DNA of 64,000 nt, taken from positions 430,481 to 494,480 of the forward strand of contig JBAZWC010000001.1 of NCBI GenBank assembly GCA_041660565.1, written 5' to 3'. Source of the DNA: Patescibacteria group bacterium. GTDB taxonomy: Bacteria; Patescibacteriota; UBA1384; CAJBMM01. A program made the translations under genes and the position numbers. Of the stretch, positions 1 through 64,000 are shown one piece after another; within the stretch, counting starts at the first letter, position 1, and the number at the start of each line of letters is the position of its first letter. The notes beneath the pieces were generated by a model. The model ran no database searches, was not told the DNA's origin, and saw only the letters and a program-made list of their open reading frames with translations.

Positions 1-2
1 AT

Positions 3-131
3 GCCGGCACCGGTAGTTATGCAATTCAAGTTACTATTGGAGTAATCTTTGGCGCCGGGTACGCTCTACGTTCGTTTGGCGGGCGTTTTGTCACCAAAAT
101 TAAGCACTATCTGCGTAAAAACAAAGACTAA
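3..131 (+). CDS. 3' end of an upstream gene (partial, likely membrane protein)
   Basis: Frame 3 is open from the window edge to TAA at 129-131. The translation is hydrophobic and Gly/Ala-rich (..VIFGAGYALRSFGG..). Confidence 0.3.
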   Translation, partial: AGTGSYAIQVTIGVIFGAGYALRSFGGRFVTKIKHYLRKNKD

Positions 132-136
132 ACACC

Positions 137-1894
137 GTGAATCTCAAAATGATGGATAATTTTTCCAAGCTCAAATTTAAGAAAAATTTGTACTATTTTT
201 GGTATTGCTTGATTTTGTTTGCGATTTCTTCTTTTCCGTTAATTTCAAACTGGCTATCTAATCGATATCAGGTAACCGCAGCTGATTTGGTTCTGCCGAT
301 TATTTTGAATTCAATAACCGCGCTGGTGGTTGGTGCAATTTTCTGGCGCCAATACAAACAAAACAACTTAATTGGGGTGCTAACAGGCGGATTTACCATT
401 TTGTTCTTGACGCACCAATTTGCTAATCGATTAAATGCGGCTGGCACATTAATCAAAACAATCACCCCGTTTGCTAGTTATTCCACTGGTGTTTCGTTTT
501 TTCAGTACCTGTTTTTTCTGATACTGGTAATTGCAATCATCATGTATTTCTCGCACCGCCTCATTGCATACTTCCGCAACCAAAAATGGGAATTGGTAAT
601 ATGGTATCGTTCCGTAATAATTACCGTAATTACCATCTTTATTGTTCAATCCATGTTGGTCATTAAAATTGTCATTGCAGAATGGGCGCAATTTAGCTAT
701 CGCCCACCAACCCTTTCGGCAAATTTAAATACGACAAATAAACCAGATATTTATTACATCGTTCTAGACAGATACGCCAATCAAAACGTGCTCAAAACCC
801 AATTCAATTTTGATAACGGGGATTTCTTGAATTATTTGGATAAAAACGGCTTCACAGTAAACAATGACGCGCATAGCAACTATCCTTTTACTACGATGTC
901 TATTTCATCAACGATGAATGCCAACTATCAATCCGATATCGTGCAAAAGTTCGGCGGTGCATCTGAACAAACTTTAGAGCCGTTTCACGATTCAATTAGA
1001 TACAGCTCGGTTATTCAATCGCTCAAAAGTGCGGGATACAAATTTATCCAACTAGGCAGCTGGTATGAAGCCAGTAATCAAGCACCGCTTGCAGATCAGA
1101 ATCACCAACCCGACGGCCAACTTATCATACTAAATCATACTTTTACCCTGAATGATTTTGCCAAAAACCATTTAACTAACTCGTGGATTGGGCAAATTGT
1201 CTCTCGCGGACTAAATATTGGCCATTTTTCTGTACTTGGTTACAGCCAAATTAGCGAAGCAGACGCAACATTATATAAAATCCAACACCTCAAAGATTTT
1301 GCCAGCCAGTCTGCGGGCGGACGAGTAATCTTTGCGCACTTTTTAATCCCCCATGAGCCCTATTTGTTTAACGCCGATGGATCGTATTCCACCAACCCCA
1401 CCAGTGACAGCGTGGGAAAGCCGATCAAAACAAAATATACCGACCAAATTAAATTCATCAATAGTCAGATGAAGACCGTGATCGATCAGATCAATAAATC
1501 AAGTAGCAATCAAGCGATTATTGTTCTGCAAGCAGATGAAGGTGCGTATCCGATGCAAATGAACGGTCAGCTAAACGGGCAAGCGATTGAAGAGGAGTTA
1601 TCGGCAAGTGATATGCGCAACTGGTCGGATGCAGATTTGCAAATGAAATATGGAGTTTTAGCCGCATATCACATTCCAAAAGCTTCTGCGGCCCAAATTC
1701 AAACCAGCGCCGATTCGGTTAATGTGTTTCGGTTAATTTTTAATACCTATTTTGATGCCAAAATGGATTATTTACCCAAATGTTATTATGCTTACCCAAA
1801 CGGGCGCGCACAGTCGTTTGTCTTTGCCGATATTACCAAAAGATTGACAGGTAGTGATAACTCCTCCTGCCCCACCAACAGCAATTTTAAGTAG
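137..1894 (+). CDS. polytopic membrane protein with C-terminal sulfatase/LtaS-like (alkaline-phosphatase superfamily) exodomain
   Basis: 585 aa. The N-terminus is multi-TM. The extracytoplasmic part carries YYIVLDRYAN...NYPFTTMSISS and FAHFLIPHEPY, which resemble the LtaS/sulfatase fold. Confidence 0.5.
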   Translation: MNLKMMDNFSKLKFKKNLYYFWYCLILFAISSFPLISNWLSNRYQVTAADLVLPIILNSITALVVGAIFWRQYKQNNLIGVLTGGFTILFLTHQFANRLNAAGTLIKTITPFASYSTGVSFFQYLFFLILVIAIIMYFSHRLIAYFRNQKWELVIWYRSVIITVITIFIVQSMLVIKIVIAEWAQFSYRPPTLSANLNTTNKPDIYYIVLDRYANQNVLKTQFNFDNGDFLNYLDKNGFTVNNDAHSNYPFTTMSISSTMNANYQSDIVQKFGGASEQTLEPFHDSIRYSSVIQSLKSAGYKFIQLGSWYEASNQAPLADQNHQPDGQLIILNHTFTLNDFAKNHLTNSWIGQIVSRGLNIGHFSVLGYSQISEADATLYKIQHLKDFASQSAGGRVIFAHFLIPHEPYLFNADGSYSTNPTSDSVGKPIKTKYTDQIKFINSQMKTVIDQINKSSSNQAIIVLQADEGAYPMQMNGQLNGQAIEEELSASDMRNWSDADLQMKYGVLAAYHIPKASAAQIQTSADSVNVFRLIFNTYFDAKMDYLPKCYYAYPNGRAQSFVFADITKRLTGSDNSSCPTNSNFK

Positions 1895-1916
1895 AGATTA
1901 TTGTCGATTCTATCTT

Positions 1917-1950
1917 TGTCATTCCGGGCTTGACCCGGAATCTATATAAA
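1917..1950. repeat. GTCATTCC hairpin repeat (tgtcATTCCGGGcttgaCCCGGAATctatataaa)
   Basis: Inverted repeat immediately 3' of the stop codon. Near-identical copies lie at 40572-40608 and, in reverse orientation, at 19515-19546 and 38401-38433. Confidence 0.7.
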
Positions 1951-2005
1951 GAATTAGCTCCGCACTTGGTCTAGCACGGAGCTGTTGGGGGTGACGGGTC
2001 GGCGC
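1943..2005. repeat. 63-bp direct repeat, copy 1 (tatataaagaattAGCTCCGcacttggtctagcaCGGAGCTgttgggggtgacgggtcggcgc)
   Basis: Read directly from the sequence: identical to 3076-3138. Contains the hairpin AGCTCCG/CGGAGCT. Confidence 0.85.
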
Positions 2006-2239
2006 AGCCACCACCATGCTAGTGATGCAGTCGAGTATCCGCCTCTCCTTTTTGCTGCTGACTTATAGCTGGCAGCAGATACAAGATATGTTGACCATAC
2101 AATAGCAAAGATAAATGGTTTTGACACAATGATATTTTGATCAATATGTGTAATTATGATATACTTACGCTGTTTTTCAACGATCGTTCGTTAACATACC
2201 TCTGACACTATCGTACGCCACCCGAAAGGACATACGGAT

Positions 2240-2980
2240 ATGACAGACCAGGTGTTGGACGAGCGTTTTCAGGCAATGAAAACGTTGTTCACGCAGTTGC
2301 CTGAGCTAGTGGAATACCTTGCTCGTAAAGGCAGCATACATTCACAGCAAGTCTGCCAAGCGATCACGGGGAAGCCGGACTATCGGACTGCGCTTGATAA
2401 TGCAGATGACCCATGGATGTTAGCAAGCTTCTTGCGCGTCGAGATGGACACCGAAGTCCTTAGGCTGATCAAGCAATACCTGAACGATCATCCGCAAAAG
2501 TGGCTTCTGGTCTATGCCCGTCCCGCCTGCACAACGGTGCTATGCCCGTACAAGGCAGAGAGCATGTACGCAGTGCTATATCGCAGTCTATCCGAGATGG
2601 TTGACGGTGGAGTTGTCGGTCTCGATGCTACCCAAGTCATCCGATCAATCCTGTGCGATCATGACCAACACGACGCACGACGTTCTTCTTACATGCTTGG
2701 TGCGGCGGCGGTGATCGTCGATCTAACCGAGCAATTGTGCCGTGCCAAGGCAGAACTGGCGGCGCTACGAGACACGCATGACCCAGCGGGTCAGAAACAG
2801 ACCCAATGCATGTTTTGCCCAGACACTGCTGTCTGGGAGCGACATACCCAATTCACTGGCATTCATCCGTTCTGCCAGAAGCATGCTGAGCTCGAATCCG
2901 ACTTCGGTAAGGATGGCGTCGACAACTTCTTCTGGGTGAGGGTTGAGGAGGTTTCCACGGAGGAAACGTGGTCAATCTAG
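2240..2980 (+). CDS. hypothetical protein (GC-rich; C-terminal Cys/His cluster CMFCPD...HPFCQKH)
   Basis: 246-aa ORF of roughly 58% GC in a low-GC genome. It is bounded on both sides by the 63-bp direct repeat. I recognise no fold. Confidence 0.5.
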   Translation: MTDQVLDERFQAMKTLFTQLPELVEYLARKGSIHSQQVCQAITGKPDYRTALDNADDPWMLASFLRVEMDTEVLRLIKQYLNDHPQKWLLVYARPACTTVLCPYKAESMYAVLYRSLSEMVDGGVVGLDATQVIRSILCDHDQHDARRSSYMLGAAAVIVDLTEQLCRAKAELAALRDTHDPAGQKQTQCMFCPDTAVWERHTQFTGIHPFCQKHAELESDFGKDGVDNFFWVRVEEVSTEETWSI

Positions 2981-3075
2981 GTATCGAAAGCAGATGCCAT
3001 GCCCAATAACCCAAGTGCCCATCGGATCGTCGCTTCCGATGGGCTTCGTTTTACGTCAAGAAATAAGTCTGAAAA

Positions 3076-3138
3076 ATATATAAAGAATTAGCTCCGCACT
3101 TGGTCTAGCACGGAGCTGTTGGGGGTGACGGGTCGGCG
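3076..3138. repeat. 63-bp direct repeat, copy 2
   Basis: Perfect copy of 1943-2005, lying 96 bp after the stop of the 2240..2980 gene. Confidence 0.85.
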
Positions 3139-3140
3139 CT

Positions 3141-3380
3141 TCATTGTGTCTTGTCTTCCAGGCAGAAAGGCACGCTGTTGCGCGCGATCTCTTCGTCATC
3201 GAACGGACCGAATTCATTACGATACTTGGGGGCGCGACGACGCACCGGTTTGTTGGCTACATCGTCAGGCACGTCTGGTTTTGGATCGGGTAGCTGCTTC
3301 AGCCGCGCCTTCTCCTTCATACGTGCGAGGCGGTGAACCAACCATGCAGCCACCACCACGCCAATGATGCTGTCAAGCAC
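3141..3380 (-). CDS. small membrane protein (N-terminal TM, basic/Pro-rich tail)
   Basis: 79 aa. Overlaps the upstream small membrane ORF by 8 nt, which suggests translational coupling. GC-rich. Confidence 0.4.
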   Translation of the reverse strand: MLDSIIGVVVAAWLVHRLARMKEKARLKQLPDPKPDVPDDVANKPVRRRAPKYRNEFGPFDDEEIARNSVPFCLEDKTQ

Positions 3381-3603
3381 GTGGATCTCCTTTCCGTCGC
3401 CTGGGCTCCCGGGGTGCTGGAATCCGGCGGGGTCGTTCTCCCGGTTCGTTGGTTGGTTCGCTGAGATAGGTGGTATGGGTCACGCCTCTTTTGATGATCG
3501 AGGTACCTTGTTTCGGCTTCCAAGTCACGAGCCACACACCAATGCCAGTTAGTGCAACAACGAAGGCAATCATGCCCAACGCCACAAACGCAGTCTGAAG
3601 CAT
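3373..3603 (-). CDS. small membrane protein (N-terminal TM, Arg/Pro-rich tail)
   Basis: 76 aa. Sits downstream of the repeated promoter-like box at 3692-3717. Confidence 0.4.
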   Translation of the reverse strand: MLQTAFVALGMIAFVVALTGIGVWLVTWKPKQGTSIIKRGVTHTTYLSEPTNEPGERPRRIPAPREPRRRKGDPRA

Positions 3604-3691
3604 CTCGCGCTCCTTGTCCTATCCGGTACTTATGAAAGTGCACTGCTTCAGCACCAGCTGAGATCTCCCTTCTGCGGAAGTCCTACCGTAG

Positions 3692-3717
3692 ACAGATACT
3701 ATCGTTATATCATATTT
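3692..3717 (-). promoter_or_regulatory. repeated promoter-like box cagatactatcgttatatcatatttt (copy 1)
   Basis: An identical 26-mer recurs at 4354-4379. Both copies lie 40-90 bp upstream of minus-strand genes. On the coding strand it reads aaaatatgatataacgatagtatctg. Confidence 0.45.
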
Positions 3718-3723
3718 TAATCC

Positions 3724-3781
3724 AATAAAGAATCAGCTCCGAGCGGGTGCACGGAGCTGAAAGAACCAGGAGTCGGGCGTC
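3724..3781. repeat. variant of the 63-bp boundary repeat (aataaagaatcAGCTCCGagcgggtgcaCGGAGCTgaaagaaccaggagtcgggcgtc)
   Basis: Same architecture as 1943-2005 (AGCTCCG hairpin followed by a G-rich tail). Lies between two minus-strand genes. Confidence 0.6.
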
Positions 3782-4317
3782 TACCGAGAGGGTTGGTAGT
3801 GTCCGAGCAACCACAGGAAAGCGAACACCTTGTGTTCGACGGGATCGCCCCGGATCACGGCCGTAAAGCGGCGAGCGCCTATCGCGTACTGGTCGAAGAT
3901 GAACTCGGCCGGAATGTCGTCCGGTGTCGGGTGGAGACTGGGGTCGAGTAGGCCCATGAAGTCGGCGGAAACCTCACTGGGGCTGTCAACCGAGATAATC
4001 CACTGGTCCCCGGGTTTCATCACCAGCGTCAGCCCGTCTTTCCGGATAACCTCTACTACCGGCATCATGACGCTACCAGGAATCTCGAATTCGGCAACCA
4101 CGTTCAGGCAACCATTCTCCGCCTGAGCGAACGCATCAAGGCCATTTATCCCCAGGGCATCCGGGACCGCACTCCTGACGAAGTTGAGGCATCTCCAGAA
4201 CTGGCTTCCCAGCCGTTCCAGAACCTCATCCGGCCGATTGGGGCAACTAATGCTGCCTGGAGGGTTGAGTGTCTTCCAGCCATGCAACGATCTACGATCT
4301 ATCTTGGTGCACCGCAT
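3781..4317 (-). CDS. hypothetical protein (GC-rich island)
   Basis: 178-aa ORF with no recognisable motif. Its upstream region carries copy 2 of the 26-mer box. Confidence 0.45.
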   Translation of the reverse strand: MRCTKIDRRSLHGWKTLNPPGSISCPNRPDEVLERLGSQFWRCLNFVRSAVPDALGINGLDAFAQAENGCLNVVAEFEIPGSVMMPVVEVIRKDGLTLVMKPGDQWIISVDSPSEVSADFMGLLDPSLHPTPDDIPAEFIFDQYAIGARRFTAVIRGDPVEHKVFAFLWLLGHYQPSR

Positions 4318-4353
4318 GATCGTATCCTCTCTGTGAAGGTTCTTGTCGTACGT

Positions 4354-4379
4354 CAGATACTATCGTTATATCATATTTT
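4354..4379 (-). promoter_or_regulatory. repeated promoter-like box (copy 2)
   Basis: Identical to 3692-3717. Confidence 0.45.
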
Positions 4380-4457
4380 CATAAAAAAAAGGGTTTGACG
4401 TCTACCTATTTTGTTTTTCGTGAAAAAATGTTAAAATATGAGTTAGGTGATAAATAA

Positions 4458-4534
<77 letters not shown>

Positions 4535-4704
4535 TATCGCACCATCTTGCGAAATCACTCATTTCAGGCACCCATCTTGCGGAATAACACATTTGGATAC
4601 TCGTTTCACTCGCATCCAATTACAGAATGCTCGCTTTGGTCGCATTCTGAGCGCGTTATTCTACGCAAGTGGATGCTCGCTCGGGCGACGATACGCCCTC
4701 GCTC

Positions 4705-4780
4705 GCACCCATAGCTCAACTGGCAGAGCAGCTCCCTCTTAAGGAGAAGGTTACAGGTTCGATTCCTGTTGGGTGCACCA
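4705..4780 (+). tRNA. tRNA-Lys (anticodon CTT)
   Basis: GCACCCATAGCTCAACTGGCAGAGCAG..ctcttaa..GGTTCGATTCC..GGGTGCACCA. Confidence 0.85.
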
Positions 4781-4785
4781 AAAAT

Positions 4786-4810
4786 TCGACGTTTATCGTC
4801 GTTTTTTTAA
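4786..4810 (+). terminator. intrinsic terminator after tRNA-Lys
   Basis: CGACG-tttat-CGTCG followed by a T7 run. Confidence 0.6.
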
Positions 4811-4916
4811 TCCCTAAAAAATCCCTTGTTATCCATCGTTTTCCATGAGACAAAAATATTTGACTTTAGACCAGATAAATATTAGCTTAAAGGTATAGTA
4901 ACAAAGAAAGGAAACT

Positions 4917-6065
4917 ATGAAATTTCGCATATTTGTGGTGGCGTTATTCTTGTCCGGATTTATGGCAATCCCAGCCTACGCAGCGGATTTAAAAGCACCT
5001 GAGAGCCCATCCACCAACGTAACCGTTGGCACAGACACGGTTTGGAATAACTTATATGTCGCCGGCTCTAACGTGACTGTTGACGCTCCGGTTTTGAAAG
5101 ATTTGGTTGCAGCTGGCGGCAACGTAACGGTCAATGACCCGGTTGCGCACAGCGTTTTGATCGCTGGTGGCACGGTCTCACTAAAATCAGATGTAGGCCA
5201 GAACGTGCGCGTAATGGGTGGCACGGTTGATATTACCGGCAGCATTGGCGAGGATTTGTTGGTTGCCGGAGGCACCGTTACCATAGATTCAAACACCGTA
5301 GTTAAAGGTGATCTACTAGTAGCCGGTGGCACAGTAACCGTTAACGGTAAGGTTGATGGCACACTCAGAGCAACTGGCGGCGATATCATCATCAACGGAC
5401 AAGTAGGTAAAGACGTTATTGCTAAACAAATCAGCACCCTCGAGCTGGGAAGCACATCAGTTATCGGCGGCAAACTGTCCTATTCATCACCTGTTGAAGC
5501 CACTATTGCCACCACCGCGCGAGTCGTTGGCGGCGTTGATTATCAAAAAATTAGTTACCACAACAACGGCGTGGGTGATTCTTTGGCCGGTTTGTTAGTG
5601 TTTAGCGCCCTAATGAAGGCGTTGGCGTGGCTGGTAATGGCTTTGATTTTAGTTTACGGATTTGCCCGCTCTACCGCACACGTTGTCGAACAAAACAAAA
5701 CCAAATTTGGCTTATCACTAGGCATTGGTTTTATCGCAATTATTGTTGTTCCAGTATCCATCGTCTTATTCACGGTTTCACTAATTGGCTCAAGCTTGGC
5801 CGCTGTTTTAGGATTATTGTTCATTCTTGCTTTAATTCTTTCGGGGGCATTTGCGGCAATCTGGATTGGATCAGAGATCGTACGATTAATATCAAAGTCT
5901 AAAACTGCCCGCCTTGACTGGCTATCGGCACTAATTGGCGTGATTGCATTAATGGTTTTGGGCGTCATTCCGGTGTTGGGTTGGCTTGCTTGCGGTGTAA
6001 TATTCCTATCAACCTTTGGTGTATTAGTACGAATATTATGGTCTCATTTTCCACAAAAGGCCTAA
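4917..6065 (+). CDS. secreted/membrane protein with beta-helical (bactofilin-like AGG-x-V-x-V) repeats and C-terminal TM segments
   Basis: Signal peptide, reiterated VAGGNVTV/VAGGTVTI motifs, three or more C-terminal TM helices. RBS aaaggaaa. Confidence 0.5.
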   Translation: MKFRIFVVALFLSGFMAIPAYAADLKAPESPSTNVTVGTDTVWNNLYVAGSNVTVDAPVLKDLVAAGGNVTVNDPVAHSVLIAGGTVSLKSDVGQNVRVMGGTVDITGSIGEDLLVAGGTVTIDSNTVVKGDLLVAGGTVTVNGKVDGTLRATGGDIIINGQVGKDVIAKQISTLELGSTSVIGGKLSYSSPVEATIATTARVVGGVDYQKISYHNNGVGDSLAGLLVFSALMKALAWLVMALILVYGFARSTAHVVEQNKTKFGLSLGIGFIAIIVVPVSIVLFTVSLIGSSLAAVLGLLFILALILSGAFAAIWIGSEIVRLISKSKTARLDWLSALIGVIALMVLGVIPVLGWLACGVIFLSTFGVLVRILWSHFPQKA

Positions 6066-6234
6066 CTAGCAACACATTTATAGCTCTGGTTATATTAACG
6101 TATTAACATGTAATCAGGGCAATACTGTTATCAATTAAATAAATATTCGACCTCCCAATCGGTCAAATATATCCAATTTATCCAATTGGAAGATACCATT
6201 AGTTTGAGATTAACTTACGGTTGTGCGCCGACTT

Positions 6235-6852
6235 TTATGAATGCACAATAAATCCGCGAATGATTGGAGAATTTAATAGAATCTTTCGCTTAGATACCCA
6301 TCCGGAAAAATAGTTACGCTCAATTACTTCAATAGTATTACCGTTAATCGAGGTAACCACCGCTGCGTGGCCGGGACGACTCTCGGTTGTAATCAAAACC
6401 GCACCATCTTCCGGAATATTTGAGTTCGGTTTATTCGAGATTGCAGCACCGGAAATGTTGATACCACTAACCGCTCTGGCAAATGGAACACATTGACCGG
6501 ATTCGGGGTACAATTTTACCGCATCAGTTACTGCTAGAATTAGAGAATTGATTTTTTTCGATGCCAAAGCTTTAGCTCTTGCTTCAGCCTGTCTTTTATT
6601 TACAATAGTTTGGTTTGAGTCACCCACAGTAATGGTAAGCGTTTTGGCGACACAAATAGCACCAGCAGATTTCGTTGAAATATTAATTTCACATTCTGGG
6701 TTTGAAGATGGGATATTCTCTGACTGTGCGTGAATTGCGGGCGGTGTTTGAAAAGGTAATGTGCTAATGGCAATTGCCAGTAGCCACCGCGCGGCTTTTG
6801 ACGTACAAATACAAAACTCCTTGTTATACGGAAGAAGAAAGTTAAGCCCCAC
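6235..6852 (-). CDS. secreted CHAP-domain peptidoglycan hydrolase-like protein
   Basis: C-terminal Cys...His arrangement (GQCVPFAR...GHAAVVTS..IEVIERNY) typical of CHAP amidase/peptidase. N-terminal signal sequence. Confidence 0.5.
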   Translation of the reverse strand: MGLNFLLPYNKEFCICTSKAARWLLAIAISTLPFQTPPAIHAQSENIPSSNPECEINISTKSAGAICVAKTLTITVGDSNQTIVNKRQAEARAKALASKKINSLILAVTDAVKLYPESGQCVPFARAVSGINISGAAISNKPNSNIPEDGAVLITTESRPGHAAVVTSINGNTIEVIERNYFSGWVSKRKILLNSPIIRGFIVHS

Positions 6853-7054
6853 TCACTTTGTTCTTATCAGTAAGCACAAAAAAAGTATGACATAATCATA
6901 CTTCTACTCATTTCTTACCGACCTATACATTCTACAGCACAGCGCAATAAATGTCAACCCCTTTATGAAAAAATCAGGCGATAATCGGCTCAAGATTATC
7001 TAAGTAACTTAAGTATCTTAGGTTACTTAATGTGCCCGCGAGATAGTTGTCAAA

Positions 7055-8005
7055 ATGGCTATCAATCTTTATAATGAGTTAGGAGAAAAAGTGGAAAATA
7101 TCATTACAGTCAAAAATTTGAAGAAAGCTTATGGATCGCTAAAAGCGGTTGATAATATCTCATTTGAGGTCAAAAAAGGTGAAATATTCGGTTTATTAGG
7201 CGAAAACGGCGCCGGCAAAACCACTACTTTAGAAATGATTGAGGGTTTACGAAAGCCCACCAGTGGAGAAATTAAGGTACTAAATTTTGACATTCGCCAC
7301 GATTTATCCAAGATCAAACACATTATCGGTGTCCAGCTTCAGTCTTCGGCCTATTTTGGCTTCCTTACACTGGTTGAAATATTAGATTTATTCGGCAGTT
7401 TTTACCAAAAAACCGTTAATCCGATGGAGTTGTTAGAGCTTGTAGATCTTAAAGACAAGGCAAAATCATACATCAATAACCTATCTGGCGGGCAACGTCA
7501 GCGATTTTCGATTGTGGCAAGCCTGGTAAATGACCCGCAAATTGTCTTTTTAGACGAGCCAACGACCGGCCTAGACCCAATTGCCAGACGTAATTTATGG
7601 GATTTAATCATTAAAATTAAGGCGCAAGGCAAAACTATTGTGTTAACTACCCATTATATGGAAGAGGCCGAAATTTTGTGTGATCGTATTGGCATTATGG
7701 ATTCGGGCAAAATTGTAGCGCTTGATAAAACCCACAATTTGATTGAAAAAGTAAAACATCCCTACAAAATCCACTTCATTACCCCAAACCTATCTCAAAA
7801 ATCGTTTGATGCTCTCAATAAAATTGGCATTTTAGAAGAACTGGCGGGAAAATCGCACCATTATGAGCTCAGATTACACACGAAACACGATCTAAACGAC
7901 TCTTTGTCACTAGTGCAAAAAACCGACCCCGAAAGTCTGTCTGTCGGCCGCGCCAGCTTAGAAGACGTGTTTATTGAACTTACCGGAAAAACATTGAAAG
8001 ATTAA
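7055..8005 (+). CDS. ABC transporter ATP-binding protein (ABC-2 type)
   Basis: Walker A GENGAGKTT, signature LSGGQRQR, Walker B VFLDEPT. Confidence 0.85.
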   Translation: MAINLYNELGEKVENIITVKNLKKAYGSLKAVDNISFEVKKGEIFGLLGENGAGKTTTLEMIEGLRKPTSGEIKVLNFDIRHDLSKIKHIIGVQLQSSAYFGFLTLVEILDLFGSFYQKTVNPMELLELVDLKDKAKSYINNLSGGQRQRFSIVASLVNDPQIVFLDEPTTGLDPIARRNLWDLIIKIKAQGKTIVLTTHYMEEAEILCDRIGIMDSGKIVALDKTHNLIEKVKHPYKIHFITPNLSQKSFDALNKIGILEELAGKSHHYELRLHTKHDLNDSLSLVQKTDPESLSVGRASLEDVFIELTGKTLKD

Positions 8006-8006
8006 G

Positions 8007-9089
8007 ATGATAAAACTATTTATTGCCGATATTAAATTACTTTTCCGAAACAAACAACAATTGTTTTGGTCACTAATGTTTCCGCTCATTTTCACCGTAA
8101 TATTTGGCTTTTTCTTCGGAAGCGACACCACTTCCGCCGGTACGGTAGCATTAATTAACAATGCCAATACTCCGGTAGCATCATCGCTTGAATCTGTCAT
8201 GAACAGCGCCAAAGTATTCAAGGTACAAAAAGAAACCAACATAGATGATGCCAAAAAATTGCTAAAAAACAGCAAAGTGGTGGCGGTGGTGGTAATCCCA
8301 GCCGATTTTGGGGCGCAATCGGTATCCGCTTCAAAAAATCTACAACTAATTTCCGATCCCGGCAATGCGCAGTCAAATTCGATTGTAAGCGGATTTTTGA
8401 ATCAGTTCCTAACTACCCTCAATTTTCAATCGCAAGGAATCAAACCGATCTATGGCATTGATCAACAAAACACCAGCACCAATACATTTAATTACTTCGA
8501 CTTTGTGCTGGTTGGATTGATTGGAATGGCATTAATGAACAGCTCGGTTCAGGGCGTGGCAATTTCGATGGCGCAATACAGAGACGATCAAATTTTGAAG
8601 CGAGTTACGACCACCCCGTTGCCATCGTGGAAATTTATTATCGCTCAGGTATTATCACGCTTAATTGTGAACGTTATCCAAGTTGGCTTAATTTTGGGAA
8701 TCGGCGTCTACGCTTTCAACGGGCACATTTACGGCAATTTGGGTATGATTTTTGCACTAGCGATGCTTGGTGGGATTTTATTCCAGCTGCTCGGGTTCAC
8801 CGTGGCAAGCTTAACTAAAACCACTCAAGCGGCAGAAGGCATGGCCACCGCGGTTACTATTCCAATGATGTTTTTAGCCGGTGTCTTTTTTCCGATCGAT
8901 TCATTACCAAAATGGCTAAACAGCATTGTGCAGTATCTACCGTTAGCACCGTTATTAAGAATGATCCGAACGGCAGGTTTAGAAGCGGTTTCACCATTCG
9001 AAAATCCGATCAATATAGTGATTGTCTGTGGTTGGATTGTTATCCTATTGGCTATTTCATCTCTCAAATTCAAAATGAACCCGGAATAA
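8007..9089 (+). CDS. ABC-2 family transporter permease
   Basis: Starts 2 nt after the ATPase stop. Six predicted TM helices with a large first external loop. Confidence 0.75.
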   Translation: MIKLFIADIKLLFRNKQQLFWSLMFPLIFTVIFGFFFGSDTTSAGTVALINNANTPVASSLESVMNSAKVFKVQKETNIDDAKKLLKNSKVVAVVVIPADFGAQSVSASKNLQLISDPGNAQSNSIVSGFLNQFLTTLNFQSQGIKPIYGIDQQNTSTNTFNYFDFVLVGLIGMALMNSSVQGVAISMAQYRDDQILKRVTTTPLPSWKFIIAQVLSRLIVNVIQVGLILGIGVYAFNGHIYGNLGMIFALAMLGGILFQLLGFTVASLTKTTQAAEGMATAVTIPMMFLAGVFFPIDSLPKWLNSIVQYLPLAPLLRMIRTAGLEAVSPFENPINIVIVCGWIVILLAISSLKFKMNPE

Positions 9090-9120
9090 GCAACGATCTC
9101 GAGCAAATATCGTAATGGTT

Positions 9121-11889
9121 TTATTTGAGTTTGCGCGTTCGTCGTAATCTAAAGAGTGCGTAAACTAATATTGCAATAATACACGCAGAGAAAGCATAGA
9201 CAATCCATGCCCACAGCGGCAATGGATCTTTAGCAGCTTTAACAACTACGATTTCGGCGCGGTACGTTCCCGTGTTTACGGCCGGATCGGCAACCGCAAC
9301 ACTTTTTTCATAGCCAATGCCTTGGTACGCGAAAGCTAATACATGATCACCGACCGGAATGTTATTATAAACAACCACTCCATCTTCGTCCGTACTGGCG
9401 GTTTGAGGATCCGAGTGAATTGTAACCTCTAGTTTGCTAATGGGCTTGCCATCCGCATCCACTATTTTAAATTTGACTGTTTTAATCACTTTTTGACCAT
9501 TTTCCATTAGAATTTGGGTGTCAAAGAACTGTGAATCAGTGTCTGCTGTTGGACTAACTGAGGCAACCGGTGACGCGGCGGCGGAAGGAGAAGCAGATAT
9601 GGTAGACGCCGGGGTGGCTGTTGATCGAGTAGTAGCCGCGGTTGAATTTGTAGTGGTTGACGTAGTTGCCGTTGGGGTTGATGATGCCTCAGCGGTAGAA
9701 GTTGGAGTTGGTGTTGATGTCGCGGCGGTGGTAGGAGTAGAAGTAGGAGTTGATGTTGGGGTAGGGGTTGCGGCTGGTGAATCATCAACTGAAAAGCTTA
9801 TTTCGTAGTCGCTACTGTTTGTATTGCCAGCGCTGTCTAAACATCGGACATAATAGTGATATGTATTGCCGTCGGCTAAACCAGATACGGTTGCGGTATG
9901 AGAGGTACCATTAGAGGTGGTAAAACTGCCTGTCATCACTCCGTACGCCGTTCCTGCCGAGGTGGAGTATTTACACGTTGATGAACTATCAGTGGTCACA
10001 GATAATGTAGCCGAAGTGGTAGACGCATCTAATGTTCCGGAAGGAGACCCGCCAGATAAAACCGCAACGGTTTTATCTAGATAAATGCTCACCACGCCTT
10101 CGGCGATGTTGCCAGCGTTGTCAGTAGCCTTGATAGTAACCGTGTGGGTACCATCTGCAACCGCAGAGACATCTAGAGTATACGGGCTGGTAATTGAACT
10201 ACCATATGCTCCACTGTCTAATTTTAACTTATAGTTTGCAACGTCGCTGGCTGCATCACTGGTTGAAAACGACACGCTAATGGTGTCACTGTTTGTGGTC
10301 GCCGCCGGATCTGCAACCGGAGTAAAACCAGCCGGCGCAGATTTATCTACATAAACAGATACGGTATGTTCCCTAAAGTTACCTGCCGTATCAATCGCTT
10401 TAACGGTTACGGTGTGAGTGCCATCTGCCACTGCCGCAATGTTCAGCGTGTATGGGCTGGAAACGCTATCGGTGTAGGCACCGCTATCTAGCTTGATTGA
10501 ATAGCTCGCCACACCGCTGCCCGCGTCTGTGGTAGAAAATGAGATATCAGCCGAATTAGCAGATGTCCACGACGCCGGATTAGATGTAGGAGTAAACGCC
10601 ACTGGTGCAACAGAGTCAAACCCAATGTCGGCAATTGCCTGAGCAATCTGACCGTGGCCGGCAGTGTTATAATGAACACCATCTGAATTATACGCAGTTT
10701 GGATGTCCCATAAATTGCCCGCATCACCGCCACTTCTGAATTGCCCAACATACGATGAGGCATCAACAACAATTGCCTTAGAATAGTTGTTTGCTAATGT
10801 TGTGAGCGATGCATTCCAATCATCTCTAGTTTGCATTTGAGTGGTTGTTCCGTTTGTCCAAGGTAAAACTTTAATTACAACAATTCGATCAAGCGAAGAT
10901 TCTGCTTGAGCTGCATCTAACATAGACGTCCAATTAGCCAAAAACGTAGCCTTTAAAACCCCGCCAGCGATATCGTTTACACCACCTTCAATCACAACTG
11001 CCCTCGGTTTAAGAGCAACTATGTCAGCGGCGAAACGGGCGCTAATTTGAGCTGTAGTTTGAGAGCCAATTCCCATGTTTTGATAACTATAGCCGGTCAA
11101 TACGCCAAACTGACTCTCTATCGTAGACGCAATATTTGTGGTTGCGGTAGCCTCAAGAAAACTGTAATGCGCCGGATGCCCGGCGATAATTGAATCACCA
11201 ATAAAAGCTACCTGAGGCGCCTGCATATAAAACTCAATGGGGAGAACAGCACCGGCCAAAAACTCAGATGACCCCTCCCAGTTATAATCTGTAGTAGCGA
11301 CCGCTGAATTTGTATGATAGTAACTAGTTACCCCAGTAATTGACGTCTTGGCATAAAAAAACGATCCTTTTGTAGAAAGGATGACTTGATAACCGTAATA
11401 ATCCCCTTCTTGGACACCAGCAATTGGTGAGGCTAAATCTATTGTGGAATATTGCCCGGAGCTTAAACTGCTAATCAAGTTTTCACTCGCTCCAACCAAA
11501 TCATATGTAGCGCCATCTTTACGCCAAATTTTCACATAAAACTGCGCCAGTCCGGTGGTAGAAACTGTATAAATTCTAATGCGACTAACTGTCCCGCTTT
11601 CCCTAATACGATATTTTTGACCGATGGTAATATAATCACGGGTAGATGTATCGGAGCAGATTCCTGAGGCACATCCCCAGTTAGCCGCACCGGTAGTAAT
11701 AGTATCATACGGAGCCACTAATACTTTGTCAGAGTTTGCGGGATAGTCAGGATAGGCTAATGCGGTTTTAGGATTCACATACGATGGCGCCTCAGCCAGA
11801 ACCGATATAACAAGAAGTACGGTAACCAGTATCCAGAAAAAATGTCGCTTGGTGGGTAGTATTTTTTTAATCATATATCTCTCCTTCAT
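9121..11889 (-). CDS. large cell-surface protein with an SGNH/GDSL hydrolase domain, Ig-like repeats, Thr/Pro-rich linker and C-terminal TM anchor
   Basis: GDSIIAGHP and GGVNDI blocks. Long TPTSTPTSTPTT linker. The C-terminus is a hydrophobic helix followed by RRTRKLK. Confidence 0.65.
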   Translation of the reverse strand: MKERYMIKKILPTKRHFFWILVTVLLVISVLAEAPSYVNPKTALAYPDYPANSDKVLVAPYDTITTGAANWGCASGICSDTSTRDYITIGQKYRIRESGTVSRIRIYTVSTTGLAQFYVKIWRKDGATYDLVGASENLISSLSSGQYSTIDLASPIAGVQEGDYYGYQVILSTKGSFFYAKTSITGVTSYYHTNSAVATTDYNWEGSSEFLAGAVLPIEFYMQAPQVAFIGDSIIAGHPAHYSFLEATATTNIASTIESQFGVLTGYSYQNMGIGSQTTAQISARFAADIVALKPRAVVIEGGVNDIAGGVLKATFLANWTSMLDAAQAESSLDRIVVIKVLPWTNGTTTQMQTRDDWNASLTTLANNYSKAIVVDASSYVGQFRSGGDAGNLWDIQTAYNSDGVHYNTAGHGQIAQAIADIGFDSVAPVAFTPTSNPASWTSANSADISFSTTDAGSGVASYSIKLDSGAYTDSVSSPYTLNIAAVADGTHTVTVKAIDTAGNFREHTVSVYVDKSAPAGFTPVADPAATTNSDTISVSFSTSDAASDVANYKLKLDSGAYGSSITSPYTLDVSAVADGTHTVTIKATDNAGNIAEGVVSIYLDKTVAVLSGGSPSGTLDASTTSATLSVTTDSSSTCKYSTSAGTAYGVMTGSFTTSNGTSHTATVSGLADGNTYHYYVRCLDSAGNTNSSDYEISFSVDDSPAATPTPTSTPTSTPTTAATSTPTPTSTAEASSTPTATTSTTTNSTAATTRSTATPASTISASPSAAASPVASVSPTADTDSQFFDTQILMENGQKVIKTVKFKIVDADGKPISKLEVTIHSDPQTASTDEDGVVVYNNIPVGDHVLAFAYQGIGYEKSVAVADPAVNTGTYRAEIVVVKAAKDPLPLWAWIVYAFSACIIAILVYALFRLRRTRKLK

Positions 11890-11959
11890 ATCATTATATC
11901 ATTACAAAATCTATTTTCTAGACATATGAATACCGCGCCCGTCTTGGGGCGCGGCTTGG

Positions 11960-12451
11960 TTATTCCTGGGTGGTACCCCAGTCGTACGATCTGGGACCGA
12001 CGCGAGTAGTTGGTCCGGTAAAGGCTGGTTGCTTGTCACCATTGCCGCCGTTCTTGTCGTGTTGCTGACGCACCTGGCCAGATGTGCCGGGACGATCAAT
12101 CCGTTTTGCTTTGGTCTGATGTCCACGATCGGTGGATTGCGGGGCATGTCCGTTCCCCGGATATCCGCGACTTCGCGATGAAGGAGTAGAGACGGCTTTG
12201 GCACCCTTGGTTGTGGGTGCTGCGCTAGCGCGATCCGCAAAGTCCCGAAGTACCTTGCACTTTCCCGGATCGCCCAGCATCTGACCATCCAGTCCCACGA
12301 TCTTTTCCGGGCAATCAGCGTGCTTCTGATCTCCGAGCTTTATCCGCAAAGGCAGTTCCTTCGCGTTTAGCTTCGGGTTTTCTCCCATATAGACTTTCGC
12401 CTCCCACGCCTCAAAACATACAACACAGTGCCCATCGTCTATGGTATCCAC
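11960..12451 (-). CDS. hypothetical protein (GC-rich)
   Basis: 163-aa ORF in the GC-rich block. Cys-x2-Cys at the N-terminus. No recognisable fold. Confidence 0.35.
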   Translation of the reverse strand: MDTIDDGHCVVCFEAWEAKVYMGENPKLNAKELPLRIKLGDQKHADCPEKIVGLDGQMLGDPGKCKVLRDFADRASAAPTTKGAKAVSTPSSRSRGYPGNGHAPQSTDRGHQTKAKRIDRPGTSGQVRQQHDKNGGNGDKQPAFTGPTTRVGPRSYDWGTTQE

Positions 12452-12604
12452 GGCATTCTCCTTGTGAAAGGTCGGAGGTAGTTGAATACAACAAGAGATC
12501 GTGCGTTCACGACCCCCTCTGATACCACTAAATACTTTTATCAGATGAATTACAATACAATATTTGGTATGATCGAGTTAGACAAACGGGAGGGAGATAC
12601 AACC

Positions 12605-12844
12605 ATGCCAAGGGCGCGAAAGCATCGGACACGCGCGGAAGTGCACGAAGCGATCATGGCCAAGCTTCGGGAAATGCCCCCGGAAGAAGCGGAGCGGGTA
12701 TTGGAAAGACTTACCGCCGAGCCATATCCCCAGCCAGGTCCAAAACCATGGATCACTCGTGAGGACGTCGACGCGGTGATCGAACGAATAAGGCAGATGA
12801 CCCCTGAGCAACTTGCCGAGAAGCTATTTCGTGAGCCAGTTTAA
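12605..12844 (+). CDS. hypothetical small protein (GC-rich)
   Basis: Internal ATG at 12605 preceded by a gggaggga RBS (MPRARKHRTRAEVHEAIMAKL...). Terminator hairpin GACCTG..CAGGTC plus T-run at about 12869-12897. Confidence 0.4.
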   Translation: MPRARKHRTRAEVHEAIMAKLREMPPEEAERVLERLTAEPYPQPGPKPWITREDVDAVIERIRQMTPEQLAEKLFREPV

Positions 12845-12937
12845 GCGCCTTGCAATTCAGCCACTCAGACCTGTGCAGTTGCGCAGGTCTTTTTTTGTTG
12901 CAAGGTGTGATTATTTATGTTAAAGTAATTATAGTTT

Positions 12938-13011
12938 GGCCTGTTCGTCTATCGGTAGGACATCGCCCTTTCACGGCGGCAAGAGGGGTTCGACTCCCCT
13001 ACAGGCTACCA
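12938..13011 (+). tRNA. tRNA-Glu (anticodon TTC)
   Basis: GGCCTGT acceptor pairs with ACAGGCT. Anticodon loop ctttcac. T-arm AGGGGTTCGACTCCCCT. Encoded CCA. Confidence 0.8.
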
Positions 13012-13109
13012 ATAAACTCCGCTTGCGCTTCGCTTATTTGGCGAAAAGTGGGCAAAGTTTATTTACCTTGACTGTAGGAATAGGTATTCCGAAGCCATAG
13101 CGAAGGATA

Positions 13110-13126
13110 CCCCTACAGGCTACCAA
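13110..13126 (+). repeat. 17-bp duplicate of the tRNA-Glu 3' end (att-like direct repeat cccctacaggctaccaa)
   Basis: Identical to 12996-13012, 114 bp upstream. Confidence 0.6.
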
Positions 13127-13160
13127 GCATTTGTGAATATCGTGCCTTAAGAGGAGAAAT

Positions 13161-13859
13161 ATGTCATCAGCAAATACTGGCTCAACTGATAATATCCGTT
13201 TTGCCGTTTTGGCCGCCGATACGGTGCTGCTGACTTTTCAAAATGATAAATTATTTGTCAGATTAGTGTCTGTTAATCGCCCACCACATTTCCCCGAAGG
13301 GAGTAAAGGCTTGCCAGGGGGGCTACTATTTCCCGATGAAGTCGCAGAACAATCCGCTGCCAGACATATACAAACAAAAGGCGGAATTAATCCTGATAAA
13401 GTATACTTGGAGCAACTTTACACATTTAGTGAGGTTGATCGTGATCCACGTGGCCGGGTTGTCGCAGTAGCATATTTGGCCGTAGTACCATGGGATCGAC
13501 TTGATCCAATCGAAAAACAGAATAATAACGACGCATGGTGGAGTGAGGTTAGCAAAACTGGAAATCTAGCCTACGATCACAATAAAATTTTAGATATGGC
13601 TTTAACAAGACTTCGCCATCGTATTTCTTACTCAACGATTGTATGTAAGTTATTACCAAATGAATTTAGTTTGACCGAATTGCAAGATATTTTTTCGGTT
13701 GTATTATCAAAAAAACTTGATAAAAGAAATTTCCGAAAAAAAATACTCAAATTAGATATTCTGAAACCACTCTCCCACAAACAAGATAGTCGACCATACC
13801 GACCCGCGCGGCTATATACATACAAATCTTCGGACGTTGAAGAAATAGATATCATTTAA
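13161..13859 (+). CDS. nrtR: NrtR-family transcriptional regulator (Nudix-like ADP-ribose-binding domain plus C-terminal winged helix)
   Basis: Degenerate Nudix box GLLFPDEVAEQSAARHIQTKGG (RH instead of RE). C-terminal NEFSLTELQDIFSVVLSKKLDKRNFRKKI. Immediately upstream of nadM-nadV. AT-rich, like the host genome. Confidence 0.7.
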   Translation: MSSANTGSTDNIRFAVLAADTVLLTFQNDKLFVRLVSVNRPPHFPEGSKGLPGGLLFPDEVAEQSAARHIQTKGGINPDKVYLEQLYTFSEVDRDPRGRVVAVAYLAVVPWDRLDPIEKQNNNDAWWSEVSKTGNLAYDHNKILDMALTRLRHRISYSTIVCKLLPNEFSLTELQDIFSVVLSKKLDKRNFRKKILKLDILKPLSHKQDSRPYRPARLYTYKSSDVEEIDII

Positions 13860-13931
13860 ACATCGATCTCAATTTATTTTTATCTTGAAAGACCCTGAAA
13901 AGGGTTTTTTTGTTGGGGGGGTATTGACAAC

Positions 13932-13979
13932 GTGTAATTTATACACTATCTTAGAAATAGATAGTGTGATTTTTACACT
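13932..13979 (+). promoter_or_regulatory. cluster of three palindromes (candidate NrtR operators) overlapping a TTGACA-17-TATCTT promoter upstream of nadM
   Basis: GTGTAatttaTACAC (13932-13946), TATCTtagaaaTAGATA (13947-13963), AGTGTgatttttACACT (13963-13979). TTGACA at 13924-13929. Confidence 0.4.
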
Positions 13980-14006
13980 TAGCACATTAACAACAGGAGA
14001 TATACG

Positions 14007-14909
14007 ATGCCAAATGGTCCTGCAGCTGTGGGGGTAGTCGTTGCCCGATTTCAAGTGCCCGAGCTTACCCTCGGTCATCAAGCTCTGATTGAATTCGTAG
14101 AAAGCCAAGTCAAGCAAGTCTTGCTCGTACTCGGCACATCGGAAGCCTTTGCCACCAGCCGCAATCCCCTCAGCTTTGCCGCTAGACGGGAGATGGTTCT
14201 GGCATCGTACCCCAATGTCAAGGTGGTCAGTCTGGCTGATCACCCATCCGATTCCGTCTGGTCCACTAACCTGGATCAACTGATCAAAAAGATGTTCCCG
14301 GACCAGTCGGTTTCCCTCTACGGGTCGCGCGATTCCTTTCTAACCACCTACTCCGGCACCCTGCCTGTGGTTGACTTTCCCGCCTTACCTTGCCTGTCTG
14401 GAACCGAGAACCGTGTCGCCCTTCTAGACAACCCACCAACCAGCCCCGATTTCCGCAAGGGGATTGTCTACAGCCAAGTCGCCCGAGCCGGGATCCCCTA
14501 CGCCACTGTTGATATAGCAATCGTCGATGAGAACAAGGGGCTCGTTCTCTTGGGTGGCAAGCCAACTGACGGAGACCGCTATCGTTTCATCGGCGGTTTC
14601 GTTGATGTTAACGATGAATCCCTGGAACGAGCCGCAAAACGCGAGGCTTACGAAGAAACCGGCGGTCTCGAGATAGACGATCTCCGCTACTTCGGATCAG
14701 CGAAGGTCGTTGATTGGCGCTACCAAGGAACCGGCGATGGAATCTTGACTAGCTTCTTCGCCGCAACCTACATTTTCGGTTGCGCAAAGGCCCAGGACGA
14801 CATCGCACGAGTGAAATGGGTACCGATCAAGGAAGTCAAGCAGTACCTCGTCCCGGAACATCAGATTCTGGGCAGCATGCTCCTCAAACAGCACCATCTG
14901 ACACGATAA
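14007..14909 (+). CDS. nadM: bifunctional NMN adenylyltransferase / Nudix (ADP-ribose) pyrophosphatase, NadM-Nudix type
   Basis: N-terminal nucleotidyltransferase motif (ARFQ..ELTLGH). C-terminal Nudix box GGFVDVNDESLERAAKREAYEETGG. GC-rich. Confidence 0.8.
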   Translation: MPNGPAAVGVVVARFQVPELTLGHQALIEFVESQVKQVLLVLGTSEAFATSRNPLSFAARREMVLASYPNVKVVSLADHPSDSVWSTNLDQLIKKMFPDQSVSLYGSRDSFLTTYSGTLPVVDFPALPCLSGTENRVALLDNPPTSPDFRKGIVYSQVARAGIPYATVDIAIVDENKGLVLLGGKPTDGDRYRFIGGFVDVNDESLERAAKREAYEETGGLEIDDLRYFGSAKVVDWRYQGTGDGILTSFFAATYIFGCAKAQDDIARVKWVPIKEVKQYLVPEHQILGSMLLKQHHLTR

Positions 14910-14924
14910 GAAAGGGAGACGACC

Positions 14925-16313
14925 ATGTCTGACAACATCATCCTCCTCACCGACAGCTACAAGCCAACCCACGGCCCCCAGTACCCGCCACGCACCCAGA
15001 CTATCTTCTCGTTCTACGAGAGCCGGGGCGGCCTTTTCCCTGAGACCACCTTCTTTGGCCTCCAGTACCTGATCAAGCGATATCTGCTCGGTCAAGTGGT
15101 GACCGAGGAGAAGATCGAGGAAGCCTATGAAGTTCTGGGGAGCCACTTCGGCAACTCGAATTACATGAACCGGGCTGGCTGGGAATACATCCTGAAGGCA
15201 CACGGTGGACGGTTGCCAATCCTCATCCGGGCCATACCGGAGGGGACATCGATCCCAAACCACAACGTCCTCATGACGGTGCAGAACACCGACCCCAACG
15301 GCCTGCCATGGCTCACCAACTACCTGGAGACTCTGCTCTGCCAGGTCTGGTACCCCTGCACGGTCGCCACCCAGAGCCGGGCCATGCGCCAGGAGATCCT
15401 CCGCTTCCTCGAGGAAACGGGCGATCCCAGCCAAATCGACTTCAAGCTGCATGACTTCGGTTTCCGGGGTTCCACCAGCGTGGAGTCAGCTGGTATCGGC
15501 GGGGCGGCCCACTTGGTCAACTTCAAGGGGACTGACACCCTCGAAGCCATCATGGTCGCCCGTCGTTACTACGGCGAGAACATGGCCGGCTACTCGATCC
15601 CAGCCGCCGAGCACAGCACCATCACATCCTGGGGCAAAGAGCACGAGGCTGACGCTTACGCCAACATGCTCACGGCCTACCCCACCGGCACCGTAGCCGT
15701 AGTCTCGGACAGCTACGACGTATTCAACGCTTGTCGCTCCATCTGGGGTGGACAGCTCAAGGAGCGCGTTCTGGCCCGAGACGGCGTCCTCGTCATTCGC
15801 CCCGACAGCGGTAACCCCCCGGAAGTGGTCACCCAGGTCCTCGATATTCTCGGGCAGACCTTCGGCTTCACCACCAACGACAAGCAGTACAGGGTACTGC
15901 ACCCAAAGGTCCGGGTCATTCAGGGCGACGGCATCGACTACGCCATGATCACCCAGATCCTGACCGCTATGCGGCAGGCGGGATGGTCAGCTGATAATCT
16001 CGCCTTCGGCTCCGGCGGCGGTCTGCTCCAGAAGGTCAACCGAGACACCCAGCGTTTCGCCTTCAAGTGCTCAGCCGCTCAGATCGACGGAACCTGGCGC
16101 GATGTGATGAAGGACCCTGTCACTGATCCCGGCAAGCGTTCCAAGGCGGGCCATCTGGCCCTTGTACGCAACAGCGCCGGCGACTGGAAGACCATGCGCG
16201 AGTCAGACGCCGAAGCCATGGGATTCTCCAACCAACTAGTCCCTGTCTTCAAAGACGGCGCCCTATTGGTTGATTACAACTTCCAGTCCATTCGAGATCG
16301 CGCCGCGATGTAA
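14925..16313 (+). CDS. nadV: nicotinamide phosphoribosyltransferase (NAMPT/NadV)
   Basis: LLTDSYKPTH signature and full-length similarity to NadV. GC-rich. Starts 16 nt after the nadM stop. Confidence 0.85.
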   Translation: MSDNIILLTDSYKPTHGPQYPPRTQTIFSFYESRGGLFPETTFFGLQYLIKRYLLGQVVTEEKIEEAYEVLGSHFGNSNYMNRAGWEYILKAHGGRLPILIRAIPEGTSIPNHNVLMTVQNTDPNGLPWLTNYLETLLCQVWYPCTVATQSRAMRQEILRFLEETGDPSQIDFKLHDFGFRGSTSVESAGIGGAAHLVNFKGTDTLEAIMVARRYYGENMAGYSIPAAEHSTITSWGKEHEADAYANMLTAYPTGTVAVVSDSYDVFNACRSIWGGQLKERVLARDGVLVIRPDSGNPPEVVTQVLDILGQTFGFTTNDKQYRVLHPKVRVIQGDGIDYAMITQILTAMRQAGWSADNLAFGSGGGLLQKVNRDTQRFAFKCSAAQIDGTWRDVMKDPVTDPGKRSKAGHLALVRNSAGDWKTMRESDAEAMGFSNQLVPVFKDGALLVDYNFQSIRDRAAM

Positions 16314-16379
16314 GTCGCAGCACCTTCCGGCCTCCTATCGGGGGCCGGTTTTTCTGTAAATTTTTTTATTAGCTCGTTT

Positions 16380-16790
16380 ATGATGATTTTTTGGTATAGT
16401 GGGGGTATGGAAAAATATGAACTATGGTTCCGATTAGCGTATCGGGACATAATTTTAACCAAAAAAATGACCGCTGCCGTGCGTCCGGGAGATCGTCGTG
16501 CGCCAAATAACAAAGGAACTAGCATTGGCGAAAATGTGATTATTCGGGTGATGAAACTACCGGGTAATGAAGCTGAAAACATCAACCCGATATTTACAGA
16601 TGATAATATTCCTGCCAAAATAACGGCGATTGAGGTTAAGCGCTTGCAAGATGTTACGCCAGCGGATCTGATCGGATGTTCGGCAGATTGTTCGGATTGG
16701 CACGGCGTGGCAAACCAGCTAAGCTTAATCTACAACCAGGTATTTACCGGGCCCGAAGAAGTCAGCATCGTCCGGTTCGAATACACATAG
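16380..16790 (+). CDS. hypothetical protein (possible ASCH/PUA-like small domain)
   Basis: ORF only. The likely true start is at MEKYELW (16407). Confidence 0.3.
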   Translation: MMIFWYSGGMEKYELWFRLAYRDIILTKKMTAAVRPGDRRAPNNKGTSIGENVIIRVMKLPGNEAENINPIFTDDNIPAKITAIEVKRLQDVTPADLIGCSADCSDWHGVANQLSLIYNQVFTGPEEVSIVRFEYT

Positions 16791-16800
16791 GAGGACAGCC

Positions 16801-17790
16801 ATGATAATTCAGAAGTTGATCGATTCTAAGATGCTGACAGTTGCGTCAAAAGCGCAAGATAATCCGCCTAGTCTAGAAGGGTTGGATTTCTTCGCGGTTG
16901 GATACGCAGCCAAGGATTACCCCGCCCAGACGCCTCGGCTGTGGAACGCGCTTTACGCGCAATTTGGGCTGAATGTCCGCAATATCCGACTGATTGGATC
17001 ACCGGAGGTAGCGGGTGATGTATTCGATGCCTATCGGAATGACGACCGGTTTCTGGGCGGCGACGTCGGCGCTGGCATCAAGGACAAAGCATGGGTGATT
17101 GTCGATCAAATTGACCCGCTTGCCCGTGCAATGCAAGCGATCAACGTGGTAGTGCGAACAGACCACAAACTGGTCGGCTACAATACCGACGGCCATGGAT
17201 ATGTGGCCGGCTTGCAACAGGTAATGGATGCGACAGACAAAACCATCCTGATCTTAGGGGGTGGCGGCACCGCCAATGCCATCGCCTTTGCCGCAGCGGC
17301 CGCCAGGATGAAGCTGATCATCCTCAACCGCACCGTCAGCAAAGCAAATGACCTAGCCGTGCGAGTTAACCAGTTCTGCAACAAAGCGGTAGCGGTTTCA
17401 GGTGGGCGTGAGATGATATCAGCCGAAGCGCCGAAAGCCGACGTGATCGTTAGCGTAATCGACGATCCGCATTCACCGCTCGACCAATTCTCGGCACTGG
17501 GCGAGATTGAATTACCGGCAACACCAGACAGTCTGTCTCGAAACGTCGCCACCGCTACCAAAGTAATGCGAACGCTAAAGCCGGGTGTGCTGATTTCGGA
17601 TGTTGCGTTACGTGACAAGCCAACCGCAACGTTGCAGTTAGCAGCCAGCACCGGGCTAAAGACACAGGATGGCCGGCCGATGGTGCTAGAACAGGCCATT
17701 CTGGCGTTTTGGCTCGTCAACCAGCGGCTGCTCAAACCCCGCCGCATTACCCAAGCTCAAGTTGCAAAGGCGATGCGCCAAATCGCCTAA
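16801..17790 (+). CDS. shikimate/quinate 5-dehydrogenase family protein (AroE-like)
   Basis: GGDVGAGIKDK, NTDGHG, ILILGGGGTANAIAFA and ILNRTVSKANDLA blocks match AroE catalytic and Rossmann motifs. Confidence 0.65.
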   Translation: MIIQKLIDSKMLTVASKAQDNPPSLEGLDFFAVGYAAKDYPAQTPRLWNALYAQFGLNVRNIRLIGSPEVAGDVFDAYRNDDRFLGGDVGAGIKDKAWVIVDQIDPLARAMQAINVVVRTDHKLVGYNTDGHGYVAGLQQVMDATDKTILILGGGGTANAIAFAAAAARMKLIILNRTVSKANDLAVRVNQFCNKAVAVSGGREMISAEAPKADVIVSVIDDPHSPLDQFSALGEIELPATPDSLSRNVATATKVMRTLKPGVLISDVALRDKPTATLQLAASTGLKTQDGRPMVLEQAILAFWLVNQRLLKPRRITQAQVAKAMRQIA

Positions 17791-17807
17791 GGCAAATCCG
17801 TCAACCT

Positions 17808-17842
17808 AAGCCCTGCACCTTCGGGTGCAGGGCTATTTTTTT
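17808..17842 (+). terminator. intrinsic terminator
   Basis: AAGCCCTGCACC-ttcg-GGTGCAGGGCT followed by a T7 run. Confidence 0.75.
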
Positions 17843-17922
17843 ACATTAACATTGACAGAGACTGGTATAAATGATATTTTATGACCAAGATCGTCCACTA
17901 CGTATCAAGGGGGTGAGTTGCG

Positions 17923-18177
17923 ATGCAAGTACTTGGGAAGGTTGTAAGCATCCAGGAACCCGTTGCCCTGTTGTCCGGACAGGAATCTGACGGGGTTACG
18001 ATCCTATCGGGCACGGAGTGCTTTGACGTCCTGTTCCCCAAGGGAGCGGTAACTCCGCACATGGTTGGATCGCTAATCGTGTTCGAGATGGCCGAGGAGA
18101 TCATGGTCGCCCGATATGGCAGCCAGCCAAGATGCGTCGTGAGCATCGACCCGCCCGACGCGACACTCGGACACTAG
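17923..18177 (+). CDS. hypothetical small protein (GC-rich)
   Basis: 84 aa. RBS aagggggtgag. Followed by the hairpin CAGGCGCTGTG..CACAGCGCCTG. Confidence 0.4.
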   Translation: MQVLGKVVSIQEPVALLSGQESDGVTILSGTECFDVLFPKGAVTPHMVGSLIVFEMAEEIMVARYGSQPRCVVSIDPPDATLGH

Positions 18178-18283
18178 CCATACCGCCGAACCAGGCGCTG
18201 TGCAAACCGCACAGCGCCTGAAATTGTACTTGACAGCAAAAGTGTAGGGTATATAACGGATATATAAGAAAGAAAGGATATAT

Positions 18284-18694
18284 ATGGAAAAAACACATAT
18301 CGTCCCCAAAATCTATGGATACGTGGTCTGCTTGGTAGCAGTAATTGTTACTTTGGTGGCACTGGGAAATATTGTTAACGCGATATTTGATCGCGCCAAT
18401 CCAACCAGCGTAAGCGACTACAGATACAACTTGCAAAGTCATGATGTTTCTTCGTTTGCTGCGTACAAAGCGGACTATCAATCTAACCTGAACTCAGCTG
18501 AAAACAAAACCGCCACCACAGTAGTTTTGTCTGACGACCAATTGAGAACAAATTATGAGGCTGCCCGCACCAGTCAAATTGATGCGGTAAAACTGGGCAC
18601 AGTCAAAACAATTACCGTTTTTAGCATTCTGCTGGTTGTAGCGGTAGGATTGTTCGCCAGTCACTGGATCTGGTTACGTAAATTTGAGAAATAG
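18284..18694 (+). CDS. hypothetical membrane protein (one N-terminal and one C-terminal TM)
   Basis: ORF with an aaaggatatat RBS and a hydrophobic N-terminus. Confidence 0.45.
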   Translation: MEKTHIVPKIYGYVVCLVAVIVTLVALGNIVNAIFDRANPTSVSDYRYNLQSHDVSSFAAYKADYQSNLNSAENKTATTVVLSDDQLRTNYEAARTSQIDAVKLGTVKTITVFSILLVVAVGLFASHWIWLRKFEK

Positions 18695-18791
18695 TTTCTA
18701 ACTCAATTTGAGATAAAATAACGCGCTAGCCTAGCGCGTTATTTTGTTATGGTAAAAAAGTGAGAATAACTAAAATTTATGTTATAATATA

Positions 18792-18884
18792 GCCAATGCC
18801 GATATAGCTCCCTCCTTCGCCAAGGCTTCGGAAGGGCAAGCAGCTGGTTAGTACTGCAATAAGTGCTTTCGCCTGCCCCTCGTA
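18792..18884 (+). pseudogene. tRNA-like fragment / partial duplicate of the tRNA-Thr 5' end with an inserted hairpin
   Basis: gccaatgccgatatagctc (18792-18810) duplicates gccaatgccgacatagctc (18885-18903). A D-arm-like agctggttagtactgca and an anticodon-stem-like tgctttcg are present. The T-arm is absent. Confidence 0.5.
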
Positions 18885-18890
18885 GCCAAT

Positions 18891-18966
18891 GCCGACATAG
18901 CTCAGCTGGTAGAGCAGTGCTTTCGTAAAGCAAAGGTCATCGGTTCGATTCCGATTGTCGGCTCCA
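18891..18966 (+). tRNA. tRNA-Thr (anticodon CGT)
   Basis: GCCGACATAGCTCAGCTGGTAGAGCAGTGCTttcgtaaAGCAAAGGTCATCGGTTCGATTCCGATTGTCGGCTCCA. Confidence 0.8.
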
Positions 18967-19050
18967 GATTTTTGCAATCTATCGCCGCGTTTTCAACGAC
19001 CGGATCCAGATTTTTGCAATCTATCGCCGCGTTTTCAACGACCGGCTCCA
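18967..19050 (+). repeat. 2 x 42-bp tandem repeat abutting the tRNA-Thr 3' end, each unit ending in a tRNA-end-like CGG(A/C)TCCA
   Basis: gatttttgcaatctatcgccgcgttttcaacgaccggatcca repeated twice. The tRNA itself ends ..gtcggctcca. Confidence 0.7.
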
Positions 19051-19085
19051 AAAAAATTCTCCGCCAGGGAGAATTTTTGTTTGTC
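19051..19085. terminator. bidirectional intrinsic terminator
   Basis: aaaaaaaTTCTCCgccaGGGAGAAttttt, with T/A runs on both sides. Confidence 0.65.
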
Positions 19086-19305
19086 TTAAATATTAGTAGA
19101 CCGGTCCCGAAAGCGATGCCATCGGGACCGGGTTGTGCACGACCATCGCGCCCGTTGCCTAACCAAGGGATGGAAAGCGCTCTGCTTCCCAAGCCCCGCC
19201 GTGACGGGTTAGGTAACGAGCGGGGTCGCTGGTGTTACGAGGACCTTCATGTGAGTCCTCCTGGGTGAGCGCGGTGGTGGCTTTGGACATCTAGCCTGGC
19301 GCTCA
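19086..19305 (-). ncRNA. candidate GC-rich structured small RNA (about 220 nt), unknown class
   Basis: Minus-strand promoter TTGACA (19334-19339), 17 nt, TATTTT (19311-19316). GC-rich hairpins (GACCGGTCCCGA..TCGGGACCGG and GCCTAACC..GGTTAGG). Ends at the bidirectional terminator. Contains a 12-codon ORF with a perfect AGGAGG SD (MKVLVTPATPLVT). Confidence 0.35.
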
Positions 19306-19514
19306 TCAGTAAAATATCAAAAACGATTTTCGCTGTCAACAAAAAATAGAGCGCACGCTGATTTGCCAAATCCGTTGCCACCCTTAAATATCCCTAGTAA
19401 TCCTTAGCGATTCGAAAATCGCCTCTCCATTTTTAAATAAATTCGAGATTCCAAAAGTTTAAAAATTAAAAAACTATTTGACATTTGTCATTAGAAATTA
19501 GTCATTAGACATTT

Positions 19515-19546
19515 TCTATATAGATTCCGGATCAAGTCCGGAATGA
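19515..19546. repeat. GTCATTCC hairpin repeat (reverse orientation) abutting the gap stop codon
   Basis: tatagATTCCGGatcaagtCCGGAATgacat. Confidence 0.6.
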
Positions 19547-19548
19547 CA

Positions 19549-20556
19549 TCAGAGTTTTTGACCCACCAGTACTGCTTCTTCAACCAATCTGTTGGCATAG
19601 CCCCATTCGTTGTCGTACCACGCCACCACTTTAACCAAATCGCCATCTACCACCTGCGTTAACGACAGATCAACAATCGACGAAAAGTGGCTCCCAATAA
19701 AGTCCGACGATACCAGTGGCTCTTCGGTATAGGACAAAATCCCCTCATAGCGCTTCATTTTATCCACCGCTTTTTTGAACACCTCGTTTACCTGCTTGAC
19801 GGTGGTTTTTTTCTTCAACAAAAAGGTAAAATCAGCCAATGACACCACCGAAGTTGGTACCCGAATTGCCAATCCATCAAACAAGCCCTTTAGTTCCGGC
19901 ACTACTTGATGAGCAGCGCTGGCGGCTCCGGTAGATGTTGGCACAATGTTCATACCAGCACTTCTGGCGCGGCGCAAATCTTTGTGCGGCCCGTCTTGCA
20001 GATTTTGGTCGGCAGTGTACGAGTGGATAGTGGTCATCATCGCCTTTTTCACTCCAAACTCGGACACAATAATTTGGGCAACCGGTGTAATACAGTTGGT
20101 GGTGCATGAAGCATTTGAAATAATTTCTTCTTTATTGTATTTGTTGTCGTTGACCCCCATCACCAGCGTAACCGCACCGTCTCCCTTTGCCGGAGCAGAG
20201 ATAATTACTCGCTTTGCTCCTGCACTAATATGCGCATGGGCGTCTTTTGGATCGGTAAATCGCCCGGTGCACTCTAGCACAATATCGACATTTTCTTTTT
20301 TCCACGGCAATGCTTTGGGATCTTTTTCGGCGTGAACTTTAATCTTGTGACCATCGACCACCAAATTGTCCCCTTCAACGCCAATATTGGCATCGTATTT
20401 GCCATAGTTTGTATCATATGATAGTAGATGCGCCAGCGTGGCAGGATCGGTTAGATCATTAACCGAGGCGATGTTAAGCATTGGTTTGGTAAGGGCAATT
20501 TTCAAGGCGTTTCGCCCAATTCGACCAAATCCATTTATCGCGATATTGATAGACAT
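19549..20556 (-). CDS. gap: glyceraldehyde-3-phosphate dehydrogenase
   Basis: INGFGRIGR NAD-binding N-terminus, active site SCTTNC, full-length GAPDH similarity. Confidence 0.95.
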   Translation of the reverse strand: MSINIAINGFGRIGRNALKIALTKPMLNIASVNDLTDPATLAHLLSYDTNYGKYDANIGVEGDNLVVDGHKIKVHAEKDPKALPWKKENVDIVLECTGRFTDPKDAHAHISAGAKRVIISAPAKGDGAVTLVMGVNDNKYNKEEIISNASCTTNCITPVAQIIVSEFGVKKAMMTTIHSYTADQNLQDGPHKDLRRARSAGMNIVPTSTGAASAAHQVVPELKGLFDGLAIRVPTSVVSLADFTFLLKKKTTVKQVNEVFKKAVDKMKRYEGILSYTEEPLVSSDFIGSHFSSIVDLSLTQVVDGDLVKVVAWYDNEWGYANRLVEEAVLVGQKL

Positions 20557-20680
20557 AGTACTCCTTAATTTGAAATTTGAAATTTTTAATTTGAAATGTA
20601 GACCACGCTTTAGCGTGCTTGAGGAAAACAGACTAAAGTCTGGACTACGTATATTAGGTTACAAATTTAAAATTCGTCAT

Positions 20681-21625
20681 TTATTTATACATTATGCCAG
20701 TTTTGGCGCCAACTTTCATCACCACGCTCTCGGAATTAGCCAGCCCGTGCTCGAGCGCGTTTTTGAAGGTCATGCCGTGCATCAACCCGGCCACTGCGCC
20801 ACTACCCAGTGCGTCTCCGGCACCGGTGCTGTCAACCGCTTTAATATGATGAGGCGTTAGCGAGACAGTATTCTGATGATCAAATGCCCATATTGGATTT
20901 GCGCCATCTGACACAATCGCTTGAACAACTTTCATTTTTTTCAATTCCTTAACCGCATTTTCAGAAGTAATATTTTGCTGAAAAATCATCCCCGCTTCTT
21001 CTCGATTGATAATTAGCAGGCTTATTTGTTTAAACCAACGCTCCAAGTGCATATAATCAATTTTAAGATCTAGTTTGCCCGGATTCCACGCGATTTTAAT
21101 ATTATTTTTATTGGCCCATTGCCACACGTGTTCAATGCTAGGGGCAAGCCCGTTAAGCGATGTAACATACACCCAGCGAGACTTTAGATTATCCAAAACC
21201 GCCAGATCGTCTGTGGTTAAATGCCCGGCCGACCCACGATCGGTTAAAACAGTGCGCTCGGCATTTGGATCAATCAAAATAACCGATTGACCGGTTTTGC
21301 CGCCCTTGGCTACGATTATATGGTCGATTGGAATATTATCTTGGCGTAAATCGTTTTTAACCAAATCCCCGGCATGATCTGAGCCAACTTTGCCAATAAC
21401 AGTAGCCAAAAGACCCTGACGCTTAAAAGTAACCGCAGAATTGGTGGCGCCGCCGCCGCTTTGCTGGATAATGGATTCAACATCGGTTTTTGTACCCAAC
21501 GCAAAACATTCATCCACCCCAGATGGCGAAGCCGTGTCATTATGCTGATGCGCGTTCTTTAGCTTAACTAAAGTATCAAGCAATGAAGCACCAATCGAAA
21601 TACAGTCAAAATCTTTACTCATCAC
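20681..21625 (-). CDS. PfkB-family carbohydrate kinase (ribokinase/fructokinase-like)
   Basis: GGGATNSA and DSTGAGDA motifs. Confidence 0.8.
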   Translation of the reverse strand: MMSKDFDCISIGASLLDTLVKLKNAHQHNDTASPSGVDECFALGTKTDVESIIQQSGGGATNSAVTFKRQGLLATVIGKVGSDHAGDLVKNDLRQDNIPIDHIIVAKGGKTGQSVILIDPNAERTVLTDRGSAGHLTTDDLAVLDNLKSRWVYVTSLNGLAPSIEHVWQWANKNNIKIAWNPGKLDLKIDYMHLERWFKQISLLIINREEAGMIFQQNITSENAVKELKKMKVVQAIVSDGANPIWAFDHQNTVSLTPHHIKAVDSTGAGDALGSGAVAGLMHGMTFKNALEHGLANSESVVMKVGAKTGIMYK

Positions 21626-22479
21626 GCCTTCCCCACGCTGCCAAACATCACCATTTTCTGCTTGACTACTTTATTGATTGAGTCTCTGCCGGCACCAATA
21701 ATCTCTCGGATATCATAAGCCTCGCTATTTGATCTTAAAAACTGCCGCACCGCTGAGCTGAAAGCTAAACGCAAATCGGTATCGATATTAATTTTGACTA
21801 CTCCGTTTCGAATAGCGATATGGATATCTTTAAGCGAATTTCCCGAAGCACCGTGCAACACTAACGGAAAATTACAGGCTTCTTGAATCTGTTTCAACAG
21901 ATCAAAATCGAGTTTTTCTTCGGCAGTGGTGATGCCATGAGCGTTACCAATCCCAACCGCCAGCACGTTTACCCCGGCTTCACGCGTAAACTTTACCGCT
22001 TCCGCTACATTGGTCTTAATTGGTTCTTTGTTTTCGATGTAATCTTCGCGTCCCATCACCGCACCCAGCTCGGCTTCAACCGAAGCGCCATGCTTTTTGG
22101 CCATCGCCACCACTTTGATAGTCTTGGATAAATTATCCTCAAAACTATCATGATTAAAATCTACCATTACCGAAGTGTATCCAACTTCAAGGCATTTTTG
22201 GGCGATATCTACAGTGCGGCCATGATCCAAATGGATTACAATCGGTACTGTTGATTTTTTAGCCATCTGTAAAATAACACCAGTAAGATTGTCGAACCCG
22301 GCATAATCAAGCGCTTTTTCGCTGGTTTGTACAATCGCCGGCGATTTTAGTTCCTCAGCCGCTAAAATTACCGCCTGCGCAGATTCAATATTGGTTACAT
22401 TAAACGCGCCGATTGCATATTTACCGGCAAATGCATGCGGAACTATCGCATCTAGTGATACTAGTATATTCCCCTCCAA
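21622..22479 (-). CDS. fba: class II fructose-bisphosphate aldolase
   Basis: KYAIGAFNV..HLDHG..class II aldolase motifs. Overlaps pfkB by 4 nt. Confidence 0.9.
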   Translation of the reverse strand: MEGNILVSLDAIVPHAFAGKYAIGAFNVTNIESAQAVILAAEELKSPAIVQTSEKALDYAGFDNLTGVILQMAKKSTVPIVIHLDHGRTVDIAQKCLEVGYTSVMVDFNHDSFEDNLSKTIKVVAMAKKHGASVEAELGAVMGREDYIENKEPIKTNVAEAVKFTREAGVNVLAVGIGNAHGITTAEEKLDFDLLKQIQEACNFPLVLHGASGNSLKDIHIAIRNGVVKINIDTDLRLAFSSAVRQFLRSNSEAYDIREIIGAGRDSINKVVKQKMVMFGSVGKA

Positions 22480-22537
22480 CTACTATTATTTTAGCAGAAA
22501 GATCGTAGTAATACGAAATGCAGCTTACAGTATTCGA

Positions 22538-23158
22538 CTAGTTGCTCTGTCCTTGTAACGATAATAGACTTTCTTCCGGATTTGGTTTATTAAAAATAGC
22601 ACTGTGAATCACGGCTGCATCTGCGTGACCAATTAATTCGAACTTTGACTGCTCTATCCCACCATCTACTGCCACAAATAAATCTGAATTAATGTTTTTA
22701 ACTTCGGTGATTTTCCCAATCATATCTTCTTGAAACGGACGCCCGCTTTCACCCGGACTAACCGTTAAAATTAGCACACTCGAAATTGAATCAAGATACG
22801 GCCTAATTAATTCAACCGGGTCTTCGGGCGACAGTGCAACACCTGCTTTTAGGTTGAGAATTTTGGTTTGCTCTAAAAAAACACCAAAAGTTGCCGCTTT
22901 AGGATGAGCATAAATATAACGCACTTTTTCAGCCTTAATACCATCCAGATATCGCGCCGGGTCCATTACCATCAAATGCACATCACAAATATTGTGCTGA
23001 ACAATGTTAAGCTGATCGCTTACGCTAGGCGTTGCACCCGGCACCAAAGTGCCATCACACACATCCAAATGCACCACGTTGGCCACCAATTTAACCAAAT
23101 CAACCTGGTTTCGAACTTCTTCAAGATTACGAGCTAAAATGGACGGGATAATCTCCAT
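22538..23158 (-). CDS. rpe: ribulose-phosphate 3-epimerase
   Basis: IIPSILA..HLDVCDG..HLMV RPE motifs. Confidence 0.85.
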   Translation of the reverse strand: MEIIPSILARNLEEVRNQVDLVKLVANVVHLDVCDGTLVPGATPSVSDQLNIVQHNICDVHLMVMDPARYLDGIKAEKVRYIYAHPKAATFGVFLEQTKILNLKAGVALSPEDPVELIRPYLDSISSVLILTVSPGESGRPFQEDMIGKITEVKNINSDLFVAVDGGIEQSKFELIGHADAAVIHSAIFNKPNPEESLLSLQGQSN

Positions 23159-23162
23159 TACG

Positions 23163-23603
23163 TCAATCCAAATCGGTAATTTTTTTTAACCGACGTATAT
23201 GACGTTCCTCGGCAGAAAATGGGGTGTTCAACCAGTTATCCACAATTTCAATAGCCGAATCCTCGCTTAAATAAGCCGCACCCAAGCACAAAACGTTAAT
23301 ATTATCATCAGATTTGACCCGCTCGGCCATTGCCGGTAACGCCACCGTACCCGCTAAAACACCTTTAACTCTATTTGCCGCCATACACATTCCCACACCG
23401 GTGGCGCAAATTAAAATTCCAAGATGACTTTTTGGATCTTTGCTTATCTCTTTTGCCACTTTAATGGCTAAGTCGGGATAATCCACTGGATCTGCGGTAT
23501 CGGTGCCAAAATCTGTTACCTTAATTCCCCGACCTTTCAAAAACTTTACCACGCTTTTTTTTAATTCCACCCCAACGTGATCATTAGCGATAAAAATGTC
23601 CAT
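23163..23603 (-). CDS. rpiB: ribose-5-phosphate isomerase B
   Basis: RpiB/LacAB family over the full length, 146 aa. Confidence 0.85.
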   Translation of the reverse strand: MDIFIANDHVGVELKKSVVKFLKGRGIKVTDFGTDTADPVDYPDLAIKVAKEISKDPKSHLGILICATGVGMCMAANRVKGVLAGTVALPAMAERVKSDDNINVLCLGAAYLSEDSAIEIVDNWLNTPFSAEERHIRRLKKITDLD

Positions 23604-23674
23604 AATTCCCCTAATTTTAAATTTTCAATTTTTAATTTCAAATGAAAGGCAACCAATTTTAAATATCTAAATAA

Positions 23675-23745
23675 GGAACCTTTTTAAATTTTATCATTCG
23701 GTACTTATTCATTTAAAATTTTGCCTTTAAAATTTTAAAATTGTT
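23675..23745. repeat. AT-rich ~70-bp repeat (ggaacctttttaaattttatcattcggtacttattcatttaaaattttgcctttaaaattttaaaattg)
   Basis: The reverse complement recurs at about 55905-55980. Confidence 0.6.
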
Positions 23746-23805
23746 AGTGAGATATTTCTCAGTTTTTTTAAGCCAATTTTACGAAATTAAAATTACGCTC
23801 GAATA

Positions 23806-25596
23806 CTAGCTTCCCACCACTCCAACTTGGTTACTATTTGTCTCCACAATCTTCCTCACCGCGCCACCGGCAATACCCACAATGTTAGTGGTTTTTGCCC
23901 CATTGAGCGATGTCCCCACAATCACGTAATTTTGATCCGGTGTCAACATAATGCTAGCTGCGCTGCCGGTACTGGTCAATTGCGTCTCATTTTTGCCATT
24001 ACTATCCGCCACAAAAACGTCAGTTTGGCCGTTTCTAGTATCAATGTAAACCCAACGCCCAGACGAAGTCTTTAACGTCACACTATCCAAACTACCCGGA
24101 TCGTAAATAGTACGAGTATAAATACGATCGCGTACCGTAGGCGTGGCGGTTGAATCGGTCTGATTAGGCGTAGTGTTGGACAAATTAATATCCAATGTTT
24201 TGTAGTTATAACTGGAATCGCGATAGCTGTACCGCACCGACGTACTAGTCAAAAAATACAAATCTTGACCCGAGTTAATCTCGGCGTTACTAATACGGCG
24301 CAAATTAGAACCATCAATCTTAACACTAAAAATACCCTTGGCATCGCTTAAACCAGGCGTACCGTCGGCTACGCCGTAGGCATCTTGAGTGTAAACCACC
24401 GTCCCGCCATCACTACTAACACTCATGGTCACAATACTTGTCAAAATGTTGGTAGATGTGGCTGGCAAAACATTCAACTGAATTCGAGCCTTGGTATCAG
24501 TCCGATACGCCATAATTGCAGTTTGGCTTGGCGATGCGCTACTGGTGTAAACATACACGATGGTGTTATTCGAAGCCCAGCGAATGTACTTTGGATCATT
24601 GTCGTCGGTTGCTTTGGTAATGTTCCCGGCCGTGTCTTTTAGATACAGCTTTGTGGCCGCCTGACCGCTTTGAACCACTCCATCACGATCAGATAGAAAG
24701 GCGAGAGTTTTTTGATTTGGTGATAACAACGGCGCAGTATTACTACCCGTATATTTATCGGAAAAGAGATTTTTCGGCGTAGCGCCCGTTACATCGGTAG
24801 TCAACAAATCAATCTTACCACCCTTTTCCTGCTCAAAAATAACCGATAACTTTGGCTGCATTTCTGCCTTAATAGCACCAAAGGTTTTGTCTGATTTGAT
24901 GGTAAAACTCTGCTGCCAATCAATATAACCGGTCTTTGTAACCTTAATTTGGGTTACATCAGCTTTAATCATAAGTGTAAACGCGCCACTGGCATCGGTA
25001 TCCCCCGCCACCGTACCGGCCAACAATTTTGCCTCAGCAATGCCCTTACCGGAAACGTAATCTACCACTGTTCCGGTTAAACTAAACGTTTTGTCGGGCG
25101 CTTTTTCCAAAATAATGTCAGGCAACGGGTTAAGCCCGCGATAAAGCGTGGCATCAAAGGTTTGCGGTGAATAATCGGTCTTAGTGGCGGTAACAGTAAT
25201 TTTTCCGCTAATCAAGCCGGACATGTTGGCCACTCCATCACTATTAGTGGTAGCAGAGACGCTGTCGATCATCACCACCGCACCGGCAAGCGGTTTATTA
25301 GTGTCTTTTTCCATCACCCGCACCGAAACTTGAGCGGCATTGTACCAATTGCTAAATTTGGTAAATAAATCAAATTGCCACACGCAAAAGCCGGCAACAA
25401 TCAAAATAATGGTCACTAATACTGAGATGACGATTTTACGATTAAACGAGATTTTTAGCTCTACGTTAGATGGTTTTACTTTGTGCTTTGAGTTTGACTG
25501 ATCGGGCTGATCGTCTTTTTCCTCGGCACTCGCGGCTTTCTGATCGTTGGCTTGTGCTTCTTGGTTGTCATCCGAATTGTCAAAAGTCAGATGCAT
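23806..25596 (-). CDS. membrane-anchored exported protein with carboxypeptidase-regulatory-like domains and TolB-like (PD40) beta-propeller
   Basis: N-terminal TM after an acidic/low-complexity leader. Repeated DG..G...Y.. propeller-like blades. Confidence 0.5.
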   Translation of the reverse strand: MHLTFDNSDDNQEAQANDQKAASAEEKDDQPDQSNSKHKVKPSNVELKISFNRKIVISVLVTIILIVAGFCVWQFDLFTKFSNWYNAAQVSVRVMEKDTNKPLAGAVVMIDSVSATTNSDGVANMSGLISGKITVTATKTDYSPQTFDATLYRGLNPLPDIILEKAPDKTFSLTGTVVDYVSGKGIAEAKLLAGTVAGDTDASGAFTLMIKADVTQIKVTKTGYIDWQQSFTIKSDKTFGAIKAEMQPKLSVIFEQEKGGKIDLLTTDVTGATPKNLFSDKYTGSNTAPLLSPNQKTLAFLSDRDGVVQSGQAATKLYLKDTAGNITKATDDNDPKYIRWASNNTIVYVYTSSASPSQTAIMAYRTDTKARIQLNVLPATSTNILTSIVTMSVSSDGGTVVYTQDAYGVADGTPGLSDAKGIFSVKIDGSNLRRISNAEINSGQDLYFLTSTSVRYSYRDSSYNYKTLDINLSNTTPNQTDSTATPTVRDRIYTRTIYDPGSLDSVTLKTSSGRWVYIDTRNGQTDVFVADSNGKNETQLTSTGSAASIMLTPDQNYVIVGTSLNGAKTTNIVGIAGGAVRKIVETNSNQVGVVGS

Positions 25597-25692
25597 ATTC
25601 TGCCCCTTTTATTTAAGATTAAGCGATCGGACCAAAATATGCAACAAATCCTTCGACAAAACCAGGAATCTAATCCTGAGCTTGTCGAAGGA

Positions 25693-25769
25693 TGGCGCGA
25701 GCGACCGGACTTGAACCGGCGACCTCCACAGTGACAGTGTGGCGTTCTAACCAACTGAACTACGCCCGC
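25693..25769 (-). tRNA. tRNA-Asp (anticodon GTC)
   Basis: The reverse complement reads GCGGGCGTAGTTCAGTTGGTTAGAACGCCACActgtcacTGTGGAGGTCGCCGGTTCAAGTCCGGTCGCTCGCGCCA. Confidence 0.85.
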
Positions 25770-25842
25770 ATTTACCCCGTTCTGCGGGGTTAGTATTACT
25801 ATAACACATTTGGAGGATAGAAAATAGAGGGGATCACGACCT

Positions 25843-25910
25843 GTCATCCCCGCCCCGCTAAGCGGGGCTAAGGAACGCTTAGCGTCCCGACATTTTATTC
25901 GGGGATCCAG
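25843..25910. repeat. GTCATCCC/ACGCTTAGCGTCCC hairpin module
   Basis: CCCCGCcccgctaaGCGGGG and the ACGCTTAGCGT palindrome. The related GGGACGCTAAGCGTCCC recurs at 30775-30810. Confidence 0.5.
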
Positions 25911-25933
25911 AAAAAAACCTAGAAGTATTTTTC

Positions 25934-26020
25934 ATAGACTGCCCCGAAGTAAGTTCGGGATGGCTGGCGCCAGATTCCCACCGAAGTCTACCCCGAGCTT
26001 TGCCTCGGGGCGGGAATGAC
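25934..26020. repeat. 87-bp repeat, left copy (inverted relative to 30161-30248)
   Basis: atagactgccccgaag..cgggatggctggcgccagattccc..ctaccccgagctttgcctcggggcgggaatgac. Its reverse complement is about 90% identical to 30161-30248. Confidence 0.8.
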
Positions 26021-26029
26021 AACCTGCTC

Positions 26030-26057
26030 TTGACTCACACCACTGTTTTTGCCATAA
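26030..26057 (+). promoter_or_regulatory. sigma70-type promoter TTGACT-17-CATAAT
   Basis: ttgactcacaccactgtttttgccataat. The downstream leader ggcgttgatcttgaacaactt is shared with the unit starting at 26752. Confidence 0.6.
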
Positions 26058-26063
26058 TCGAGG

Positions 26064-26640
26064 TGTTAAGACGCATAGGGCGTTGATCTTGAACAACTTG
26101 CCCCATCGCAACCGTGGATACTGCTTACCTCTCGGAAGCGATGGCATCTCCTGCAAAAGTATTCAAGGAAGCCCTGTGCGCGTCGCCCCCACTCCCGAGC
26201 CCGGTCAAATGGGGCTCAAGTCCCGTTCAAAAAACGGAGAAGCGTATGAAGCAGTTCGTCGCCTAACCTATCAGCGGGGTGGTCTCGGCAACACGCACCT
26301 GTTGGATAGGTTGCGCGCCCGGACCATTAGATGTCCACTCTCGGTCGGCGTTGAGCGGATTAGATACCCGCTTCAGGTCGACCACGTCTGTTAGGATGTC
26401 GTTGTTTGTTGAACAGAGGCGCGGTGGGTGGGCGAACCCACCTCGCCTCTGGCCTCATCGTCACACATCATCCGCCAGCCGCGCAGGAAACCGCGCATCC
26501 AGCCCCACCTTTCTTCCTACATCCCTTTAAGCGAGGTTCGCCTCGTGTCCCAAGTCGCGCCCCCTCCCAGCCCGGGAGTGGGGCGCTTCTCATTTCCGTC
26601 GCCTTTTCACACCTCCGAGGTGTTTGCCGTTGCCACGGTT
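26064..26640 (+). ncRNA. candidate large GC-rich non-coding transcript, unit 1 (about 0.6 kb)
   Basis: About 62% GC. No ORF above 110 aa, and the small ORFs overlap in all frames. Strong promoter. Ends near the hairpin CACCTCCGAGGTG. Confidence 0.4.
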
Positions 26641-26704
26641 TCACCTCTGAGGAGTGAAATGTCTCTGTCCTCCGTCATCAGTCATCTGTTTTCCGACAGG
26701 GGTA

Positions 26705-26732
26705 TTGACAACCATTTTTATTCTGCTATAAT
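26705..26732 (+). promoter_or_regulatory. consensus sigma70 promoter TTGACA-16-TATAAT
   Basis: ttgacaaccatttttattctgctataat, followed by the leader ggcgttgaccttgaacaact. Confidence 0.7.
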
Positions 26733-26738
26733 GGATCA

Positions 26739-27874
26739 TGTACGCCGATAAAGGCGTTGACCTTGAACAACTGAAAATCCATATCCTCGTCCGGTTAGAG
26801 TCTGGTTAAACCGGCTTGTGGACAGGGTCCACCAGTGGTTCGGGATTGACGCCTTTTCGGCGTTTTGACAAGTTATTAGTCGTTTTTGCCCTAAAATCCA
26901 GCACGTCGAAAGGAAGCACGTCCATGAGGGTGCACGAGCCGTTCGTGAACTTGGAGAAGAACATATGCACGTTCGACGGCAGCACCGGCAACTCGATCAG
27001 CCCGGACGCCGGCCTCAGCGCGTGACCGCCTCCGGCGCCGCCTAGGCCACGGGCCTCGGCGCGCCCAACACGGCGCGTAGCGTGGTGCACGGGGCGCGGT
27101 GCGGCGAGGAGCGTCCTCCCCACCGCGCGCCCGTGGTCTCACAGCTGTTATCTTCCTTGAAGGGAGGCGTCGAGATGAGAGTCGCGACGTCGGGATTCAC
27201 CTAGCGGAAGCTAGGTCGGCCTACCCCGCGGTGTTCGGGCCAACCGGTTGGCAGAGGCACACCCTCTCGCCGGCTGGCGACACTGTGGGTCACTCCCTCC
27301 CCCGGCAGATCCGCCGGGAAAGGAGACACCCCCATGAACCTGCACCAAACCCTGGCCGCCATCAACGGCGGAGGGTAGCACGCGCTCGGCGGTTCGCGTC
27401 TGAGAGTCCGGGTACACCCCGGTTAAGATGAGGGGATCCGACACATAACGCGGATCGTGATCTAGTCGCACCTGTGAGAGTAAGAAGCTGTCCGTGGGCG
27501 GCTAACCCACGGAGCGCATCGATGGAATCTGCGCGAGCAGCGTCGCTGGCATAGGCCGGCGGTCATCTCTGCCGCAAAGCAGGTTCCGTCCTCGGGGCGG
27601 GCGTCGCACAGAGGGCCGTGATTCACTGGCCCCGTATGACACGCCTGGCCCGTCGCGACGCGGAGGGGAACTCGGCTGAACCAACCCCCTCCGCCTCGCC
27701 GTACGAAGTACAAACCGGCGCGTAGCGCGCCACACTACCAAATCGATCCTGGGCGGGACTCCTTCTCGCCCAACATGCCCGCAGCTTTGCATCCTGCGAC
27801 CATGGCTCGGCCGCTTCCCATCATCGGGGGGCGGCCGTTCTACTTTTTATACACCTTTTAGAGGTGTTTTTTTG
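26739..27874 (+). ncRNA. candidate large GC-rich non-coding transcript, unit 2 (about 1.1 kb, roughly 67% GC)
   Basis: Only short overlapping ORFs in all six frames. Two internal small ORFs carry strong SDs (gaaaggaag..ATG, 33 aa; aaaggaga..ATG MNLHQTLAAINGGG). Double terminator: GGCCGC..GCGGCC plus T-run, then ACACCTtttaGAGGTGT plus T7 (27852-27874). Confidence 0.4.
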
Positions 27875-27925
27875 ATTGAAAGAACGTAGCCCAAGCTTCT
27901 TGAACGTGAATTGGGAAACTATAAT

Positions 27926-28074
27926 GTCATTTCGACCCTAGGAGATTGTCAAATCGACTATGTTGGAGAAATCTGAGAAAGAATCCCTTCCCGTCTTTTC
28001 TTGAGATTTCTCCACCCTCGAGACAACGCTCGAGGCTCTGCCCGTAGGCTACGCCCGGAGGGAGTCGAAATGAC
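27926..28074. repeat. ~150-bp composite hairpin of the GTCATTTCGAC subfamily
   Basis: gtcatttcgaccct...agggagtcgaaatgac outer stem. Inner pair ggagaaatctgagaaagaa / ttcttgagatttctcc. Related to 55843-55908 and 56091-56137. Confidence 0.7.
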
Positions 28075-28167
28075 AGATTGTGGTCGATGGTTTGCAACAC
28101 ATAAGATGATCTAGTATTTTTGTTAAAAACGTCTTAGAATAATAATCGACAACATAAAGGAGTTTAT

Positions 28168-29457
28168 ATGGAAGTACTACGCAATATGTGGCGACGCAAG
28201 TTTCGCTCATTTTTAACCATTATGGGCATTTCTATCGGAATTTTTGCCTTTACGGTGATGGGATCGCTGGCCCTAAAATTTAACAAAATGATTTCAGGTG
28301 GCAAGGATTACGTTACCGGGCAAATTACCATTATGCCTAAAGGCACTAGCTTTTCCACCGGCGCCACCACCAGCACCTTGCCGGTTTCGGTGCTTGATAA
28401 CATCGCCAAAGTAGATGGTGTAGAAGCGGTAATGCCAACAGTGCAGCTAGCACTATCAGATCCAGATCCAGACAATCCGGCCGCCAGCAGCGCTTCTTTC
28501 GGTACGCCACCCACCATTGTTGGATCAGACTATTCATCCGCCTTCAAAAACAAAAACTGGGATAAATTGGCTATGAAAGAAGGGCACAATATTATCGCCA
28601 GTGAAGGTGATGATAAAGTTGCTATTGGCATTAGTATTTCGGCCGATAAAAAACTACACGTTGGCGATAAAATGACCATTCGTGGAAAAGATTTTACGGT
28701 GGTTGGGGTAGCTGACCGCACCAATACCGGCCCGGATTCGTACATTTTTATGAACATTAAACCGGCGCGCGAAATGTTAATTGAGTCTAATCCATTCTTA
28801 AAATCGCTTAAAGATCAGGCAGACAAAGCCAACGCTATTTCCGCTGCCGCTCTGGCGCAGTTGCCGGCAGATACCCAAGCCCAATTGGCACAGGCAAAAA
28901 CGTTTAAGGTTGAAGACGTCAATTCCATGGCTGCGGCTTCGTGGAAAGACGGTTACGACCCAGAGACAGTGGTCAAAAACATCAAAGATAAATACAAAAA
29001 TGAAGTGTTGGTAATGTCGCCAAAAGAGTTAGGTGATCAGATAGATAAAGCATCAGTGCTACTAAATGCGGTAATTTTAGGATCAGCGTTAATTGCCTTA
29101 ATTGTAGGTGGTTTTTCGGTGATCAATACTATGATTATGTCGGTTTCCGAGCGCACCAAAGAAATTGGGGTCAAAAAAGCCATCGGCGCTAGCGGTTGGA
29201 CCATCGCCAAGGAGTACACATTTGAAGCGGGCGTAATTGGCATTTTAGGTGGTTTGATTGGAATGGGGTTGGGGCTGCTAATGATTACCATCGTCAATCA
29301 TAATTTGGCCGACAAAGGCGCGGAGATCTTTTTGGTACAAAACAGCTTTTTGGCCGAAGTGGTGCTGTTTAGCTTTTGTTTGGGCATTGTGGCCGGCATT
29401 ATTCCGGCGTGGCGTGCTAGTAGGTTAAAGGTGGTTGACGCCATCAGAGAGCTATAA
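28168..29457 (+). CDS. ABC transporter permease, FtsX/MacB-like
   Basis: N-terminal TM, large extracytoplasmic MacB_PCD-like domain, C-terminal FtsX four-TM bundle. Confidence 0.8.
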   Translation: MEVLRNMWRRKFRSFLTIMGISIGIFAFTVMGSLALKFNKMISGGKDYVTGQITIMPKGTSFSTGATTSTLPVSVLDNIAKVDGVEAVMPTVQLALSDPDPDNPAASSASFGTPPTIVGSDYSSAFKNKNWDKLAMKEGHNIIASEGDDKVAIGISISADKKLHVGDKMTIRGKDFTVVGVADRTNTGPDSYIFMNIKPAREMLIESNPFLKSLKDQADKANAISAAALAQLPADTQAQLAQAKTFKVEDVNSMAAASWKDGYDPETVVKNIKDKYKNEVLVMSPKELGDQIDKASVLLNAVILGSALIALIVGGFSVINTMIMSVSERTKEIGVKKAIGASGWTIAKEYTFEAGVIGILGGLIGMGLGLLMITIVNHNLADKGAEIFLVQNSFLAEVVLFSFCLGIVAGIIPAWRASRLKVVDAIREL

Positions 29458-29466
29458 GGAGATAAA

Positions 29467-30144
29467 ATGAGTGAAGTAATAATTTCAGCCAAAAACATCC
29501 AAAAATCGTACCGAATGTCCAAAAAGAACCTGGTGCAAGCATTACAAGGCGCAAATATTGAGGTTCATAAAGGTGATTTTACTGCGATTGTGGGGCCATC
29601 GGGTGGCGGAAAATCAACCATGATGCATATTTTGGGGTTGCTTGATCGAGCCGATGCAGGTGAATTGACTATTGATGGTGCCTCGGTCGGTTCGTTGAAA
29701 GAGAAACAAGCGGTTAAATTTAGATCAAAAAAAATTGGCTTTATTTTTCAAGGATTTAACTTATTGCCATCGTTGACCGCTTTGGAGAATGTGATGTTGG
29801 CTGGACGATACGGCGGAATGAAAAAAGGCCAAAGCAAAGCTCGCGCACTGGAATTGTTGAAATTGGTCGGATTAATTGAGCGAGCAGGGCATCGCCCCGC
29901 CGAACTATCGGGAGGACAGCAACAACGCGTCGCCATTGCCCGAGCATTAATGAATAATCCGGCGATTATCTTAGCCGACGAACCAACCGGTGAGCTGGAT
30001 TCCAAGACATCTATCGAAATAATTGAGATGTTAAAGAAATTGAATCGAGATAATAATCAGACATTTGTAATCGTTACGCATAATCCCGAAGTAGCCGCGG
30101 CATGTAAAAAAACCATTGTGCTAAAGGATGGAAGAAACGCGTAA
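29467..30144 (+). CDS. ABC transporter ATP-binding protein (MacB/LolD-like)
   Basis: GPSGGGKST Walker A, LSGGQQQRVAIARAL signature. Confidence 0.9.
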   Translation: MSEVIISAKNIQKSYRMSKKNLVQALQGANIEVHKGDFTAIVGPSGGGKSTMMHILGLLDRADAGELTIDGASVGSLKEKQAVKFRSKKIGFIFQGFNLLPSLTALENVMLAGRYGGMKKGQSKARALELLKLVGLIERAGHRPAELSGGQQQRVAIARALMNNPAIILADEPTGELDSKTSIEIIEMLKKLNRDNNQTFVIVTHNPEVAAACKKTIVLKDGRNA

Positions 30145-30160
30145 CTGACACTCGCCCGAT

Positions 30161-30248
30161 GTCATTCCCGCCCCGAGGCAAAGCTCGGGGTAGACTTTGA
30201 CGGGAATCTGGCGCCAGCCATCCCGAACATGCTTCGGGGACAGTCTAT
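30161..30248. repeat. 87-bp repeat, right copy (inverted relative to 25934-26020)
   Basis: gtcattcccgccccgaggcaaagctcggggtagac..gggaatctggcgccagccatcccg..cttcggggacagtctat. Confidence 0.8.
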
Positions 30249-30363
30249 AACAAACTGTTTCTACTCAAGGGATCGCAAAGGATATATTAAGGGTGGCCAG
30301 GGATTGGGCAACATTTTTGCGTAACCAGCGTCAGACATTATTGTACAAACGAAAGGAAAATGT

Positions 30364-30567
30364 ATGGTAATGAAGAAACGGGCGTTTCTGGTAGCAACTG
30401 CCACAGCCATCAGCGGAAGTTTCGCGGTGATTAAGACACCGCATGCGCTAGCCGCCACCAAGCAAAATCCGGTCGTTCTAAAGGCTCCGAGGAATAATCA
30501 GGTCAAACGAATAACTAACGTTCGAAAATATAAACAAACACTAAAACATACTCACGTTTTCAAATAA
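30364..30567 (+). CDS. hypothetical small secreted protein
   Basis: 67 aa with a signal-peptide-like N-terminus and basic C-terminus. Followed by the terminator AAAGACCTAA..TTAGGTCTTTTTG. Confidence 0.3.
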   Translation: MVMKKRAFLVATATAISGSFAVIKTPHALAATKQNPVVLKAPRNNQVKRITNVRKYKQTLKHTHVFK

Positions 30568-30612
30568 GGATTCACAAAAAGACCTAAAAGAATTAGGTCT
30601 TTTTGTCTTTTT

Positions 30613-30688
30613 GTGGGGAGACTAAAGGGAGTCGAACCCTTGATGACAGAGCCACAATCTGTCGTGATACCGCTTCACCATAGTCTCC
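30613..30688 (-). tRNA. tRNA-His (anticodon GTG) with G-1
   Basis: The reverse complement reads G-GAGACTATGGTGAAGCGGTATCACGACAGAttgtggcTCTGTCATCAAGGGTTCGACTCCCTTTAGTCTC-C-CCA. The extra 5' G pairs with discriminator C. Confidence 0.8.
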
Positions 30689-30808
30689 ATAAATTCAGAA
30701 GATGGAAGATAGAGGATGGAGGATGGACCGAATATTCTATCTTCTATTTTCCATTTTCTATCCTCCAGATTGGTGGGACGCTAAGCGTCCCGTTTACCAC
30801 GCTTAGCG

Positions 30809-30884
30809 TGGTGCGCCTGGAAGGAATCGAACCTTCGACCCACTGCTTAGAAGGCAATTGCTCTATCCACTGAGCTACAGGCGC
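30809..30884 (-). tRNA. tRNA-Arg (anticodon TCT)
   Basis: The reverse complement reads GCGCCTGTAGCTCAGTGGATAGAGCAATTGCcttctaaGCAGTGGGTCGAAGGTTCGATTCCTTCCAGGCGCACCA. Confidence 0.8.
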
Positions 30885-31058
30885 AAATCGGAAGATAGAG
30901 GACGGAAGATCGAGGATAGAAAGATCCACTATCCAATATATATTTTAACATAATTTGACAAAAAATTCCACTCCATCTTCTATTTTCTATCTTCTATAAT
31001 TGCCACTAGCAATTTCGAAACTATGCGAGCTATGCTTGCTAGTTTCATCCTCCGATTT

Positions 31059-31132
31059 TGGAGCGAGTGAGGAGAATCGAACTCCCGTTTTATCCTTGGG
31101 AAGGACACGTTCTACCATTGAACCACACTCGC
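31059..31132 (-). tRNA. tRNA-Gly (anticodon CCC)
   Basis: The reverse complement reads GCGAGTGTGGTTCAATGGTAGAACGTGTCCttcccaaGGATAAAACGGGAGTTCGATTCTCCTCACTCGCTCCA. Confidence 0.75.
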
Positions 31133-31258
31133 AAGTCGGATGACCTAGGACAGAACCATATCAATTTTATCGAATTTTTACCACAAATACCATGACCTAA
31201 GATTATAATTATAAGAATGGGTCGCGAGCGTATTGCCCGCAACCCATTTGCGTACCGG

Positions 31259-31741
31259 TTAGCCGATCTTGACTCGACGCCGCAAGCGATTGACCTGACC
31301 ATGTGCTGTTCGATGAGCAACAACAGCCGCGATCGACTTGGCCAAGCCCACTTTGAGATCTGCTGTGAAGGCCATCATCGCATCGAGATCCTGTTCCTTG
31401 GTTAGGTTATGCCAGTTTCCGTCTGGCATCAGTACCTCGAATCTCAGCGCACGCCCTTGATGTGGCCACTCGCCAGTGATGCTCGAATTGCAGCTAAGTC
31501 GGTAGCGGTGGCCAATTCCTTGCCGTGTTATTCGCAGCTCCCACGGCAGCTGTTGGCGACAGGCAGCTAGCGGAACTGCAAGGCTACTTGAGATCTTCGT
31601 TGCCTCAAATCGAAGCGCAGCCCGAGCAGACCGTAGAAGAGTCGACTCCACACCTTCTGGGTTGGTTACCAGATTTGCCGCCATCTCAAGCTTACGCGTA
31701 TCAATGTACATCCAGGCCTCCTTTTGGACATTGGTGATCAA
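31259..31741 (-). CDS. hypothetical protein (GC-rich, adjacent to the tRNA cluster)
   Basis: 160-aa ORF of roughly 55% GC. No recognisable domain. Confidence 0.35.
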   Translation of the reverse strand: MITNVQKEAWMYIDTRKLEMAANLVTNPEGVESTLLRSARAALRFEATKISSSLAVPLAACRQQLPWELRITRQGIGHRYRLSCNSSITGEWPHQGRALRFEVLMPDGNWHNLTKEQDLDAMMAFTADLKVGLAKSIAAVVAHRTAHGQVNRLRRRVKIG

Positions 31742-31921
31742 TCAAAGCATGTTGCCGGCTTAAATCAGCCCTAAATCAGTAGAGCTAATTACAACCGGCA
31801 ACGCTGTTAAGATGCAATTACGGCAATATAATAACACTTTTTTACCAAAATTCCTACACTTGAGTGTTTCAGTTCAACCAAATTATTGCCAAAATGCCAA
31901 GAATGGGTGTAAGATGCGACT

Positions 31922-32248
31922 ATGTTTGATGAAACAAGGTCTTGGCTTAGCGGTTTGAAGCAAAATATAATCTGGTGGCTGATAGTTTTGGCGTTGGTGA
32001 TGTTTGGCATCACTTTATTTTTATGGCTAAAATTAATCATCCCCAACGAAAAAGGGCTGTATTCGCCGTTTGAAAATGGTTTGTCACTTATTAAATACGT
32101 TGCCCTAATCTGTGGAGTTAATTTGGCAATCACCATTAGCTCACTGAAACGTCAGAAAATTTGGGTGGTCATGCCCATCGCCGCCACATTGTTTATTTTA
32201 GGATTGACACTATTTTACTTAATTACGCTTTGGAAATTGAATGTTTAG
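31922..32248 (+). CDS. small membrane protein (three TM)
   Basis: 108-aa hydrophobic ORF. Confidence 0.4.
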   Translation: MFDETRSWLSGLKQNIIWWLIVLALVMFGITLFLWLKLIIPNEKGLYSPFENGLSLIKYVALICGVNLAITISSLKRQKIWVVMPIAATLFILGLTLFYLITLWKLNV

Positions 32249-32350
32249 TAACAAACTCCAATTTATCCAATCGATCCAATTAGACCAATTAGCAACGACA
32301 ATTCGAACCAACAAAATTACAATTCGATAATTTAATGTTAATATATAACC

Positions 32351-33895
32351 ATGCATAAAAATTTTCCGCCTGCTGCAAAGCGATTTTTTGAAATACTACC
32401 CGGAGCCTTAACTTGGTCTGCGCTATTGTTACCAGCATTACTCGCTATTTGGTATCCAATACCAGTGGCTATTTTTGTGATCTGTTTTGATTTGTATTGG
32501 TTGTATCGTTCGGTCGAGCTATCTAACAACATCATTAGAGTTTACAACCGAATGCGCTCAGCTGCTAAAACAAACTGGCATCAGAAATTAGCTAGTCTAG
32601 GCAATACCATCACCCCGTGCGGATACAAACTTGATGAAGTGTATCAAGCTATCATCATTGTGGCGTACAAAGAACCGGCCGAGTTGCTGGAAGCCTCAAT
32701 AAATAGCTACGTAAATTCTAATTTCGATGTCAAAAAGCGCACCATTTTAGTCTTAGGCACCGAAGAGCGCGCTGGCGAACATAGTGATCATCTTAACCAA
32801 TATTTGTCGGAGCGATTTAAAGATAAATTTTTACGATTTGAACACACCATTCACCCTAAAAACATTCCGGGGGAGATTAAATGTAAAAGCGCTAACGCCA
32901 CGTGGGCTGCCAAGCATCTGTACAAAATTTGTGAAGAAATGCGTATTTCGCCAAAACAGGTTTTGTTACACAATTTCGACGCAGACACCCGAACGCACAA
33001 AGAATACTTTGCTTACGTACAGTGGAACTTTATGCACACACCACCAGACCAGCACACCTGCTATCAGCCAATCCACATTTATAACAACAACATCTGGGAC
33101 ACCGGCGCGCCAATGCGCGTTATCGCCATCAGCTCTACCTTCATTTTTATGCACAATACCATGCGCCCAACTCATTTTTACAACTTTTCCAGCCGCAGCG
33201 ACTGTTTTCAAACAGTGGTGGACATTGGCTACTGGACGGTGAACGCCATCCCCGAAGACTCACGCGAATATTACGACGCCTACTTTCGCTATAACGGCAA
33301 ATTGACCATCCAACCGCAATACATCCCGCTGTATATGGACGCGGTACTGTCTGAAGGATATTGGGGCAGCTTAATGAATCAGTACCGACAGCTGCGCCGA
33401 TGGGCGTGGGGTGTAATTGATTTGGCATATTTAGCCGAAAAATCTTGGAAAGACACTAAAATTCCATGGACATCTAAACTGGGACGCATTTTAGAACACA
33501 CCGAAAGCAACTTTTCCAGATCTACCACCGCGCTGTTTTTGGGATTTTTTGGCTGGATTCCGTTGATTGTAAACAATAGATTTCACGACACAATGATTGG
33601 TTATCATATGCTAAGCGTTACCCAAATTATTTTGACCTTGGCGATTGTGGGAACATTAACTTCGTTATACCTGTCGTATTTATTGCTTCCGCCGCGCCCA
33701 CCACATCACAAACCAATTAAATATATTGGCTTTTTGCTGCAATGGGTGTTGGTACCGTTTGTGTCGATATTCTTAGGCTCATTCTCGGCCATCGATGCCC
33801 AAACGCGGTTGATGTTTGGAAAATATCTAGAGTATCAAGTAACCGAAAAAGCGGTGGGGCAATCTACCAAAGCAGAGCTTGGGGCAAAATCTTAA
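32351..33895 (+). CDS. membrane GT2-family processive glycosyltransferase (cellulose/chitin synthase-like; QxxRW motif)
   Basis: N- and C-terminal TM bundles. Cytoplasmic GT-A domain with DAD and QYRQLRRWAWG. Confidence 0.65.
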   Translation: MHKNFPPAAKRFFEILPGALTWSALLLPALLAIWYPIPVAIFVICFDLYWLYRSVELSNNIIRVYNRMRSAAKTNWHQKLASLGNTITPCGYKLDEVYQAIIIVAYKEPAELLEASINSYVNSNFDVKKRTILVLGTEERAGEHSDHLNQYLSERFKDKFLRFEHTIHPKNIPGEIKCKSANATWAAKHLYKICEEMRISPKQVLLHNFDADTRTHKEYFAYVQWNFMHTPPDQHTCYQPIHIYNNNIWDTGAPMRVIAISSTFIFMHNTMRPTHFYNFSSRSDCFQTVVDIGYWTVNAIPEDSREYYDAYFRYNGKLTIQPQYIPLYMDAVLSEGYWGSLMNQYRQLRRWAWGVIDLAYLAEKSWKDTKIPWTSKLGRILEHTESNFSRSTTALFLGFFGWIPLIVNNRFHDTMIGYHMLSVTQIILTLAIVGTLTSLYLSYLLLPPRPPHHKPIKYIGFLLQWVLVPFVSIFLGSFSAIDAQTRLMFGKYLEYQVTEKAVGQSTKAELGAKS

Positions 33896-33902
33896 TTATT
33901 CC

Positions 33903-33946
33903 TTGTCATTCACGGAAAGACCTAAGAATCTATATAAAAAAAGTAG
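33903..33946. repeat. GTCATTC hairpin variant plus tctatataaaaaaag
   Basis: ccttgtcattcacggaaagacctaagaatctatataaaaaaag, directly after the GT2 stop. Confidence 0.5.
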
Positions 33947-33996
33947 CCCAGACTTCAGTCTGTTTCTTAAACATACTAAAGTATGATCTACAAGTT

Positions 33997-34026
33997 TGGA
34001 GCGGGTGAAGGGAATCGGACCCTCGT
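33997..34026 (-). pseudogene. tRNA-like 3' half (T-arm plus acceptor plus CCA)
   Basis: The reverse complement reads ACGAGGGTCCGATTCCCTTCACCCGCTCCA. There is no matching 5' half within 40 nt. It pairs with the 5' half at 34164-34191. Confidence 0.5.
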
Positions 34027-34060
34027 GTCAGAGTTTGCCCGTCCTCCGCAGTAGCAAATT

Positions 34061-34134
34061 TGGAGCGGGTAACGGGAGTCGAACCCGTATCTTCACCTTG
34101 GAAGGGTGTCATAATACCGCTATACTATACCCGC
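34061..34134 (-). tRNA. tRNA-Gly (anticodon TCC)
   Basis: The reverse complement reads GCGGGTATAGTATAGCGGTATTATGACACCcttccaaGGTGAAGATACGGGTTCGACTCCCGTTACCCGCTCCA. Confidence 0.8.
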
Positions 34135-34163
34135 AAAAAACTGCTACGGAGGATGGAGAAAAC

Positions 34164-34191
34164 TCGCGCTCTACCATTGAGCTACACCCGC
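34164..34191 (-). pseudogene. tRNA-like 5' half (acceptor plus D-arm)
   Basis: The reverse complement reads GCGGGTGTAGCTCAATGGTAGAGCGCGAG. Its acceptor GCGGGTG is perfectly complementary to CACCCGC of the 3' half at 33997-34026. Confidence 0.5.
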
Positions 34192-34234
34192 TTCAGTAGA
34201 GATGGCTGTGCCATCCGTAACCTTGGCGAAGGAT

Positions 34235-34310
34235 GGTCGGGGTGGTCGGACTTGAACCGACGGCCTCATCGTCCCAAACGACGCGCGCTAGCCAACTGCG
34301 CCACACCCCG
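34235..34310 (-). tRNA. tRNA-Pro (anticodon TGG)
   Basis: The reverse complement reads CGGGGTGTGGCGCAGTTGGCTAGCGCGCGTCGtttgggaCGATGAGGCCGTCGGTTCAAGTCCGACCACCCCGACCA. Confidence 0.8.
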
Positions 34311-34323
34311 AAATATATTCTCC

Positions 34324-34358
34324 TGTCATTCCCGCGAAGACGGGAATCCAGTCTATGA
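34324..34358. repeat. GTCATTCC hairpin repeat (gtcATTCCCGcgaagaCGGGAATccagtctat)
   Basis: Inverted repeat read directly from the sequence. Confidence 0.6.
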
Positions 34359-34443
34359 ACAAATTTCCTAACGAATCACTTATAAATCATAGCATAAAAA
34401 TGGATTTTGGGCAATAAAAAATATTAAATTATAAGCGCCGGGC

Positions 34444-34701
34444 TTAGTGCCCGACGCTATGATCGTGTCCTACAGCTTCTTGCTGGACTTGCGCGAGTTT
34501 ACCCTCGAGTTCGCGGATTGGCTCCGCCAGTGCTCCGGCGATAGACTTGCTTACTTCCGCTTCCAGCGCCTCGAGTTCGCGCCCCTCTGCCTCTGTGATG
34601 GTTCCGTCCGCCCTCTTGCGGATCAGCTCTAACCGCAGAGGATTCCTCTTCACCCAAGACGGGTGCTTGCGTCTGCCCAACTTGTCTACAAAGTCGTTCA
34701 T
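34444..34701 (-). CDS. hypothetical small protein (GC-rich, coiled-coil-like)
   Basis: 85-aa ORF with a charged helical repeat (EAEGRELEALEAEVSK). Confidence 0.3.
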   Translation of the reverse strand: MNDFVDKLGRRKHPSWVKRNPLRLELIRKRADGTITEAEGRELEALEAEVSKSIAGALAEPIRELEGKLAQVQQEAVGHDHSVGH

Positions 34702-34814
34702 CGCACGCTCCTACACGGCGTAGTGTATACGAAATCTGCCCATACAATATCAATTCGCTAAATAAAAATCAATCCGCCCTTTCAACAGCGAATATTTTTT
34801 GCCATAATGGATTA

Positions 34815-36506
34815 ATGATTAAACGACTAAAGAGCCTTAAACCATGGCAAATTGTGCTGCCAATAATTGTTGCACTGCTGGTAGCGCAATTTATTTTGCA
34901 AGTTGATTTAGCTAAAAAAGACTCTCAAACTATCGATGAAGCGGTGCACATTGGCGCCGGTTATACCTATTTAACCAAGGGTGATTATCGTTTTAACGCC
35001 GAACATCCCCCTTTGGTCAAAGAAATCGCCGCGTTTCCCCTACTATTTCTTAATCTAGACCCAAACCAAGATCCAACCGATTGGAACAACGCCGGCCATT
35101 ATTATTTGGACCCGTACGGGTATTCGGGTAACTGGGGCCACAATTTGCTCTACTACTCAAACGTGGCCGTAGACACCATTCTTTTTTACGCCCGCATTGG
35201 CCCAATGCTGTTGACCACGTTGCTGGGAGCGGTAATTGCGCTGGTAGCTATTTTGGCTTTTGGCTGGTGGGCCGGCTTAATTGCCACTGTGCTTTACGTA
35301 CTAGACCCGGCGTTTACCGGTCATGGCCATTTAGCCACCACCGATATTGGCGCCACTTTGGGATACATCGCCGGAATTGCCTCACTTTGGTATCTAATCA
35401 AAAAACCATCATATAAGTCTGCCGCCATTTTTGGCGTCGCCTTAGGCATTGCCAATTTACTCAAATTTACCATGCTGGCGCTAGGTCCAATATCTATTAT
35501 GCTGCTTGGCGGGTATATCATCTACAACATTGAGGCAAAAAAAGACAAAGCAAAGCGATGGTGGCTGCTTTTCGTCTCATTTATTGTTGCCACAGTGGTG
35601 ATATGGGCGGGATATGGTTTTCACCGCACCACGCTACCGATGGACACCGGATACGATGCTTATGGGCAGGTAATAGCCGAACCGTTTAACGGCGCTTTAA
35701 GGCAATTATACGATTTTGACAACATCGCCAAATGGGTTCCACTGCCAACCGATTATCTAAAAGGCGCGGCAATGGTGCTTAATCACACCGGCGGCGGACA
35801 TCCATCATTCTTGTTTGGCGAGTCAAAGGACTCGGGTTGGTGGTACTATTTCCCGGTCATTATTACCATAAAAACCCCAATTATCAGCCTGTTTTTGATG
35901 ATTTTTAGCCTGGCGGTGGTGATTAAGCAACGCAAAAAAAATCAGTTTGCGGTATTTTTGATCGCATCATCGTTAATTTATCTGACTATCAGCATGCTTT
36001 CCCACGCCAATCTGGGTATTCGACACATTTTGCCATTCTACCCTTCTTTGTTTATTGTAGTCGGATATGTTTTTACGTTATTGAGCAAGAAACTTAAGAT
36101 TGTATTTTCGGTACTACTAGCCGTTTTAGCTATCCAATTTGCGTTGATGTATCCATTTTATCTATCATATTTTAACCAATTCGTGGGTGGATCTTACAAC
36201 GGCTATAAATATGCCACTGACTCCAATTTAGACTGGGCACAAGATTTGCATCGCATAAAAACATACACCGATACTCACAACTTAGGTGTGCCGTACGTTT
36301 TCTACAACTGGGACGGTGACGATGCGATAGATATGTACGGCATCCCGCGCCGACCAAACGCCAATCTTGCCACAGACAGATCCGGCTATATGATAATTGG
36401 TGCTTCCACATTACAATCACCGGAAATGCGCTGGTTGTTCAGCTATCAATTAGTTGATAAAATTACCCCCGGAGTTCTAGTATTTAATTTGGACAAATTA
36501 AAATGA
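34815..36506 (+). CDS. GT-C family glycosyltransferase (ArnT/PMT-like, polyprenyl-phosphate-sugar dependent)
   Basis: DEAVHIGAGYTYL..HPPL N-terminal loop motif, at least 11 TM helices, C-terminal extracytoplasmic domain. Confidence 0.65.
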   Translation: MIKRLKSLKPWQIVLPIIVALLVAQFILQVDLAKKDSQTIDEAVHIGAGYTYLTKGDYRFNAEHPPLVKEIAAFPLLFLNLDPNQDPTDWNNAGHYYLDPYGYSGNWGHNLLYYSNVAVDTILFYARIGPMLLTTLLGAVIALVAILAFGWWAGLIATVLYVLDPAFTGHGHLATTDIGATLGYIAGIASLWYLIKKPSYKSAAIFGVALGIANLLKFTMLALGPISIMLLGGYIIYNIEAKKDKAKRWWLLFVSFIVATVVIWAGYGFHRTTLPMDTGYDAYGQVIAEPFNGALRQLYDFDNIAKWVPLPTDYLKGAAMVLNHTGGGHPSFLFGESKDSGWWYYFPVIITIKTPIISLFLMIFSLAVVIKQRKKNQFAVFLIASSLIYLTISMLSHANLGIRHILPFYPSLFIVVGYVFTLLSKKLKIVFSVLLAVLAIQFALMYPFYLSYFNQFVGGSYNGYKYATDSNLDWAQDLHRIKTYTDTHNLGVPYVFYNWDGDDAIDMYGIPRRPNANLATDRSGYMIIGASTLQSPEMRWLFSYQLVDKITPGVLVFNLDKLK

Positions 36507-37219
36507 CAGAATCAATATATCTGAGTGTTATCGTTCCGGCCTACAACGAGTCCAAACGCATCGCTAAAACTGTTAAAGAAATTGACGATTATTTAAAATC
36601 GCAAAAATACAGCTACGAAATTGTGGTGGTAGATGATGGTAGCAAAGATAATACGTTTGATGTGGTATCTGGGCTCAAACTACCGCACGTTAGACCAATA
36701 AAACAGGCTAAAAATACCGGTAAAGGTGGAGCGGTCAAAACCGGCATGCTCAGCGCTGTTGGCGAATATCGACTAATGTGCGATGCCGATAACGCCACAC
36801 CGATTAGCGAAATAACCAAACTTTTGGCTTTTGCCAATGAATTCCCGGTGGTAATTGGTTCGCGCTATATGAAAGGATCCAACATCCGCATCAAGCAACC
36901 GTTAACGCGCATCATTGGATCACGCCTGTTTAACACCTTGGTTCAGCTACTACTTTTACCCGGTTTTCCGGACACTCAATGTGGCTTCAAACTATTTCGC
37001 GCCAATGTAGTAGATAAATTATTTGGCAAACTTGAAACCAATCGGTGGGGTTTTGATTTAGAGATTTTGGTTCGAGCGCGAAAAAGCTTCCTTTACATTA
37101 AACAAGTGCCAGTCGAATGGTGTGATCAGGAAGGTTCAAGTGTTAATGGGGTTAGCGTATTTATCAGTGCGGTAAAAGAGTTAATTAATATTAAAAAGCA
37201 ATCAAAAAAGTGGAAGTAG
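36503..37219 (+). CDS. GT2 polyprenyl-phosphate glycosyltransferase (GtrB/DPM1-like)
   Basis: LSVIVPAYNE..VVDDGSKDNT..DAD motifs. Overlaps the GT-C gene by 4 nt. Confidence 0.8.
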   Translation: MTESIYLSVIVPAYNESKRIAKTVKEIDDYLKSQKYSYEIVVVDDGSKDNTFDVVSGLKLPHVRPIKQAKNTGKGGAVKTGMLSAVGEYRLMCDADNATPISEITKLLAFANEFPVVIGSRYMKGSNIRIKQPLTRIIGSRLFNTLVQLLLLPGFPDTQCGFKLFRANVVDKLFGKLETNRWGFDLEILVRARKSFLYIKQVPVEWCDQEGSSVNGVSVFISAVKELINIKKQSKKWK

Positions 37220-37231
37220 AAAGGAGTTCGG

Positions 37232-37381
37232 ATGTGTGATTCAGATGGTAACTGTGAAATGTGCCGTGGAGCTTGCGCTTGCCCGGGTAAAACTGTCAAG
37301 GAAGAGTGCAAGTGCGAAATGGTTTGCAAATGCAATGAGTGCAAAGAAGAGGACAGCCTAGAGGGTCAATCCGAAGAATAA
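37232..37381 (+). CDS. Cys-rich 49-aa protein, metallothionein-like (below the ORF-track cutoff)
   Basis: MCDSDGNCEMCRGACACPGKTVKEECKCEMVCKCNECKEEDSLEGQSEE has 12 Cys in the first 38 aa. RBS gaaaggag sits 8 nt upstream. A terminator hairpin follows. Confidence 0.5.
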   Translation: MCDSDGNCEMCRGACACPGKTVKEECKCEMVCKCNECKEEDSLEGQSEE

Positions 37382-37546
37382 AATCGATATTTACTAAAAA
37401 CAGAGGGCGGATATGAAATATATTCGGCCTCTGTTTTGTTATTGACAAATATAATTCGGTATGATATAATATAACTATCTACCGTACCTTAACGTAGCTA
37501 TCAGCTGAGCAGGTAAGCTCAAACCAAAAACTAGGGGGATACTCCC

Positions 37547-38284
37547 ATGCTGTACGTCAGTTTGGCGTTGATAATCGCCGCGCTCGCCAGTTGGATCATT
37601 AGGCTGATTTTTGCGAACGCACGCCTACGCCGTAAGTCGGCTTACGACTGGCTAACCGGACTATTGTCTAAGCCAGGTATCATCGAGATTGGACAGAGAA
37701 TCGTTTCAAGTTCGGTTCGATATTCGGAATCAGACCCGCCGGTAGTTGTAATGTTGGCAGACCTGGATGGGTTCAAACGCCTCAACGACAAGTGCGGTCA
37801 CCACGCCGGAGACGAAATGCTGCGCAGCGTCGCTGGCAACGTCTTTGGCCACTTGCGTGAGTCCGACGGTGTCGGGCGCGTGGGCGGTGACGAATTCGTG
37901 CTTGTTGCTCGGGGCGACGCGCTGAGTTTAGCGCAAAAGATCGAGTCGTCCATGAACGCGATTAACACTTGGGGCGCTGGCCGTGGATTCCCCGAGGTCG
38001 GGATGAGCATTGGCATTGCGGTGCTAAACCACGAAAAAGTGGGACTGTTCTGCTTTGCCACCGGCCGCAGCTGGAAAGCGCTGCGCCCACTCGGGGAGAT
38101 CGGGGTGTACCATTCCAAGCACCGGAAGGTGTTTGGAAAGTTTGTGGCTGGGGCGTCTCGGACTAAGCTGTTGGAGAGCCACCTAAACAAAGTCCGAGAG
38201 CTGGCCACACACCCCGTGACTTTTGACGGAATGACTGCGGCGGCGGATGCCGCAATGTACTCCGCTAAGACAGGGGAAAGATGA
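37547..38284 (+). CDS. GGDEF-domain diguanylate cyclase with N-terminal TM helix
   Basis: ADLDGFKRLNDKCGH and RVGGDEFVL motifs. GC-rich. Confidence 0.8.
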   Translation: MLYVSLALIIAALASWIIRLIFANARLRRKSAYDWLTGLLSKPGIIEIGQRIVSSSVRYSESDPPVVVMLADLDGFKRLNDKCGHHAGDEMLRSVAGNVFGHLRESDGVGRVGGDEFVLVARGDALSLAQKIESSMNAINTWGAGRGFPEVGMSIGIAVLNHEKVGLFCFATGRSWKALRPLGEIGVYHSKHRKVFGKFVAGASRTKLLESHLNKVRELATHPVTFDGMTAAADAAMYSAKTGER

Positions 38285-38400
38285 CACACCAGGTCGGTGA
38301 GCGCGAAGCGCTTGCCGGCCTTATTTTTTTTACCATAATTCAAATGCGGGTTAGTATATTCTGTCACTCTGGGCAAGACCTAAGAGTCCAGCCGTTCTTT

Positions 38401-38433
38401 CATATAGATTCCGGATCTGTGTCCGGAATGACA
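38401..38433. repeat. GTCATTCC hairpin repeat (reverse orientation)
   Basis: catatagATTCCGGAtctgtgTCCGGAATgacaag. Confidence 0.6.
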
Positions 38434-38612
38434 AGAGATAATTCTCGGCTACGCCTCGAACAAGAAAGTCAATCCTCCATCTTCCATTCTCCACCCTCCG
38501 AATTGTTTGACAGAATCTGTAAAAAAAAGTATGCTGTAAGCAGGATGGACGAAGTAGTAACTCAAATAAATCCATCCGATTAAAGAAAGTTTTGCAATGA
38601 AAGGATGTACTC

Positions 38613-40133
38613 ATGTCAGCTGTTATAATAGCTGCCCTGTCTGGGGTAGCCGGACTTGTGATTGGAATTATCGTTATTCGAACCTTAACTGCACGCCAAT
38701 TAGAGCAGTATAAAAATAAGGCGCAAAAAACCGCCGATGAACTCGAAAATAAGCACAAGGATATCATCTTTCAAGCTAAAGATGAGGCCTTAAAAATTAA
38801 AGATGATGCCAAAAAAGAAGAAGAGCATCGCTTAAAAGAAGTTAAGGAATTAGAGCAAAATGTGCGCCGCCGCGAAGAAGCAATAGAGACGCGCGTTTTA
38901 GAGATAGACAAAGAGCGTAAATTGGTGCAGCAATCAACCGCCGAAGTATCCGAAATGAAAGATAAATTACGCGAAATTCGCACTCAGCAAGAGCAATCGT
39001 TAGAGCGAATTTCTAAATTAACTAAAGATGATGCCAAAAAAGTGTTGTTAGAGTTAGTGGAAAAAGAAAACCGAGACGAGCTGGTTCAACGCATTAAACA
39101 GGTTGAGCAAGCCGCCAAAGACGAAGCCGAATCACGCGCCCGTAAGATTGTAGCTACCACCATTTCACGCATCTCTTCGGATATGACCGCCGAACAAACT
39201 GTTTCGGCCATTACTATTCCAAACGAAGAAATGAAGGGGCGAATTATTGGCAAAGAAGGCCGCAACATTCAGGTTTTTGAAAAAGAAACCGGAGTGGATG
39301 TAATTATCGACGATACTCCCGACAGCGTCATTTTATCGTCATTTGATCCGGTACGCCGTCAAATTGCCCGTGTGGCGCTAGAAAAATTGATCCAAGATGG
39401 CCGCATCCATCCTACCCGCATTGAAGAGTTGGTTAAAAAAGCCACCGACGAAGTTGGCGAAGAAGTTAAAAAAGCCGGTGAAGACGCCGCTTATGAGGCC
39501 GGAGTATCTGGATTGCCGGTTGAATTATTAAAGATTTTTGGCCGATTAAAGTTTCGTACCAGTTACGGCCAAAATATGTTGCGTCATGCCATTGAAGTGT
39601 CGCACATTGCGGGCGTTTTAGCCGCAGAAATTGGCGCTAACGTAGATATTTCTAAAAAAGCTGCTTTACTGCATGATATTGGAAAAACAGTGTCGCAAGA
39701 GGTTTCGGGTAGCCACGCATTAATTTCGGGTGATATTATGCGTAAATATGGCATTCCAGAAGACGTTGTACACGCCGCAGAGGCCCATCATGAGGATGTG
39801 GAGATCAAATCTACCGAAGCGTTCGTGGTGCAGGCTGCAGACGCCATATCGGGCGCCAGACCGGGTGCCAGACGTGAAAGCTTAGATCAGTATATCAAAC
39901 GCTTGACCGAGCTTGAAAACATTGCCAATTCATTCAAAGGTGTGGAAAAATCGTTTGCTATTCAGGCCGGGCGTGAAGTGCGAATTATCGTTAATCCTTC
40001 GGACATCGATGATTTAGCAATGCATAAGCTAGCCAAAGACGTGGCCAACAAGGTTTCCGCCACTATGCAGTTCCCGGGTCAAATTAAGGTCAACGTTATC
40101 CGCGAAATGCGATCAGTTGAATACGCCAAATAA
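38613..40133 (+). CDS. rny: ribonuclease Y
   Basis: N-terminal TM, coiled coil, KH domain (GRIIGKEGRNIQ), HD domain (LLHDIGK). Confidence 0.9.
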   Translation: MSAVIIAALSGVAGLVIGIIVIRTLTARQLEQYKNKAQKTADELENKHKDIIFQAKDEALKIKDDAKKEEEHRLKEVKELEQNVRRREEAIETRVLEIDKERKLVQQSTAEVSEMKDKLREIRTQQEQSLERISKLTKDDAKKVLLELVEKENRDELVQRIKQVEQAAKDEAESRARKIVATTISRISSDMTAEQTVSAITIPNEEMKGRIIGKEGRNIQVFEKETGVDVIIDDTPDSVILSSFDPVRRQIARVALEKLIQDGRIHPTRIEELVKKATDEVGEEVKKAGEDAAYEAGVSGLPVELLKIFGRLKFRTSYGQNMLRHAIEVSHIAGVLAAEIGANVDISKKAALLHDIGKTVSQEVSGSHALISGDIMRKYGIPEDVVHAAEAHHEDVEIKSTEAFVVQAADAISGARPGARRESLDQYIKRLTELENIANSFKGVEKSFAIQAGREVRIIVNPSDIDDLAMHKLAKDVANKVSATMQFPGQIKVNVIREMRSVEYAK

Positions 40134-40158
40134 AATTACATTTTAGAATTTTTAAAAT

Positions 40159-40566
40159 ATGAAACGCTTCAAAAAAATATTTAAACTAGGATTGTCAGTT
40201 GTCGTTTATCCTCTAATTAGCCTGGCGATTGTTTACGGGTTATTTATGTTGATGGACAAAAACATCAACCGCGTTGCGTTTGAAACACTGGCGGTTTTTG
40301 CCCTGGCACTACCAGGAGTCACGCTGGCATTAGGAATATATCATTTAACAAGCAAGCATCGGCTGATTATGTCCGTTATCGCTTCGGCACTGTCGGCCTT
40401 AATCTGGGTAATTGTGGCTTACTTAATGCGTAGCAACGGTTTATTCGATCCGCTCACCCCCACTAACGCGTTCTGGCTCTGGCTGGTTTACGCCCCCTAC
40501 ATTTTCAGTTTATTGGTAATTATTGAAATGGTCCGCTTGGCATTCCGACTTAAACGGAAGGATTAA
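40159..40566 (+). CDS. hypothetical membrane protein (four TM)
   Basis: 135-aa hydrophobic ORF between rny and ymdB. Confidence 0.45.
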   Translation: MKRFKKIFKLGLSVVVYPLISLAIVYGLFMLMDKNINRVAFETLAVFALALPGVTLALGIYHLTSKHRLIMSVIASALSALIWVIVAYLMRSNGLFDPLTPTNAFWLWLVYAPYIFSLLVIIEMVRLAFRLKRKD

Positions 40567-40571
40567 TCCCT

Positions 40572-40608
40572 TGTCATTCCGGGCTAGACCCGGAATCTAT
40601 ATAAAAAA
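40572..40608. repeat. GTCATTCC hairpin repeat (near-identical to 1917-1950)
   Basis: ttgtcATTCCGGGctagaCCCGGAATctatataaaaaaag. Confidence 0.7.
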
Positions 40609-40620
40609 AGAAGGTTAAAT

Positions 40621-41391
40621 ATGAATATTCTCTTTATCGGTGATATTTCGGGCAGGCTCGGGCGCCGAGCAGTAACCGAGGTTTTACCGGAAATAATCAA
40701 GAAACATAAGGTAGATTTAGTTATCGCCAACATTGAAAACGCATCGAGTGGTGATGGCGTCAGTGTGAAAGCGTATGATGAATTACGCGCTTTGCCAATC
40801 GATATTTTTACCTCTGGCAATCATATCTGGCAAAAAAGAGAAATCTATCCGACATTAGAAGATAAAAACGAACTAATTTTACGCCCAATAAACTATCCCG
40901 ACGGCACCATCGGACGCGGAGTTTGGACAAAAGAAATTGGCACTACCAAAGTGGCAGTGGTAAATGTGATCGGCCGCATTTTTATGAAAGAGGGCATAGA
41001 TGATCCGTTTAGAGCAACCGAAAAAGTGCTGAGTGAGTTAAAAAACCATGTAGTGATTGTCGATTTTCACGCCGAAGCAACATCCGAAAAACGGGCGTTT
41101 GGATTCTTTCTGGATGGCAAAGTGGCCGCCGTTTTAGGCACTCACACTCACGTACCAACCGCCGATGAGCAAATTTTGCCCGAAGGCACCGCTTATATTT
41201 CTGATGTTGGATTTGTGGGAGCTCATCAATCCGTACTTGGAGTTGATAAAGATATTATTGTCCATAATTTTATGGTCAAGCCAAATGAGATTTACGAGAT
41301 GGGTAAAGGCGAGGCCGAATTTAACGCTGTTCTAATCGAGACCAACGGCCTCAAAGCCAAGTCAATATCTCGTATTCGCGAAATGGTTTAA
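40621..41391 (+). CDS. ymdB: YmdB-family 2',3'-cyclic-nucleotide phosphodiesterase (metallophosphoesterase)
   Basis: MNILFIGDISG..GNHIW..motifs. The rny-ymdB arrangement is the canonical one. Confidence 0.8.
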   Translation: MNILFIGDISGRLGRRAVTEVLPEIIKKHKVDLVIANIENASSGDGVSVKAYDELRALPIDIFTSGNHIWQKREIYPTLEDKNELILRPINYPDGTIGRGVWTKEIGTTKVAVVNVIGRIFMKEGIDDPFRATEKVLSELKNHVVIVDFHAEATSEKRAFGFFLDGKVAAVLGTHTHVPTADEQILPEGTAYISDVGFVGAHQSVLGVDKDIIVHNFMVKPNEIYEMGKGEAEFNAVLIETNGLKAKSISRIREMV

Positions 41392-41439
41392 ATTAGGTGA
41401 TTAGGTTATTAGGGGTTTGTCCGTCACTTTGATCAGAAC

Positions 41440-41853
41440 CTATTTAATCTTTCTTAAATCACCGTCTATAACAATGGGCTTCATCGCCTCGATCTCGGTT
41501 TTGTAGTACTTATTCTCTGGAATTGGATTAAGTAAGAATATCTTTTGATTTAAAACGTGGGCAAAACCTATTTCCAAGAAGGTGTTGCCGCCAATATAAT
41601 TTTTCTCGCCATATTTATCAAAATTTGCCGCCAGAACCGCATCAGCCCCTTGCATCTGACTCCAAAATTTCCTAATAGCGTCCATATTATTTTTTTGGTG
41701 CAATTTTATAACTTCTTTTTCATCATCGGATTTGCCAATCATAGATTGCGCCAAAGTTGTAACAAATGCCTCGTTGCCTAGACTTATTAGCTCATCTCTG
41801 AGCACGATCATTTTTTCAGTATGCTGCATACTTCCGACAACACCAATTTTCAT
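41440..41853 (-). CDS. hypothetical protein (Rossmann-like; possibly nucleoside 2-deoxyribosyltransferase-like)
   Basis: ORF only. The functional suggestion rests on a weak motif resemblance. Confidence 0.3.
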   Translation of the reverse strand: MKIGVVGSMQHTEKMIVLRDELISLGNEAFVTTLAQSMIGKSDDEKEVIKLHQKNNMDAIRKFWSQMQGADAVLAANFDKYGEKNYIGGNTFLEIGFAHVLNQKIFLLNPIPENKYYKTEIEAMKPIVIDGDLRKIK

Positions 41854-41870
41854 ACAATCCTTTCAAACAC

Positions 41871-42242
41871 TCAGTTTCGGTGAAATAGGCGGCTGAACCA
41901 AGAACTATTTGTTCTAGTTGGCTCGGTTGCCATCGCAGCTTCCTGATTTCCCGGTTTTAGTGATTCGGTGGGTGTGTCTTTGTACGAATTTACGTCCAAC
42001 GGGTTTTTATTTGGATTAAATGGGACAGGGGGATTATCTTTTGCGTTTAAATTTCCAGATGATTGTGGCACAACCGACGCACTTTCGGCTGACCCTTGTC
42101 CCCAATGGTCCTTTTCGGATTGTGGTACCGGTTGAGGTATAAACTGCGGAGTTGTTGGCTCTGCTACCGGCGGTTCGTTTCCGCGTTCCCACGGATTGAC
42201 ATGCTTCGCTTCGATTTGGACGTCCTCTTCTCCGGGTGTCAT
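41871..42242 (-). CDS. hypothetical Pro-rich protein
   Basis: The ORF as given overlaps a tRNA, so I trimmed it to the internal Met MTPGEED. Confidence 0.3.
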   Translation of the reverse strand: MTPGEEDVQIEAKHVNPWERGNEPPVAEPTTPQFIPQPVPQSEKDHWGQGSAESASVVPQSSGNLNAKDNPPVPFNPNKNPLDVNSYKDTPTESLKPGNQEAAMATEPTRTNSSWFSRLFHRN

Positions 42243-42281
42243 AGTTTCTGGCACATTCCCTCCAAATTTTTTTGATTTGAT

Positions 42282-42357
42282 TGGTACCCTTGGTAGGAGT
42301 TGCACCTACGACCTTTCCCTTAGGACGGGACTGCTCTATCTACTGAGCTACAAGGGC
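42282..42357 (-). tRNA. tRNA-Arg (anticodon CCT)
   Basis: The reverse complement reads GCCCTTGTAGCTCAGTAGATAGAGCAGTCCCgtcctaaGGGAAAGGTCGTAGGTGCAACTCCTACCAAGGGTACCA. Confidence 0.75.
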
Positions 42358-42454
42358 GAATGATTTGTCATCCATGGTCCTAGTGGCAGAGATGGCTGTG
42401 CCATCCGTAGCTTTCTTGACCTTCCGAAGCTTTAGCGTAGGAGGTAGCGAAGGA

Positions 42455-42531
42455 TGGTCGGAGTGCTGGGATTTGAACCCAGGACCTCATCGTCCCGAAC
42501 GATGCGCGCTACCGAGCTGCGCTACACTCCG
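42455..42531 (-). tRNA. tRNA-Pro (anticodon CGG)
   Basis: The reverse complement reads CGGAGTGTAGCGCAGCTCGGTAGCGCGCATCGttcgggaCGATGAGGTCCTGGGTTCAAATCCCAGCACTCCGACCA. Its 3' flank shares tccttcgc..and the palindrome GGATGGCACAGCCATCC with the tRNA-Pro(TGG) flank. Confidence 0.8.
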
Positions 42532-42662
42532 ATTATCAAATTATAACACGTTTTCGATCGTTTTCATATCAGAAAACCCTCTCCTCACGAGGAGAAGAAT
42601 AACCTAAGTAAATGAGAAGCGCCTCCCAACTAGTGTCGGGAGGCGCGCATGGAAACGTCGCG

Positions 42663-44030
42663 TTACTGCGACGCAAGGACCATGGTCTTCTTGACGGCCA
42701 CCGTTGCGGCGGTGATCGTCACCGGTTCGGCCACAGAGATCGTCTTGACGTTCAACTTGGCCCAGGCGGACTTGGTGCCGGCTGGGATTGTAACCGTGTA
42801 CGGCACAATCACGCCTGCCGAGGAACTGCTGAGGGTGATTACGATGCCCTCCGCCGGAGCCACCGTGTCTACACTAACCAGCACGGATGGAGTTGTCCCC
42901 GCCTTGACCACCGGTGGCAACGAGGCCAATCCGGTGATGCGGATGGGGGTAAGAACAAACGGTCGGAAGGAGTTGCTAATGGTGGCGTCTAGGAAACCAT
43001 TGGCGGCAATCCGTCCGTCCTCGCTGATACCCTTCCCAGCACAGATCAACACTGCGCTCTTAGGAATAAGATCATTGAGGTTGTACGCCTCGCCGTTTGC
43101 CCACAACATACCGGTGTCCGTGGGGGAATAGAACCTGGCGCCAACGATCAGATCATCGTTGTTGATAGCGAAGGGCCAACCCGGACCCAATACAAGATGA
43201 GCTGGAAGATCGTGCACCCCAGCTTCGTCCCAAAATGCGGGACCAAGACTGGTACGACCAACCACATGCCCACGGTCGTTTAGCGCTTCGCCGTGACACC
43301 GCTCATCCGGGGCGTGCCCGGGCAATCGTACCCAGCTGCCATTGGTGCTATCTGGGCCAGACGGGGTCCACACCGCATCGAACGTGACCCAGTTGGTCCA
43401 AAGCGTCCAATACCCGCCTGTTCCGAGCACTTGGCCTACAGCGTTGATCTGCTTCGCTGAGCTTGTATGTTCGCCGATATTCGAGTGAATGTTGAACGGT
43501 TGCCCGTCCTTCCTCCAGATGGTCGCAACAGTGTTGGGTGGAGTACCGTCCGGGGTATGATAGATGACAGACTCCCCGACGATGAACATCCTCGAGTTTA
43601 GGTCATATGCATAGCTACCAGAGATATTTCCTGATAGCACCCCCATCACTTTCTGTACAGTCCCGTCCCATGTGGAAGCTTGACTAGGGTAATAGCTGTA
43701 GCCGGCAATGACGCCCGCATCATTCACCCCTCTTCCGGATGAATAATGAATCGGGGATGTAGCATCAAGCACCCCCCTTCTCCAGACCAACAGCTTGTTG
43801 TTGTAGCTTTGGTTCCAGTACCCAACGATGGTATCTCCACTGGGGCTCATCCCAGTGATACTGTAAAACGGGCTACTATAGATTGGGTTGACATATGGAG
43901 TGGGCAACACCTTGGCGGTGTAGCTAACCCCAACTACCGGAGGAGTAGAAGCGTGTGCCGCAATGGCCAAAGCGGCAACGACAACGATGCCAACCACAAC
44001 CGAAACGAACCGAGAAAGCTTGCCGCTCAT
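42663..44030 (-). CDS. secreted HAF-family extracellular-repeat protein (GC-rich)
   Basis: Signal peptide from MSGKLSRF (ATG at 44030, RBS aaagga). Repeated G..NDxG.VxG motifs (GVNDAGVIAGYSY, INAVGQVLGTGG, ALNDRGHVVGRTS). About 60% GC. Confidence 0.6.
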   Translation of the reverse strand: MSGKLSRFVSVVVGIVVVAALAIAAHASTPPVVGVSYTAKVLPTPYVNPIYSSPFYSITGMSPSGDTIVGYWNQSYNNKLLVWRRGVLDATSPIHYSSGRGVNDAGVIAGYSYYPSQASTWDGTVQKVMGVLSGNISGSYAYDLNSRMFIVGESVIYHTPDGTPPNTVATIWRKDGQPFNIHSNIGEHTSSAKQINAVGQVLGTGGYWTLWTNWVTFDAVWTPSGPDSTNGSWVRLPGHAPDERCHGEALNDRGHVVGRTSLGPAFWDEAGVHDLPAHLVLGPGWPFAINNDDLIVGARFYSPTDTGMLWANGEAYNLNDLIPKSAVLICAGKGISEDGRIAANGFLDATISNSFRPFVLTPIRITGLASLPPVVKAGTTPSVLVSVDTVAPAEGIVITLSSSSAGVIVPYTVTIPAGTKSAWAKLNVKTISVAEPVTITAATVAVKKTMVLASQ

Positions 44031-44308
44031 CGTACTCGTCCTTTCTGTAGCACTAGCAGAGACGTGTTTCGACAGCCAAAACGCAAACTTGCGCGGGCGG
44101 GGTGCCCGCAGCACTTCTACATCGTGTTTTGACCCTTTCGATAGCGCGTAGTGTGGGTGTCCACAGGAAAAACGTACGCGCGAATAGTAGAACGGCATCC
44201 CCCGTAGTCGATTGTTAACGTTCGACCCGAGTATTTGCCTGATTATACCACATTTTGTCAAATGTATCTAGTTTGTAATTTATTTGCAAACCAACTACAT
44301 TTATTTCT

Positions 44309-44971
44309 ATGACAGAATATATTATTGTGCGGGCAAAACGCCGTAGTGTGCAAATCAAAATTGATCACGATGGTAAAGTGATAGTGCGGGCGCCGTTTTG
44401 GGTTTCCTTACGTCAAATTGATCAATTTGTGCATCAAAACGAGGCGTGGATTGCTAAAAGACTCGATGTACACCAACAGCAACCACACCGCCAATCGCAT
44501 CATTTTAATGATGGCGATATGTTTTGGTATTTGGGAAAAGAATATCCACTAAAGATTTCAGGTGAGATCAGTGGCAAGGTGAGATTTGAGAATGCGCTAA
44601 TTATTCCCAATACCAAACCGGAACTAGCTAGAACAATGATACTGAAATGGTACAAAAACGAGGCAGACATGTTTTTACGACAGCGGCTAGATCAATTTGC
44701 TACCTTAATGGATATTAAATATCATGCAGTCAAAATTACCTCAGCAACTAGCCGCTGGGGATCGTGCAATCACCTTAACTCAATTAGCCTGAATTGGAAG
44801 CTAATTCAAGTTCCAAAAGACGTTATTGATTACGTGGTGGTGCACGAGCTGGCGCACATTTTACAACATAACCATAGTAAACTGTTTTGGGCTGAGGTTG
44901 AAAAAGTACTACCCGATTATAAAATCAGGCGTAAATGGCTGAAAGACCACGGCTTTCTGTTGCAATTTTAA
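44309..44971 (+). CDS. DUF45/YgjP-like zinc metallopeptidase (M48-related HExxH)
   Basis: VVHELAHILQHNHS motif with a YgjP-like N-terminal region. Confidence 0.6.
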   Translation: MTEYIIVRAKRRSVQIKIDHDGKVIVRAPFWVSLRQIDQFVHQNEAWIAKRLDVHQQQPHRQSHHFNDGDMFWYLGKEYPLKISGEISGKVRFENALIIPNTKPELARTMILKWYKNEADMFLRQRLDQFATLMDIKYHAVKITSATSRWGSCNHLNSISLNWKLIQVPKDVIDYVVVHELAHILQHNHSKLFWAEVEKVLPDYKIRRKWLKDHGFLLQF

Positions 44972-44979
44972 CTCATCTA

Positions 44980-45009
44980 TTGACATTAAGATTCAGTTGG
45001 AGTATATAT
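44980..45009 (+). promoter_or_regulatory. sigma70 promoter TTGACA-18-TATATA
   Basis: ttgacattaagattcagttggagtatatata. Confidence 0.6.
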
Positions 45010-45015
45010 ATTAAT

Positions 45016-45432
45016 GTCAGGCCGAGAAAGTCCTGCGTCTCGCTGATCAGCGAGAAAGCAGGCCTTTCAAGCGACTAGCTAGATGGCGACCGAGTCCCAT
45101 CTAAGCCTGGCGCCACCAGTGGGTACCGCACCGAATTGCAAGTAGGGCAGTGCCCCAAAAACCAAATAAAGACAACCGAATATTGCCGATGGCGGCAGGG
45201 CAAGAAGTGTTCGGGAGTCGCGGAGGATCCTGCGGATTGCTCTGGTGAGCATGCACATGGAAGTCAATGGCGGGGACGTGCGTACGCCTTGCACTTCACC
45301 ATTAACGATCCCAAAGCGAGGATCAGCAGCCACCCGAGTACCCCTAAGGATCTCAGCCTTACCCGAACCAGGGGGTCGGCGCATTCGCGCCGGCCCCTCC
45401 CTATTTTTTTCAACCCTTGTGGTTGTTTTTTT
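45016..45432 (+). ncRNA. candidate GC-rich non-coding transcript, unit A (about 0.4 kb)
   Basis: About 60% GC and ORF-poor. Double terminator: GGTCGGCGCattcGCGCCGGCC plus T8, then CAACCcttgtGGTTG plus T7. Confidence 0.4.
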
Positions 45433-45459
45433 ATCTATAATTCAAGCAGTAATTCACTA

Positions 45460-45489
45460 TTGACATAAGTTTGTTACAAGAGTATATTC
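45460..45489 (+). promoter_or_regulatory. sigma70 promoter TTGACA-18-TATATT
   Basis: ttgacataagtttgttacaagagtatattc. Confidence 0.6.
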
Positions 45490-45495
45490 ATTGAT

Positions 45496-45898
45496 GTTGG
45501 GAGATAGCAGACGCGACGTCGCCATCTTCAATGCAGTTCGCCGGAAACTGCGGCGGTTGTGCGAGAGATTTCTCGCCAATCCAACACTGGTCACAAGGTG
45601 CTCGTGGGAGTTTCAACCAAGTGGCCAGGCTCCGACACAGCCTACGACGATCTGGGGGTCTGCATGGAGGTAACTCCACCGAAGAGAGTCGTATGGGATA
45701 TGTAACCGGATTCAAGCTCCAAGCCCATGGATACGGGCCACGCCGCTCTTAAGCGGATACCGAACCTCCGCACGGAGGACCATGGGATACAGCTCATATC
45801 TGTTTACAAACTCCCAAACCGCACACGCCTAACGGGGGCCGGTCGCCAGTTGATCGGCTCCCCCCCATTTTTTTCAACCCAAGTGGTTGTTTTTTTGT
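45496..45898 (+). ncRNA. candidate GC-rich non-coding transcript, unit B (about 0.4 kb)
   Basis: Same architecture as unit A, including the double terminator: GGGGGCCG..CGGCTCCCCC plus T7, then CAACCcaagtGGTTG plus T7. Confidence 0.4.
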
Positions 45899-45960
45899 CT
45901 CTAAATTTGCTAAAAATCGCAATTTATGGTTATGATAAGGTAGAGAACAAAGGGGATAAA

Positions 45961-47031
45961 ATGGAACAACCAGCGGTTCAACGCGTCAAATTTGACATTT
46001 CAACCAGTGCCATCATCAAAATTCTAGTGGTGATCTTTGGCATCTTCTTTTTGCAAAAAATTCAAAGCATATTGCTGTTATTATTAATTGTTTTGATCTT
46101 GGTAACCGCCCTTTCTCCGATTGTCGACTCGCTGGTTAAACGCTTGCAGATCAAGCGCTGGCTGGCTGTTACCTTAATTTTTAGCTCCATTGCCGTATTA
46201 CTGATTCTGGTTACATGGCTGATTGTGCCGTTGCTGTTTAGCCAGACAATCGACTTATTGCAACTACCACAAATCAAGAATTTATTTGGTATCACCGAAT
46301 CCAGCTCGGCGCTTGAAGAGTTGCAAATGTTATATGCCAAAATTCCCGGATTACCGACGGATAGCACCGGTTTTGTCAACTTTTTCTCGGCCATTTTTGG
46401 CGGCATCGCTAGCGCATTTACCATTCTGGTATTATCGCTATATCTTTTGCTTGATGAGGATGGCATTCGCAAATACATTCTGACTGTATTACCAACAACA
46501 CATAAAGAACAAATTGTTTCGGTGATACACAAAATTAGCGTCAAATTAGGATACTGGTTACGCGGTCAACTTTCCTTGGGATTGATTATCGGATTGATTG
46601 ATTTGGTTATTTTGCTTAGTTTCGGCGTACCTTATGCTTTGACTCTGGCAATTTTCGCCGGAGTAACCGAATTAATCCCGTATCTTGGACCATTTTTGGG
46701 GTACGGCGCCGCATTGTTTGTCGCACTAACCTCTGACTCGTCATTTCATATTAGCAAACTAGTAGTAGTAGTTGGCATTTCGATTGGATATCTAGTGGTA
46801 CAGCAACTGGAAGGTAATTTCTTGGTACCAAAAGTGATGCAAAAGTCAGTCGGGCTTTCGCCTGTAATAATAATTGTGGCAATTTTGATTGGCGCAAAAT
46901 TATTCGGATTAGTTGGTGTAATCCTATCCGTACCAATTGCGGCTGGTATTTCGGTTATTGCCGATGAATGGCCTGCCATTCAGCAAGCTTATCATAATAA
47001 TAAAGCCGGCATCTCTAAATCACTAGAATAA
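45961..47031 (+). CDS. AI-2E family transporter (PerM/YhhT-like)
   Basis: Eight TM helices with the conserved block GNFLVPKVMQKSVGLSPV. Start reset to the ATG at 45961 (RBS aaagggga), because the longer ORF runs back into GC-rich unit B. Confidence 0.75.
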   Translation: MEQPAVQRVKFDISTSAIIKILVVIFGIFFLQKIQSILLLLLIVLILVTALSPIVDSLVKRLQIKRWLAVTLIFSSIAVLLILVTWLIVPLLFSQTIDLLQLPQIKNLFGITESSSALEELQMLYAKIPGLPTDSTGFVNFFSAIFGGIASAFTILVLSLYLLLDEDGIRKYILTVLPTTHKEQIVSVIHKISVKLGYWLRGQLSLGLIIGLIDLVILLSFGVPYALTLAIFAGVTELIPYLGPFLGYGAALFVALTSDSSFHISKLVVVVGISIGYLVVQQLEGNFLVPKVMQKSVGLSPVIIIVAILIGAKLFGLVGVILSVPIAAGISVIADEWPAIQQAYHNNKAGISKSLE

Positions 47032-47042
47032 TATCGGTTAGC

Positions 47043-47090
47043 TTGTCATTTCGACCCCCTGTCCGCCAGCTGGCGGATCCGATAGGGTGG
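47043..47090. repeat. GTCATTTCGAC hairpin variant
   Basis: cttgtcatttcgaccccctgtCCGCCAGCTGGCGGatccgatagggtgg. Confidence 0.5.
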
Positions 47091-47143
47091 TTGTGTGATA
47101 ATTTGAAATTTGAAATTTACAATTTGAAATGATGGAAATTTTT

Positions 47144-48382
47144 TTATTTTTTTGAATGATTAGTAATTCGCTTTATTGCCACCATGTATGCGGCATCTCT
47201 TAGTGTGGTCTTTTCTTGTACCGACAAATTATAAACCGCCAAGCTGGCTTTATTCATTTGGGCTTTAAGTTTGGCAAAAACTTTCTCTTTACTCCACGAT
47301 TGCTTGTGGATGTTTTGATACCATTCGTAGTAAGAAACCGCCACACCACCTGAATTGGCTAGAATATCCGGAATAACCATTATTCCTTTTGTTTTTAGTA
47401 CTTGATCCGCATCGGCGGTAGTGGGGCCATTGGCCAGTTCTAAAACGTATTTGGCTTTAATCTGAGATGCATTTTCGGCCACTATCACATTTTCTAGCGC
47501 CGCTGGAACTATCACATCTACCGGCAGCGTCAATATCTTATCCGGAGAAATAATTTGCGATTTTTCCGCCATATCCGATAGTAATTTGCCGCTGTTTTTT
47601 GCTTCAATTAACGCATCAATATTAGTGATACCAAGCGGATTGTAAATGCCGGTTTTGGAATCGGATATCGCCACCACCTTTACTCCCAGCTCAACCAAGA
47701 ATTTGGCCACGTACTGCCCCACGTTACCGAATCCTTGTACAGATGCGGTAAGATTGGTGATATCGATCTTTGCGGCCTTCATGATCGCCTCAAAGGCGTA
47801 CGCGCCCCCTAGACCGGTGGCTTCGGTGCGTCCCAATGATCCACCTAGAGTTAGCGGCTTACCGGTAACCACCGCCAGCGACTTCTTGCCGGTCGATTTG
47901 GCAAATTGGTCAACCACCCACTCCATTATTTGCCCGTTAGTGTTCACATCTGGCGCCGGCACGTCTTTGTGCGGCCCAATATTATCGGCAATCGCGCTAA
48001 TGTATTGCCTGGTCAATCTTTCTAACTCATTGGTCGATAAATCTTTAGGGTTAACATTAACACCACCTTTGCCACCGCCAAATGGCACGTCTATCACGGC
48101 ATTCTTCATTGTCATCCACAATGACAGCGCTTTTACCTCATCTACGTTAACTTGGGGATGATAACGAATACCACCCTTGTATGGCCCGAGGGCGTTATTA
48201 TGCTGAGATCGATATCCGGTGTAAACCACCACGTTGCCATCATCCTTTAACAACGGCAAATTTAGCTCGATTACTTTGTCTGGATTAGATAATTTGGCCA
48301 CCCACAATCGGTCAAGGTTAACTTTCTTGGCGATGCTTTGAATTTGTAGCTGCGCACGCAACCACGGGTTATTATCTGCCAT
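47144..48382 (-). CDS. gdhA: NAD(P)-dependent glutamate dehydrogenase
   Basis: Glu/Leu/Phe/Val dehydrogenase family. K..GGGKGG catalytic loop. C-terminal Rossmann fold. Confidence 0.9.
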   Translation of the reverse strand: MADNNPWLRAQLQIQSIAKKVNLDRLWVAKLSNPDKVIELNLPLLKDDGNVVVYTGYRSQHNNALGPYKGGIRYHPQVNVDEVKALSLWMTMKNAVIDVPFGGGKGGVNVNPKDLSTNELERLTRQYISAIADNIGPHKDVPAPDVNTNGQIMEWVVDQFAKSTGKKSLAVVTGKPLTLGGSLGRTEATGLGGAYAFEAIMKAAKIDITNLTASVQGFGNVGQYVAKFLVELGVKVVAISDSKTGIYNPLGITNIDALIEAKNSGKLLSDMAEKSQIISPDKILTLPVDVIVPAALENVIVAENASQIKAKYVLELANGPTTADADQVLKTKGIMVIPDILANSGGVAVSYYEWYQNIHKQSWSKEKVFAKLKAQMNKASLAVYNLSVQEKTTLRDAAYMVAIKRITNHSKK

Positions 48383-48419
48383 ATCAGCCTCCGCTATTAA
48401 GACATATTAAGTATTAAAT

Positions 48420-49373
48420 TTAGATCCCGATGAATGTGTGAACCTTAGCCGCATTTTTCCAAATCACAAAGTCGTTATCACCGCGAATATCTTCTATTAA
48501 GATTAAATGCCAACCATAGGTGGTACGAATCGGTCCCAGAATATCACCTTTTTTAACCGAACTGGCAAAAATTGCGTCGTCAAACTCAGCAACAGACTGG
48601 CCGCGGCTTAGATATCCAAGCTCGCCAGAGTTATTATTACTGGCCGTGTCTTCACTATATTGCTTGGCCATATCGGCAAACGGCTTACCGCCATTTATCT
48701 GCTTTAGATAGTCCTTAGCTTTTACCTGAGCGGCATCAATGGTTTTTTGGTCAGCGCCGGAATCTACTTTAACTAACAGATGACGAACCTGAACTTCGCG
48801 CCACTGTTTTTTATCTTGATACCAAGCCTGTACTTTATTTTTGAGTAGCTGCTTGGCAATTAAATTTTTGAATTGATCCTCGTTTAGCCCGTATAGATCG
48901 GTCAGAACTTTAGCAAGCTCCTCTTTACCACTTTTTTCTTGCAGTTTTTGATAAGCCTGATTTACTTCGTCTTGGCTAACCTTGATCTTGTTCTTGGTAG
49001 CTTGATTCGCAGTCAGCTGATCGGTAATTAGTAGGTCAATCACCTGCTTTTTGACCGTAGTAACATCGTAGCTGGTTTTGCTGGCATCATAAAAATGCTT
49101 AGTATAATCGTAGGTAAAGTTGTAATCCGAGATCGGGATAAGTGACCAATTTACTTTAACCGCAGGGTACGGAATGATTCTGGCCATAAATTTGGCAGAT
49201 GAATTGTTGACGTTAAACCCATAAATTGCAATCGCAAACGCAATAATTAAGGCCACAAACAAACCAACCAAACTAAAGAATATTGATCTCGCTGAGCGTC
49301 TTTTAAACTCAAATCGTGAGAAAAACCGAGCAATGGATTTTGTGAATTGTTTTATTTTTTCAAGTATTTTCAT
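48420..49373 (-). CDS. membrane-anchored parvulin-type peptidyl-prolyl isomerase (PrsA/SurA-like foldase)
   Basis: N-terminal TM, chaperone-like middle region, PpiC domain (..FDDAIF.., GWHLILIED). Confidence 0.75.
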   Translation of the reverse strand: MKILEKIKQFTKSIARFFSRFEFKRRSARSIFFSLVGLFVALIIAFAIAIYGFNVNNSSAKFMARIIPYPAVKVNWSLIPISDYNFTYDYTKHFYDASKTSYDVTTVKKQVIDLLITDQLTANQATKNKIKVSQDEVNQAYQKLQEKSGKEELAKVLTDLYGLNEDQFKNLIAKQLLKNKVQAWYQDKKQWREVQVRHLLVKVDSGADQKTIDAAQVKAKDYLKQINGGKPFADMAKQYSEDTASNNNSGELGYLSRGQSVAEFDDAIFASSVKKGDILGPIRTTYGWHLILIEDIRGDNDFVIWKNAAKVHTFIGI

Positions 49374-49375
49374 AT

Positions 49376-50008
49376 TTACCTAACGCTGCCTAGAAGTACC
49401 GGTTTAATTGTAGCAAGAACAAAAACGACTAGCAACAAGCACATCACTGCATCACCCCACAATTTGTTCCACGAAAATTCCTTTTTTGCGTCCGCTTCTA
49501 GAAAACTCCACAGTAGATAGACAAAAAAGGTGCTTAGTAGGGCTTCGCTAAGTACATCATCATATATCACCCAATACATTAAGTAGGTAATAATTTGGGC
49601 GGTGATAAAACCAACTAAATAGGAATGGCGCCACAGTACCGATTTTGGGAAAAGATGGTGTCCGCGCCAAATTGTCAGAATCACCATTACAACAGTAGAT
49701 GCGCCAAGTAGCGTCCAAATTGGCCATATTTCTAAATGATTAAAGGAATAAACCATACTAAAGTTGATGTAGGTAAACAACAGCAACAGCGCGTCGATGT
49801 TTTGGCGCCAAAACGATTGCCATAGGGCATAAATGGCGAAAACGACGATCACCGTGTATTGAAAAGAGGAAATGTGAACCTTGCTAAAATAATATTGCAA
49901 AATAACCACTAAAACTACACTCGCGATGGCTAAAATTGGTTTAGCGGTGCGATTCGGAAAAATCTTGTTCCAAATATCGGTATAAGTTGGAGAATTGGGC
50001 ATAATCAT
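49376..50008 (-). CDS. hypothetical polytopic membrane protein
   Basis: 210 aa with at least 6 TM helices. Starts 3 nt after the prsA-like stop. Confidence 0.45.
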   Translation of the reverse strand: MIMPNSPTYTDIWNKIFPNRTAKPILAIASVVLVVILQYYFSKVHISSFQYTVIVVFAIYALWQSFWRQNIDALLLLFTYINFSMVYSFNHLEIWPIWTLLGASTVVMVILTIWRGHHLFPKSVLWRHSYLVGFITAQIITYLMYWVIYDDVLSEALLSTFFVYLLWSFLEADAKKEFSWNKLWGDAVMCLLLVVFVLATIKPVLLGSVR

Positions 50009-50158
50009 TCCAAAATTCGAAGCACTAAATCCAAAATCCGAAACATTTATGATTAGAAATTTGGAATATATTTCGTATTTCGAGTTTCGAGTTTCGTGCT
50101 TTTTACTTATTGTGTGTGCACAACAACATGATCGCGCGGAATATCGACTTAATAGACG

Positions 50159-51493
50159 CTATTTGCTTGTCGAATAGTCTGCGCCTAATATTAGCACAAT
50201 GTCCGCTGTTTCGCTACTAGCAGAAGAATCTTGGCGGGCTTTTAGTCCGAATCTTTTTTCTAAAAATGATATAGTGAATGGATTTTTGCCACCACTCCGA
50301 TCGATCAACTGCGTGAACTGCTCTTTTGTAGTGCTATTTGTAACACTTACAACATTGTATCCCAAATTTTTAAGTGTTTTGGATACGGTTGCGCCAAGTC
50401 CAGAGGTGCTGGTAGCGTTTTGAATAGCAATAGTTGAGTCTTCTTTTGCCAAAAATGGATTGGTGAAAATGGTATGAGCAATGTCTTTAACTGCTTGATA
50501 GGTGTAATCGCCATCGCGTGGGACCAATACGTCTGCACCACCAATATTTTGCCCCACCAACGGACCACTGGCTGAGCTGTCAATTACCTGGGTAATAATT
50601 TGGCTGCCAGTTAAATCTTTAACCTCGGTGATGAGTGTTTGCATTTCGCTAACCTGTAAGTCAGTACGAATATGATTACCCACAATATTCATTATTTGAG
50701 TCAATTTAACCGGATTAGTTAAGACGCCTGCCGACAGGGCTTTTTGTTTAATCGCTAACATTACTTCTTGCTGTCGGCGCGATCGATCAAAATCGGATGT
50801 GGTTTTACGTGATCTGGCATACTTTAAGGCAGTTTCCCCATCCATTGTTTGTGTTCCGGCTTTAATATGCACCGGAGAGTAACGAATCATATCTGCCGCC
50901 GGATAAAACGGATCATCAAGTGGCGTATCCACCGTGACCGTTATACCCCCCAAAGAGTCCACAATCTCCTTAAAGGCCTGAAAATCCAGTAACACATAAT
51001 AATGAATCGGTATGCCTAATAGATCACTAATGGTCTGCTTTGCCGCGGCTGTGCCATTGCCTTTTTGTTTCAATTCACCACGATAATACATCTCATTTAT
51101 ACGAGCGTATGTGTTACTGGAATATTTATAATACAGATCCCTTGGCACAGATAGGAAACCAGCTTTGTGATTTTGAGTATCTAACGATAAAACTTGGATA
51201 GTGTCTGTCAATGTACCGCCCGGATGATCTTCTCCACCCATGCCCATCAATAGAATATTTACCCGACCATCCGAATCACCGGATAAATCGGACGGTTTAA
51301 CATCTTTTGCGTTTTTAGTCAGCAAAACGCTACCCCCGTTAGAGTTAGCCGTAATGACCTTATTTTTATTTTTTATGATGGTGTAGCCGAACCAGCTAGA
51401 TAATCCTATTATCAGGACGACAAAAAATAAGCCGACCCACTTTGCCGTTCGTTTAACTTTTGATCCGGATGCACCAAATTTAATAAATCGCAT
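50159..51493 (-). CDS. LCP-family (LytR-CpsA-Psr) cell-wall glycopolymer ligase
   Basis: N-terminal TM, LCP core (ILLMGMGGED..TDTIQVLSLD..FLSVPRDLYY), C-terminal LytR_C-like domain. Confidence 0.85.
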   Translation of the reverse strand: MRFIKFGASGSKVKRTAKWVGLFFVVLIIGLSSWFGYTIIKNKNKVITANSNGGSVLLTKNAKDVKPSDLSGDSDGRVNILLMGMGGEDHPGGTLTDTIQVLSLDTQNHKAGFLSVPRDLYYKYSSNTYARINEMYYRGELKQKGNGTAAAKQTISDLLGIPIHYYVLLDFQAFKEIVDSLGGITVTVDTPLDDPFYPAADMIRYSPVHIKAGTQTMDGETALKYARSRKTTSDFDRSRRQQEVMLAIKQKALSAGVLTNPVKLTQIMNIVGNHIRTDLQVSEMQTLITEVKDLTGSQIITQVIDSSASGPLVGQNIGGADVLVPRDGDYTYQAVKDIAHTIFTNPFLAKEDSTIAIQNATSTSGLGATVSKTLKNLGYNVVSVTNSTTKEQFTQLIDRSGGKNPFTISFLEKRFGLKARQDSSASSETADIVLILGADYSTSK

Positions 51494-51744
51494 TTATCTT
51501 ATTTTATCTGATTGTCGTGTTTGGAGCAAGGCGCTGTTTTCTTGTTCGAGGCATGGCCGAGAACTACCCATTTAGTAAAGGGATAATTCTCACTTCGTCC
51601 TCCGAGCGTAACTCTACGGAGTGGAGCTTCGAACAAGAAATACATCGTGTGCAAATTTAAACTTTGCTACACTTAATATTCCTAATTGATACTAATAAGC
51701 GATCCCCACCAGTTTAGCCAATTACGCTGAAAATTGTCTTAGAG

Positions 51745-51948
51745 TTATTCGGCTTTCTCGGCTTTTTCAACTGGTTTGCATTTGTGGGCCACGCCTACAA
51801 TGCTTTGCGCCAAAGTAAAGGCGAACAATATCAGGGTTATAAACCCAATCCCCACCTCAGTATCCGTTGCACCACCCGTCATAAATGACAAAGCGAAAAA
51901 CAACCCGATTGCCGAAACCAGTATTCCAATGACTGACATAACTTTCAT
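51745..51948 (-). CDS. small membrane protein (two TM)
   Basis: 67-aa hydrophobic ORF. Confidence 0.35.
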   Translation of the reverse strand: MKVMSVIGILVSAIGLFFALSFMTGGATDTEVGIGFITLILFAFTLAQSIVGVAHKCKPVEKAEKAE

Positions 51949-51969
51949 TATGCTCCTTTTTTTTATTTT

Positions 51970-52386
51970 CTATTGAACCGCGATAACGGTAAAATCTCTA
52001 ACCGGATTAGTCTCATCTATATTGTAACAGACTTGTTGCTCAAAGGAATCTGCTAGTTGATATTTCCCCAGTGTTCTTTTGGTCTTATCTAAAAAGTTGA
52101 CGTCTAAACAACCACTTTCTTCGGTGGTCAACGAATACGAACCATCAGTACCAACAGAGGCACCAATTGATCCGATAATTACTTGCTGGGTGCTGGCTGG
52201 GCCAACCACTTTGCCTGTGCTATCCACAATGGTTACTTTACCGGTAACGTAATGAAAATATGGACTAGCGGGGACAGTGCTGGCATCACTGCTAATATAG
52301 TGGATGTATGTAGATACGCCAACCAAAATTATCAGGATACCCAAAACAATAAATTGGTATCGTTTAAAAATCATTTTATTATTCAT
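51970..52386 (-). CDS. hypothetical exported protein
   Basis: 138 aa with an N-terminal TM/signal anchor. Confidence 0.4.
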   Translation of the reverse strand: MNNKMIFKRYQFIVLGILIILVGVSTYIHYISSDASTVPASPYFHYVTGKVTIVDSTGKVVGPASTQQVIIGSIGASVGTDGSYSLTTEESGCLDVNFLDKTKRTLGKYQLADSFEQQVCYNIDETNPVRDFTVIAVQ

Positions 52387-52403
52387 CTTCTTTCTTTCCG
52401 ATA

Positions 52404-54176
52404 TTATGGCTGCAACGACAGATCAACGGTTTTCATTAGAATATCGTTGATAATCTGACCGGTATCATTAGCATTTTTTGAATAATCATTCATATGTACG
52501 ATACCGTCATGGAAAGCCGAAGCGTATGTTTCAGTGTTGCCGTCTTTTGGATGTCCAAAGCTTTTCCACGCATTGTCATACGTACTGTCTTTTATGACGG
52601 TAAAATATGGTGGATCCAAAAATCTACCCAAAGCACGAACAGTGGCAAAAAGACCGGTATCGGAAGAAAAAGTATCGCAAGTGCCGCTCTTACGCAAGTC
52701 TATGCCGTGCCCAAATTCATGAATGACGGCGTGAACAGTAACATCTGTGCCATATTTTTGAACCACACTAGCTGTGATTTCAAAACGTTCAGCAAATAAA
52801 TTTGGACCATTAGTATTTGGGTGCGGCAGCGCAGACATACATTTAACATTGGGAGGGCTTGACTCATTATGCCCATATTCACTGTATTCGTAGCCAACGC
52901 TGGGATTCCCGTCTGAGTTAACAACCACTTGCAGGGGTAGCATATTATATTTTGGATACGCTGCTCTTAGCTTGCCAATCTGCTCGTCCACCGCTTTCCA
53001 CGTTGCCAGCATACTGGTATACGTAGTTTTGGCTTGGTACCCACAGAACCAAAATTCTTTTACATTTGTTTGAGGATATTTATAACATTTACCGTCCGTT
53101 GAAACCGAATTTGGTGTCATGGCAACATGAATTATGTCAGCGGTATTATCAGGGACATTATACAATACCGCAGTTGTGGTATATGTTTTATAGCCTGATG
53201 CGGAAACAGTAACGGTATAAACGCCCGAAAGCACTTTTTTAAAACTAGCTATACCTTTTTTATTTGTTTTAGCGGAAAGATGTGTTTTTGGATAAAGATC
53301 TAGCTTAACTGTTGCATTACTAACTAATTTTTCTGTCGGACCGTAATCAAAGTAATCTACCACCACTACATCTACTTTATGAACATTATCTACTGCCACA
53401 TTATCAACTTGCAAACTTACACTTATTGTCTGATTATTCGTCGCGGAAAACTTGACCGTAGCCGGTGTACCAATTAATTTTGTATCACCTAGCCACGGCT
53501 CAACCGAGAAATCGACACCAGGAACAAGTGCGTCTGACACATATTCAAAATTGATCCCTTGTGGGCCAATGATTGTTTTGCCAATTAATTTTCTACTCTT
53601 AACCTCGAATATCTTTATTATCACCCCGGGTTTCTTATATAATAATTCGCCTGATATTTTATTCGAAGAAACCACTTCAAGTTTAATATCATATACATTT
53701 TTACCCGGACGAAGCCACGGAATAGTTTTGATTGGGAAAACAACAAAATCACCTTGTGCTTTTAGACTAGCTGATTCAGGATAGACCGACGGAAAGATGT
53801 AATGCCCGGTCAGGTCTGTTTTGACTGTGACGCCGGTATTGCCATTTTGGTAGAGAGTAACGTTCACATTCGGAATACCCACTTTGGAGGTTGAAAGATA
53901 GGCAAAACCTTCTAGCCATGTGCGAACGCCGGAAGATGGATTTGATGATGGCTGTCCGGAAGCGTTAGCAGTTGGAGTAGGTGTTTTGGTGGGGGTAGCA
54001 GTAGGGGTTGCGTTTGGAGTTGGAGTGAAATTGGCTGTGGGAGACATTGTGGGTGTGGCTGAGGTGGCAGAAGATGGATTACTCGACGGCCCAATAGCCA
54101 TAGCAGGGACGGAAAGCAATCCAATATTTATTATCATCGCCAAACCAATCACCAAAAAACGTGCGATTTTTTTCAT
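52404..54176 (-). CDS. secreted multi-domain protein with HExxH zinc-metallopeptidase-like C-terminal domain and Thr/Pro linker
   Basis: Signal peptide from MKKIARFLVIGLA (ATG at 54176). TPTATPTKTPTPTA linker. Carboxypeptidase-regulatory-like beta domains. VHAVIHEFGHGIDL motif. Confidence 0.55.
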   Translation of the reverse strand: MKKIARFLVIGLAMIINIGLLSVPAMAIGPSSNPSSATSATPTMSPTANFTPTPNATPTATPTKTPTPTANASGQPSSNPSSGVRTWLEGFAYLSTSKVGIPNVNVTLYQNGNTGVTVKTDLTGHYIFPSVYPESASLKAQGDFVVFPIKTIPWLRPGKNVYDIKLEVVSSNKISGELLYKKPGVIIKIFEVKSRKLIGKTIIGPQGINFEYVSDALVPGVDFSVEPWLGDTKLIGTPATVKFSATNNQTISVSLQVDNVAVDNVHKVDVVVVDYFDYGPTEKLVSNATVKLDLYPKTHLSAKTNKKGIASFKKVLSGVYTVTVSASGYKTYTTTAVLYNVPDNTADIIHVAMTPNSVSTDGKCYKYPQTNVKEFWFCGYQAKTTYTSMLATWKAVDEQIGKLRAAYPKYNMLPLQVVVNSDGNPSVGYEYSEYGHNESSPPNVKCMSALPHPNTNGPNLFAERFEITASVVQKYGTDVTVHAVIHEFGHGIDLRKSGTCDTFSSDTGLFATVRALGRFLDPPYFTVIKDSTYDNAWKSFGHPKDGNTETYASAFHDGIVHMNDYSKNANDTGQIINDILMKTVDLSLQP

Positions 54177-54235
54177 GCAATCCTCATCCTTATTGTACCT
54201 TAATTGTTGCAAAAAATATCCCGTACCGCAACTAT

Positions 54236-55300
54236 TTATCTGTCTTTGTCAACTATCACAGGGTTATCCGGTAATTTTACTACCGCTTCTTCGCCTACCG
54301 AACTTAAACGAAGCTCAATTTTGTTTATCTGCTTTTCGGTTTCCAAGTATTTTGTCTGCGCGCCTTGAATATGGCTACCCAAACCGGAATAGCTCTTGGA
54401 AAACTTCTCAAAATCATGCGCCAGTGTTTGTAAATTGGTCAAAATGTGATGAGCTTGCTCTTCAATTTTTAGCCCCTTAAGTCCGAGCAATATAGCCTGT
54501 AAGTAAATATAAAGAGTGTTTGGTGAAACCGGAATCACTTTTTTGGCAAAAGCATAAGATAAAACCGAATCGTCTTTATCATCTTTTAGCACCGTTTCGT
54601 AATATAAATTTTCGGCCGGTACATACATTAAGGCAAAATCAAAAGTTCCTTCTGCGGGTAAAATGTATTTCTTGGCAATATCGTCGATGTGTTTTTTAAC
54701 GTCGGATTTAAACGCCTTGCTCATTTGTTCTTTTTCCAAATCGTTTTTACTATCAACCAACCGGCGGAAGTTTTCCATTGGAAACTTGGCGTCAATTGGC
54801 ACCAGTAAACCATCGTGCAATTTAACCACCGCATCTACCCGTTCGCCGCTCTTAAAATTGTATTGCAATTTATATTGATCCTTGGGCAGCAGCTGCGCCA
54901 GCATATCACCCAAAAACAACTCGCCCAAATTGCCACGTAGTTTAGGAGTTTTAAGGATGTCTTGAAGCGAGGTCAAATCTTTGCCAATAGCTAAAATTTG
55001 TTTCGAGCCTTCGTCCAAATGGGCGAGTCGTTCGGTAACCTGATTAAACAAGGTGGTAGTTTGATCTAATTTTTGGCCTACCGAAGCGCCGGATTTATCC
55101 AATGTTTCGCGATGTTCTTGTAATTGAGTTTGCAACAATAGCTGAAATTGCTGCATCTGCTGCAGCATGCCGGTGTTTAGGGCGTCCATGCGCTGATGCA
55201 ATAACGCGTTATCGGTTGATTTACCCCGACGCAAAAAAATGGCAACCATGGCACCAACAGTCAACCCACCGAGTAAAAATAAAATTGATTCAGCGTTCAT
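54236..55300 (-). CDS. rmuC: DNA recombination protein RmuC
   Basis: N-terminal TM, long coiled coil, C-terminal RmuC nuclease-like domain. Confidence 0.75.
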   Translation of the reverse strand: MNAESILFLLGGLTVGAMVAIFLRRGKSTDNALLHQRMDALNTGMLQQMQQFQLLLQTQLQEHRETLDKSGASVGQKLDQTTTLFNQVTERLAHLDEGSKQILAIGKDLTSLQDILKTPKLRGNLGELFLGDMLAQLLPKDQYKLQYNFKSGERVDAVVKLHDGLLVPIDAKFPMENFRRLVDSKNDLEKEQMSKAFKSDVKKHIDDIAKKYILPAEGTFDFALMYVPAENLYYETVLKDDKDDSVLSYAFAKKVIPVSPNTLYIYLQAILLGLKGLKIEEQAHHILTNLQTLAHDFEKFSKSYSGLGSHIQGAQTKYLETEKQINKIELRLSSVGEEAVVKLPDNPVIVDKDR

Positions 55301-55316
55301 TTAGTTCCGTTTTCTG

Positions 55317-55817
55317 TCATCGGACTTTCTTTCGTTCGAACAACGATAAGCCGACCAAGATTACCACTAAAGCGTAAAAATACTGGGCGTAATGCAAGTT
55401 ATACAATAGCCAAAATCCGCTAACTAGGAAGAATATCAGGCCTATATCAAACATCCATTTTTTTTGCCATCTTAGCCACGCCAACAACATCGGTATAGTT
55501 AAAGTTAGTGGCAGGACAAAATTGATCAAATCGTAGTAAAACCAACCGGTAAACTGATTAAAGAACAAAAATAGTGAGAAAATTATCAAAAATAGACCAA
55601 AAATATATTCATATGGTTTTTTTTGCGATGGGTGAGATTCCACAAAGTGAAGCATTATATAAATTCCGGGAATTAAGATTAAAAGCGGCCAAAAACCGGC
55701 CCACACCGCAACCTGGGGAGCAAGATTCTGCACCAAAATGATTAAACCAATAATGATAATATACGACGCAAACAACACCCGCCAAAGACTAACTTTGTGC
55801 ATACAATCTCCTGACAT
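55317..55817 (-). CDS. hypothetical membrane protein (five TM)
   Basis: 166-aa hydrophobic ORF. Confidence 0.4.
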   Translation of the reverse strand: MSGDCMHKVSLWRVLFASYIIIIGLIILVQNLAPQVAVWAGFWPLLILIPGIYIMLHFVESHPSQKKPYEYIFGLFLIIFSLFLFFNQFTGWFYYDLINFVLPLTLTIPMLLAWLRWQKKWMFDIGLIFFLVSGFWLLYNLHYAQYFYALVVILVGLSLFERKKVR

Positions 55818-55842
55818 AGATTATACCGCGATTCCTACCCCT

Positions 55843-55908
55843 TGTCATTTCGACCCTGCGAGAATGTCAATTCGAGCGTGTTGGAGAAATCTAAGGAAGA
55901 ATCCCATC
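55843..55908. repeat. GTCATTTCGAC subfamily repeat
   Basis: cttgtcatttcgaccctgcgagaatgtcaattcgagcgtgttggagaaatctaaggaagaatccc. Related to 27926-28074. Confidence 0.6.
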
Positions 55909-56090
55909 CACAATTTTAAATTTTAAAGGCAAAATTTTAAATGAATAAGTACCGAATGATTAAATTTTAAATGGTTCCTTATTAAGTCATTAAAAATTGG
56001 CAACCATTCATTTGATAATCTCGAGCGTTCCGCGAGTGATTTCGATGCTAAGCATCTAATTAAAAATTAATAATTTATAATTCTTTTTTT

Positions 56091-56137
56091 GCAGATTTCT
56101 CCACCCTCGACTTGAATATCGAGGAGTCGAAATGACA
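56091..56137. repeat. GTCATTTCGAC subfamily repeat (reverse orientation)
   Basis: cagatttctccaccctcgacttgaatatcgaggagtcgaaatgac. Confidence 0.6.
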
Positions 56138-56166
56138 ACTTGTGACGTATACCTTGAACCAACGTT

Positions 56167-56910
56167 TTAGTGCAAGCTGGATAAACTGGATTTTTGGAAA
56201 ATTTTATACGTATTATTATCGCAATTACCGTTATTCACTGGATAAGTAGCATCTCGCCACTGATTAAACGGGGCTGCAACAGGATTTGAGAAATATCCGG
56301 TATTTGCAGCGTTATAACCTTCCGTGCACGGGGTAGCTTGATTCTCTAAAGCCACTCGCAGCACATAGTATTTTTGCTGTGCCCGATAACTAATCGCTCC
56401 CGCCCTCCAAACAGCTGAAGCGTCGGCACTACTATCCCAAACCGGGAAACCGCCGGCAGCCGTAAATGACCCTGTAACGGCCTTGGGTTTAGAAAGTAGT
56501 GGTAATAAATAAGCACTGGCAGCAATAGTAGCGGCGTTTGTATTGTCTGTATTAAACATCGGGTCAGCATACGCATATTGCGCTGCAACGTAACTGCTAA
56601 TAGAAGGATCTAAGCTGACCACTAAATTACAATCGCCCAAACCGGTAAAGTCGGCACCGGCATTACGATTTCCTTGGCACATAGCCCCCGCTCTGGCACT
56701 AGACCAGTTTGGCGCATACACATTATTGACCGATTTGTATTGCTCCAAAGCAGATTGAATGGCCAAAACCGACGTTTTTCGGGTTGTGTCTCGTGAACGC
56801 ATTTGCGCCCGAGAATAGCTACCAACAGAAATGGCAGTTAAAATCCCAATAATCGTCAAAACAATCATCAATTCAATCAAAGTAAAAGAACGACGTCTAA
56901 GTATAATCAC
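56167..56910 (-). CDS. type IV pilin-like protein (prepilin-type N-terminal cleavage/methylation domain)
   Basis: N-terminus RRRSFTLIELMIVLTIIGIL, followed by a variable beta-rich domain. Confidence 0.8.
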   Translation of the reverse strand: MIILRRRSFTLIELMIVLTIIGILTAISVGSYSRAQMRSRDTTRKTSVLAIQSALEQYKSVNNVYAPNWSSARAGAMCQGNRNAGADFTGLGDCNLVVSLDPSISSYVAAQYAYADPMFNTDNTNAATIAASAYLLPLLSKPKAVTGSFTAAGGFPVWDSSADASAVWRAGAISYRAQQKYYVLRVALENQATPCTEGYNAANTGYFSNPVAAPFNQWRDATYPVNNGNCDNNTYKIFQKSSLSSLH

Positions 56911-56969
56911 AGATTACCTCTCTACAATTTTAGTCGGTAGCGCGCTTATACACGCTACCTTAAAAACTA

Positions 56970-57182
56970 TTATTCTTTTTTGCTAAACGCCATTACTAAT
57001 AGATATAGCGCTCCCAAACCCACTAAATCGTAAACGACACGAGATACCGTGCTCATATCGCCAAAGATTTTAGCGACAAGATCATATTTGAAAAGACCGA
57101 CTAATCCCCAGTTCAATGCACCGACGATTACTAATACAAAAGCTACCCAATCTAACGTACCCATCTTTTTCATTTCAATCAC
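56970..57182 (-). CDS. DUF378-like small membrane protein
   Basis: MGTLDWVAFVLVIVGALNWGLVGLF. Confidence 0.55.
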   Translation of the reverse strand: MIEMKKMGTLDWVAFVLVIVGALNWGLVGLFKYDLVAKIFGDMSTVSRVVYDLVGLGALYLLVMAFSKKE

Positions 57183-57303
57183 CTCCCCTCGCTATAAATA
57201 AAGATCTACTACCATTATACACAATGGTGATTATATGCAACAATTTATCACAAAAAAAGACCTTTCGGTCAAAGTGGCTTGAGTTTCGAGTTAATTACAA
57301 AGG

Positions 57304-57379
57304 ATGGCTGGGGAGGAGGGACTCGAACCCCCGAATGCCAGGACCAAAACCTGGTGCCTTACCACTTGGCGACTCCCCA
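57304..57379 (-). tRNA. tRNA-Gln (anticodon TTG)
   Basis: The reverse complement reads TGGGGAGTCGCCAAGTGGTAAGGCACCAGGttttggtCCTGGCATTCGGGGGTTCGAGTCCCTCCTCCCCAGCCA. Confidence 0.8.
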
Positions 57380-57437
57380 ATTAGTTATATCCTACCACAA
57401 AATCATATTCTAAGCAATCATAATCGGCAATTATTTA

Positions 57438-57465
57438 TTGCAAATTGTCTCTTTTCTGATAGAAT
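57438..57465 (+). promoter_or_regulatory. promoter TTGCAA-16-TAGAAT, copy 1 of a duplicated about 45-bp promoter module
   Basis: ttgcaaattgtctcttttctgatagaataatgacatcaca. A near-identical copy lies at 57743-57785. Confidence 0.6.
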
Positions 57466-57495
57466 AATGACATCACATGTACGGAGGCACGACGA

Positions 57496-57690
57496 ATGCC
57501 AGGTCAAACCGGTCTTACCTTCGACGAGCTTGTGCACGCGCTGATTTCCGCTTCCATTGCACTCGGCAAGATGGAAAAGCAACACCAGATTCGCCATACC
57601 CCACCCGACGAGACGGAACGTTTGCTCGCGCCACTTCGTTCTCGAGTAGAAGAGATCCGAAACGAAATCGTGTGCGCACATTATGCGTGA
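57496..57690 (+). CDS. small helical protein, paralog 1 (64 aa, GC-rich)
   Basis: MPGQTGLTFDELVHALISASIALGKMEKQH.. Its own promoter and terminator are duplicated around the next gene. Confidence 0.5.
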   Translation: MPGQTGLTFDELVHALISASIALGKMEKQHQIRHTPPDETERLLAPLRSRVEEIRNEIVCAHYA

Positions 57691-57709
57691 ACCGGACATC
57701 ATCATGCCA

Positions 57710-57741
57710 CGCCGCGGGTCAAGACAGACCGCGGCTTTTTT
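57710..57741 (+). terminator. intrinsic terminator, copy 1
   Basis: GCCGCGGgtcaagacagaCCGCGGC plus T7. Confidence 0.7.
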
Positions 57742-57742
57742 T

Positions 57743-57771
57743 GTTGCAAATTGTCTATTTTCTGATACAAT
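57743..57771 (+). promoter_or_regulatory. promoter TTGCAA-17-TACAAT, copy 2
   Basis: ttgcaaattgtctattttctgatacaataatggcatcaca. Confidence 0.6.
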
Positions 57772-57801
57772 AATGGCATCACAGCGACACAGAGGTGTGC
57801 C

Positions 57802-57996
57802 ATGAACGTAACACGGATGAGTGCAGCTCAGTTGGTGGACAGCCTCATCGACAAGACGGCTGAGCTCACAGAACTACGCCACGACAAGGACGTAACTTCA
57901 GTGGCAGCTAGGAATGCTCAGGACATTTGCACAGCCGAGCGAGACCAGTGCCGCGCTGAGATTCTCCGGCGGCTTGGAGCCAAGAAAGCCGAGTAG
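57802..57996 (+). CDS. small helical protein, paralog 2 (64 aa, GC-rich)
   Basis: MNVTRMSAAQLVDSLIDKTAELTELRHDKD.. The L-V-x-[AS]-L-I register is shared with paralog 1. Confidence 0.5.
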   Translation: MNVTRMSAAQLVDSLIDKTAELTELRHDKDVTSVAARNAQDICTAERDQCRAEILRRLGAKKAE

Positions 57997-58030
57997 CCCG
58001 CCATCCCCACCACCTCACCCTCCCCACCAC

Positions 58031-58065
58031 GCCGCGGGTCAAGACCGACCGCGGCTATTTATTTT
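58031..58065 (+). terminator. intrinsic terminator, copy 2
   Basis: GCCGCGGgtcaagaccgaCCGCGGC followed by tatttatttt. Confidence 0.65.
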
Positions 58066-58678
58066 GGGAATACGACTGAATTACTTTAACAATCGCCTCG
58101 TGAACTTCATCAACAGTCCCAGATGCATCAACCACCTTTATTCGATCAGGATTATTTTTTGCCAAATCCAAATACGCCTGACGAATTTTTTGATGAAATT
58201 CTAAACCCTCTTTTTCAAAACGATTCTGATCTTCTTGCCGCGACAACCCGATCTTTGGGTCAATGTCTAACAATATCGTCAAATCTGGTTTGATATTACC
58301 AGTGGCAAATAGATTCAGATTATTCACCTCTCCAAGTTCAATCCCGCGAACATATCCTTGATACACCGCGGATGAATCGATAAATCGATCACAAATAACC
58401 ACAGAACCTTTGTGTAAATGCGGCTTGATTAGTTTCTCACAAACTTGCGACCTAGACGCTAAAAATAGAAGCAGTTCGGCGTTGGTCGTTAGTGGTGACG
58501 GTGGATCTAAAATAATCTGGCGAATTTTTTCGGCTGTCTCTTCACCACCTGGCTCTCGCAGGGTAAAAACATCATGCTTAGCCTCGGTTAACCACTCGGC
58601 GAGCAATTTTACTTGCGTCGATTTACCGGTGCCTTCGCCACCCTCAAAAGTAATAAAAATGCCGTTTAGATTTGCCAT
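58055..58678 (-). CDS. tmk: thymidylate kinase
   Basis: FITFEGGEGTGKSTQ P-loop, DR(F/Y) motif, lid region. Confidence 0.9.
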   Translation of the reverse strand: MANLNGIFITFEGGEGTGKSTQVKLLAEWLTEAKHDVFTLREPGGEETAEKIRQIILDPPSPLTTNAELLLFLASRSQVCEKLIKPHLHKGSVVICDRFIDSSAVYQGYVRGIELGEVNNLNLFATGNIKPDLTILLDIDPKIGLSRQEDQNRFEKEGLEFHQKIRQAYLDLAKNNPDRIKVVDASGTVDEVHEAIVKVIQSYSQNK

Positions 58679-58687
58679 TCGATTATC

Positions 58688-60217
58688 CTATCGTAATGTA
58701 AAATGTTTATCCACAATCAACGGTTTGTCTTGATTATACGGAATGTTTAATTGCAGAGCCAGCTCGGCTTTAATTAACTCTAGCGTTATATCCACATAAT
58801 GATCACCGCGCGACAGTAAATTACGTTTGGCTAAACGTAGCGCAATTTCACGCGCTTTTGTGCCAATTTCTTCGGCAATTTCGGTACCTGACAAACTAAT
58901 TAGCTTTAAGATGATTTTGCCACCATCAACCTGTATTCGCACAATTCCACGTGGATCTAAATCTGCAGACTCATCAAATTGCGCTTTCACCCGCCCGCGC
59001 AACGCACAATCCACCAACTTTTTGGCATTCTCCCAATCTTCTTCGTACATATGCGCGGAGTGCGAGGTGATGGCCAAAGATCCAATTGGCAAATTAGTCT
59101 CTTCGGCAACGTATTTTTGTAAATTTAGCAGCGCAAAAGCGTTGGGTAACGCCGCCTTAAAGATATCATGTGATCTGAATGTGGCGATTAAGTTTAGTTT
59201 ACCTTCAACGGTCGTCAAAAACTGAATCAAGCACAAACACGGTGGTGAGTGATGTTTCATATCAAACGGCGGGTACAACGTGGTGCCAAAAGCGCGGCGA
59301 GTGATAGGTGATGATTTTAGATGACGTACAATCTCATCAACTTGATCTAAATCACCCGGGTAATTGCGCAAACGGCTCCCATAGGTGTACACCGTGCCCT
59401 CGGGCAGCTTTGCATCCAAAAACGCCGTGGCGTATTCTTTAAGCATATCTTTGTGCATCCCAACTGCTTTCAACAGCTCCTCCGGCCAATCCGGAATAGC
59501 AAACTTGGCTAAATCTTCTTGATGAATCACCCAAGTAACCACCTGCAACTCTTTCTGCAAATTGCCATATTCGGTTTTTTTGATGCCACCGTAAAGCAAA
59601 ATGCGATCAACCACCTGCGCCCATGCGCCAGCCAGAGTAGGATGATGCACTGCAAACCCAATTTCTTCCGATGGCGCCGAGGCGTCAACATCGCGCTTGG
59701 TTTCGGGAAAAGAAGTGGGCTTCATATATGGCTTAGTGTCTGAGGTTAGATTTTTCACTTTGGAGATCATTTTGTCGTAGTCTAGGTCAGATAAATCGAG
59801 CAATTTAACATTTTGGCGCACTTTTTCTAACACGTCCGGATCAATTTCAGGATGCAGCCTGTCTGATGTTCCGTTTACTAGGTTATCTTTGCCTATGCTA
59901 CTATCGAAAAAAGTTTTGAGTAAATTGCGGCCGGCAATGCCAAATTGAGTGTTTGATAGTGGCGCGTTGCCCCAAACCACCATCGTTTTAATGGTTGGAT
60001 TCAAGCACAAATTACGCAAAATCACCGAAACGCCTTCTTTGCTGTAAAGCGTACCCATCAGCCCAATGTGCTTGGTAATGGTCGGATCTTTTTTGAGCAG
60101 CAAATTTGGGTCGGACCAACACGTTGCCAAACCAACCGAGGCGTTTTCACCGGTCACCACCGGATATTTTTCAGGTAAATAAAGTTGGTATTTCATTAAA
60201 TCCCTTGTTCGAATCAA
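58688..60217 (-). CDS. thymidylate-synthase-fold protein (ThyA-like C-terminal domain) with an about 250-aa N-terminal extension
   Basis: The C-terminal half aligns with the ThyA core: SPPCLCLIQF....GKLNLIATFRSHDIF...PNAFALLNLQKYVAE...SLAITSHSAHMYE. The N-terminal half has no recognisable motif. Lies in an operon with tmk. Confidence 0.6.
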   Translation of the reverse strand: MIRTRDLMKYQLYLPEKYPVVTGENASVGLATCWSDPNLLLKKDPTITKHIGLMGTLYSKEGVSVILRNLCLNPTIKTMVVWGNAPLSNTQFGIAGRNLLKTFFDSSIGKDNLVNGTSDRLHPEIDPDVLEKVRQNVKLLDLSDLDYDKMISKVKNLTSDTKPYMKPTSFPETKRDVDASAPSEEIGFAVHHPTLAGAWAQVVDRILLYGGIKKTEYGNLQKELQVVTWVIHQEDLAKFAIPDWPEELLKAVGMHKDMLKEYATAFLDAKLPEGTVYTYGSRLRNYPGDLDQVDEIVRHLKSSPITRRAFGTTLYPPFDMKHHSPPCLCLIQFLTTVEGKLNLIATFRSHDIFKAALPNAFALLNLQKYVAEETNLPIGSLAITSHSAHMYEEDWENAKKLVDCALRGRVKAQFDESADLDPRGIVRIQVDGGKIILKLISLSGTEIAEEIGTKAREIALRLAKRNLLSRGDHYVDITLELIKAELALQLNIPYNQDKPLIVDKHFTLR

Positions 60218-60222
60218 TCCAA

Positions 60223-60789
60223 TTAGTCCAATTCGGCCAATTGGATCTTTTTTACCGGCCTAAACGACATGCGGTGATGCTGTGACGGCCCATATTTCTG
60301 CAACCGCTCTTGGTGCAATTTGGTACCGTAACCAACGTGCAATTTGAAACCGTAGCGGTCGTCCGTATCTAACCCATACATTAACCTATCCCGATAGACC
60401 TTGGCAACTATGGAGGCGGCACTAATCTGTGGCACCAATAAATCACCGTGAATTATTACCTCTTCTGGAATGTCGGTTTGGCATGAAAAGCCATCAATTT
60501 TAACCAAATTCGGCCTTGTTTTAAGTCCTGCAAGCGCCAAACGCATTACCAACCGGTTTGCCTCGGCTAGGCCTAGCCGATCGATTTCAGAAGCGCTGAC
60601 TTCAGCGATAAATAAATCTAAAGCGACCTGACGGATTATTTGGTCTAGCTGCTCGCGCTTAGTTTTAGATAACAGCTTTGAATCGGTTAACCCGTCTATT
60701 TCGGTATCGAGAATGACGGCGGCGGCCACTATTGGCCCCGCCCACGCCCCTCTACCAACCTCATCAATCCCGGCGATTATTGTATTCAT
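60223..60789 (-). CDS. rnhB: ribonuclease HII
   Basis: IIAGIDEVGRGAWAGPIVAAAV active-site N-terminus. Start set at MNTIIAG (ATG 60789); the longer ORF is an upstream extension. Confidence 0.85.
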   Translation of the reverse strand: MNTIIAGIDEVGRGAWAGPIVAAAVILDTEIDGLTDSKLLSKTKREQLDQIIRQVALDLFIAEVSASEIDRLGLAEANRLVMRLALAGLKTRPNLVKIDGFSCQTDIPEEVIIHGDLLVPQISAASIVAKVYRDRLMYGLDTDDRYGFKLHVGYGTKLHQERLQKYGPSQHHRMSFRPVKKIQLAELD

Positions 60790-61011
60790 TGGCTTTATCT
60801 TATCATAACTCGTCGACCTCCGTAGGGGCGGACTCATACTTGTCCTTCCGTAGCTCAGAGAGCGAAGGGGGATGTCCGCCCGTTTGAGGGATAACAATGG
60901 ATAGCAAAGGATGACGAGGGATTTTTGGCACAAAAAAAAGACCGTATTGGTCTTAAAAAAGTTCTGGGCGGCGGGGATTGTCTCCCCGTCGCCCATTCCA
61001 TGTCGTGTGCG

Positions 61012-61350
61012 TCACGCCTCGCAAGTCGCGTCAGAAGCAGCCTTGGTCTCCGTCTTGAGCAATGCCAAACACATCTTTGTGAACTCGTCACGGATGTCCG
61101 CAGGCATATTCCACGGTCTATCACCGAGCGTCTTGAGCACGCTCGAGACATACTCGGCCGCGAACTTGCGCATCTCGTCGAAAGACATAGCCAGCACCGC
61201 TAGGAGCTGCATGTCGGCGACGAAAGATCCCCATACCTCACCCCATTCCACGGCATTAGAAGGAGTGAGAGCCGGAATGATCGCGAAGTAAATGTTGATC
61301 TTTGCCGTCAGCTTAACCTTGATCGAAGCCACGTCCATCATAGTGTCCAT
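61012..61350 (-). CDS. hypothetical protein (GC-rich)
   Basis: 112-aa ORF of roughly 55% GC. Confidence 0.35.
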   Translation of the reverse strand: MDTMMDVASIKVKLTAKINIYFAIIPALTPSNAVEWGEVWGSFVADMQLLAVLAMSFDEMRKFAAEYVSSVLKTLGDRPWNMPADIRDEFTKMCLALLKTETKAASDATCEA

Positions 61351-61503
61351 TTCGTGCTCCTATAGCCTACCATTCGGCTGCGGCCGAGTACGTGTGTCAA
61401 AGGACTCAACGACTTGTCCTGCCGTGATACCACTATATTATCATATATTTTAATAAATGTCAAGGTAGATATGGACAAATTAAAGATGTTATGCTATAAT
61501 ATA

Positions 61504-61998
61504 GTAGTCTAAATCTTTTCGGATCATCGCCCCTAACGGGGAGGAAAGTCCGGGCACCTGATAAGCGTTGTACTGACGCATCTGCTAGCATTAGTTAGCA
61601 GCGAAGTCTAGCTGCCCCGTCATTCGACAGGGCAAGGGAATAGTGCAACAGAAAATACACAGCCAGCCAATGCGTTGCATTGGAAATTCGAAATTCTAAA
61701 TTCCAATTTATAAACATAAGGAAATTTGTTTATAGGCTGGATTCCCGCCTGCGCGGGAATGACGCCTCGAGTTTCTAGTGCAGCGCGTCGGGGGCAAAGG
61801 TGAAAACGTGTGGTAAGAGCGCACGCGCTTTAGCAGCAATGCTAATTTGTGAAAACCCTGCATGGTGCAAGTCTGGTGGACCATTCGCTTCAATTGTGCT
61901 TATCCAAGAAGCGGGTTTGGCCCAGACGCGTAGATAGATGATGGTCAAGTATTTGTTTACAAATACTACAGAACCCGGCTTATAGAAACGGTTTAGAC
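61504..61998 (+). ncRNA. rnpB: RNase P RNA (bacterial type A) with an enlarged P12 region
   Basis: Promoter -10 TATAAT at 61494-61499. P4 5' strand GGAGGAAAGTCCGGGC (61539-61554). AGTGCAACAGAAA. GGTAAGAGCGCAC (61815-61827). P4 3' strand ACAGAACCCGGCTTA (61965-61979). P1 pairing GTCTAAA/TTTAGAC. Terminator AATGACGCtgttAGCGTCATT plus T-run at 62001-62030. Confidence 0.85.
61739..61763. repeat. GTCATTCC-family hairpin inside the rnpB P12 expansion
   Basis: ggATTCCCGCctgcGCGGGAATgac, preceded by an about 55-nt AT-rich insert (aaattcgaaattctaaattccaatttataaacataaggaaatttgtttatag). Confidence 0.7.
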
Positions 61999-62020
61999 AT
62001 AAAAAATGACGCTGTTAGCG

Positions 62021-62338
62021 TCATTTTTTGTCATTTTTATTTAGATCAATTACTAATGAAACATGAGATGAGGGCGGATTTTGAGATAACGATCGATTTT
62101 CTTCTATTGAATCAAAAACTATTTTCGCATCATTTTCAGCAGATTCGGTGATGCTTTTCATCTCTTCTTCGCTTAAATTGTATTCAGATGGATCAAAATC
62201 TTGGTCGTCTTCTACCATCGTTTCTAACTCACGTACTCGTTTTTGCAACCGATCAAGCTGATTTTCCAACAGATCTATCCGGGCGTTAACGGTAGCAAAT
62301 TTTTTTTCAATTTTAGCAATAATTTGTTCTTGGTCCAT
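62021..62338 (-). CDS. hypothetical acidic coiled-coil protein
   Basis: 105-aa ORF with heptad-like repeats at the N-terminus. Confidence 0.4.
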   Translation of the reverse strand: MDQEQIIAKIEKKFATVNARIDLLENQLDRLQKRVRELETMVEDDQDFDPSEYNLSEEEMKSITESAENDAKIVFDSIEENRSLSQNPPSSHVSLVIDLNKNDKK

Positions 62339-62415
62339 TGTTACTCCTATGTAATTATCAGGATAAACTAGCCGGTGATTTTGTCAACCAAATTTCCCCA
62401 ATTGGGCAAATTGGA

Positions 62416-64000
62416 TTAATTTGATTTTAGAACATTTTTCAGATACTGCCCTGTCGATGATTTTTCCACCTTAGCCACTTCTTCCGGTGTACCCGAAGCA
62501 ATTAGCAATCCTCCAGCTACACCGCCCTCTGGGCCTAGATCAATAACATAATCAGCCGATTTAATTACGTCTAAATTATGCTCAATCACTAGTACTGAAT
62601 TTCCTTTATCAACTAAAGCCTGCAACACACTAATTAGATGTTTAACATCTTCAAAGTGCAAACCGGTGGTTGGTTCGTCTAGAATATAAAATGTTTTGCC
62701 GGTACCACGACGCGACAGCTCGGTGGCTAATTTGACTCGCTGAGCTTCTCCACCCGACAAAGTGGTCGCGGGCTGGCCAAGGTGAATGTAGCCCAACCCA
62801 ACATCAAACAACGTTTGTAGTTTGGTTTTGGCGGCTGGCACGGCGTCAAAAAACTCTAACGCTTGCTCAACCGTCATATCTAGCACTTCCGAAATGTTTT
62901 TGCCCTTATATTTGATCTCTAGCGCCTCGTGGTTGTAACGTTTACCGTGACATTCTTCACATGTTACATAGACATCGGGCAAGAAATGCATTTCAATTTT
63001 CAGCACTCCATCGCCATGACAAGTTTCGCATCGCCCACCTTTAACATTGAATGAGAATCTGCCCGCTTTGTATCCGCGCATTCGGGCGTCTGAGGTAAGC
63101 GAAAACAAATCGCGAATAAAGGTGAATAAACCGGTGTAAGTGGCGGGATTTGAGCGTGGTGTGCGACCGATTGGTGATTGATCAATAGTAATAACTTTAT
63201 CAAGATAAGATAGACCCAAAATCTCTTTGTGCTTGCCCGGATTTGTGCGAGCGTGATGGAATTTCTGTTCCAAAGTTTTGGCCAGAATATCGTTAATTAA
63301 AGTGGATTTTCCTGATCCGGAAACACCGCTGACACAAACAAACACGCCTAGTGGAATTTTAACGTCAATATTTTGCAGATTGTTCTGGGTAGCGCCCACA
63401 ATGGTTAGCGCACGATCAGTAATTTCTCGACGTAATTTTGGCGTCGCAATCTCTTTTTTACCAGATAGGTATTGCCCGGTAACCGAGTTTTCGTTCTTTT
63501 TGACCTCGGTTGGTGTACCAATGGCTACCACATTTCCACCATTTTCTCCCGCACCAGGGCCAATATCGATTAAGAAATCTGCTTGTTCCATTGTTTCTTG
63601 ATCGTGCTCAACCACAATAACCGAGTTACCTAGATCACGTAGTTTCTTTAGCGCATCTAATAGTTTGGCGTTGTCGCGTTGATGCAGGCCGATTGACGGT
63701 TCATCCAAAATATACAAAACCCCCATCAACGACGAGCCAATTTGGGTGGCTAAACGAATACGTTGCGCTTCTCCGCCCGACAACGTGGTGGCAGAACGAT
63801 CTAAGTTTAGATAAGCCAAACCGACGTTTTGCAAAAAATTCAAGCGCGATTTAGCTTCTTTCACAATTTGCTTGGCGATAACCGTGTTGCGGTCTGTTAG
63901 TTTAAGATTAGATACAAAATCATGAGCTTCATCTATGGATAAACTGGTTACTTCGGCAATCGATTTTTGATTAATCTTGACCGCCAGTGCCTCTGGTTTT
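62416..64000 (-). CDS. uvrA: excinuclease ABC subunit A (C-terminal roughly 60%; gene continues past the window end)
   Basis: Two ABC ATPase modules with LSGGEAQR signatures and a zinc-finger CxxC pair. UvrA-specific insertion domains. The open frame continues beyond 63864 to the window edge. Confidence 0.9.

Follow-up and report, generated by a model that had tools for sequence, protein, structure and literature searches.

Compositionally non-native, moron-like units beside stable-RNA genes in a Patescibacteria genome

In a 64-kb stretch (the window) of a contig that is at least 516 kb long and belongs to a small Patescibacteria genome, we find GC-rich DNA that is compositionally non-native, associates non-randomly with tRNA loci and lies mostly on their 5' side, with none of the hallmarks of an integrase. 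Our best reading, a tentative one with a probability of about 0.4, is that this DNA comprises some 20 moron-like units, heterogeneous foreign cassettes that may have been captured independently of any integrase at the spacers of stable-RNA genes.

Composition and placement of the GC-rich DNA

The window has a GC content of 45.7%, and the distribution over its genes and units is bimodal, with 42 native ones at 34-49% and 22 GC-rich ones at 54-62%. GC3 is 0.53-0.79 in the GC-rich DNA versus ~0.40 in native genes, and the composition-normalised tetranucleotide correlation is r = 0.26 between GC-rich and native DNA versus r = 0.42 between native samples of matched size. The GC-rich pool, besides differing from native DNA in this signature, is internally incoherent. 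The nearest relatives in the collections reach at best 60% amino-acid identity (GTDB genomes) and 45% (JGI metagenomes).

ARAGORN and Rfam place 13 tRNAs in eight loci, along with a class A RNase P RNA gene (61511..61998, + strand), and all nine loci adjoin a GC-rich unit. A sequence-only reading had described every tRNA locus as abutting foreign-looking DNA; the composition agrees with that description, every block it listed is present at its position, and the adjacency holds at eight of eight tRNA loci. Each of these has its GC-rich neighbour on exactly one side (P = 0.006 for random placement among inter-unit gaps), and that side is 5' in seven of the eight. When a flank counts as GC-rich once any 300-bp window in the 700 bp next to a stable-RNA locus reaches 55-56% GC or more, the upstream, promoter side qualifies at 8/9 loci, RNase P RNA being the ninth (null ~0.25; binomial P ~1e-4), and the downstream side at 1/9, which equals background (P = 0.92); a cruder two-sided flank test gives P ~0.03-0.04. 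GC-rich units do occur away from tRNAs too (the GGDEF gene at 37547-38284, the pair at 45.0-45.9 kb and most of 14-18 kb). GC-rich DNA also lies 5' of one tRNA in each of two relatives, L001 and L004, and the enrichment is absent at the ten tRNA loci compared on other contigs.

Anatomy and content of the units

A moron, by definition, is a unit of deviant GC content that has a promoter and a terminator of its own (PMC3594210), and the same three traits are predicted in the units of the window: each block appears self-contained, its GC-rich body set between an AT-rich promoter of the sigma-70 type and a terminator hairpin. Both signals are consensus matches, partly read from the sequence by eye; across the 40-59 kb stretch, consensus promoters and the strongest terminator-like hairpins flank GC-rich bodies.

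Next to tRNA-Arg(tcg) and tRNA-Lys(ctt) (4458..4780, +) stands the hyp178 unit (3727..4391, -), with a promoter box at 4354-4391, a CDS at 4317-3781 (58.3% GC, GC3 0.71, period-3 z = 10.7) and a hairpin terminator at ~3727-3760; this unit and tRNA-Arg(tcg) are divergently transcribed. The two-gene hyp76-hyp79 unit (3077..3603, -; 56% GC) has an AT-rich promoter box (3693..3730, -) that is 89% identical to the 4354-4391 box, and ends in an AGCTCCG..CGGAGCT hairpin terminator (3077-3139). A truncated duplicate of this unit (1943..2051, -) joins a terminator 100% identical to 3077-3139 to a stretch that matches the 5' end of the unit (3346-3393) at 77% identity. The same region holds hyp246 (2240..2980, +), a GC-rich ORF with no family match (53.7% GC, GC3 0.61, period-3 z = 9.7). 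Directly 5' of tRNA-Glu(ttc) (12938..13011, +) is the hyp79b unit (12605..12895, +; 56.7% GC), closed by a hairpin and T-run terminator, and hyp163 (11960..12451, -; 55.9% GC) is a further GC-rich ORF. A shikimate-DH-like gene (55% GC) and the hyp84 unit (58% GC) follow at 16801..18177 (+), where hyp84 has its own TTGACA promoter near 17853.

The non-coding unit ncE (19050..19348, -; 61% GC), whose promoter, as read by eye, is TTGACA-17-TATTTT at ~19348-19320, neighbours tRNA-Thr(cgt) (18891..18966, +); the two have one predicted bidirectional terminator in common. By tRNA-Asp(gtc) (25693..25769, -) lie ncC (26030..26690, +; 58% GC; promoter TTGACT-17-CATAAT at 26030-26058; no period-3 signal) and ncD (26705..27880, +; 62% GC with a peak of 68%; promoter TTGACA-16-TATAAT at 26705-26732; terminator at ~27855-27880), which share the 5' 20-mer GGCGTTGATCTTGAACAACT. 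The ORF hyp150 (31259..31711, -; 54.5% GC) is 5' of the tRNA-His(gtg), tRNA-Arg(tct) and tRNA-Gly(ccc) cluster (30614..31132, -), and the hyp85 unit (34435..34760, -; 57.8% GC), in which TTGATT-17-TATTGT is promoter-like and the terminator is a hairpin, is 5' of tRNA-Pro(tgg), which pairs with tRNA-Gly(tcc) (34061..34310, -). The GGDEF-domain gene (37547..38284, +; 56.8% GC) is beside no tRNA. Next to tRNA-Arg(cct) and tRNA-Pro(cgg) (42282..42531, -), the sec455 unit (42619..44270, -) has a promoter at 44270-44242, a 210-nt leader, a CDS at 44030-42663 (55.9% GC) and a 12-bp terminator at 42646-42619. Last come the units by tRNA-Gln(ttg) (57305..57379, -), described below, and hyp112 (61012..61350, -; 54% GC, GC3 0.70, period-3 z = 13.6), the immediate 5' neighbour of the RNase P RNA gene.

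Two tandem pairs repeat this plan around different contents. ncA (44980..45432, +; 56% GC; TTGACA-17-TATATA promoter, double terminator) and ncB (45460..45897, +; 55% GC; promoter matching 11/12 consensus positions) have homologous promoters and terminators and unrelated bodies. The hyp64a unit (57431..57736, +) has an extended -10 promoter (57438-57465), a 64-aa ORF (57496-57690) and the terminator CCACGCCGCGGGTCAAGACAGACCGCGG; the hyp64b unit (57737..58056, +) matches it at 89% in the promoter and ~97% in the terminator, with an unrelated body and protein. Over tandem pairs, the flanks align at z = 20.7 and the bodies at z ~0, with no BLASTP alignment. The AT-rich promoters and terminators around GC-rich bodies also recur elsewhere in native DNA.

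The sequence-only reading described much of the payload as non-coding or small-ORF, and this description fits. Codon periodicity in the GC-rich ORFs indicates that they are real genes, and five units, ncA-ncE, have none. The latter have fold z-scores from -3.8 (ncB) to -6.5 (ncE), with -3.9 for the body of ncA, -5.8 for ncA in full, -5.6 for ncC and -5.6 and -4.4 for the halves of ncD; controls give -5.5 for RNase P RNA, +0.5 to -2.4 for GC-rich coding DNA and -0.4 to +0.7 for native coding DNA. All five lack an Rfam match and are apparently structured RNAs, their folding on a par with that of RNase P RNA. As for the proteins, 13/17 GC-rich ones have no Pfam family versus 13/42 native ones (P = 0.003), and their median size is 150 aa versus 271 aa. 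The search for remote homologues of the small ORFs covered Pfam, NCBIfam, PHROGs, PADLOC, phages and plasmids. Among 50,697 phage genomes nothing matches eleven small GC-rich proteins or the 455-aa protein of sec455, none of 72,556 plasmids matches those same eleven, and PHROGs and IMG/VR gave no match either. sec455 has a signal peptide seen by eye; its N-terminal region is related to proteins listed in one source as 'HAF family extracellular repeat', and its C-terminus is Ig-like.

The NAD-salvage operon

One GC-rich block, NUDIX-NAMPT, has a traceable ancestry, and it is the only one that does. It belongs to an NrtR-NUDIX-NAMPT operon (13161..16313, +) in which GC rises from 39.5% in NrtR to 54.9% in NUDIX and 60.3% in NAMPT (GC3 0.79). 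Its nearest homologues are in other Patescibacteria, at 65-71% identity and with the order NrtR-NUDIX-NAMPT kept. NAMPT is GC3-rich in 5/5 relatives examined, regardless of the composition of its neighbours, and NUDIX likewise. By its homologues and gene order we classify it as a Patescibacteria-typical NAD-salvage operon and not a tRNA-integrated island, and the foreign origin that the sequence-only reading extended to this block is not upheld, the block being GC-rich in all five relatives. Since NAMPT is vertically conserved and persistently GC-rich, deviant GC alone is no proof of recent transfer.

Origin of the units

The capture that we favour would set the NAD-salvage operon apart and concern four kinds of bodies: small family-less proteins, one secreted HAF-related and Ig-like protein, the GGDEF protein and at least five strongly folding non-coding RNAs, each presumably expressed from its own predicted promoter. 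Because these bodies are non-native and mutually different, they probably stem from several donors of roughly 52-60% GC. Donor DNA may have entered by natural transformation, as documented for cultivated Saccharibacteria; natural competence is on record for Patescibacteria (PMC10633639). Homologous recombination, or the homology-facilitated illegitimate kind, would next have fixed this DNA, almost exclusively in promoter-side spacers of stable-RNA genes, with short conserved sequences as anchors: tRNA genes, the promoter and terminator modules that units share, and dispersed MITE-like repeats. This route is likened to that of the 'minimal mobile elements' (MMEs) of Neisseria; MMEs are defined by variable content between conserved flanks and by exchange through homologous recombination (PMC3787668). 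Later local duplication or swapping could have left adjacent units that have promoter and terminator in common around unrelated bodies. The model leaves the preference for the 5' side over either side unexplained. Moreover, the anchors known from experiments to support homology-facilitated illegitimate recombination are longer than tRNA genes (~75 bp) or the shared modules (30-50 bp).

The sequence-only reading had instead proposed repeated tRNA-targeted integration of DNA from a high-GC source, plausibly, for an epibiont, a high-GC host or its phages. Spelled out, this model makes each block the remnant of an island or prophage that a site-specific integrase inserted into a tRNA gene; the host could be an actinobacterium, and the integrase genes and most cargo would since have been deleted. 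Non-native composition and the non-random tRNA association are both compatible with this, as are the tRNA-end copies it had reported, which are real at Glu (19 nt of the 3' end, at 13109-13127), at Thr (22 nt of the 5' end and not the 3' end, at 18789-18810, besides a 42-bp tandem repeat at 18959-19042) and at Gly(tcc). Together with a further copy at tRNA-Pro in the distant relative L001, they suggest that the lineage probably experienced att-type events. What they enclose, however, is 34-95 bp of mostly AT-rich DNA (a GC-rich 71-nt insert at tRNA-Thr is the exception) and never a kb-scale GC-rich block, and no tRNA-derived or att-like repeat bracketing such a block was found in the window. 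Classical integration into a tRNA gene puts the element on the 3' side and leaves a copy of the tRNA 3' end bracketing it, whereas here the blocks are unbracketed and lie 5' at seven of the eight tRNA loci, and GC in the 3' flanks stays at the background level. A Pfam scan of ~65 window ORFs revealed no integrase or recombinase domain. The proposed source fares no better: phages, plasmids, PHROGs and IMG/VR yielded no similarity, a GC3 of 0.53-0.71 is well below that expected of high-GC Actinobacteria, and the closest NUDIX-NAMPT relatives are Patescibacteria. We therefore regard integration of this kind as unlikely.

Vertical inheritance is a stronger competitor, though we doubt it. The units would then be lineage-specific genes and RNAs whose GC reflects RNA structure or gene-specific causes, as in NAMPT, and whose placement reflects the few operon boundaries of a compact genome or shared regulation or processing. 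The GC3-rich NAMPT and NUDIX of five relatives argue for it, as do native-looking, locally shared promoters and terminators, non-coding folds on a par with a bona fide structured RNA, and the GC-rich DNA 5' of a tRNA in L001 and L004. Against it, RNase P RNA is merely 47% GC, so a functional RNA here need not be GC-rich; a GC3 offset of 0.15-0.35 from native genes over 13 unrelated small ORFs is hard to explain singly; the tetranucleotide signature is unlike that of native DNA; near-identical flanks around unrelated bodies imply recombination rather than slow divergence; and the ten tRNA loci on other contigs lack the enrichment. Far less credible is an artefact, in which an assembler spliced DNA of a high-GC organism into the contig through conserved tRNA k-mers, or a binning error did the same. 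Although tRNAs are the sequences most commonly shared between organisms and Logan contigs are indeed interrupted at tRNAs and repeats, native sequence resumes on both sides of each block, and the AT-rich signals around the GC-rich bodies recur in native DNA. Independent Logan assemblies of run SRR18595301 agree with the window, which argues against a chimera: they cover five separate stretches, two of which, when aligned, are 100% identical, and the other three have the same gene order. One single-run contig of 14,122 bp carries tRNA-Glu together with the GC-rich unit 5' of it and the entire NAD block at 100% identity, and further contigs span the sec455-YgjP-ncA/B-AI-2E and hyp64a/b-Tmk junctions.

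Placement of GC-rich units beside stable-RNA genes

The window has an overall GC content of 45.7% and a gene complement of the reduced-genome type (a glycolysis and pentose-phosphate operon, RNase Y, YmdB, LytR, a pilin-like protein and ABC transporters), and its proteins appear in public collections under locus tags WC773_021xx to 024xx. Its stable-RNA genes comprise 13 tRNA genes spread over eight loci and a class A RNase P RNA gene (61511-61998, plus strand). Split into 64 genes or units, the window is bimodal in GC: 34-49% in 42 units and 54-62% in the other 22. The sequence-only reading had described GC-rich blocks at the tRNA loci and ascribed them to tRNA-targeted integration of DNA from a high-GC host or its phages. 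The blocks are all present where it placed them, and a GC-rich unit does adjoin each of the eight tRNA loci, on exactly one side each (P = 0.006 for random placement in the gaps between units), as one also adjoins the RNase P RNA gene.

That side is 5' in eight of the nine stable-RNA loci, opposite to the side of classical tRNA islands. A flank was scored as positive when a 300-bp window of at least 55-56% GC lay within 700 bp, for which the null frequency is ~0.25. Upstream flanks are positive at eight of the nine loci (P ~1e-4) and downstream flanks at one of nine, which is background (P = 0.92); GC is higher upstream than downstream in 8/9 loci (two-sided P = 0.04), and a test pooling both flanks is much weaker than the upstream-only test (P ~0.03-0.04). 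GC-rich units also lie away from tRNA genes, namely the GGDEF unit at 37.5-38.3 kb, the pair at 45.0-45.9 kb and the NAD operon, which is separated from tRNA-Glu by one gene. No flank enrichment was seen at 10 tRNA loci of other fetched contigs, a small and taxonomically mixed sample.

Independent Logan assemblies of run SRR18595301 span 1976-3139, 4718-18839, 28039-29755, ~42.5-47.1 kb and ~57.35-61.76 kb, the second and third of these stretches aligned at 100% identity and the other three placed by gene order. Their contigs keep native-to-GC-rich junctions intact, including tRNA-Glu together with its 5' unit, which rules out that the window is an assembly chimera.

L001, a distant relative and the sole related genome contig (60% amino-acid identity), has three comparable features (L001 3468-3489, 3675-3850, 4861-5397). 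Besides a partial copy of a tRNA-Pro end, described below, a ~100-nt GC-rich segment between inverted repeats lies directly 5' of tRNA-Pro, and a 178-aa ORF with 55% GC and its own terminator lies 1.2 kb away. These features hint that the pattern of the window is lineage-wide.

Deviant DNA beside tRNA genes is a familiar sight. Tyrosine integrases of tRNA-targeted islands and prophages use att sites in tRNA 3' halves, and in classical tRNA integration the element sits on the 3' side, between the tRNA and a displaced duplicate of the tRNA's 3' portion. The window shares with such elements the deviant DNA adjoining tRNA genes and small duplications of tRNA ends, but differs in the side, in the lack of a bracketing tRNA repeat and of an integrase, and in scale, its units measuring hundreds of bp and islands tens of kb. 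No integrase, recombinase, transposase or intI domain was found with Pfam among ~65 ORFs of the 64-kb window. Copies of tRNA ends, including 40-nt flanks, were sought systematically within 6 kb. The 3' end of tRNA-Glu has a 19-nt copy 95 bp downstream (13109-13127) and that of tRNA-Gly(tcc) a copy 39 bp downstream. At tRNA-Thr (18789-19048), a 42-bp tandem repeat begins with the last 8 nt of the tRNA, and a 22-nt copy of the 5' end lies 71 bp upstream, enclosing a GC-rich insert of 71 nt. The tRNA-end duplicates noticed from sequence alone are real, but they enclose 34-95 bp only and none brackets a GC-rich block; they may be scars of past att-type or duplication events in the lineage. With GC-rich DNA on the 5' side, no bracketing repeat and no integrase among the ORFs scanned, tRNA-targeted integration is unlikely.

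Two further tRNA observations belong here. On L001, the 3' end of tRNA-Pro is partly copied ~130 bp downstream. In the window, a broken tRNA-Gly gene (33991-34190, minus strand) has its halves on either side of the intact tRNA-Gly(tcc) at 34134-34061; the 5' part is 34190-34162 (GCGGGTGTAGCTCAATGGTAGAGCGCGAG), the 3' part, with a degenerate T-loop, is 34022-33997, and the acceptor arms of the two parts complement each other. A former tRNA gene seems to hold, inside it, a 140-bp segment with a whole tRNA gene. A weak Rfam match to YrlA (E = 1.4) at 34168-34265 partly overlaps the broken 5' half.

Anatomy and content of the units

The GC-rich blocks are strings of compact transcription units, not amorphous islands. 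Consensus scans and reading of the sequence predict a common plan, with an AT-rich near-consensus sigma-70 promoter, a GC-rich body and a terminator made of a hairpin and a T-run. Predicted promoters lie at 45460-45488 (TTGACA-17-TATATT, 11 of 12 consensus positions), at 26705-26732 (TTGACA-16-TATAAT), at 57438-57465 and 57744-57771 (both with a TG-extended -10) and at 44270-44242; predicted 12-bp terminators lie at 45371-45398, 45834-45862 and 42646-42619. Between 40 and 59 kb, the top three terminator-like sites each end a GC-rich unit.

Tandem neighbours have common flanks and different bodies. The units at 57.4 and 57.7 kb have promoters that are 89% identical and terminators that are ~97% identical, yet BLASTP does not align their 64-aa proteins, and their body DNA aligns at shuffle level (z = 1.8, against 20.7 for the promoters). 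The non-coding units ncA (45.0 kb) and ncB (45.5 kb) likewise combine similar flanks with dissimilar bodies. The block at 1.9-4.4 kb carries its promoter box twice (3693, 4354), repeated AGCTCCG..CGGAGCT terminators and a truncated mosaic duplicate at 1943-2051.

Codon periodicity is evident in most GC-rich ORFs (z = 2.5-27, compared to 10-18 in native genes), implying that most are real genes; the small-protein ORF hyp76 and both 64-aa ORFs, all very short, score ~2 or less. Five units, ncA (45012-45432), ncB (45492-45897), ncC (26065-26660), ncD (26738-27880) and ncE (19050-19318, minus strand), have no codon periodicity (z < 1), as is true of RNase P RNA, which confirms the earlier description of much of the payload as small-ORF or non-coding. 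Stop-codon recoding is ruled out for these five, as read-through of any single stop opens no frame.

With terminators removed, the fold energies of the non-coding bodies relative to dinucleotide shuffles reach z = -3.8 to -5.6, and that of ncE -6.5. On the same scale, RNase P RNA scores -5.5, GC-rich coding DNA +0.5 to -2.4 and native coding DNA -0.4 to +0.7. A scan of ncA-ncE with the Rfam 15 covariance models, which took in GOLLD, ROOL, OLE, HEARO, 6S, SRP and group I/II introns, gave no match at gathering threshold or at E up to 5, nor did a rescan of ncA-ncD with lax filters at E up to 10. A 5' 20-mer common to ncC and ncD had no matches in IMG/VR or in any fetched locus. We regard ncA-ncE as credible candidates for new structured RNAs, for which no homologues were found. 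GOLLD and ROOL are large structured RNAs that reportedly cluster with tRNA genes. Like them, the candidates are 0.4-1.1 kb long, non-coding, predicted to be highly structured and to have their own promoters and terminators, and placed beside tRNA genes; unlike them, they lack any Rfam match (E up to 10 for ncA-ncD) and any homologue found, and neighbouring bodies are unrelated.

Within ncE (19205-19270, minus strand), a 13-codon mini-ORF (MKVLVTPATPLVT) lies between an AGGAGG ribosome-binding site and strong hairpins, a layout like that of a leader peptide, with no downstream gene on the same strand.

Composition, relatives and the origin of the units

GC3 is 0.53-0.79 in GC-rich ORFs and ~0.40 in native genes. 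At matched size, composition-normalised tetranucleotide correlations are 0.42 between native segments, 0.26 between native and GC-rich segments and 0.27 within the GC-rich pool, which is thus non-native in signature and internally heterogeneous; the heterogeneity argues against a single donor. GC-rich proteins are shorter, and 13 of 17 lack a Pfam family, compared to 13 of 42 native proteins (P = 0.003); NCBIfam, PHROGs and PADLOC add no further annotation. Eleven small GC-rich proteins were compared by tblastn with 50,697 phage genomes, a collection that presumably holds numerous actinobacteriophages, and with 72,556 plasmids, and none had a match. Nor did the 2.1-kb non-coding block, sec455 (a 455-aa secreted-type protein) or the small protein hyp246 match phages or IMG/VR. 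In searches of phages, plasmids, PHROGs, PADLOC and IMG/VR, the cargo showed no relationship to phages, plasmids or ICEs, and the proposed high-GC host or phage source finds no backing in these searches. A reading as defence islands was rejected on zero PADLOC matches.

The lineage of the window organism is poorly sampled. Its best relative among 185,579 species genomes is one 5.5-kb contig, whose MacB-type permease is 60% identical, and the best match to its fructose-bisphosphate aldolase in JGI metagenomes is 45%. The small GC-rich ORFs are singletons in clustering at 90% identity, and this says nothing about orphan status because NAMPT is a singleton too, in a lineage with no close relatives. 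Equally uninformative was a search of a 5.8-billion-protein index with 12 small ORFs as one concatenated query, which returned no matches, not even the query's own proteins. AlphaFold2 models of hyp178 and hyp246, built without alignments, have mean pLDDT values of 45 (hyp178) and 39 (hyp246), which do not suffice for a fold search. Sec455 is not an orphan, as an exhaustive HMMER search gives distant relatives (up to 35% identity); some are named 'HAF family extracellular repeat protein' in their source, and in others its Ig-like C-terminal domain occurs in numerous copies.

Genes for NrtR, a NUDIX protein and NAMPT occupy 13.16-16.3 kb (Pfam: NrtR_WHD 6e-21; NUDIX 8e-13; NAPRTase/NAMPT_N 1e-58 and 1e-31), and NrtR beside NUDIX and NAMPT is the arrangement that defines an NrtR-regulated NAD salvage operon. 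NAMPT homologues with an organism name (65-67% identity) come mostly from Kaiser-, Yonath-, Campbell- and Parcubacteria, and the closest matches reach 71%. The gene order is the same on five homologue-bearing Patescibacteria contigs, including one Kaiserbacteria genome, and NAMPT is rich in GC3 in all five (0.67-0.85), even where its neighbours are at 40-45% GC (L005 and L093). High GC conserved among relatives, which the sequence-only reading had itself named as counting against its case, is thus what we find for the NAD block. NrtR of the window has a fully native composition (39.5% GC, GC3 0.30), whereas NUDIX and NAMPT are at 55-60% GC. The conserved order and the GC-rich NAMPT of relatives point to an operon typical of the lineage whose GC bias extends across the family, or to a GC-rich module circulating within Patescibacteria, and not to host-derived DNA integrated at tRNA-Glu. 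On L005 (6348-11389) and L093 (8219-11407), the region is a GC mosaic, with NUDIX and NAMPT at 49-63% GC beside genes (PnuC, AAA_28 or DNA-polymerase) at 40-43%.

Capture from outside has one main rival, in which native, lineage-specific genes and RNAs make up the units. The precedent of NAMPT, GC-rich in every relative examined, keeps this rival alive; given the non-native signature of the GC-rich pool, we consider it the less likely of the two. Capture without an integrase is the reading we prefer, and we put its probability, taken as a whole package, at roughly 0.4. The part of it that takes the units for autonomous, non-native units and not integrase islands is likely correct; the specific recombination route is doubtful.

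Several known systems bear on this reading. Phage morons of the HK97/HK022 type each carry a promoter and a terminator of their own and stand out from their surroundings in GC content (PMC3594210). The units share the format of a single gene or small unit with a sigma-70-type promoter and a factor-independent terminator, here predicted from consensus scans and reading, and have no mobility gene of their own; their composition is distinct in GC (54-62% vs 34-49%) and in tetranucleotide signature. Morons sit between phage or prophage genes that neighbour one another in related phages, whereas these units lie in a bacterial chromosome beside stable-RNA genes, among tRNA and housekeeping genes with no phage genes seen, and several of their bodies are non-coding. 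On sequence evidence, the units would appear to resemble morons in every structural respect save location. Integron cassettes and CALINs are likewise tandem series of small cassettes, many unannotatable and deviant in composition, with a conserved inter-cassette element. In the window, however, this element is a terminator and promoter and not attC, each unit has its own predicted promoter, and intI was not found; the inter-body elements consist of a short perfect hairpin and T-run followed by -35 and -10 boxes, and reading them by eye showed no attC-like extended imperfect hairpins or core sites.

The minimal mobile elements of naturally competent Neisseria (Saunders & Snyder 2002, via PMC3787668) are cassettes of deviant composition between conserved flanks, with no integrase or transposase, for which exchange by transformation and homologous recombination is proposed. 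They are defined by variability between strains at a fixed locus, whereas the units here come from one genome, and their flanks are whole genes, whereas those here would be tRNA genes and promoter/terminator modules of 30-50 nt.

In the route that we tentatively favour for capture, near-identical short flanks around unrelated bodies would be the product of homologous recombination at conserved flanks, a process described for the minimal mobile elements of naturally competent Neisseria (PMC3787668). Natural competence has been demonstrated in Patescibacteria for cultivated Saccharibacteria only (PMC10633639). No mobility genes were found in the window, and one pilin-like protein is encoded. We infer that tRNA genes could act as the recombination anchors, because, of all sequences that any donor would have in common with the genome, they are the most conserved, a step that leaves the 5' bias unexplained. 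We speculate that replication/transcription conflicts at busy stable-RNA promoters might break DNA on that side, or that insertions might be tolerated in the promoter-side spacer only. A rather improbable extension is that stable-RNA genes of this lineage would be integrase-free landing sites for cassettes, with a reusable promoter-terminator 'socket' just upstream of tRNA and RNase P genes in which unrelated GC-rich bodies are swapped, and with several large structured RNAs (0.26-1.1 kb), not described before, in the cargo that are tRNA-linked like GOLLD and ROOL and may function in an epibiotic lifestyle.

Little is understood of how Patescibacteria, whose genomes are tiny and which presumably depend on other cells, acquire genes. 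From one 64-kb window of one MAG, read as sequence only, we see a suggested route of gene gain without an integrase or transposase, in which small cassettes of foreign composition, predicted to be self-expressing, settle on the promoter side of stable-RNA genes. The window is set apart from the textbook island by GC-rich DNA on the promoter side of all but one of the stable-RNA loci and by the absence of integrase hallmarks, and apparently also by the promoter-terminator 'socket' with swapped bodies and by five candidate structured RNAs. If this holds genome-wide and in relatives, it would provide a simple rule for finding the accessory genome of such organisms, along with candidate structured RNAs and family-less small proteins to examine for roles in host interaction. 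It also calls for caution, since GC-rich DNA beside tRNA genes does not equal integration by an integrase, and side, bracketing repeats and donor similarity each need checking.

Dispersed repeats and other genes of the window

A MITE/REP-like family of 30-300 bp, with ends TGTCATTYC...GRAATGACA, accounts for 21 end-motif matches, compared to ~8 expected. Its elements lie at 1917, 19511, 25846-26021, 27925-28075, 30160-30239, 34325, 38395-38444, 40572, 47045, 55843-56138 and 61735; most are intergenic and several lie at borders of GC-rich units, and no transposase was seen in the window. As cassette boundaries these repeats were considered and rejected, for they occur at 5/12 cluster borders but also in other intergenic regions.

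At 488 nt, the RNase P RNA gene exceeds its 367-nt model and carries a ~115-nt insertion (61671-61785) in a peripheral helix at model position 136/137. The insertion consists of an AT-rich dispersed repeat and a MITE-like hairpin (GGATTCCCGCCTGCGCGGGAATGAC). An AT-rich repeat (TAATTTGAAATTTGAAATTTTTAATTTGAAATG) is found at 20566-20598, 23612-23739, 47099-47131, 55911-56015 and 61677-61709; in two inverted copies it extends to ~100 nt at 88% identity, and it lies mostly just upstream of operon starts (GAPDH, RpiB), where a role as shared promoter or UP-like element is possible.

Adjoining thymidylate kinase, a gene at 58688-60217 encodes a 509-aa protein with a thymidylate-synthase-like domain and a C-terminal PterinBD-DUF4346, a combination that, judged from the predicted domains, is an unusual fusion.

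Follow-up and report, generated by a model that had tools for sequence, protein, structure and literature searches.

Morons were first named in HK97 and HK022 (reviewed in PMC3594210), and they are defined by the possession of their own promoter and terminator and by a deviant GC content (PMC3594210). The locus described here resembles them in several respects. Each of its units has a predicted promoter upstream, with TATGATATA placed before all three units, and the predicted terminators (R2, R3 and the hairpin at 3017-3044, see below) have energies of -18 to -21.5 kcal/mol, z-scores of about -4 and U-rich tails. The GC content and oligonucleotide composition are deviant, as the ORFs have 54-58% GC compared with 40% in the flanking LtaS-like gene and 44% in the background. 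Furthermore, the ORFs are small and accessory, and one of the proteins has a phage-typical domain. The locus differs from morons in that its units are located outside any recognisable phage or prophage and are flanked by host genes, in that three to four units are clustered and carry near-identical regulatory modules, and in that the host is a Patescibacteria (CPR) MAG.

Similar to tRNA-adjacent islands and islets, the locus is an apparently foreign insertion beside a tRNA gene that is not present in relatives. However, it is only 2.4 kb long, lacks an integrase among the ORFs scanned, is placed upstream (5') of the tRNA and contains no att repeat of the tRNA 3'-end. Integron cassettes likewise consist of short ORFs with a reiterated imperfect palindrome of about 60 nt between them, but no IntI was found among the ORFs scanned, the repeated element of the locus (here called R) lacks the attC architecture and has a canonical terminator geometry, and the units contain promoters and are found on both strands. 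At the module boundaries of mosaic phages, conserved intergenic linker sequences are used for homologous exchange. Similarly, the identity in the islet drops sharply from 100% in R to 77% exactly at the gene boundary, although in this case the two partners are located within one 2.4-kb locus.

Features and composition of the islet

The window, which is the whole 64-kb stretch of DNA that was analysed, contains the following features in the islet and at its borders.

1918-1942, no strand assigned: host palindrome GTCATTCCGGGCTTGACCCGGAATC, belongs to a dispersed family and forms the left border of the islet (hairpin of -12.2 kcal/mol)
1943-2005, minus strand: R1, 63-nt predicted terminator module, 100% identical to R2
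2004-2051, minus strand: remnant of an ORF79 paralogue, with an AAGGAG RBS and about 15 codons, start codon lost, fused to R1
2137-2180, no single strand: divergent promoter-like pair, plus for ORF246 and minus for the decayed unit
2240-2980, plus strand: ORF246 (NCBI locus tag WC773_02115), RBS AAAGGA, orphan over its full length, with a C-terminal Cys/His domain
3017-3044, plus strand: predicted intrinsic terminator of ORF246 itself, 10-bp stem and then TTCGTTTTAC (-20.6 kcal/mol, z = -4.26)
3077-3139, minus strand: R2, predicted terminator module of the ORF76-ORF79 operon, begins 2 nt past the ORF79 stop
3141-3380, minus strand: ORF79 (WC773_02120), GTG start, AAGGAG 6 nt upstream, hydrophobic N-terminus and charged tail
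3373-3603, minus strand: ORF76, predicted single-pass membrane protein, TM helix at residues 5-23, basic Pro/Arg-rich tail
3693-3730, minus strand: predicted promoter box, copy 1, 26-nt core at 3693-3718, coding strand AAAATATGATATAACGATAGTATCTG
3725-3760, minus strand: R3, diverged copy of the predicted terminator 3' of ORF178, hairpin at 3735-3758
3781-4317, minus strand: ORF178 (WC773_02125), orphan protein, RBS GAGGA
4354-4391, minus strand: predicted promoter box, copy 2, identical core at 4354-4379, right edge of the islet
4458-4534, plus strand: tRNA-Arg(TCG), flanking host gene, with the islet on its 5' side

The compositionally foreign block extends over positions ~1943-4391 (~2.4 kb), between the LtaS-like gene and the promoter of tRNA-Arg. 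The GC content is 52.9% over 1943-4391 and 54.9% over 2240-4317, against a background of 43.9%. The initial annotation had put it at 58-60%; the GC content is indeed elevated, but this value was overstated, as the block is at 53-55% overall and 0.60 is reached only in the peak 300-nt windows. The trinucleotide signature of the islet correlates with that of the rest of the window at r = 0.31, whereas the value for background chunks of equal size is 0.90 ± 0.06.

The flanks consist of host genes, including the LtaS-like gene, tRNAs, a CHAP-domain gene, an ABC transporter and others, and several further GC-rich blocks are found in the genome. No phage structural, integrase or replication genes were identified nearby, and no RNA family was detected in the islet with Rfam at the gathering and E-value thresholds. 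The palindrome family at the left edge has further copies at 19524, 34325, 38408, 40573 and 61741, and its tail (...GGAATCTATATAAA) and R1 overlap in the first 8 nt of the latter. In three relatives (~50% identical), the synteny 3' of the LtaS-like homologues was not kept. The empty site could not be reconstructed via these homologues; the nearest relatives share ~50% identity and carry other downstream genes.

Predicted terminator and promoter modules

The perfect 63-nt direct repeats were confirmed at the positions of R1 and R2, the second of which had been placed one base off. The third, diverged copy was also confirmed, with homology over the whole of R3. Three occurrences of the motif AGCTCCG-N(4-30)-CGGAGCT were counted in the 64-kb window, none of them outside the islet, against 0.00 expected from shuffles. 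R folds into a perfect 11-bp stem with a 6-nt loop. On the minus strand of R1, the 11-bp stem has an energy of -17.9 kcal/mol (z = -4.07) and is followed by AAUUCUUUAUAUA, while the plus strand has no special fold (z = 0.18). The minus strand of R3 gives -21.5 kcal/mol (z = -3.87) and continues into GAUUCUUUAUU. The hairpins of R2 and R3 begin 22-23 nt past the stops of ORF79 and ORF178. R thus combines a GC-rich stem-loop with a U-rich tract just 3' of a co-oriented stop, as in rho-independent terminators, and its structure, strand and position read as those of an intrinsic terminator of the minus-strand genes, predicted from the consensus. The U-tract is interrupted (AAUUCUUUAU), and the predicted termination efficiency is uncertain.

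R has three copies within the 64 kb examined, all in the islet, and none in public collections. Exact-pattern scans for R and for the promoter box in viral, metagenome and genome collections, where a search for the 63-bp repeat had been suggested, returned only chance matches, and blastn gave no extended similarity. The possibility that the repeat is a common terminator motif in an island that is syntenic among relatives had been raised against the cassette reading. It stands in part, since R looks like a terminator motif, but R is islet-specific in the window rather than common, and the downstream synteny is not conserved in the three relatives.

The identical 26-nt boxes that had been noted upstream of two minus-strand genes were also recovered, the first of them one base from where it had been placed, with 0 expected by chance. 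The similarity between the two copies extends to 38 nt at 89%. The sequence TATGATATA occurs four times in the 64 kb, and three of the four sit 48-100 nt upstream of the three units in the correct orientation (0.62 expected by chance). Its core is an extended -10 (TGnTATAAC/TATACT), which is common to all three intact units. Within the divergent pair, the plus-strand signal for ORF246 is TTGATC-17-TATACT with an upstream TG, with TATGATATA at 2155-2163, and the minus-strand signal for the decayed unit is TTGAAA-16-CATAAT. The box reads as a predicted promoter module plus transcript start in which TATGATATA represents the extended -10, and the core also precedes ORF246. If these assignments are true, 3' ends would be located at the U-tracts of R, and transcripts would start ~7-10 nt downstream of TATGATATAAC. 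By direct reading, the predicted promoters of the islet resemble the neighbouring tRNA promoter in being AT-rich and in having an extended -10.

Proteins encoded in the islet

The ORFs are supported as real genes by well-placed RBSs and a coding GC1>GC2<GC3 pattern, with values of 0.61/0.39/0.61 in ORF246, 0.69/0.38/0.62 in ORF79 and 0.61/0.43/0.70 in ORF178, and ORF76 is called as a gene in the JGI and Logan annotations. Direct reading shows an 8-nt overlap between ORF76 and ORF79 (GTGCTTGA) and an AAGGAG RBS inside the end of ORF76, which makes translational coupling plausible. The two had been described as coupled small membrane ORFs; ORF76 has a clear N-terminal TM helix, while ORF79 is only borderline hydrophobic. 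That they are small membrane effectors, with holin-, toxin- or exclusion-like roles, is a guess.

None of the four islet ORFs has a full-length homologue among 5.8 billion proteins, and the searches for such homologues retrieved the query alone, as in the case of ORF246 against these 5.8e9 sequences. The four proteins gave nothing significant against Pfam, PHROGs and PADLOC (no PHROG match below E = 0.018, and no annotated phage function matched), and neither did ORF246 and ORF178 against NCBIfam. No matches were obtained in PDB sequence searches, in tblastn searches against cultured phages and plasmids (with a typical member of the domain family described below included as query), or in viral contigs with ORF178 and the N-terminal part of ORF246 as queries. 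AlphaFold models from single sequences were poor (pLDDT 39 and 43.5), and a Foldseek search against BFVD gave no match at E <= 0.001. The earlier statement that none of the proteins has a recognisable fold holds for all four, apart from the C-terminus of ORF246, which is a member of a large, unnamed domain family.

The Cys/His domain, which is zinc-ribbon-like, comprises residues ~186-240 of ORF246 (nt ~2795-2959), i.e., the last ~55 residues. It has no counterpart in Pfam, PHROGs, NCBIfam or the PDB, and zinc-ribbon families gave sub-threshold matches only. The domain is matched by 174 representative proteins, with E-values down to 1e-9, and it is present at 81 IMG/VR loci, including phage contigs of 90-176 kb. 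These viral loci are dense arrays of small genes, in which the neighbours match PHROG families, and their median GC content is 41.5%, such that the islet is GC-richer than most of them. Residues 186-240 of ORF246 conform to the signature C-x2-C ... W-x-R-x-TQF[AS]G-x-HP[FY]C-x2-HA ... DFG ... W (alignment A1) and retain every invariant column of the alignment (C, R, T, F, C and W). The domain represents a large, unnamed and uncharacterised family that is common in uncultivated phage genomes. Zinc binding by ORF246 is a guess. An assignment of ORF246 as a rolling-circle Rep was dropped, as no HUH or YxxK motifs were seen by eye.

The deviant trinucleotide signature (r = 0.31), the genes without relatives elsewhere and the phage-type domain in part of ORF246 agree with the proposal of a recent HGT, and as the block is foreign, its horizontal acquisition is plausible. 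The raised GC content (53-55% against 44%) and the synteny lost in relatives downstream of the LtaS-like gene speak for a foreign origin as well. Alternatively, these could be native, fast-evolving and lineage-specific genes that were never acquired, with the composition and the orphan status being a peculiarity of the CPR lineage. CPR genomes are rich in orphan genes, and both the other GC-rich blocks in this genome and the resemblance of the AT-rich extended -10 promoters to the neighbouring tRNA promoter would fit a native origin. However, the trinucleotide signature departs far from the background range, ORF246 includes a domain that is otherwise found in phage contigs, and no homologue is present at the loci of the ~50%-identical relatives. 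We consider a native origin to be improbable.

Proposed duplication history and the repeats

The remnant at 2004-2051 is 77% identical to 3346-3393, and its translation (LDCITSMVVAA) resembles LDSIIGVVVAA of ORF79. The alignment shows that the body of ORF79 is missing from the remnant, and a ~206-nt deletion would have joined it directly to R1. On this basis, R1 is the predicted terminator of a decayed paralogous unit, and it follows that ORF246 would be bracketed by the terminators of its neighbours rather than by sites of its own. While R1 and R2 are identical at 63/63 positions, the adjoining 48 nt are only 77% identical, and 0.77^63 is 7e-8. A single old duplication is not expected to give 63/63 beside 77%, and a later conversion or recombination is needed.

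One of the interpretations in the initial annotation was a mobile cassette array delimited by the repeats. This was not borne out, as R reads as a terminator and the box as a promoter, R1 appears to come from a decayed unit, and no recombinase, attC or att site was found. No recombinase or transposase families were matched by the islet ORFs, and no recombinase families were found among the neighbouring ORFs (the larger ORFs of the window were scanned). The only att-like repeats between the islet borders were 7-8-mers, the longest common word being 8 nt.

A classical site-specific element, which could be either an array of integron cassettes or a tRNA-targeted integrative island whose integrase was lost, would account for the nearby tRNA gene and for hairpin repeats at gene ends. 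However, the islet is located 5' of tRNA-Arg with no duplication of the tRNA, the perfect stem of R has neither the R''/L''-L'/R' layout nor a GTTRRRY core, the units have their own promoters in both orientations, and no integrase was found among the ORFs scanned. Such an element is highly improbable. As an integron attC, R was rejected since its GTTGGGG and CCCCAAC do not fit GTTRRRY and RYYYAAC and are unpaired. An integron array was rejected because no intI was found nearby among the larger ORFs scanned and the units are neither promoterless nor in one orientation, and a tRNA-targeted integrative element because no integrase was found and no repeat of the tRNA 3'-end is present, and the islet is 5' of tRNA-Arg.

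The left junction in an independent assembly

The MAG contig, which carries MFA6082193.1-MFA6082195.1, is a 516-kb assembly that is present in both JGI and NCBI. In the independent Logan assembly (k = 31), one contig (L001) corresponds to 1976-3139 and starts and ends with the same 30 nt (the k-1 overlap), forming a cycle of B+R in which B is the segment between the repeats. This contig carries both the R-B and the B-R junctions, with R compacted with B. A second contig (L002) joins 3110-4481, which makes the right side of the islet contiguous toward tRNA-Arg. The left junction between the upstream side and R1 (A-R1) was not present in any contig of this assembly and its k-mers are absent, while the upstream contig ends exactly at 1942, at the end of the dispersed palindrome. 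The genome is well covered in the same assembly, in which the neighbouring contig is 14.1 kb. At the junction, TATATAAA is common to the palindrome tail and R.

These observations bear on two further alternatives. According to the first, the 1,134-bp B+R segment (2006-3139, containing the remnant, ORF246 and one R) would be a recombination-active cassette that excises, circularises or amplifies via R x R, either by general homologous recombination on the 63-nt repeats or by a dedicated site-specific system. The contrast between the 63/63 identity of R and the 77% found in the next 48 nt implies that an exchange took place recently and was limited to R, and the cyclic ends of L001 and the missing A-R1 junction, despite the good coverage, point in the same direction. 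Against this, no recombinase or transposase family is present in the islet, R is fully explained as a terminator and is diverged in R3, and searches of the viral, metagenome and genome collections did not find R elsewhere. Furthermore, the shape of L001 also fits a technical loss of junction k-mers beside the dispersed palindrome family, and a 1.1-kb circle would have no recognisable replication function. We regard a recombination-active cassette as unlikely. The bolder version, in which B+R is an actively excising or tandemly amplifying CPR mini-cassette and R doubles as a recombination site without a known recombinase, is very unlikely. If it were true, the population would be heterogeneous at 1942/1943, the identity of R and the cyclic L001 would be footprints of recombination, and such a polymorphism would reveal gene-copy dynamics driven by repeats in an uncultured episymbiont. 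Unless reads support such a polymorphism, the locus is an ordinary one.

According to the second, the assembly contains an artefact, either a mis-join at 1942/1943 or a loop threaded into the chromosome path, such that the A-R1 adjacency or the presence of two copies of R is unreal. The upstream Logan contig stops exactly at 1942, at the palindrome end, TATATAAA is shared by the palindrome tail and R at the junction, and the junction k-mers are missing from the k = 31 contigs, all of which speak for such an error. However, L002 independently ties the right side to tRNA-Arg and its upstream region, L001 has both the R-B and B-R junctions, and the 516-kb contig is present in both JGI and NCBI. 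There is, in our judgment, only a small chance of an artefact.

Probable origin and organisation of the islet

We find it probable that the locus is an islet of moron-like units, derived from a phage or a mobile element and shaped by local duplication and recombination. Arguing against this are the lack of phage structural, integrase and replication genes nearby and the ordinary host genes in the flanks, as well as the higher GC content of the islet compared with most viral loci with the domain (median 41.5%). The promoter and terminator functions are predicted from the consensus only. In addition, the left junction is unseen in the independent Logan assembly, and the 63/63 identity of R beside 77% would not be expected from one old duplication.

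In the proposed scenario, we infer both the direction and the source of the transfer: the block at ~1943-4391 would have been acquired horizontally, most likely from a phage or another mobile element. Each unit would be self-contained and follow the plan promoter, RBS, gene or genes and hairpin terminator. The first unit would consist of the plus-strand ORF246 and a terminator of its own, the second of the coupled ORF76-ORF79 pair and the third of ORF178, both on the minus strand. A fourth, decayed unit would run from 2180 to 1943 on the minus strand and retain a promoter, an RBS, ~15 codons and a terminator. R would serve as the terminator module of the minus-strand units and the 26-nt box as their promoter and transcript start, and segmental duplication, with later deletion and recombination, may have multiplied these modules in the islet. 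The units would act like phage morons, as autonomous genes with their own signals that are independent of context.

A further outcome of the analysis is the unnamed Cys/His family, which occurs widely in uncultivated phages. The islet may represent an example of how foreign accessory genes are held in a streamlined CPR genome, as autonomous units whose signals have been duplicated locally.

Setting and composition of the island

The island lies at about 1943-4391 on a 516-kb contig from a MAG of an uncultured "Patescibacteria group bacterium", where its ORFs are annotated as hypothetical proteins WC773_02115, WC773_02120, and WC773_02125. Host-type genes flank it on both sides, and the further neighbours include a CHAP-domain protein, an ABC transporter, a GDSL lipase, GAPDH, and others.

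Features of the locus
137-1894: LtaS/sulfatase-like membrane protein, with many CPR homologues
1943-2005: R1, left copy of a perfect 63-nt direct repeat (R), proposed to function on the minus strand
2180 down to 2153, minus strand: promoter-like site TTGAAA-16-CATAAT
2240-2980, plus strand: ORF246
~2795-2959: compact Cys/His domain of ORF246 (~50 aa, residues 186-240)
3017-3044, plus strand: predicted terminator of ORF246 itself, -20.6 kcal/mol
3077-3139: R2, right copy of R, with the same proposed function
3141-3380, minus strand: ORF79
3373-3603, minus strand: ORF76
3693-3718 and 4354-4379: identical 26-nt box upstream of minus-strand genes
3725-3760: R3, diverged third copy of R
3781-4317, minus strand: ORF178
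4458-4534: tRNA-Arg(TCG)
4705-4780: tRNA-Lys

Every element described in the initial annotation is present, the second repeat being shifted by one base. The GC enrichment also holds, at a lower figure than had been given: 53-55% for the block and 54-58% for its ORFs, against a background of 44%. The strand-symmetrised trinucleotide signature of the block correlates with the rest of the window at r=0.31, compared with 0.90+/-0.06 (minimum 0.61) for equally sized chunks drawn at random from the background, and the block is therefore clearly foreign DNA. This signature supports the earlier suggestion of a recent horizontal transfer; that the ORFs are instead native, lineage-specific genes is quite unlikely.

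The 170-nt spacer between the two tRNA genes (4535-4704) contains a 23-nt direct repeat (4542-4564 and 4572-4594, 87% identical). It may be structured, since a long inverted repeat, CATCTTGCGGAATAAC ... GTTATTCTACGCAAGTGGATG, was spotted in it by eye.

Predicted terminators, promoters and expression signals

The AGCTCCG..CGGAGCT hairpin motif of R occurs three times in 64 kb, always within the island, with none expected by chance. On the minus strand, R forms an 11-bp stem (-17.9 kcal/mol, z = -4.07) followed by AAUUCUUUAUAUA, while the fold on the plus strand is unremarkable (z = 0.18). R2 starts 2 nt beyond the ORF79 stop codon and R3 lies after that of ORF178, both genes being on the minus strand. 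Given this strand-specific fold, the position after minus-strand stops, and the separate terminator of ORF246, R is the predicted terminator module of the minus-strand units.

The box, which reads AAAATATGATATAACGATAGTATCTG on the coding (minus) strand and whose similarity reaches 38 nt at 89%, has as its core an extended -10 of the TGnTATAAC type, TATGATATA. The window contains four copies of this core, of which three precede ORF246, ORF76-79, and ORF178 by 48-100 nt, each in the right orientation (0.62 expected by chance). As read from the sequence, each unit has a well-placed Shine-Dalgarno motif (AAAGGA, AAGGAG, AAGGAG, and GAGGA), and ORF246, ORF79, and ORF178 display the GC1>GC2<GC3 pattern typical of genuine coding sequence. 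The 8-nt overlap between ORF76 and ORF79, together with the location of the ORF79 ribosome-binding site within ORF76, supports translational coupling of the two.

Island proteins and the C-terminal domain of ORF246

None of the four island proteins has a full-length relative. Searches of 5.8 billion proteins with ORF246 and ORF178 returned only the proteins themselves, and by exact-sequence lookup ORF76 is the sole member of its 90% cluster, while that of ORF79 contains two 79-aa entries, both from the source contig. No match at curated thresholds was obtained in Pfam, PHROGs, PADLOC, NCBIfam, or PDB. ORF76 has a clear predicted N-terminal transmembrane helix and a basic tail, and the hydrophobic N-terminus of ORF79 is shorter. 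AlphaFold single-sequence models were too low in quality to use, and fold searches with them gave noise.

With ORF246 as query, phmmer run exhaustively against 1.84 billion representative sequences identified 174 proteins at E <= 1e-3, all but one of which align to residues ~186-240; the exception (P0194, E = 7e-6) is a weak, repetitive match to the N-terminal region. The alignment defines the domain signature C-x2-C...W-x-R-x-TQF[AS]G-x-HP[FY]C-x2-HA...DFG...W, which is absent from Pfam, PHROGs, NCBIfam, and PDB and has only sub-threshold matches to assorted zinc-ribbon families. By these matches, the domain is a so far unnamed predicted family of at least 174 representative proteins. It is present in 81 viral contigs of IMG/VR, many of 90-176 kb, where it lies among tiny genes densely arrayed on one strand, next to genes that match RNA ligase, HNH endonuclease, and phosphoesterase PHROGs. 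It usually forms a stand-alone protein of 55-150 aa in these phage small-gene arrays, and in two viral homologues the match reaches back to ORF246 residue 143. It was not found in cultured phages and plasmids at the sensitivity used.

A putative decayed fourth unit and tests of mobility

The segment directly adjoining R1 (2004-2051) is 77% identical to 3346-3393, which comprises the ribosome-binding site and first ~15 codons of ORF79. In the alignment, R1 and this remnant correspond to an ORF79-type unit that lacks ~206 nt of gene body, and the loss falls between 2-nt GC microhomologies. The remnant translates as LDCITSMVVAA, compared with LDSIIGVVVAA in ORF79, and has lost its start codon. 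Upstream of it, the promoter-like site at 2180-2153 is placed back to back with the predicted promoter of ORF246. By this alignment, R1 is assigned to a putative decayed fourth unit and R2 to the ORF76-79 operon, which leaves ORF246 without delimiting sites of its own. ORF246 had been described as a cassette bracketed by repeats, and the larger region as a mobile cassette array delimited by them; this is not supported, as the brackets are instead the predicted terminators of neighbouring units and the repeats read as promoter and terminator modules used more than once.

Scans of the island ORFs and of the larger ORFs of the window revealed no recombinase or transposase family, and the longest word common to the two island borders is 8 nt. 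A classical element of the integron or integrase type is highly improbable, as R lacks attC architecture, no recombinase family was found among these ORFs, and the island is located 5' of tRNA-Arg, outside the tRNA 3' end. In viral, metagenome, and representative-genome collections, R and the box gave only chance pattern matches with no extended similarity. Three homologues of the LtaS-like gene, at ~50% identity, are followed by different genes, so the empty site is not reconstructable.

Identity of the repeats and the left junction

R1 and R2 are identical at 63/63 positions, but the adjoining homologous 48 nt are just 77% identical. Under a single duplication, this combination would have a probability of about 7e-8, so an exchange limited to R must have taken place later. 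This could have occurred by gene conversion, by recombination between diverged paralogous units, or by integration through R of B+R, where B is the stretch between the repeats (2006-3076).

An independent k=31 assembly of run SRR18595301 (Logan) covers this genome well, with a neighbouring contig of 14.1 kb, and represents the region as follows.

Logan contigs
ending exactly at 1942
1976-3139: first 30 nt identical to the last 30 nt
3110-4481

A plain A-R-B-R-C chromosome (A, left of R1; C, right of R2) is expected to yield A to 1972, R as its own node, and B at 1976-3106. In the simplified graph, however, R is entered from B alone, and the A|R1 junction is missing from all contigs. A dispersed host palindrome (GTCATTCCGG..CCGGAATC) ends at position 1942 and has a family tail, CTATATAAA, that overlaps the start of R; the contig that stops at 1942 also has its other end inside a repeat family. 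The missing junction could thus be technical, or it could reflect a B+R tandem or circle, junction heterogeneity, or a mis-join. Active recombination between copies of R, in which a B+R tandem or circle could yield this contig pattern, is unlikely; an assembly artefact at the left junction, by which a mis-join could account for the contigs without the A|R1 junction, is quite improbable.

Other repeat families and GC-rich blocks in the window

Copies of the palindrome, [GTC]ATTCC(C/G)G-loop-C(C/G)GGAAT[GAC], are located at 1918, 19524, 34325, 38408, 40573, and 61741, often with CTATAT(A/G)AAA directly after the palindrome. The copy at 1918 is the left border of the island, and that at 40573 runs on ...GGAATCTATATAAAAAAAGAAGG, resembling the left and right island flanks joined. 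Two MITE-like elements (27926-28075 and 55844-56137) have terminal inverted repeats TTGTCATTTCGACCC...GGAGTCGAAATGACA and a common internal GTTGGAGAAATCT...AGATTTCTCCACCCTCGA; the Logan contig L017 breaks within a related copy at its positions 1-60.

Beside tRNA-Asp, about 2 kb of 56-63% GC (25780-27880) contains no convincing ORF and no Rfam match. It has two strong promoter-like sites, TTGACT-17-CATAAT (~26030-26060) and TTGACA-17-TATAAT (~26706-26735), each followed by a shared leader, GGCGTTGAYCTTGAACAACT, within a direct repeat (26047-26098 and 26721-26772, 71% identical), and ends with a hairpin and T-run near 27845-27875. It may represent two large non-coding RNAs rich in GC, or else foreign DNA that has decayed. 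The NAD-salvage cluster between tRNA-Glu and tRNA-Thr (13161-17790, 55-60% GC; NrtR-like regulator, NUDIX protein, NAMPT, and shikimate-DH-like protein) is contiguous with host flanks in the Logan assembly and is probably another acquired block. The fourth tRNA-adjacent GC-rich block within 64 kb is a 532-aa ORF without a Pfam match (42663-44261, minus strand, 55% GC), adjoining tRNA-Pro and tRNA-Arg. A bacterial RNase P class A RNA (61511-61998, plus strand, 125 bits) has a long insertion (488 nt compared with a 367-position model).

Origin of the islet

The best explanation, which we consider reasonably probable, is that horizontal transfer brought in a small islet whose transcription units are autonomous and moron-like. 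A moron, by definition, has a promoter and a terminator of its own and a deviant GC content (PMC3594210). The terminator and promoter modules would have been copied inside the islet through segmental duplication, with deletion and decay coming afterwards. A phage moron in the strict sense is embedded in a prophage, whereas the islet is outside any recognisable prophage and is for this reason not a strict moron. The putative source is a phage or another mobile element, as indicated by the phage-type domain of ORF246. The locus would thus be of a kind already known, an islet of accessory genes that was acquired horizontally and has moron-like units.

Follow-up and report, generated by a model that had tools for sequence, protein, structure and literature searches.

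A probable NrtR-type NAD-recycling cassette with GC-rich enzyme genes in a Patescibacteria group bacterium

A regulator gene, nrtR, and two genes for NAD synthesis lie beside a tRNA-Glu gene with a duplicated 3' end in a Patescibacteria group bacterium (GCA_041660565.1; contig JBAZWC010000001.1, 516 kb). Is this an acquired module against NAD depletion, as an earlier note on this DNA proposed, or an ordinary salvage unit of the cell? We analyzed a window of 64 kb (positions 430,481-494,480 of the contig, forward strand), and all coordinates below are those of the window. We consider the locus most probably an NrtR-type housekeeping NAD-recycling circuit, in the form of a three-gene cassette (nrtR, nadM-Nudix, nadV) conserved across Patescibacteria. 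It appears to be an ordinary bacterial unit for rebuilding NAD from nicotinamide, in a version common to many Patescibacteria. The NrtR-type NAD circuit is already well described, and the window presents its patescibacterial version with oddly GC-rich enzyme codon usage. The sequence features that the earlier note listed are all present, and the main elements are as follows.

12938..13011, + strand: tRNA-Glu (anticodon UUC) with encoded CCA (ARAGORN; Rfam tRNA, 53.5 bits)
12996..13012, + strand: copy 1 of a 17-bp direct repeat, CCCCTACAGGCTACCAA, made of the T-stem 3' strand, the acceptor 3' strand, CCA and one more base of tRNA-Glu
13013..13109, + strand: 97-bp spacer between the repeat copies, with two predicted hairpins
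13110..13126, + strand: copy 2 of the 17-bp repeat (att-like), 34 bp ahead of the nrtR start codon
13161..13859, + strand: nrtR, encoding a Nudix-like domain, then a C-terminal winged-helix DNA-binding domain (PF21906, 6e-21)
13891..13911, + strand: weak terminator-like site after nrtR, inferred from reading the sequence (hairpin ACCC-TGAAAA-GGGT, then a run of 7 T)
13924..13952, + strand: putative nadM-nadV promoter (-35 TTGACA, 13924-13929; 17-nt spacer; -10 TATCTT, 13947-13952)
13929..13949, no strand: candidate NrtR operator 1, AACGTGTAATTTATACACTAT, covering the promoter spacer and the -10 box (20.7 bits)
13961..13981, no strand: candidate NrtR operator 2, ATAGTGTGATTTTTACACTTA, just 3' of the -10 box (21.1 bits)
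14007..14909, + strand: nadM-Nudix, 300 aa, N-terminal NMN adenylyltransferase and C-terminal Nudix domain (Pfam NUDIX, 8e-13)
14925..16313, + strand: nadV (nicotinamide phosphoribosyltransferase), starting 15 bases past the nadM stop with its own RBS, GGGAG
16327..16353, + strand: predicted intrinsic terminator of the nadM-nadV operon (9-bp stem with 8 G-C pairs, then a T-run)

Gene identities and the predicted operon

Matches to Pfam, NCBIfam and solved structures gave the gene order nrtR, nadM-Nudix, nadV, and so bore out the three identities first assigned from the sequence. NrtR matched NrtR_WHD (PF21906) at residues 162-220 (6e-21), AraR_C (2.6e-10) and NUDIX at residues 30-133 (2.5e-6), and the full-length protein matched PDB 5BS6 (AraR, 5e-27) and 3GZ5 (3e-23). 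Its score against NCBIfam NF050029 was 115 bits, under the equivalog cut-off of 400. As read from the sequence, its Nudix box (GGLLFPDEVAEQSAARHIQTKGG) is degenerate, with RHIQTK instead of REUXEE. Three features of the NrtR family are present, namely a Nudix domain, a C-terminal winged helix and, ahead of NAD-metabolism genes, 21-bp palindromic operators with the GT-N7-AC core. ADP-ribose sensing by the Nudix-like domain is predicted, as in that family; relief of DNA binding by ADP-ribose is known only for the NrtR proteins of Synechocystis and Shewanella (PMC2330246).

NadM is divergent, as seen in its low NCBIfam score, in an N-terminal domain missed by Pfam and in the TLGH motif. The NCBIfam PRK05379 bifunctional models gave weak matches over both halves, the best at 35 bits versus a cut-off of 449, and Pfam CTP_transf_like was not detected in the N-terminal domain. 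The motifs of an NMN adenylyltransferase (ARFQ..TLGH and SGTENR) are present in that domain, as ARFQVPELTLGH and LSGTENR, with TLGH where at least 90% of relatives have HxGH (Thr for His). The C-terminal domain is of the ADP-ribose pyrophosphatase type with REAYEETG intact; its Nudix box, GGFVDVNDESLERAAKREAYEETGG, retains REUXEEXG and has one additional residue between G and the first E. A NadM family profile matched PDB 2QJT over both domains (1.9e-22), reaching residues 8-154 of 2QJT for the N-terminal one, and 2QJO over the N-terminal domain (9.5e-16).

The window protein falls in a divergent subfamily of ~300-aa proteins, with 692 matches in a large collection, mostly from Patescibacteria. 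The NadM-Nudix proteins of Francisella tularensis and Synechocystis (PDB 2QJT/2R5W, 2QJO) share its two-domain layout (NMN adenylyltransferase, then Nudix), but they are 341-352 aa in length versus 300 aa. Unlike them, the subfamily has a two-residue insertion before HxGH, and the window protein itself has TLGH, the extra residue in the Nudix box and a score far under the NCBIfam equivalog cut-offs.

NadV matched NF006629 (PRK09198) at 606 bits, above the curated cut-off of 405, over positions 4-462 of 465. It carries both NAMPT_N (PF18127, 9.5e-32) and the type II phosphoribosyltransferase domain (NAPRTase, PF04095, 1.4e-58) that mark NadV/NAMPT proteins. The RBS of nadM, AGGAG, lies at 13995-13999, and nadM and nadV, with a promoter and a terminator of their own, are predicted to form a two-gene operon. 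The hairpin at 13891-13911 was not called by the terminator scan.

Candidate operators and the proposed circuit

The sigma-70-like TTGACA-17-TATCTT was the top promoter-like match in 12400-16500 (10/12 positions). Three palindromes overlapping the nadM promoter had been read as plausible NrtR operators. The overlap was confirmed, as this best promoter, 13924-13952, overlaps the operators. Two of the palindromes, GTGTA-N5-TACAC at 13932-13946 and AGTGT-N7-ACACT at 13963-13979, stood as candidate sites. The middle one, a perfect inverted repeat with 9-bp arms (ACACTATCT-N7-AGATAGTGT), turned out to be a by-product of the adjacent sites, which make up a 16-nt direct repeat 32 bp apart.

We scored the window with an operator weight matrix trained on related loci only, with the window left out. 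Operators 2 and 1 ranked first (21.1 bits) and second (20.7 bits) in the 64 kb; the third-ranked site reached 11.1 bits and shuffled sequences 17.4 at most. Both operators, 32 bp apart from centre to centre, carry the published GT-N7-AC core. Among relatives, 39 of 67 loci have the consensus TTAGTGTA-N5-TACACTAA upstream of nadM, 24 of them with two sites, and 85 of the 93 sites scoring at least 15 bits in 452 kb of patescibacterial loci are upstream of nadM or nrtR. Since relatives conserve the two palindromes and the published core is matched, they appear to be real NrtR operators. The spacing in relatives is usually wider (51-66 bp), with 35 bp in one locus and about 170 bp in four. The relatives-only matrix found no operator upstream of nrtR itself, whereas one is present in 21 of 25 relatives, suggesting that the circuit is wired somewhat differently here.

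ADP-ribose-sensitive binding of NrtR to a nadM-nadV operator, a 21-bp palindrome with the GT-N7-AC core, has been published (PMC2330246), and the steps proposed here are modeled on the experimentally studied Synechocystis and Shewanella systems of that work. NrtR dimers on both operators would block nadM-nadV transcription, and ADP-ribose, a product of NAD cleavage, would take NrtR off the DNA. NadV would then convert nicotinamide and PRPP to NMN, which the N-terminal domain of NadM would adenylate to NAD, while the NadM Nudix domain may hydrolyse ADP-ribose and thus remove the inducer.

A close parallel is known from Synechocystis sp. PCC 6803, where NrtR regulates a nadM-nadV operon (Rodionov et al. 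2008, PMC2330246). Regulator family and target operon are the same as in the window, in both cases a 21-bp palindromic operator with the GT-N7-AC core overlies the promoter, and ADP-ribose is the published anti-repressor (PMC2330246). In the window, nrtR is directly upstream of its target, whereas in Synechocystis it is beside nadE (PMC2330246). Unlike Synechocystis, the window has two tandem operators 32 bp apart with the patescibacterial consensus, and its NadM is ~40 residues shorter and much diverged.

Relatives of the cassette and its base composition

The order nrtR-nadM-nadV recurs in at least 25 Patescibacteria loci, and the cassette and its putative operator motif are kept in dozens of relatives. 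An example is the Candidatus Campbellbacteria locus L003 (CP064977.1), which shares the gene order, the two operators upstream of nadM and their consensus with the window. Protein identity between such cassettes and the window is just 50-65%; they usually have additional operators upstream of nrtR and wider-spaced nadM operators, and in some of them pnuC-nadR adjoins.

The earlier note pointed to phages or Actinobacteria as comparisons for an outside origin. Median NadV identity to the window was 65% in Patescibacteria, 55% in other phyla and 53-55% in phages; for NadM it was 43%, 41% and 26% (phage range 25-35%), and for NrtR 52% in Patescibacteria versus 34% in other phyla. All three window proteins grouped with Patescibacteria in trees, where the patescibacterial NrtR clade had bootstrap values of 98 and 81; the exact position of NadV and NadM within the phylum had low bootstrap (9-58%) in neighbour-joining trees. 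The single actinobacterial locus (L045) was among the most distant. An origin in phages or Actinobacteria is thus contradicted, and the cassette appears to come from the patescibacterial gene pool.

The composition of the locus is uneven. GC is 0.40 in nrtR, 0.55 in nadM and 0.60 in nadV; the 58-60% first given for both enzymes holds for nadV, while nadM is slightly lower. GC at third codon positions (GC3) is 0.31, 0.61 and 0.79, respectively, versus a window ORF median of 0.45 (sd 0.11), so that nrtR is AT-rich as described and nadV tops all 62 window ORFs. In nadV, 53% of codons end in C, Leu codons are CTC/CTG versus TTA/TTG in bulk, and AAG for Lys (88% versus 23%) and TTC for Phe (95% versus 23%) dominate. 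[quoted passage not shown] The composition of nadM-nadV is atypical for the host genome. Simple expression-linked codon bias was rejected as the cause, because glycolytic and other presumably well-expressed window genes have a GC3 of only 0.39-0.50.

The same contrast recurs in relatives. In 20 of 20 patescibacterial loci, nadV had a GC3 above the flank median (mean +0.19; nrtR, -0.01). In L003, which like the window has GC3-rich enzyme genes behind a host-like nrtR, the values for nrtR, nadM and nadV are 0.31, 0.71 and 0.88 against a flank median of 0.34, and in L075 (nrtR, pnuC, nadR-like, nadM, nadV) they are 0.48, 0.43, 0.42, 0.78 and 0.85. The contrast is therefore not specific to the window genome, and the GC3 rise from nrtR through nadM to nadV appears to be a recurrent trait of patescibacterial cassettes rather than the trace of a recent event in which this one genome imported only the enzymes. 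Further, NadV and NrtR distances co-vary (Spearman 0.69, Mantel p = 0.001). The AT-rich nrtR thus co-evolves with the enzymes in one cassette, and the idea that a native regulator stands before foreign enzymes fails as stated. Clustering with close relatives, together with native GC in them, had been named as the outcome that would speak against acquisition. The genes do cluster with their phylum; native GC is missing in many of the relatives as well.

Could nadM-nadV, with or without nrtR, have been acquired fairly recently from a GC-richer patescibacterium, with a composition not yet ameliorated? The top-ranking GC3 of nadV, its codon usage unlike the bulk and the sharp boundaries at gene ends would fit such a transfer. 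So would the setting: the region of the cassette is not syntenic with relatives, those relatives that have the FBA-PfkB-GAPDH-DUF5671 block carry no cassette within 8-10 kb of it, flanks differ even among closely related cassettes, and other GC-rich patches as well as tRNA-end scars point to a flow of foreign DNA through the window. However, no near-identical donor was found, the best of 5.8 billion proteins being 71% identical for NadV and 54% for NadM. Moreover, nrtR, of the same lineage as the enzymes, is AT-richer than the host median, which uniform drift of a co-transferred unit cannot yield. All patescibacterial loci examined also show the gradient, despite saturation of synonymous sites between them, and it recurs within the single cluster of L075. 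We regard such a recent transfer as conceivable but doubtful. A lateral origin of the enzymes may be possible in view of the GC3 excess, and within the phylum the three genes of the cassette probably move or are rearranged together.

The tRNA-Glu repeat and the phage-type reading

The duplicate of the tRNA-Glu 3' end is real: CCCCTACAGGCTACCAA occurs exactly twice in the window at an offset of 114, and in 100 shuffles, with up to 3 mismatches allowed, it never matched twice or more. The att-like duplicate does not frame the module, as both copies lie 5' of nrtR, enclose 97 bp and have no third partner. It is accordingly improbable that a genomic island, integrated at the tRNA-Glu 3' end with the duplicate as one att site, brought in the module as its cargo. 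The repeat is exact and covers the tRNA part that typically serves as attachment site, the tRNA adjoins nrtR in no relative, and nrtR begins 34 bp after copy 2 without the operators found upstream of it in 21 of 25 relatives, so that its native upstream region appears to have been replaced. Nevertheless, an island would not be expected to have both copies on one side of the module, no third copy in 64 kb with up to 3 mismatches, and no integrase or mobile-element domain in the ORFs of 11960-18694 (Pfam, NCBIfam, PHROGs). Short-range duplicates also follow tRNA-Thr and tRNA-Gly without any island. The 97-bp spacer contains no NrtR site and recurs neither in the rest of the window nor in related loci.

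The least probable reading, one we give very little credence, is that the module is a phage-type NAD reconstitution system kept against NAD-depleting immune effectors or attacks. In the NARP2 pathway of phages (KVP40 Nampt and Nmnat), nicotinamide and PRPP yield NMN and then NAD (bioRxiv 10.1101/2024.02.11.579819), and the earlier note was right that the two-enzyme route is the same. Nampt and Nmnat are encoded together in the window as in phages, which also carry adjacent NadM-Nudix and NadV, and induction by ADP-ribose would, by extension from PMC2330246, turn the operon on exactly during NAD cleavage. However, the phage homologues have the lowest identity to the window of all groups compared (NadV 53-55%, NadM 25-35%). 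The closest homologues are on patescibacterial chromosomes, the flanking ORFs have no PHROG match, and the module, unlike phage NARP2, is cellular and lies among housekeeping genes under a repressor that was seen in none of five phage loci examined. Pfam found no TIR, SIR2 or SEFIR protein among ~47 window ORFs, and PADLOC on ten further ORFs returned a mad3-like ATPase only. A phage-derived counter-defence module was rejected on the distance of the phage homologues, the housekeeping setting and the lack of PHROG matches; NrtR-controlled nadM-nadV has already been published as ordinary salvage in free-living bacteria (PMC2330246).

Gene set and predicted NrtR operators

The cassette comprises three genes in the order nrtR, nadM-Nudix and nadV, preceded by a tRNA-Glu gene. 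The features of the region are as follows:

12938-13011, + strand: tRNA-Glu(UUC)
13161-13859, + strand: nrtR, 232 aa (PF21906, 6e-21; PDB matches AraR 5BS6 and 3GZ5)
147 bp, + strand: nrtR-nadM intergenic region
14007-14909, + strand: nadM-Nudix (family profile, catalytic motifs)
14925-16313, + strand: nadV (PF18127 and PF04095; PRK09198, 606 bits against a cut-off of 405)
16327-16348, + strand: strong intrinsic terminator, 3' of nadV

Judged by these profile matches, the family assignments of NrtR and NadV are firm. The NadM of the window is a divergent form of 300 aa, of which a Pfam search detected the Nudix half alone, and the NCBIfam bifunctional models scored far under their cut-offs. 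A profile built from 27 NadM family members matched the bifunctional enzyme structure 2QJT across both domains and 2QJO across the N-terminal domain, and the catalytic motifs TLGH, SGTENR and Nudix REAYEETG were all found. The three gene identities claimed in the earlier note thus hold across Pfam, NCBIfam and PDB profile matches. For the leader and the tRNA-nrtR spacer, Rfam returned nothing but the tRNA at gathering and E-value thresholds alike, and hence no sign of a riboswitch or another known RNA. Directly 3' of the nadV terminator (16380-17790) we noticed an unannotated 136-aa ORF and a shikimate-dehydrogenase-like gene, the latter GC-rich (third-codon-position GC content, GC3, 0.61) and below every curated aroE cut-off; a homologue occurred in one related locus only (L021), where it is not adjacent to the NAD genes.

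We compared the region with 65 related loci, one genome per species, plus further contigs. In 39 of 67 loci, nadM is preceded by a 21-bp palindrome with the consensus TTAGTGTA-N5-TACACTAA, and 24 of these loci have two sites. With a weight matrix made solely from the sites of related loci, the window being excluded, operator 2 (13961-13981) scored 21.1 bits and operator 1 (13929-13949) 20.7 bits, while the third-ranked site in the 64 kb reached 11.1 bits and shuffled windows 17.4 bits at most. Across patescibacterial loci, 85 of 93 sites of at least 15 bits were located upstream of nadM or nrtR. The motif of the window and its relatives shares the 21-bp symmetry and the GT-N7-AC core of the published NrtR family motif, and the NrtR of Synechocystis binds its own nadM-nadV operator in an ADP-ribose-sensitive manner (PMC2330246). 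On the strength of the matrix scores, the conservation in relatives and the published core, we predict that two palindromes of the window are NrtR operators. A third palindrome had also been proposed as an operator; this middle one, ACACTATCT-N7-AGATAGTGT, pairs the right-hand arm of site 1 with the left-hand arm of site 2, and is a geometric by-product of the adjacent sites.

The best-scoring promoter of the region is TTGACA-17-TATCTT (13924-13952), and operator 1 overlies both its spacer and its -10 box. Operator 2 is located 32 bp downstream of operator 1, whereas the two nadM operators of relatives are usually 51-66 bp apart. The window also differs at nrtR, which is preceded by no operator there (best score -1.7) but carries one in 21 of 25 relatives. 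In the Candidatus Campbellbacteria locus L003 of CP064977.1 (locus positions 3400-5100) and in the related locus L075 (locus positions 3247-5901), pnuC and a nadR-like gene adjoin the cassette, with NrtR-type sites 5' of pnuC. The predicted NrtR regulon of relatives therefore extends to nrtR itself and to pnuC-nadR, and so covers nicotinamide riboside uptake as well; the operator consensus can be used for mapping it phylum-wide. We also observed in nadM leaders of relatives a conserved TTCTTTGA(CA) element just 5' of the ribosome-binding site, present in 12 of 70 loci against a background of about 1 per 11 kb, and ATATATTTTTTA between both operators in 6 of 70 loci. These elements, located about 50-75 nt 5' of the aligned nadM start or between the operators, were seen in the related loci L002-L021, L041 and L051, and neither is present in the window.

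Composition and history of the cassette

The GC contrast between regulator and enzymes that the earlier note had pointed out is real and sharp. GC3 is 0.31 in nrtR, 0.61 in nadM and 0.79 in nadV, against a window median of 0.45 (sd 0.11, 62 ORFs), and the switch is located in the nrtR-nadM intergenic region. In nadV, 53% of codons end in C, Leu is encoded by CTC/CTG rather than TTA/TTG, and the AAG share of Lys is 88%, versus 23% in the bulk. Expression-linked codon bias seems an unlikely source of the high GC3: the window's genes for central metabolism are of bulk composition (GC3 0.39-0.50), and GAPDH, FBA, GDH, RNase Y and a pilin-like protein all fall in this range. This comparison is incomplete, as there is no ribosomal-protein gene in the window.

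The contrast is not peculiar to this genome. The GC3 of nadV exceeded the flanking-ORF median in 20 of 20 patescibacterial loci (mean excess +0.19, above +0.15 in 12 loci), with nadM intermediate (+0.10) and nrtR host-like (-0.01). A complete Campbellbacteria genome gave 0.31, 0.71 and 0.88 for nrtR, nadM and nadV with a flank median of 0.34; in L075 the values were 0.48 for nrtR, 0.43 for pnuC, 0.42 for the nadR-like gene, 0.78 for nadM and 0.85 for nadV. The nadV excess was smaller in other phyla (+0.09). Across almost all of the loci examined, nadV favoured codons ending in C (C3/G3 ratio 1.0-2.0).

The order nrtR, nadM, nadV was found in at least 25 patescibacterial loci, labelled Campbell-, Kaiser-, Kerfeld-, Moran- and Niyogibacteria, Paceibacterota and 'Saccharibacteria', and in a looser arrangement in Arcicella/Cytophagales, Hymenobacter and some Proteobacteria. 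We found no description of this cassette in Patescibacteria in the literature searched.

Table. Median identity to the window protein
Protein: Patescibacteria; other phyla; phages
NadV: 65%; 55%; 53-55%
NadM: 43%; 41%; 26%
NrtR: 52%; 34%; none found

An origin of the module from phages or actinobacteria was not borne out: neighbor-joining trees placed all three window proteins among Patescibacteria, phage homologues were the most distant group compared, a tblastn search of 50,697 phage records yielded nothing at 60% or above, and the flanking ORFs had no match among the phage protein families of PHROGs. Phage pairs of NadV and NadM-Nudix do exist and carry out the same reactions, so the proposed likeness of the NadV-NMNAT pair to the chemistry of NARP2, the phage NAD reconstitution pathway (Nampt and Nmnat), holds.

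NrtR had strong tree support (98 and 81), the deep nodes of NadV and NadM weak support. Sub-clades agreed across the three genes and NadV-NrtR distances co-varied (Spearman 0.69, Mantel p = 0.001), indicating that nrtR, nadM and nadV share a history; this correlation speaks against the enzymes having been replaced independently beneath a resident regulator, a reading that we rejected. Among 5.8 billion proteins there was no near-identical donor; the best matches, 71% for NadV and 54% for NadM, sit on the same contigs, again with the three-gene cassette. Flanks were unrelated even among cassettes with proteins 70-86% identical, and a codon-level comparison of the closest cassette pairs found synonymous sites to be saturated even there. 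The recurrent GC3 excess, the saturated synonymous sites and the unrelated flanks together weigh against the enzymes having simply been imported of late behind a regulator already in place. Given the shared history and the recurrence of the GC gradient in relatives, the proposal that foreign enzymes came under a native regulator did not stand. Two explanations remain, namely that the whole cassette moved within the phylum, or that a gene-specific force acts on nadM-nadV codons.

The GC- and C-ending codon usage of nadM-nadV persists within one operon beside AT-rich nrtR, pnuC and nadR, and its persistent GC3 excess across lineages is the one feature that a specialist might not expect. We consider it rather unlikely that the pair is a compositionally distinct unit, its GC- and C-ending codons kept in many Patescibacteria regardless of host composition. 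Such a composition could reflect a non-neutral force, candidates being frequent inter-lineage exchange of the pair with GC-biased gene conversion, and selection on its synonymous sites. Under either force, NAD salvage would rank among the few metabolic cassettes that are actively exchanged by these reduced genomes, perhaps because Patescibacteria face conflict over NAD supply or NAD depletion.

Genomic position and copies of tRNA ends

The window comes from a metagenome-assembled genome of the Patescibacteria (CPR). The neighbours of the cassette in it are typical housekeeping genes, including those for FBA, PfkB, GAPDH, RPE, RpiB, GDH, RNase Y, Tmk, RNase P RNA and many tRNAs. For an empty-site comparison, the nearest genomes were reached via GAPDH (82-86% identity) and are only moderately related (FBA 65-74%, PfkB 44-51%). 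They have the FBA-PfkB-GAPDH-DUF5671 block in common with the window, one of them also sharing RpiB, RPE and a 596-aa protein. Below 18284, on the left side of DUF5671, nothing was common, and the NAD cassette was absent within 8-10 kb of the block in these genomes. The cassette thus lies in a variable, non-syntenic region, and its arrival is not dated by these moderately related genomes. In a comparison spanning the related loci L076-L078, we noticed that the DUF5671 gene and tRNA-Thr (18284-20556) are inverted relative to GAPDH versus L076 and L077, both from the genome whose GAPDH is most similar to that of the window (86%); one breakpoint of the inversion is at the tandem repeat 3' of tRNA-Thr.

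The earlier note had taken a copy of the tRNA-Glu 3' end as an integration scar. The duplicate is real and exact, 17 bp in length and 114 bp on (12996-13012 and 13110-13126), and it covers the tRNA stretch typical for site-specific integration. As evidence that the module itself integrated it fails, since both copies are 5' of nrtR and just 97 bp apart, and the sequence between them folds into two hairpins. We found no third att copy bracketing the module, no integrase near the repeat, and no tRNA adjacent to nrtR in any of 34 related loci examined. We also rejected the view that the 97-bp spacer is a mobile repeat, since neither the rest of the window nor any of 73 loci contained a further copy. 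The end of copy 2 is 34 bp from the nrtR start codon, in the place occupied in relatives by autoregulatory operators; therefore, recombination at tRNA-Glu probably replaced the region upstream of nrtR.

Exact copies of the tRNA's own 3' terminus, ending in CCA, follow shortly after 3 of the 13 window tRNAs:

12938-13126: tRNA-Glu, 17-nt copy at +114
18891-19050: tRNA-Thr, 8-nt CGGCTCCA within a 42-bp tandem repeat of 2.2 copies
33990-34134, - strand: tRNA-Gly(UCC), 10-nt ACCCGCTCCA at +55, directly after a degenerate T-arm

Chance is an unlikely source of three such copies, with a probability of about 2e-4 when roughly estimated by hand. Because tRNA-Thr and tRNA-Gly(UCC) also have short-range copies, these scars are a feature of the genome and not of the NAD module.

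Predicted NAD circuit and other features of the window

We observed the gene set, the operon structure, the position of the predicted operators over the promoter, and the conservation of operons and operators in relatives. By analogy with characterized systems, NrtR would repress nadM-nadV, and ADP-ribose released by NAD cleavage would lift this repression. NadV and the N-terminal domain of NadM would then remake NAD from nicotinamide, PRPP and ATP, and the Nudix domain of NadM would break down ADP-ribose, closing the loop. No new mechanism is involved, as the regulator, both enzymes and the circuit logic were already described in 2008. The reduced genomes of Patescibacteria are thought to depend on scavenged cofactor precursors, and a complete, self-regulated route from nicotinamide to NAD is commonly carried by members of this phylum.

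Such a circuit would be expected to respond to any NAD cleavage, that of immune NADases included; the evidence gathered here holds no tie between the NAD circuit and defence. PADLOC, run on ten unannotated ORFs, identified as a defence gene only a mad3-like ATPase (62416-63864, - strand). This 482-aa ABC/AAA-type protein (mad3 (mads_3) 1.2e-90, mad8 1e-33) may belong to a defence system running past the window end.

On the 5' side of tRNA genes we observed stretches of 52-63% GC, compared with 45.7% for the window:

2240-4317: GC-rich stretch
11911-12850: GC-rich stretch
25850-28100: GC-rich stretch
31259-31741: GC-rich stretch
42612-44261: GC-rich stretch

Those tested had no match in Pfam, PHROGs, PADLOC or Rfam, and the 2.3-kb stretch at 25.85-28.1 kb contained no credible ORF. 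Dispersed intergenic repeats of 38-107 bp and 84-100% identity occur across the window:

55910-56015 and 23638-23744: repeat pair
30160-30254 and 25928-26021: repeat pair
3077-3139 and 1943-2005: repeat pair
1916, 19511, 38395 and 40571: copies of about 38 bp

The RNase P RNA (bacterial class A, 61511-61998) is 488 nt long on a model of 367 positions, so it must have sizeable insertions. At 58688-60217 (- strand), adjoining the thymidylate kinase gene, we found a gene for a 509-aa protein with a partial thymidylate-synthase domain and a C-terminal pterin-binding DUF4346.
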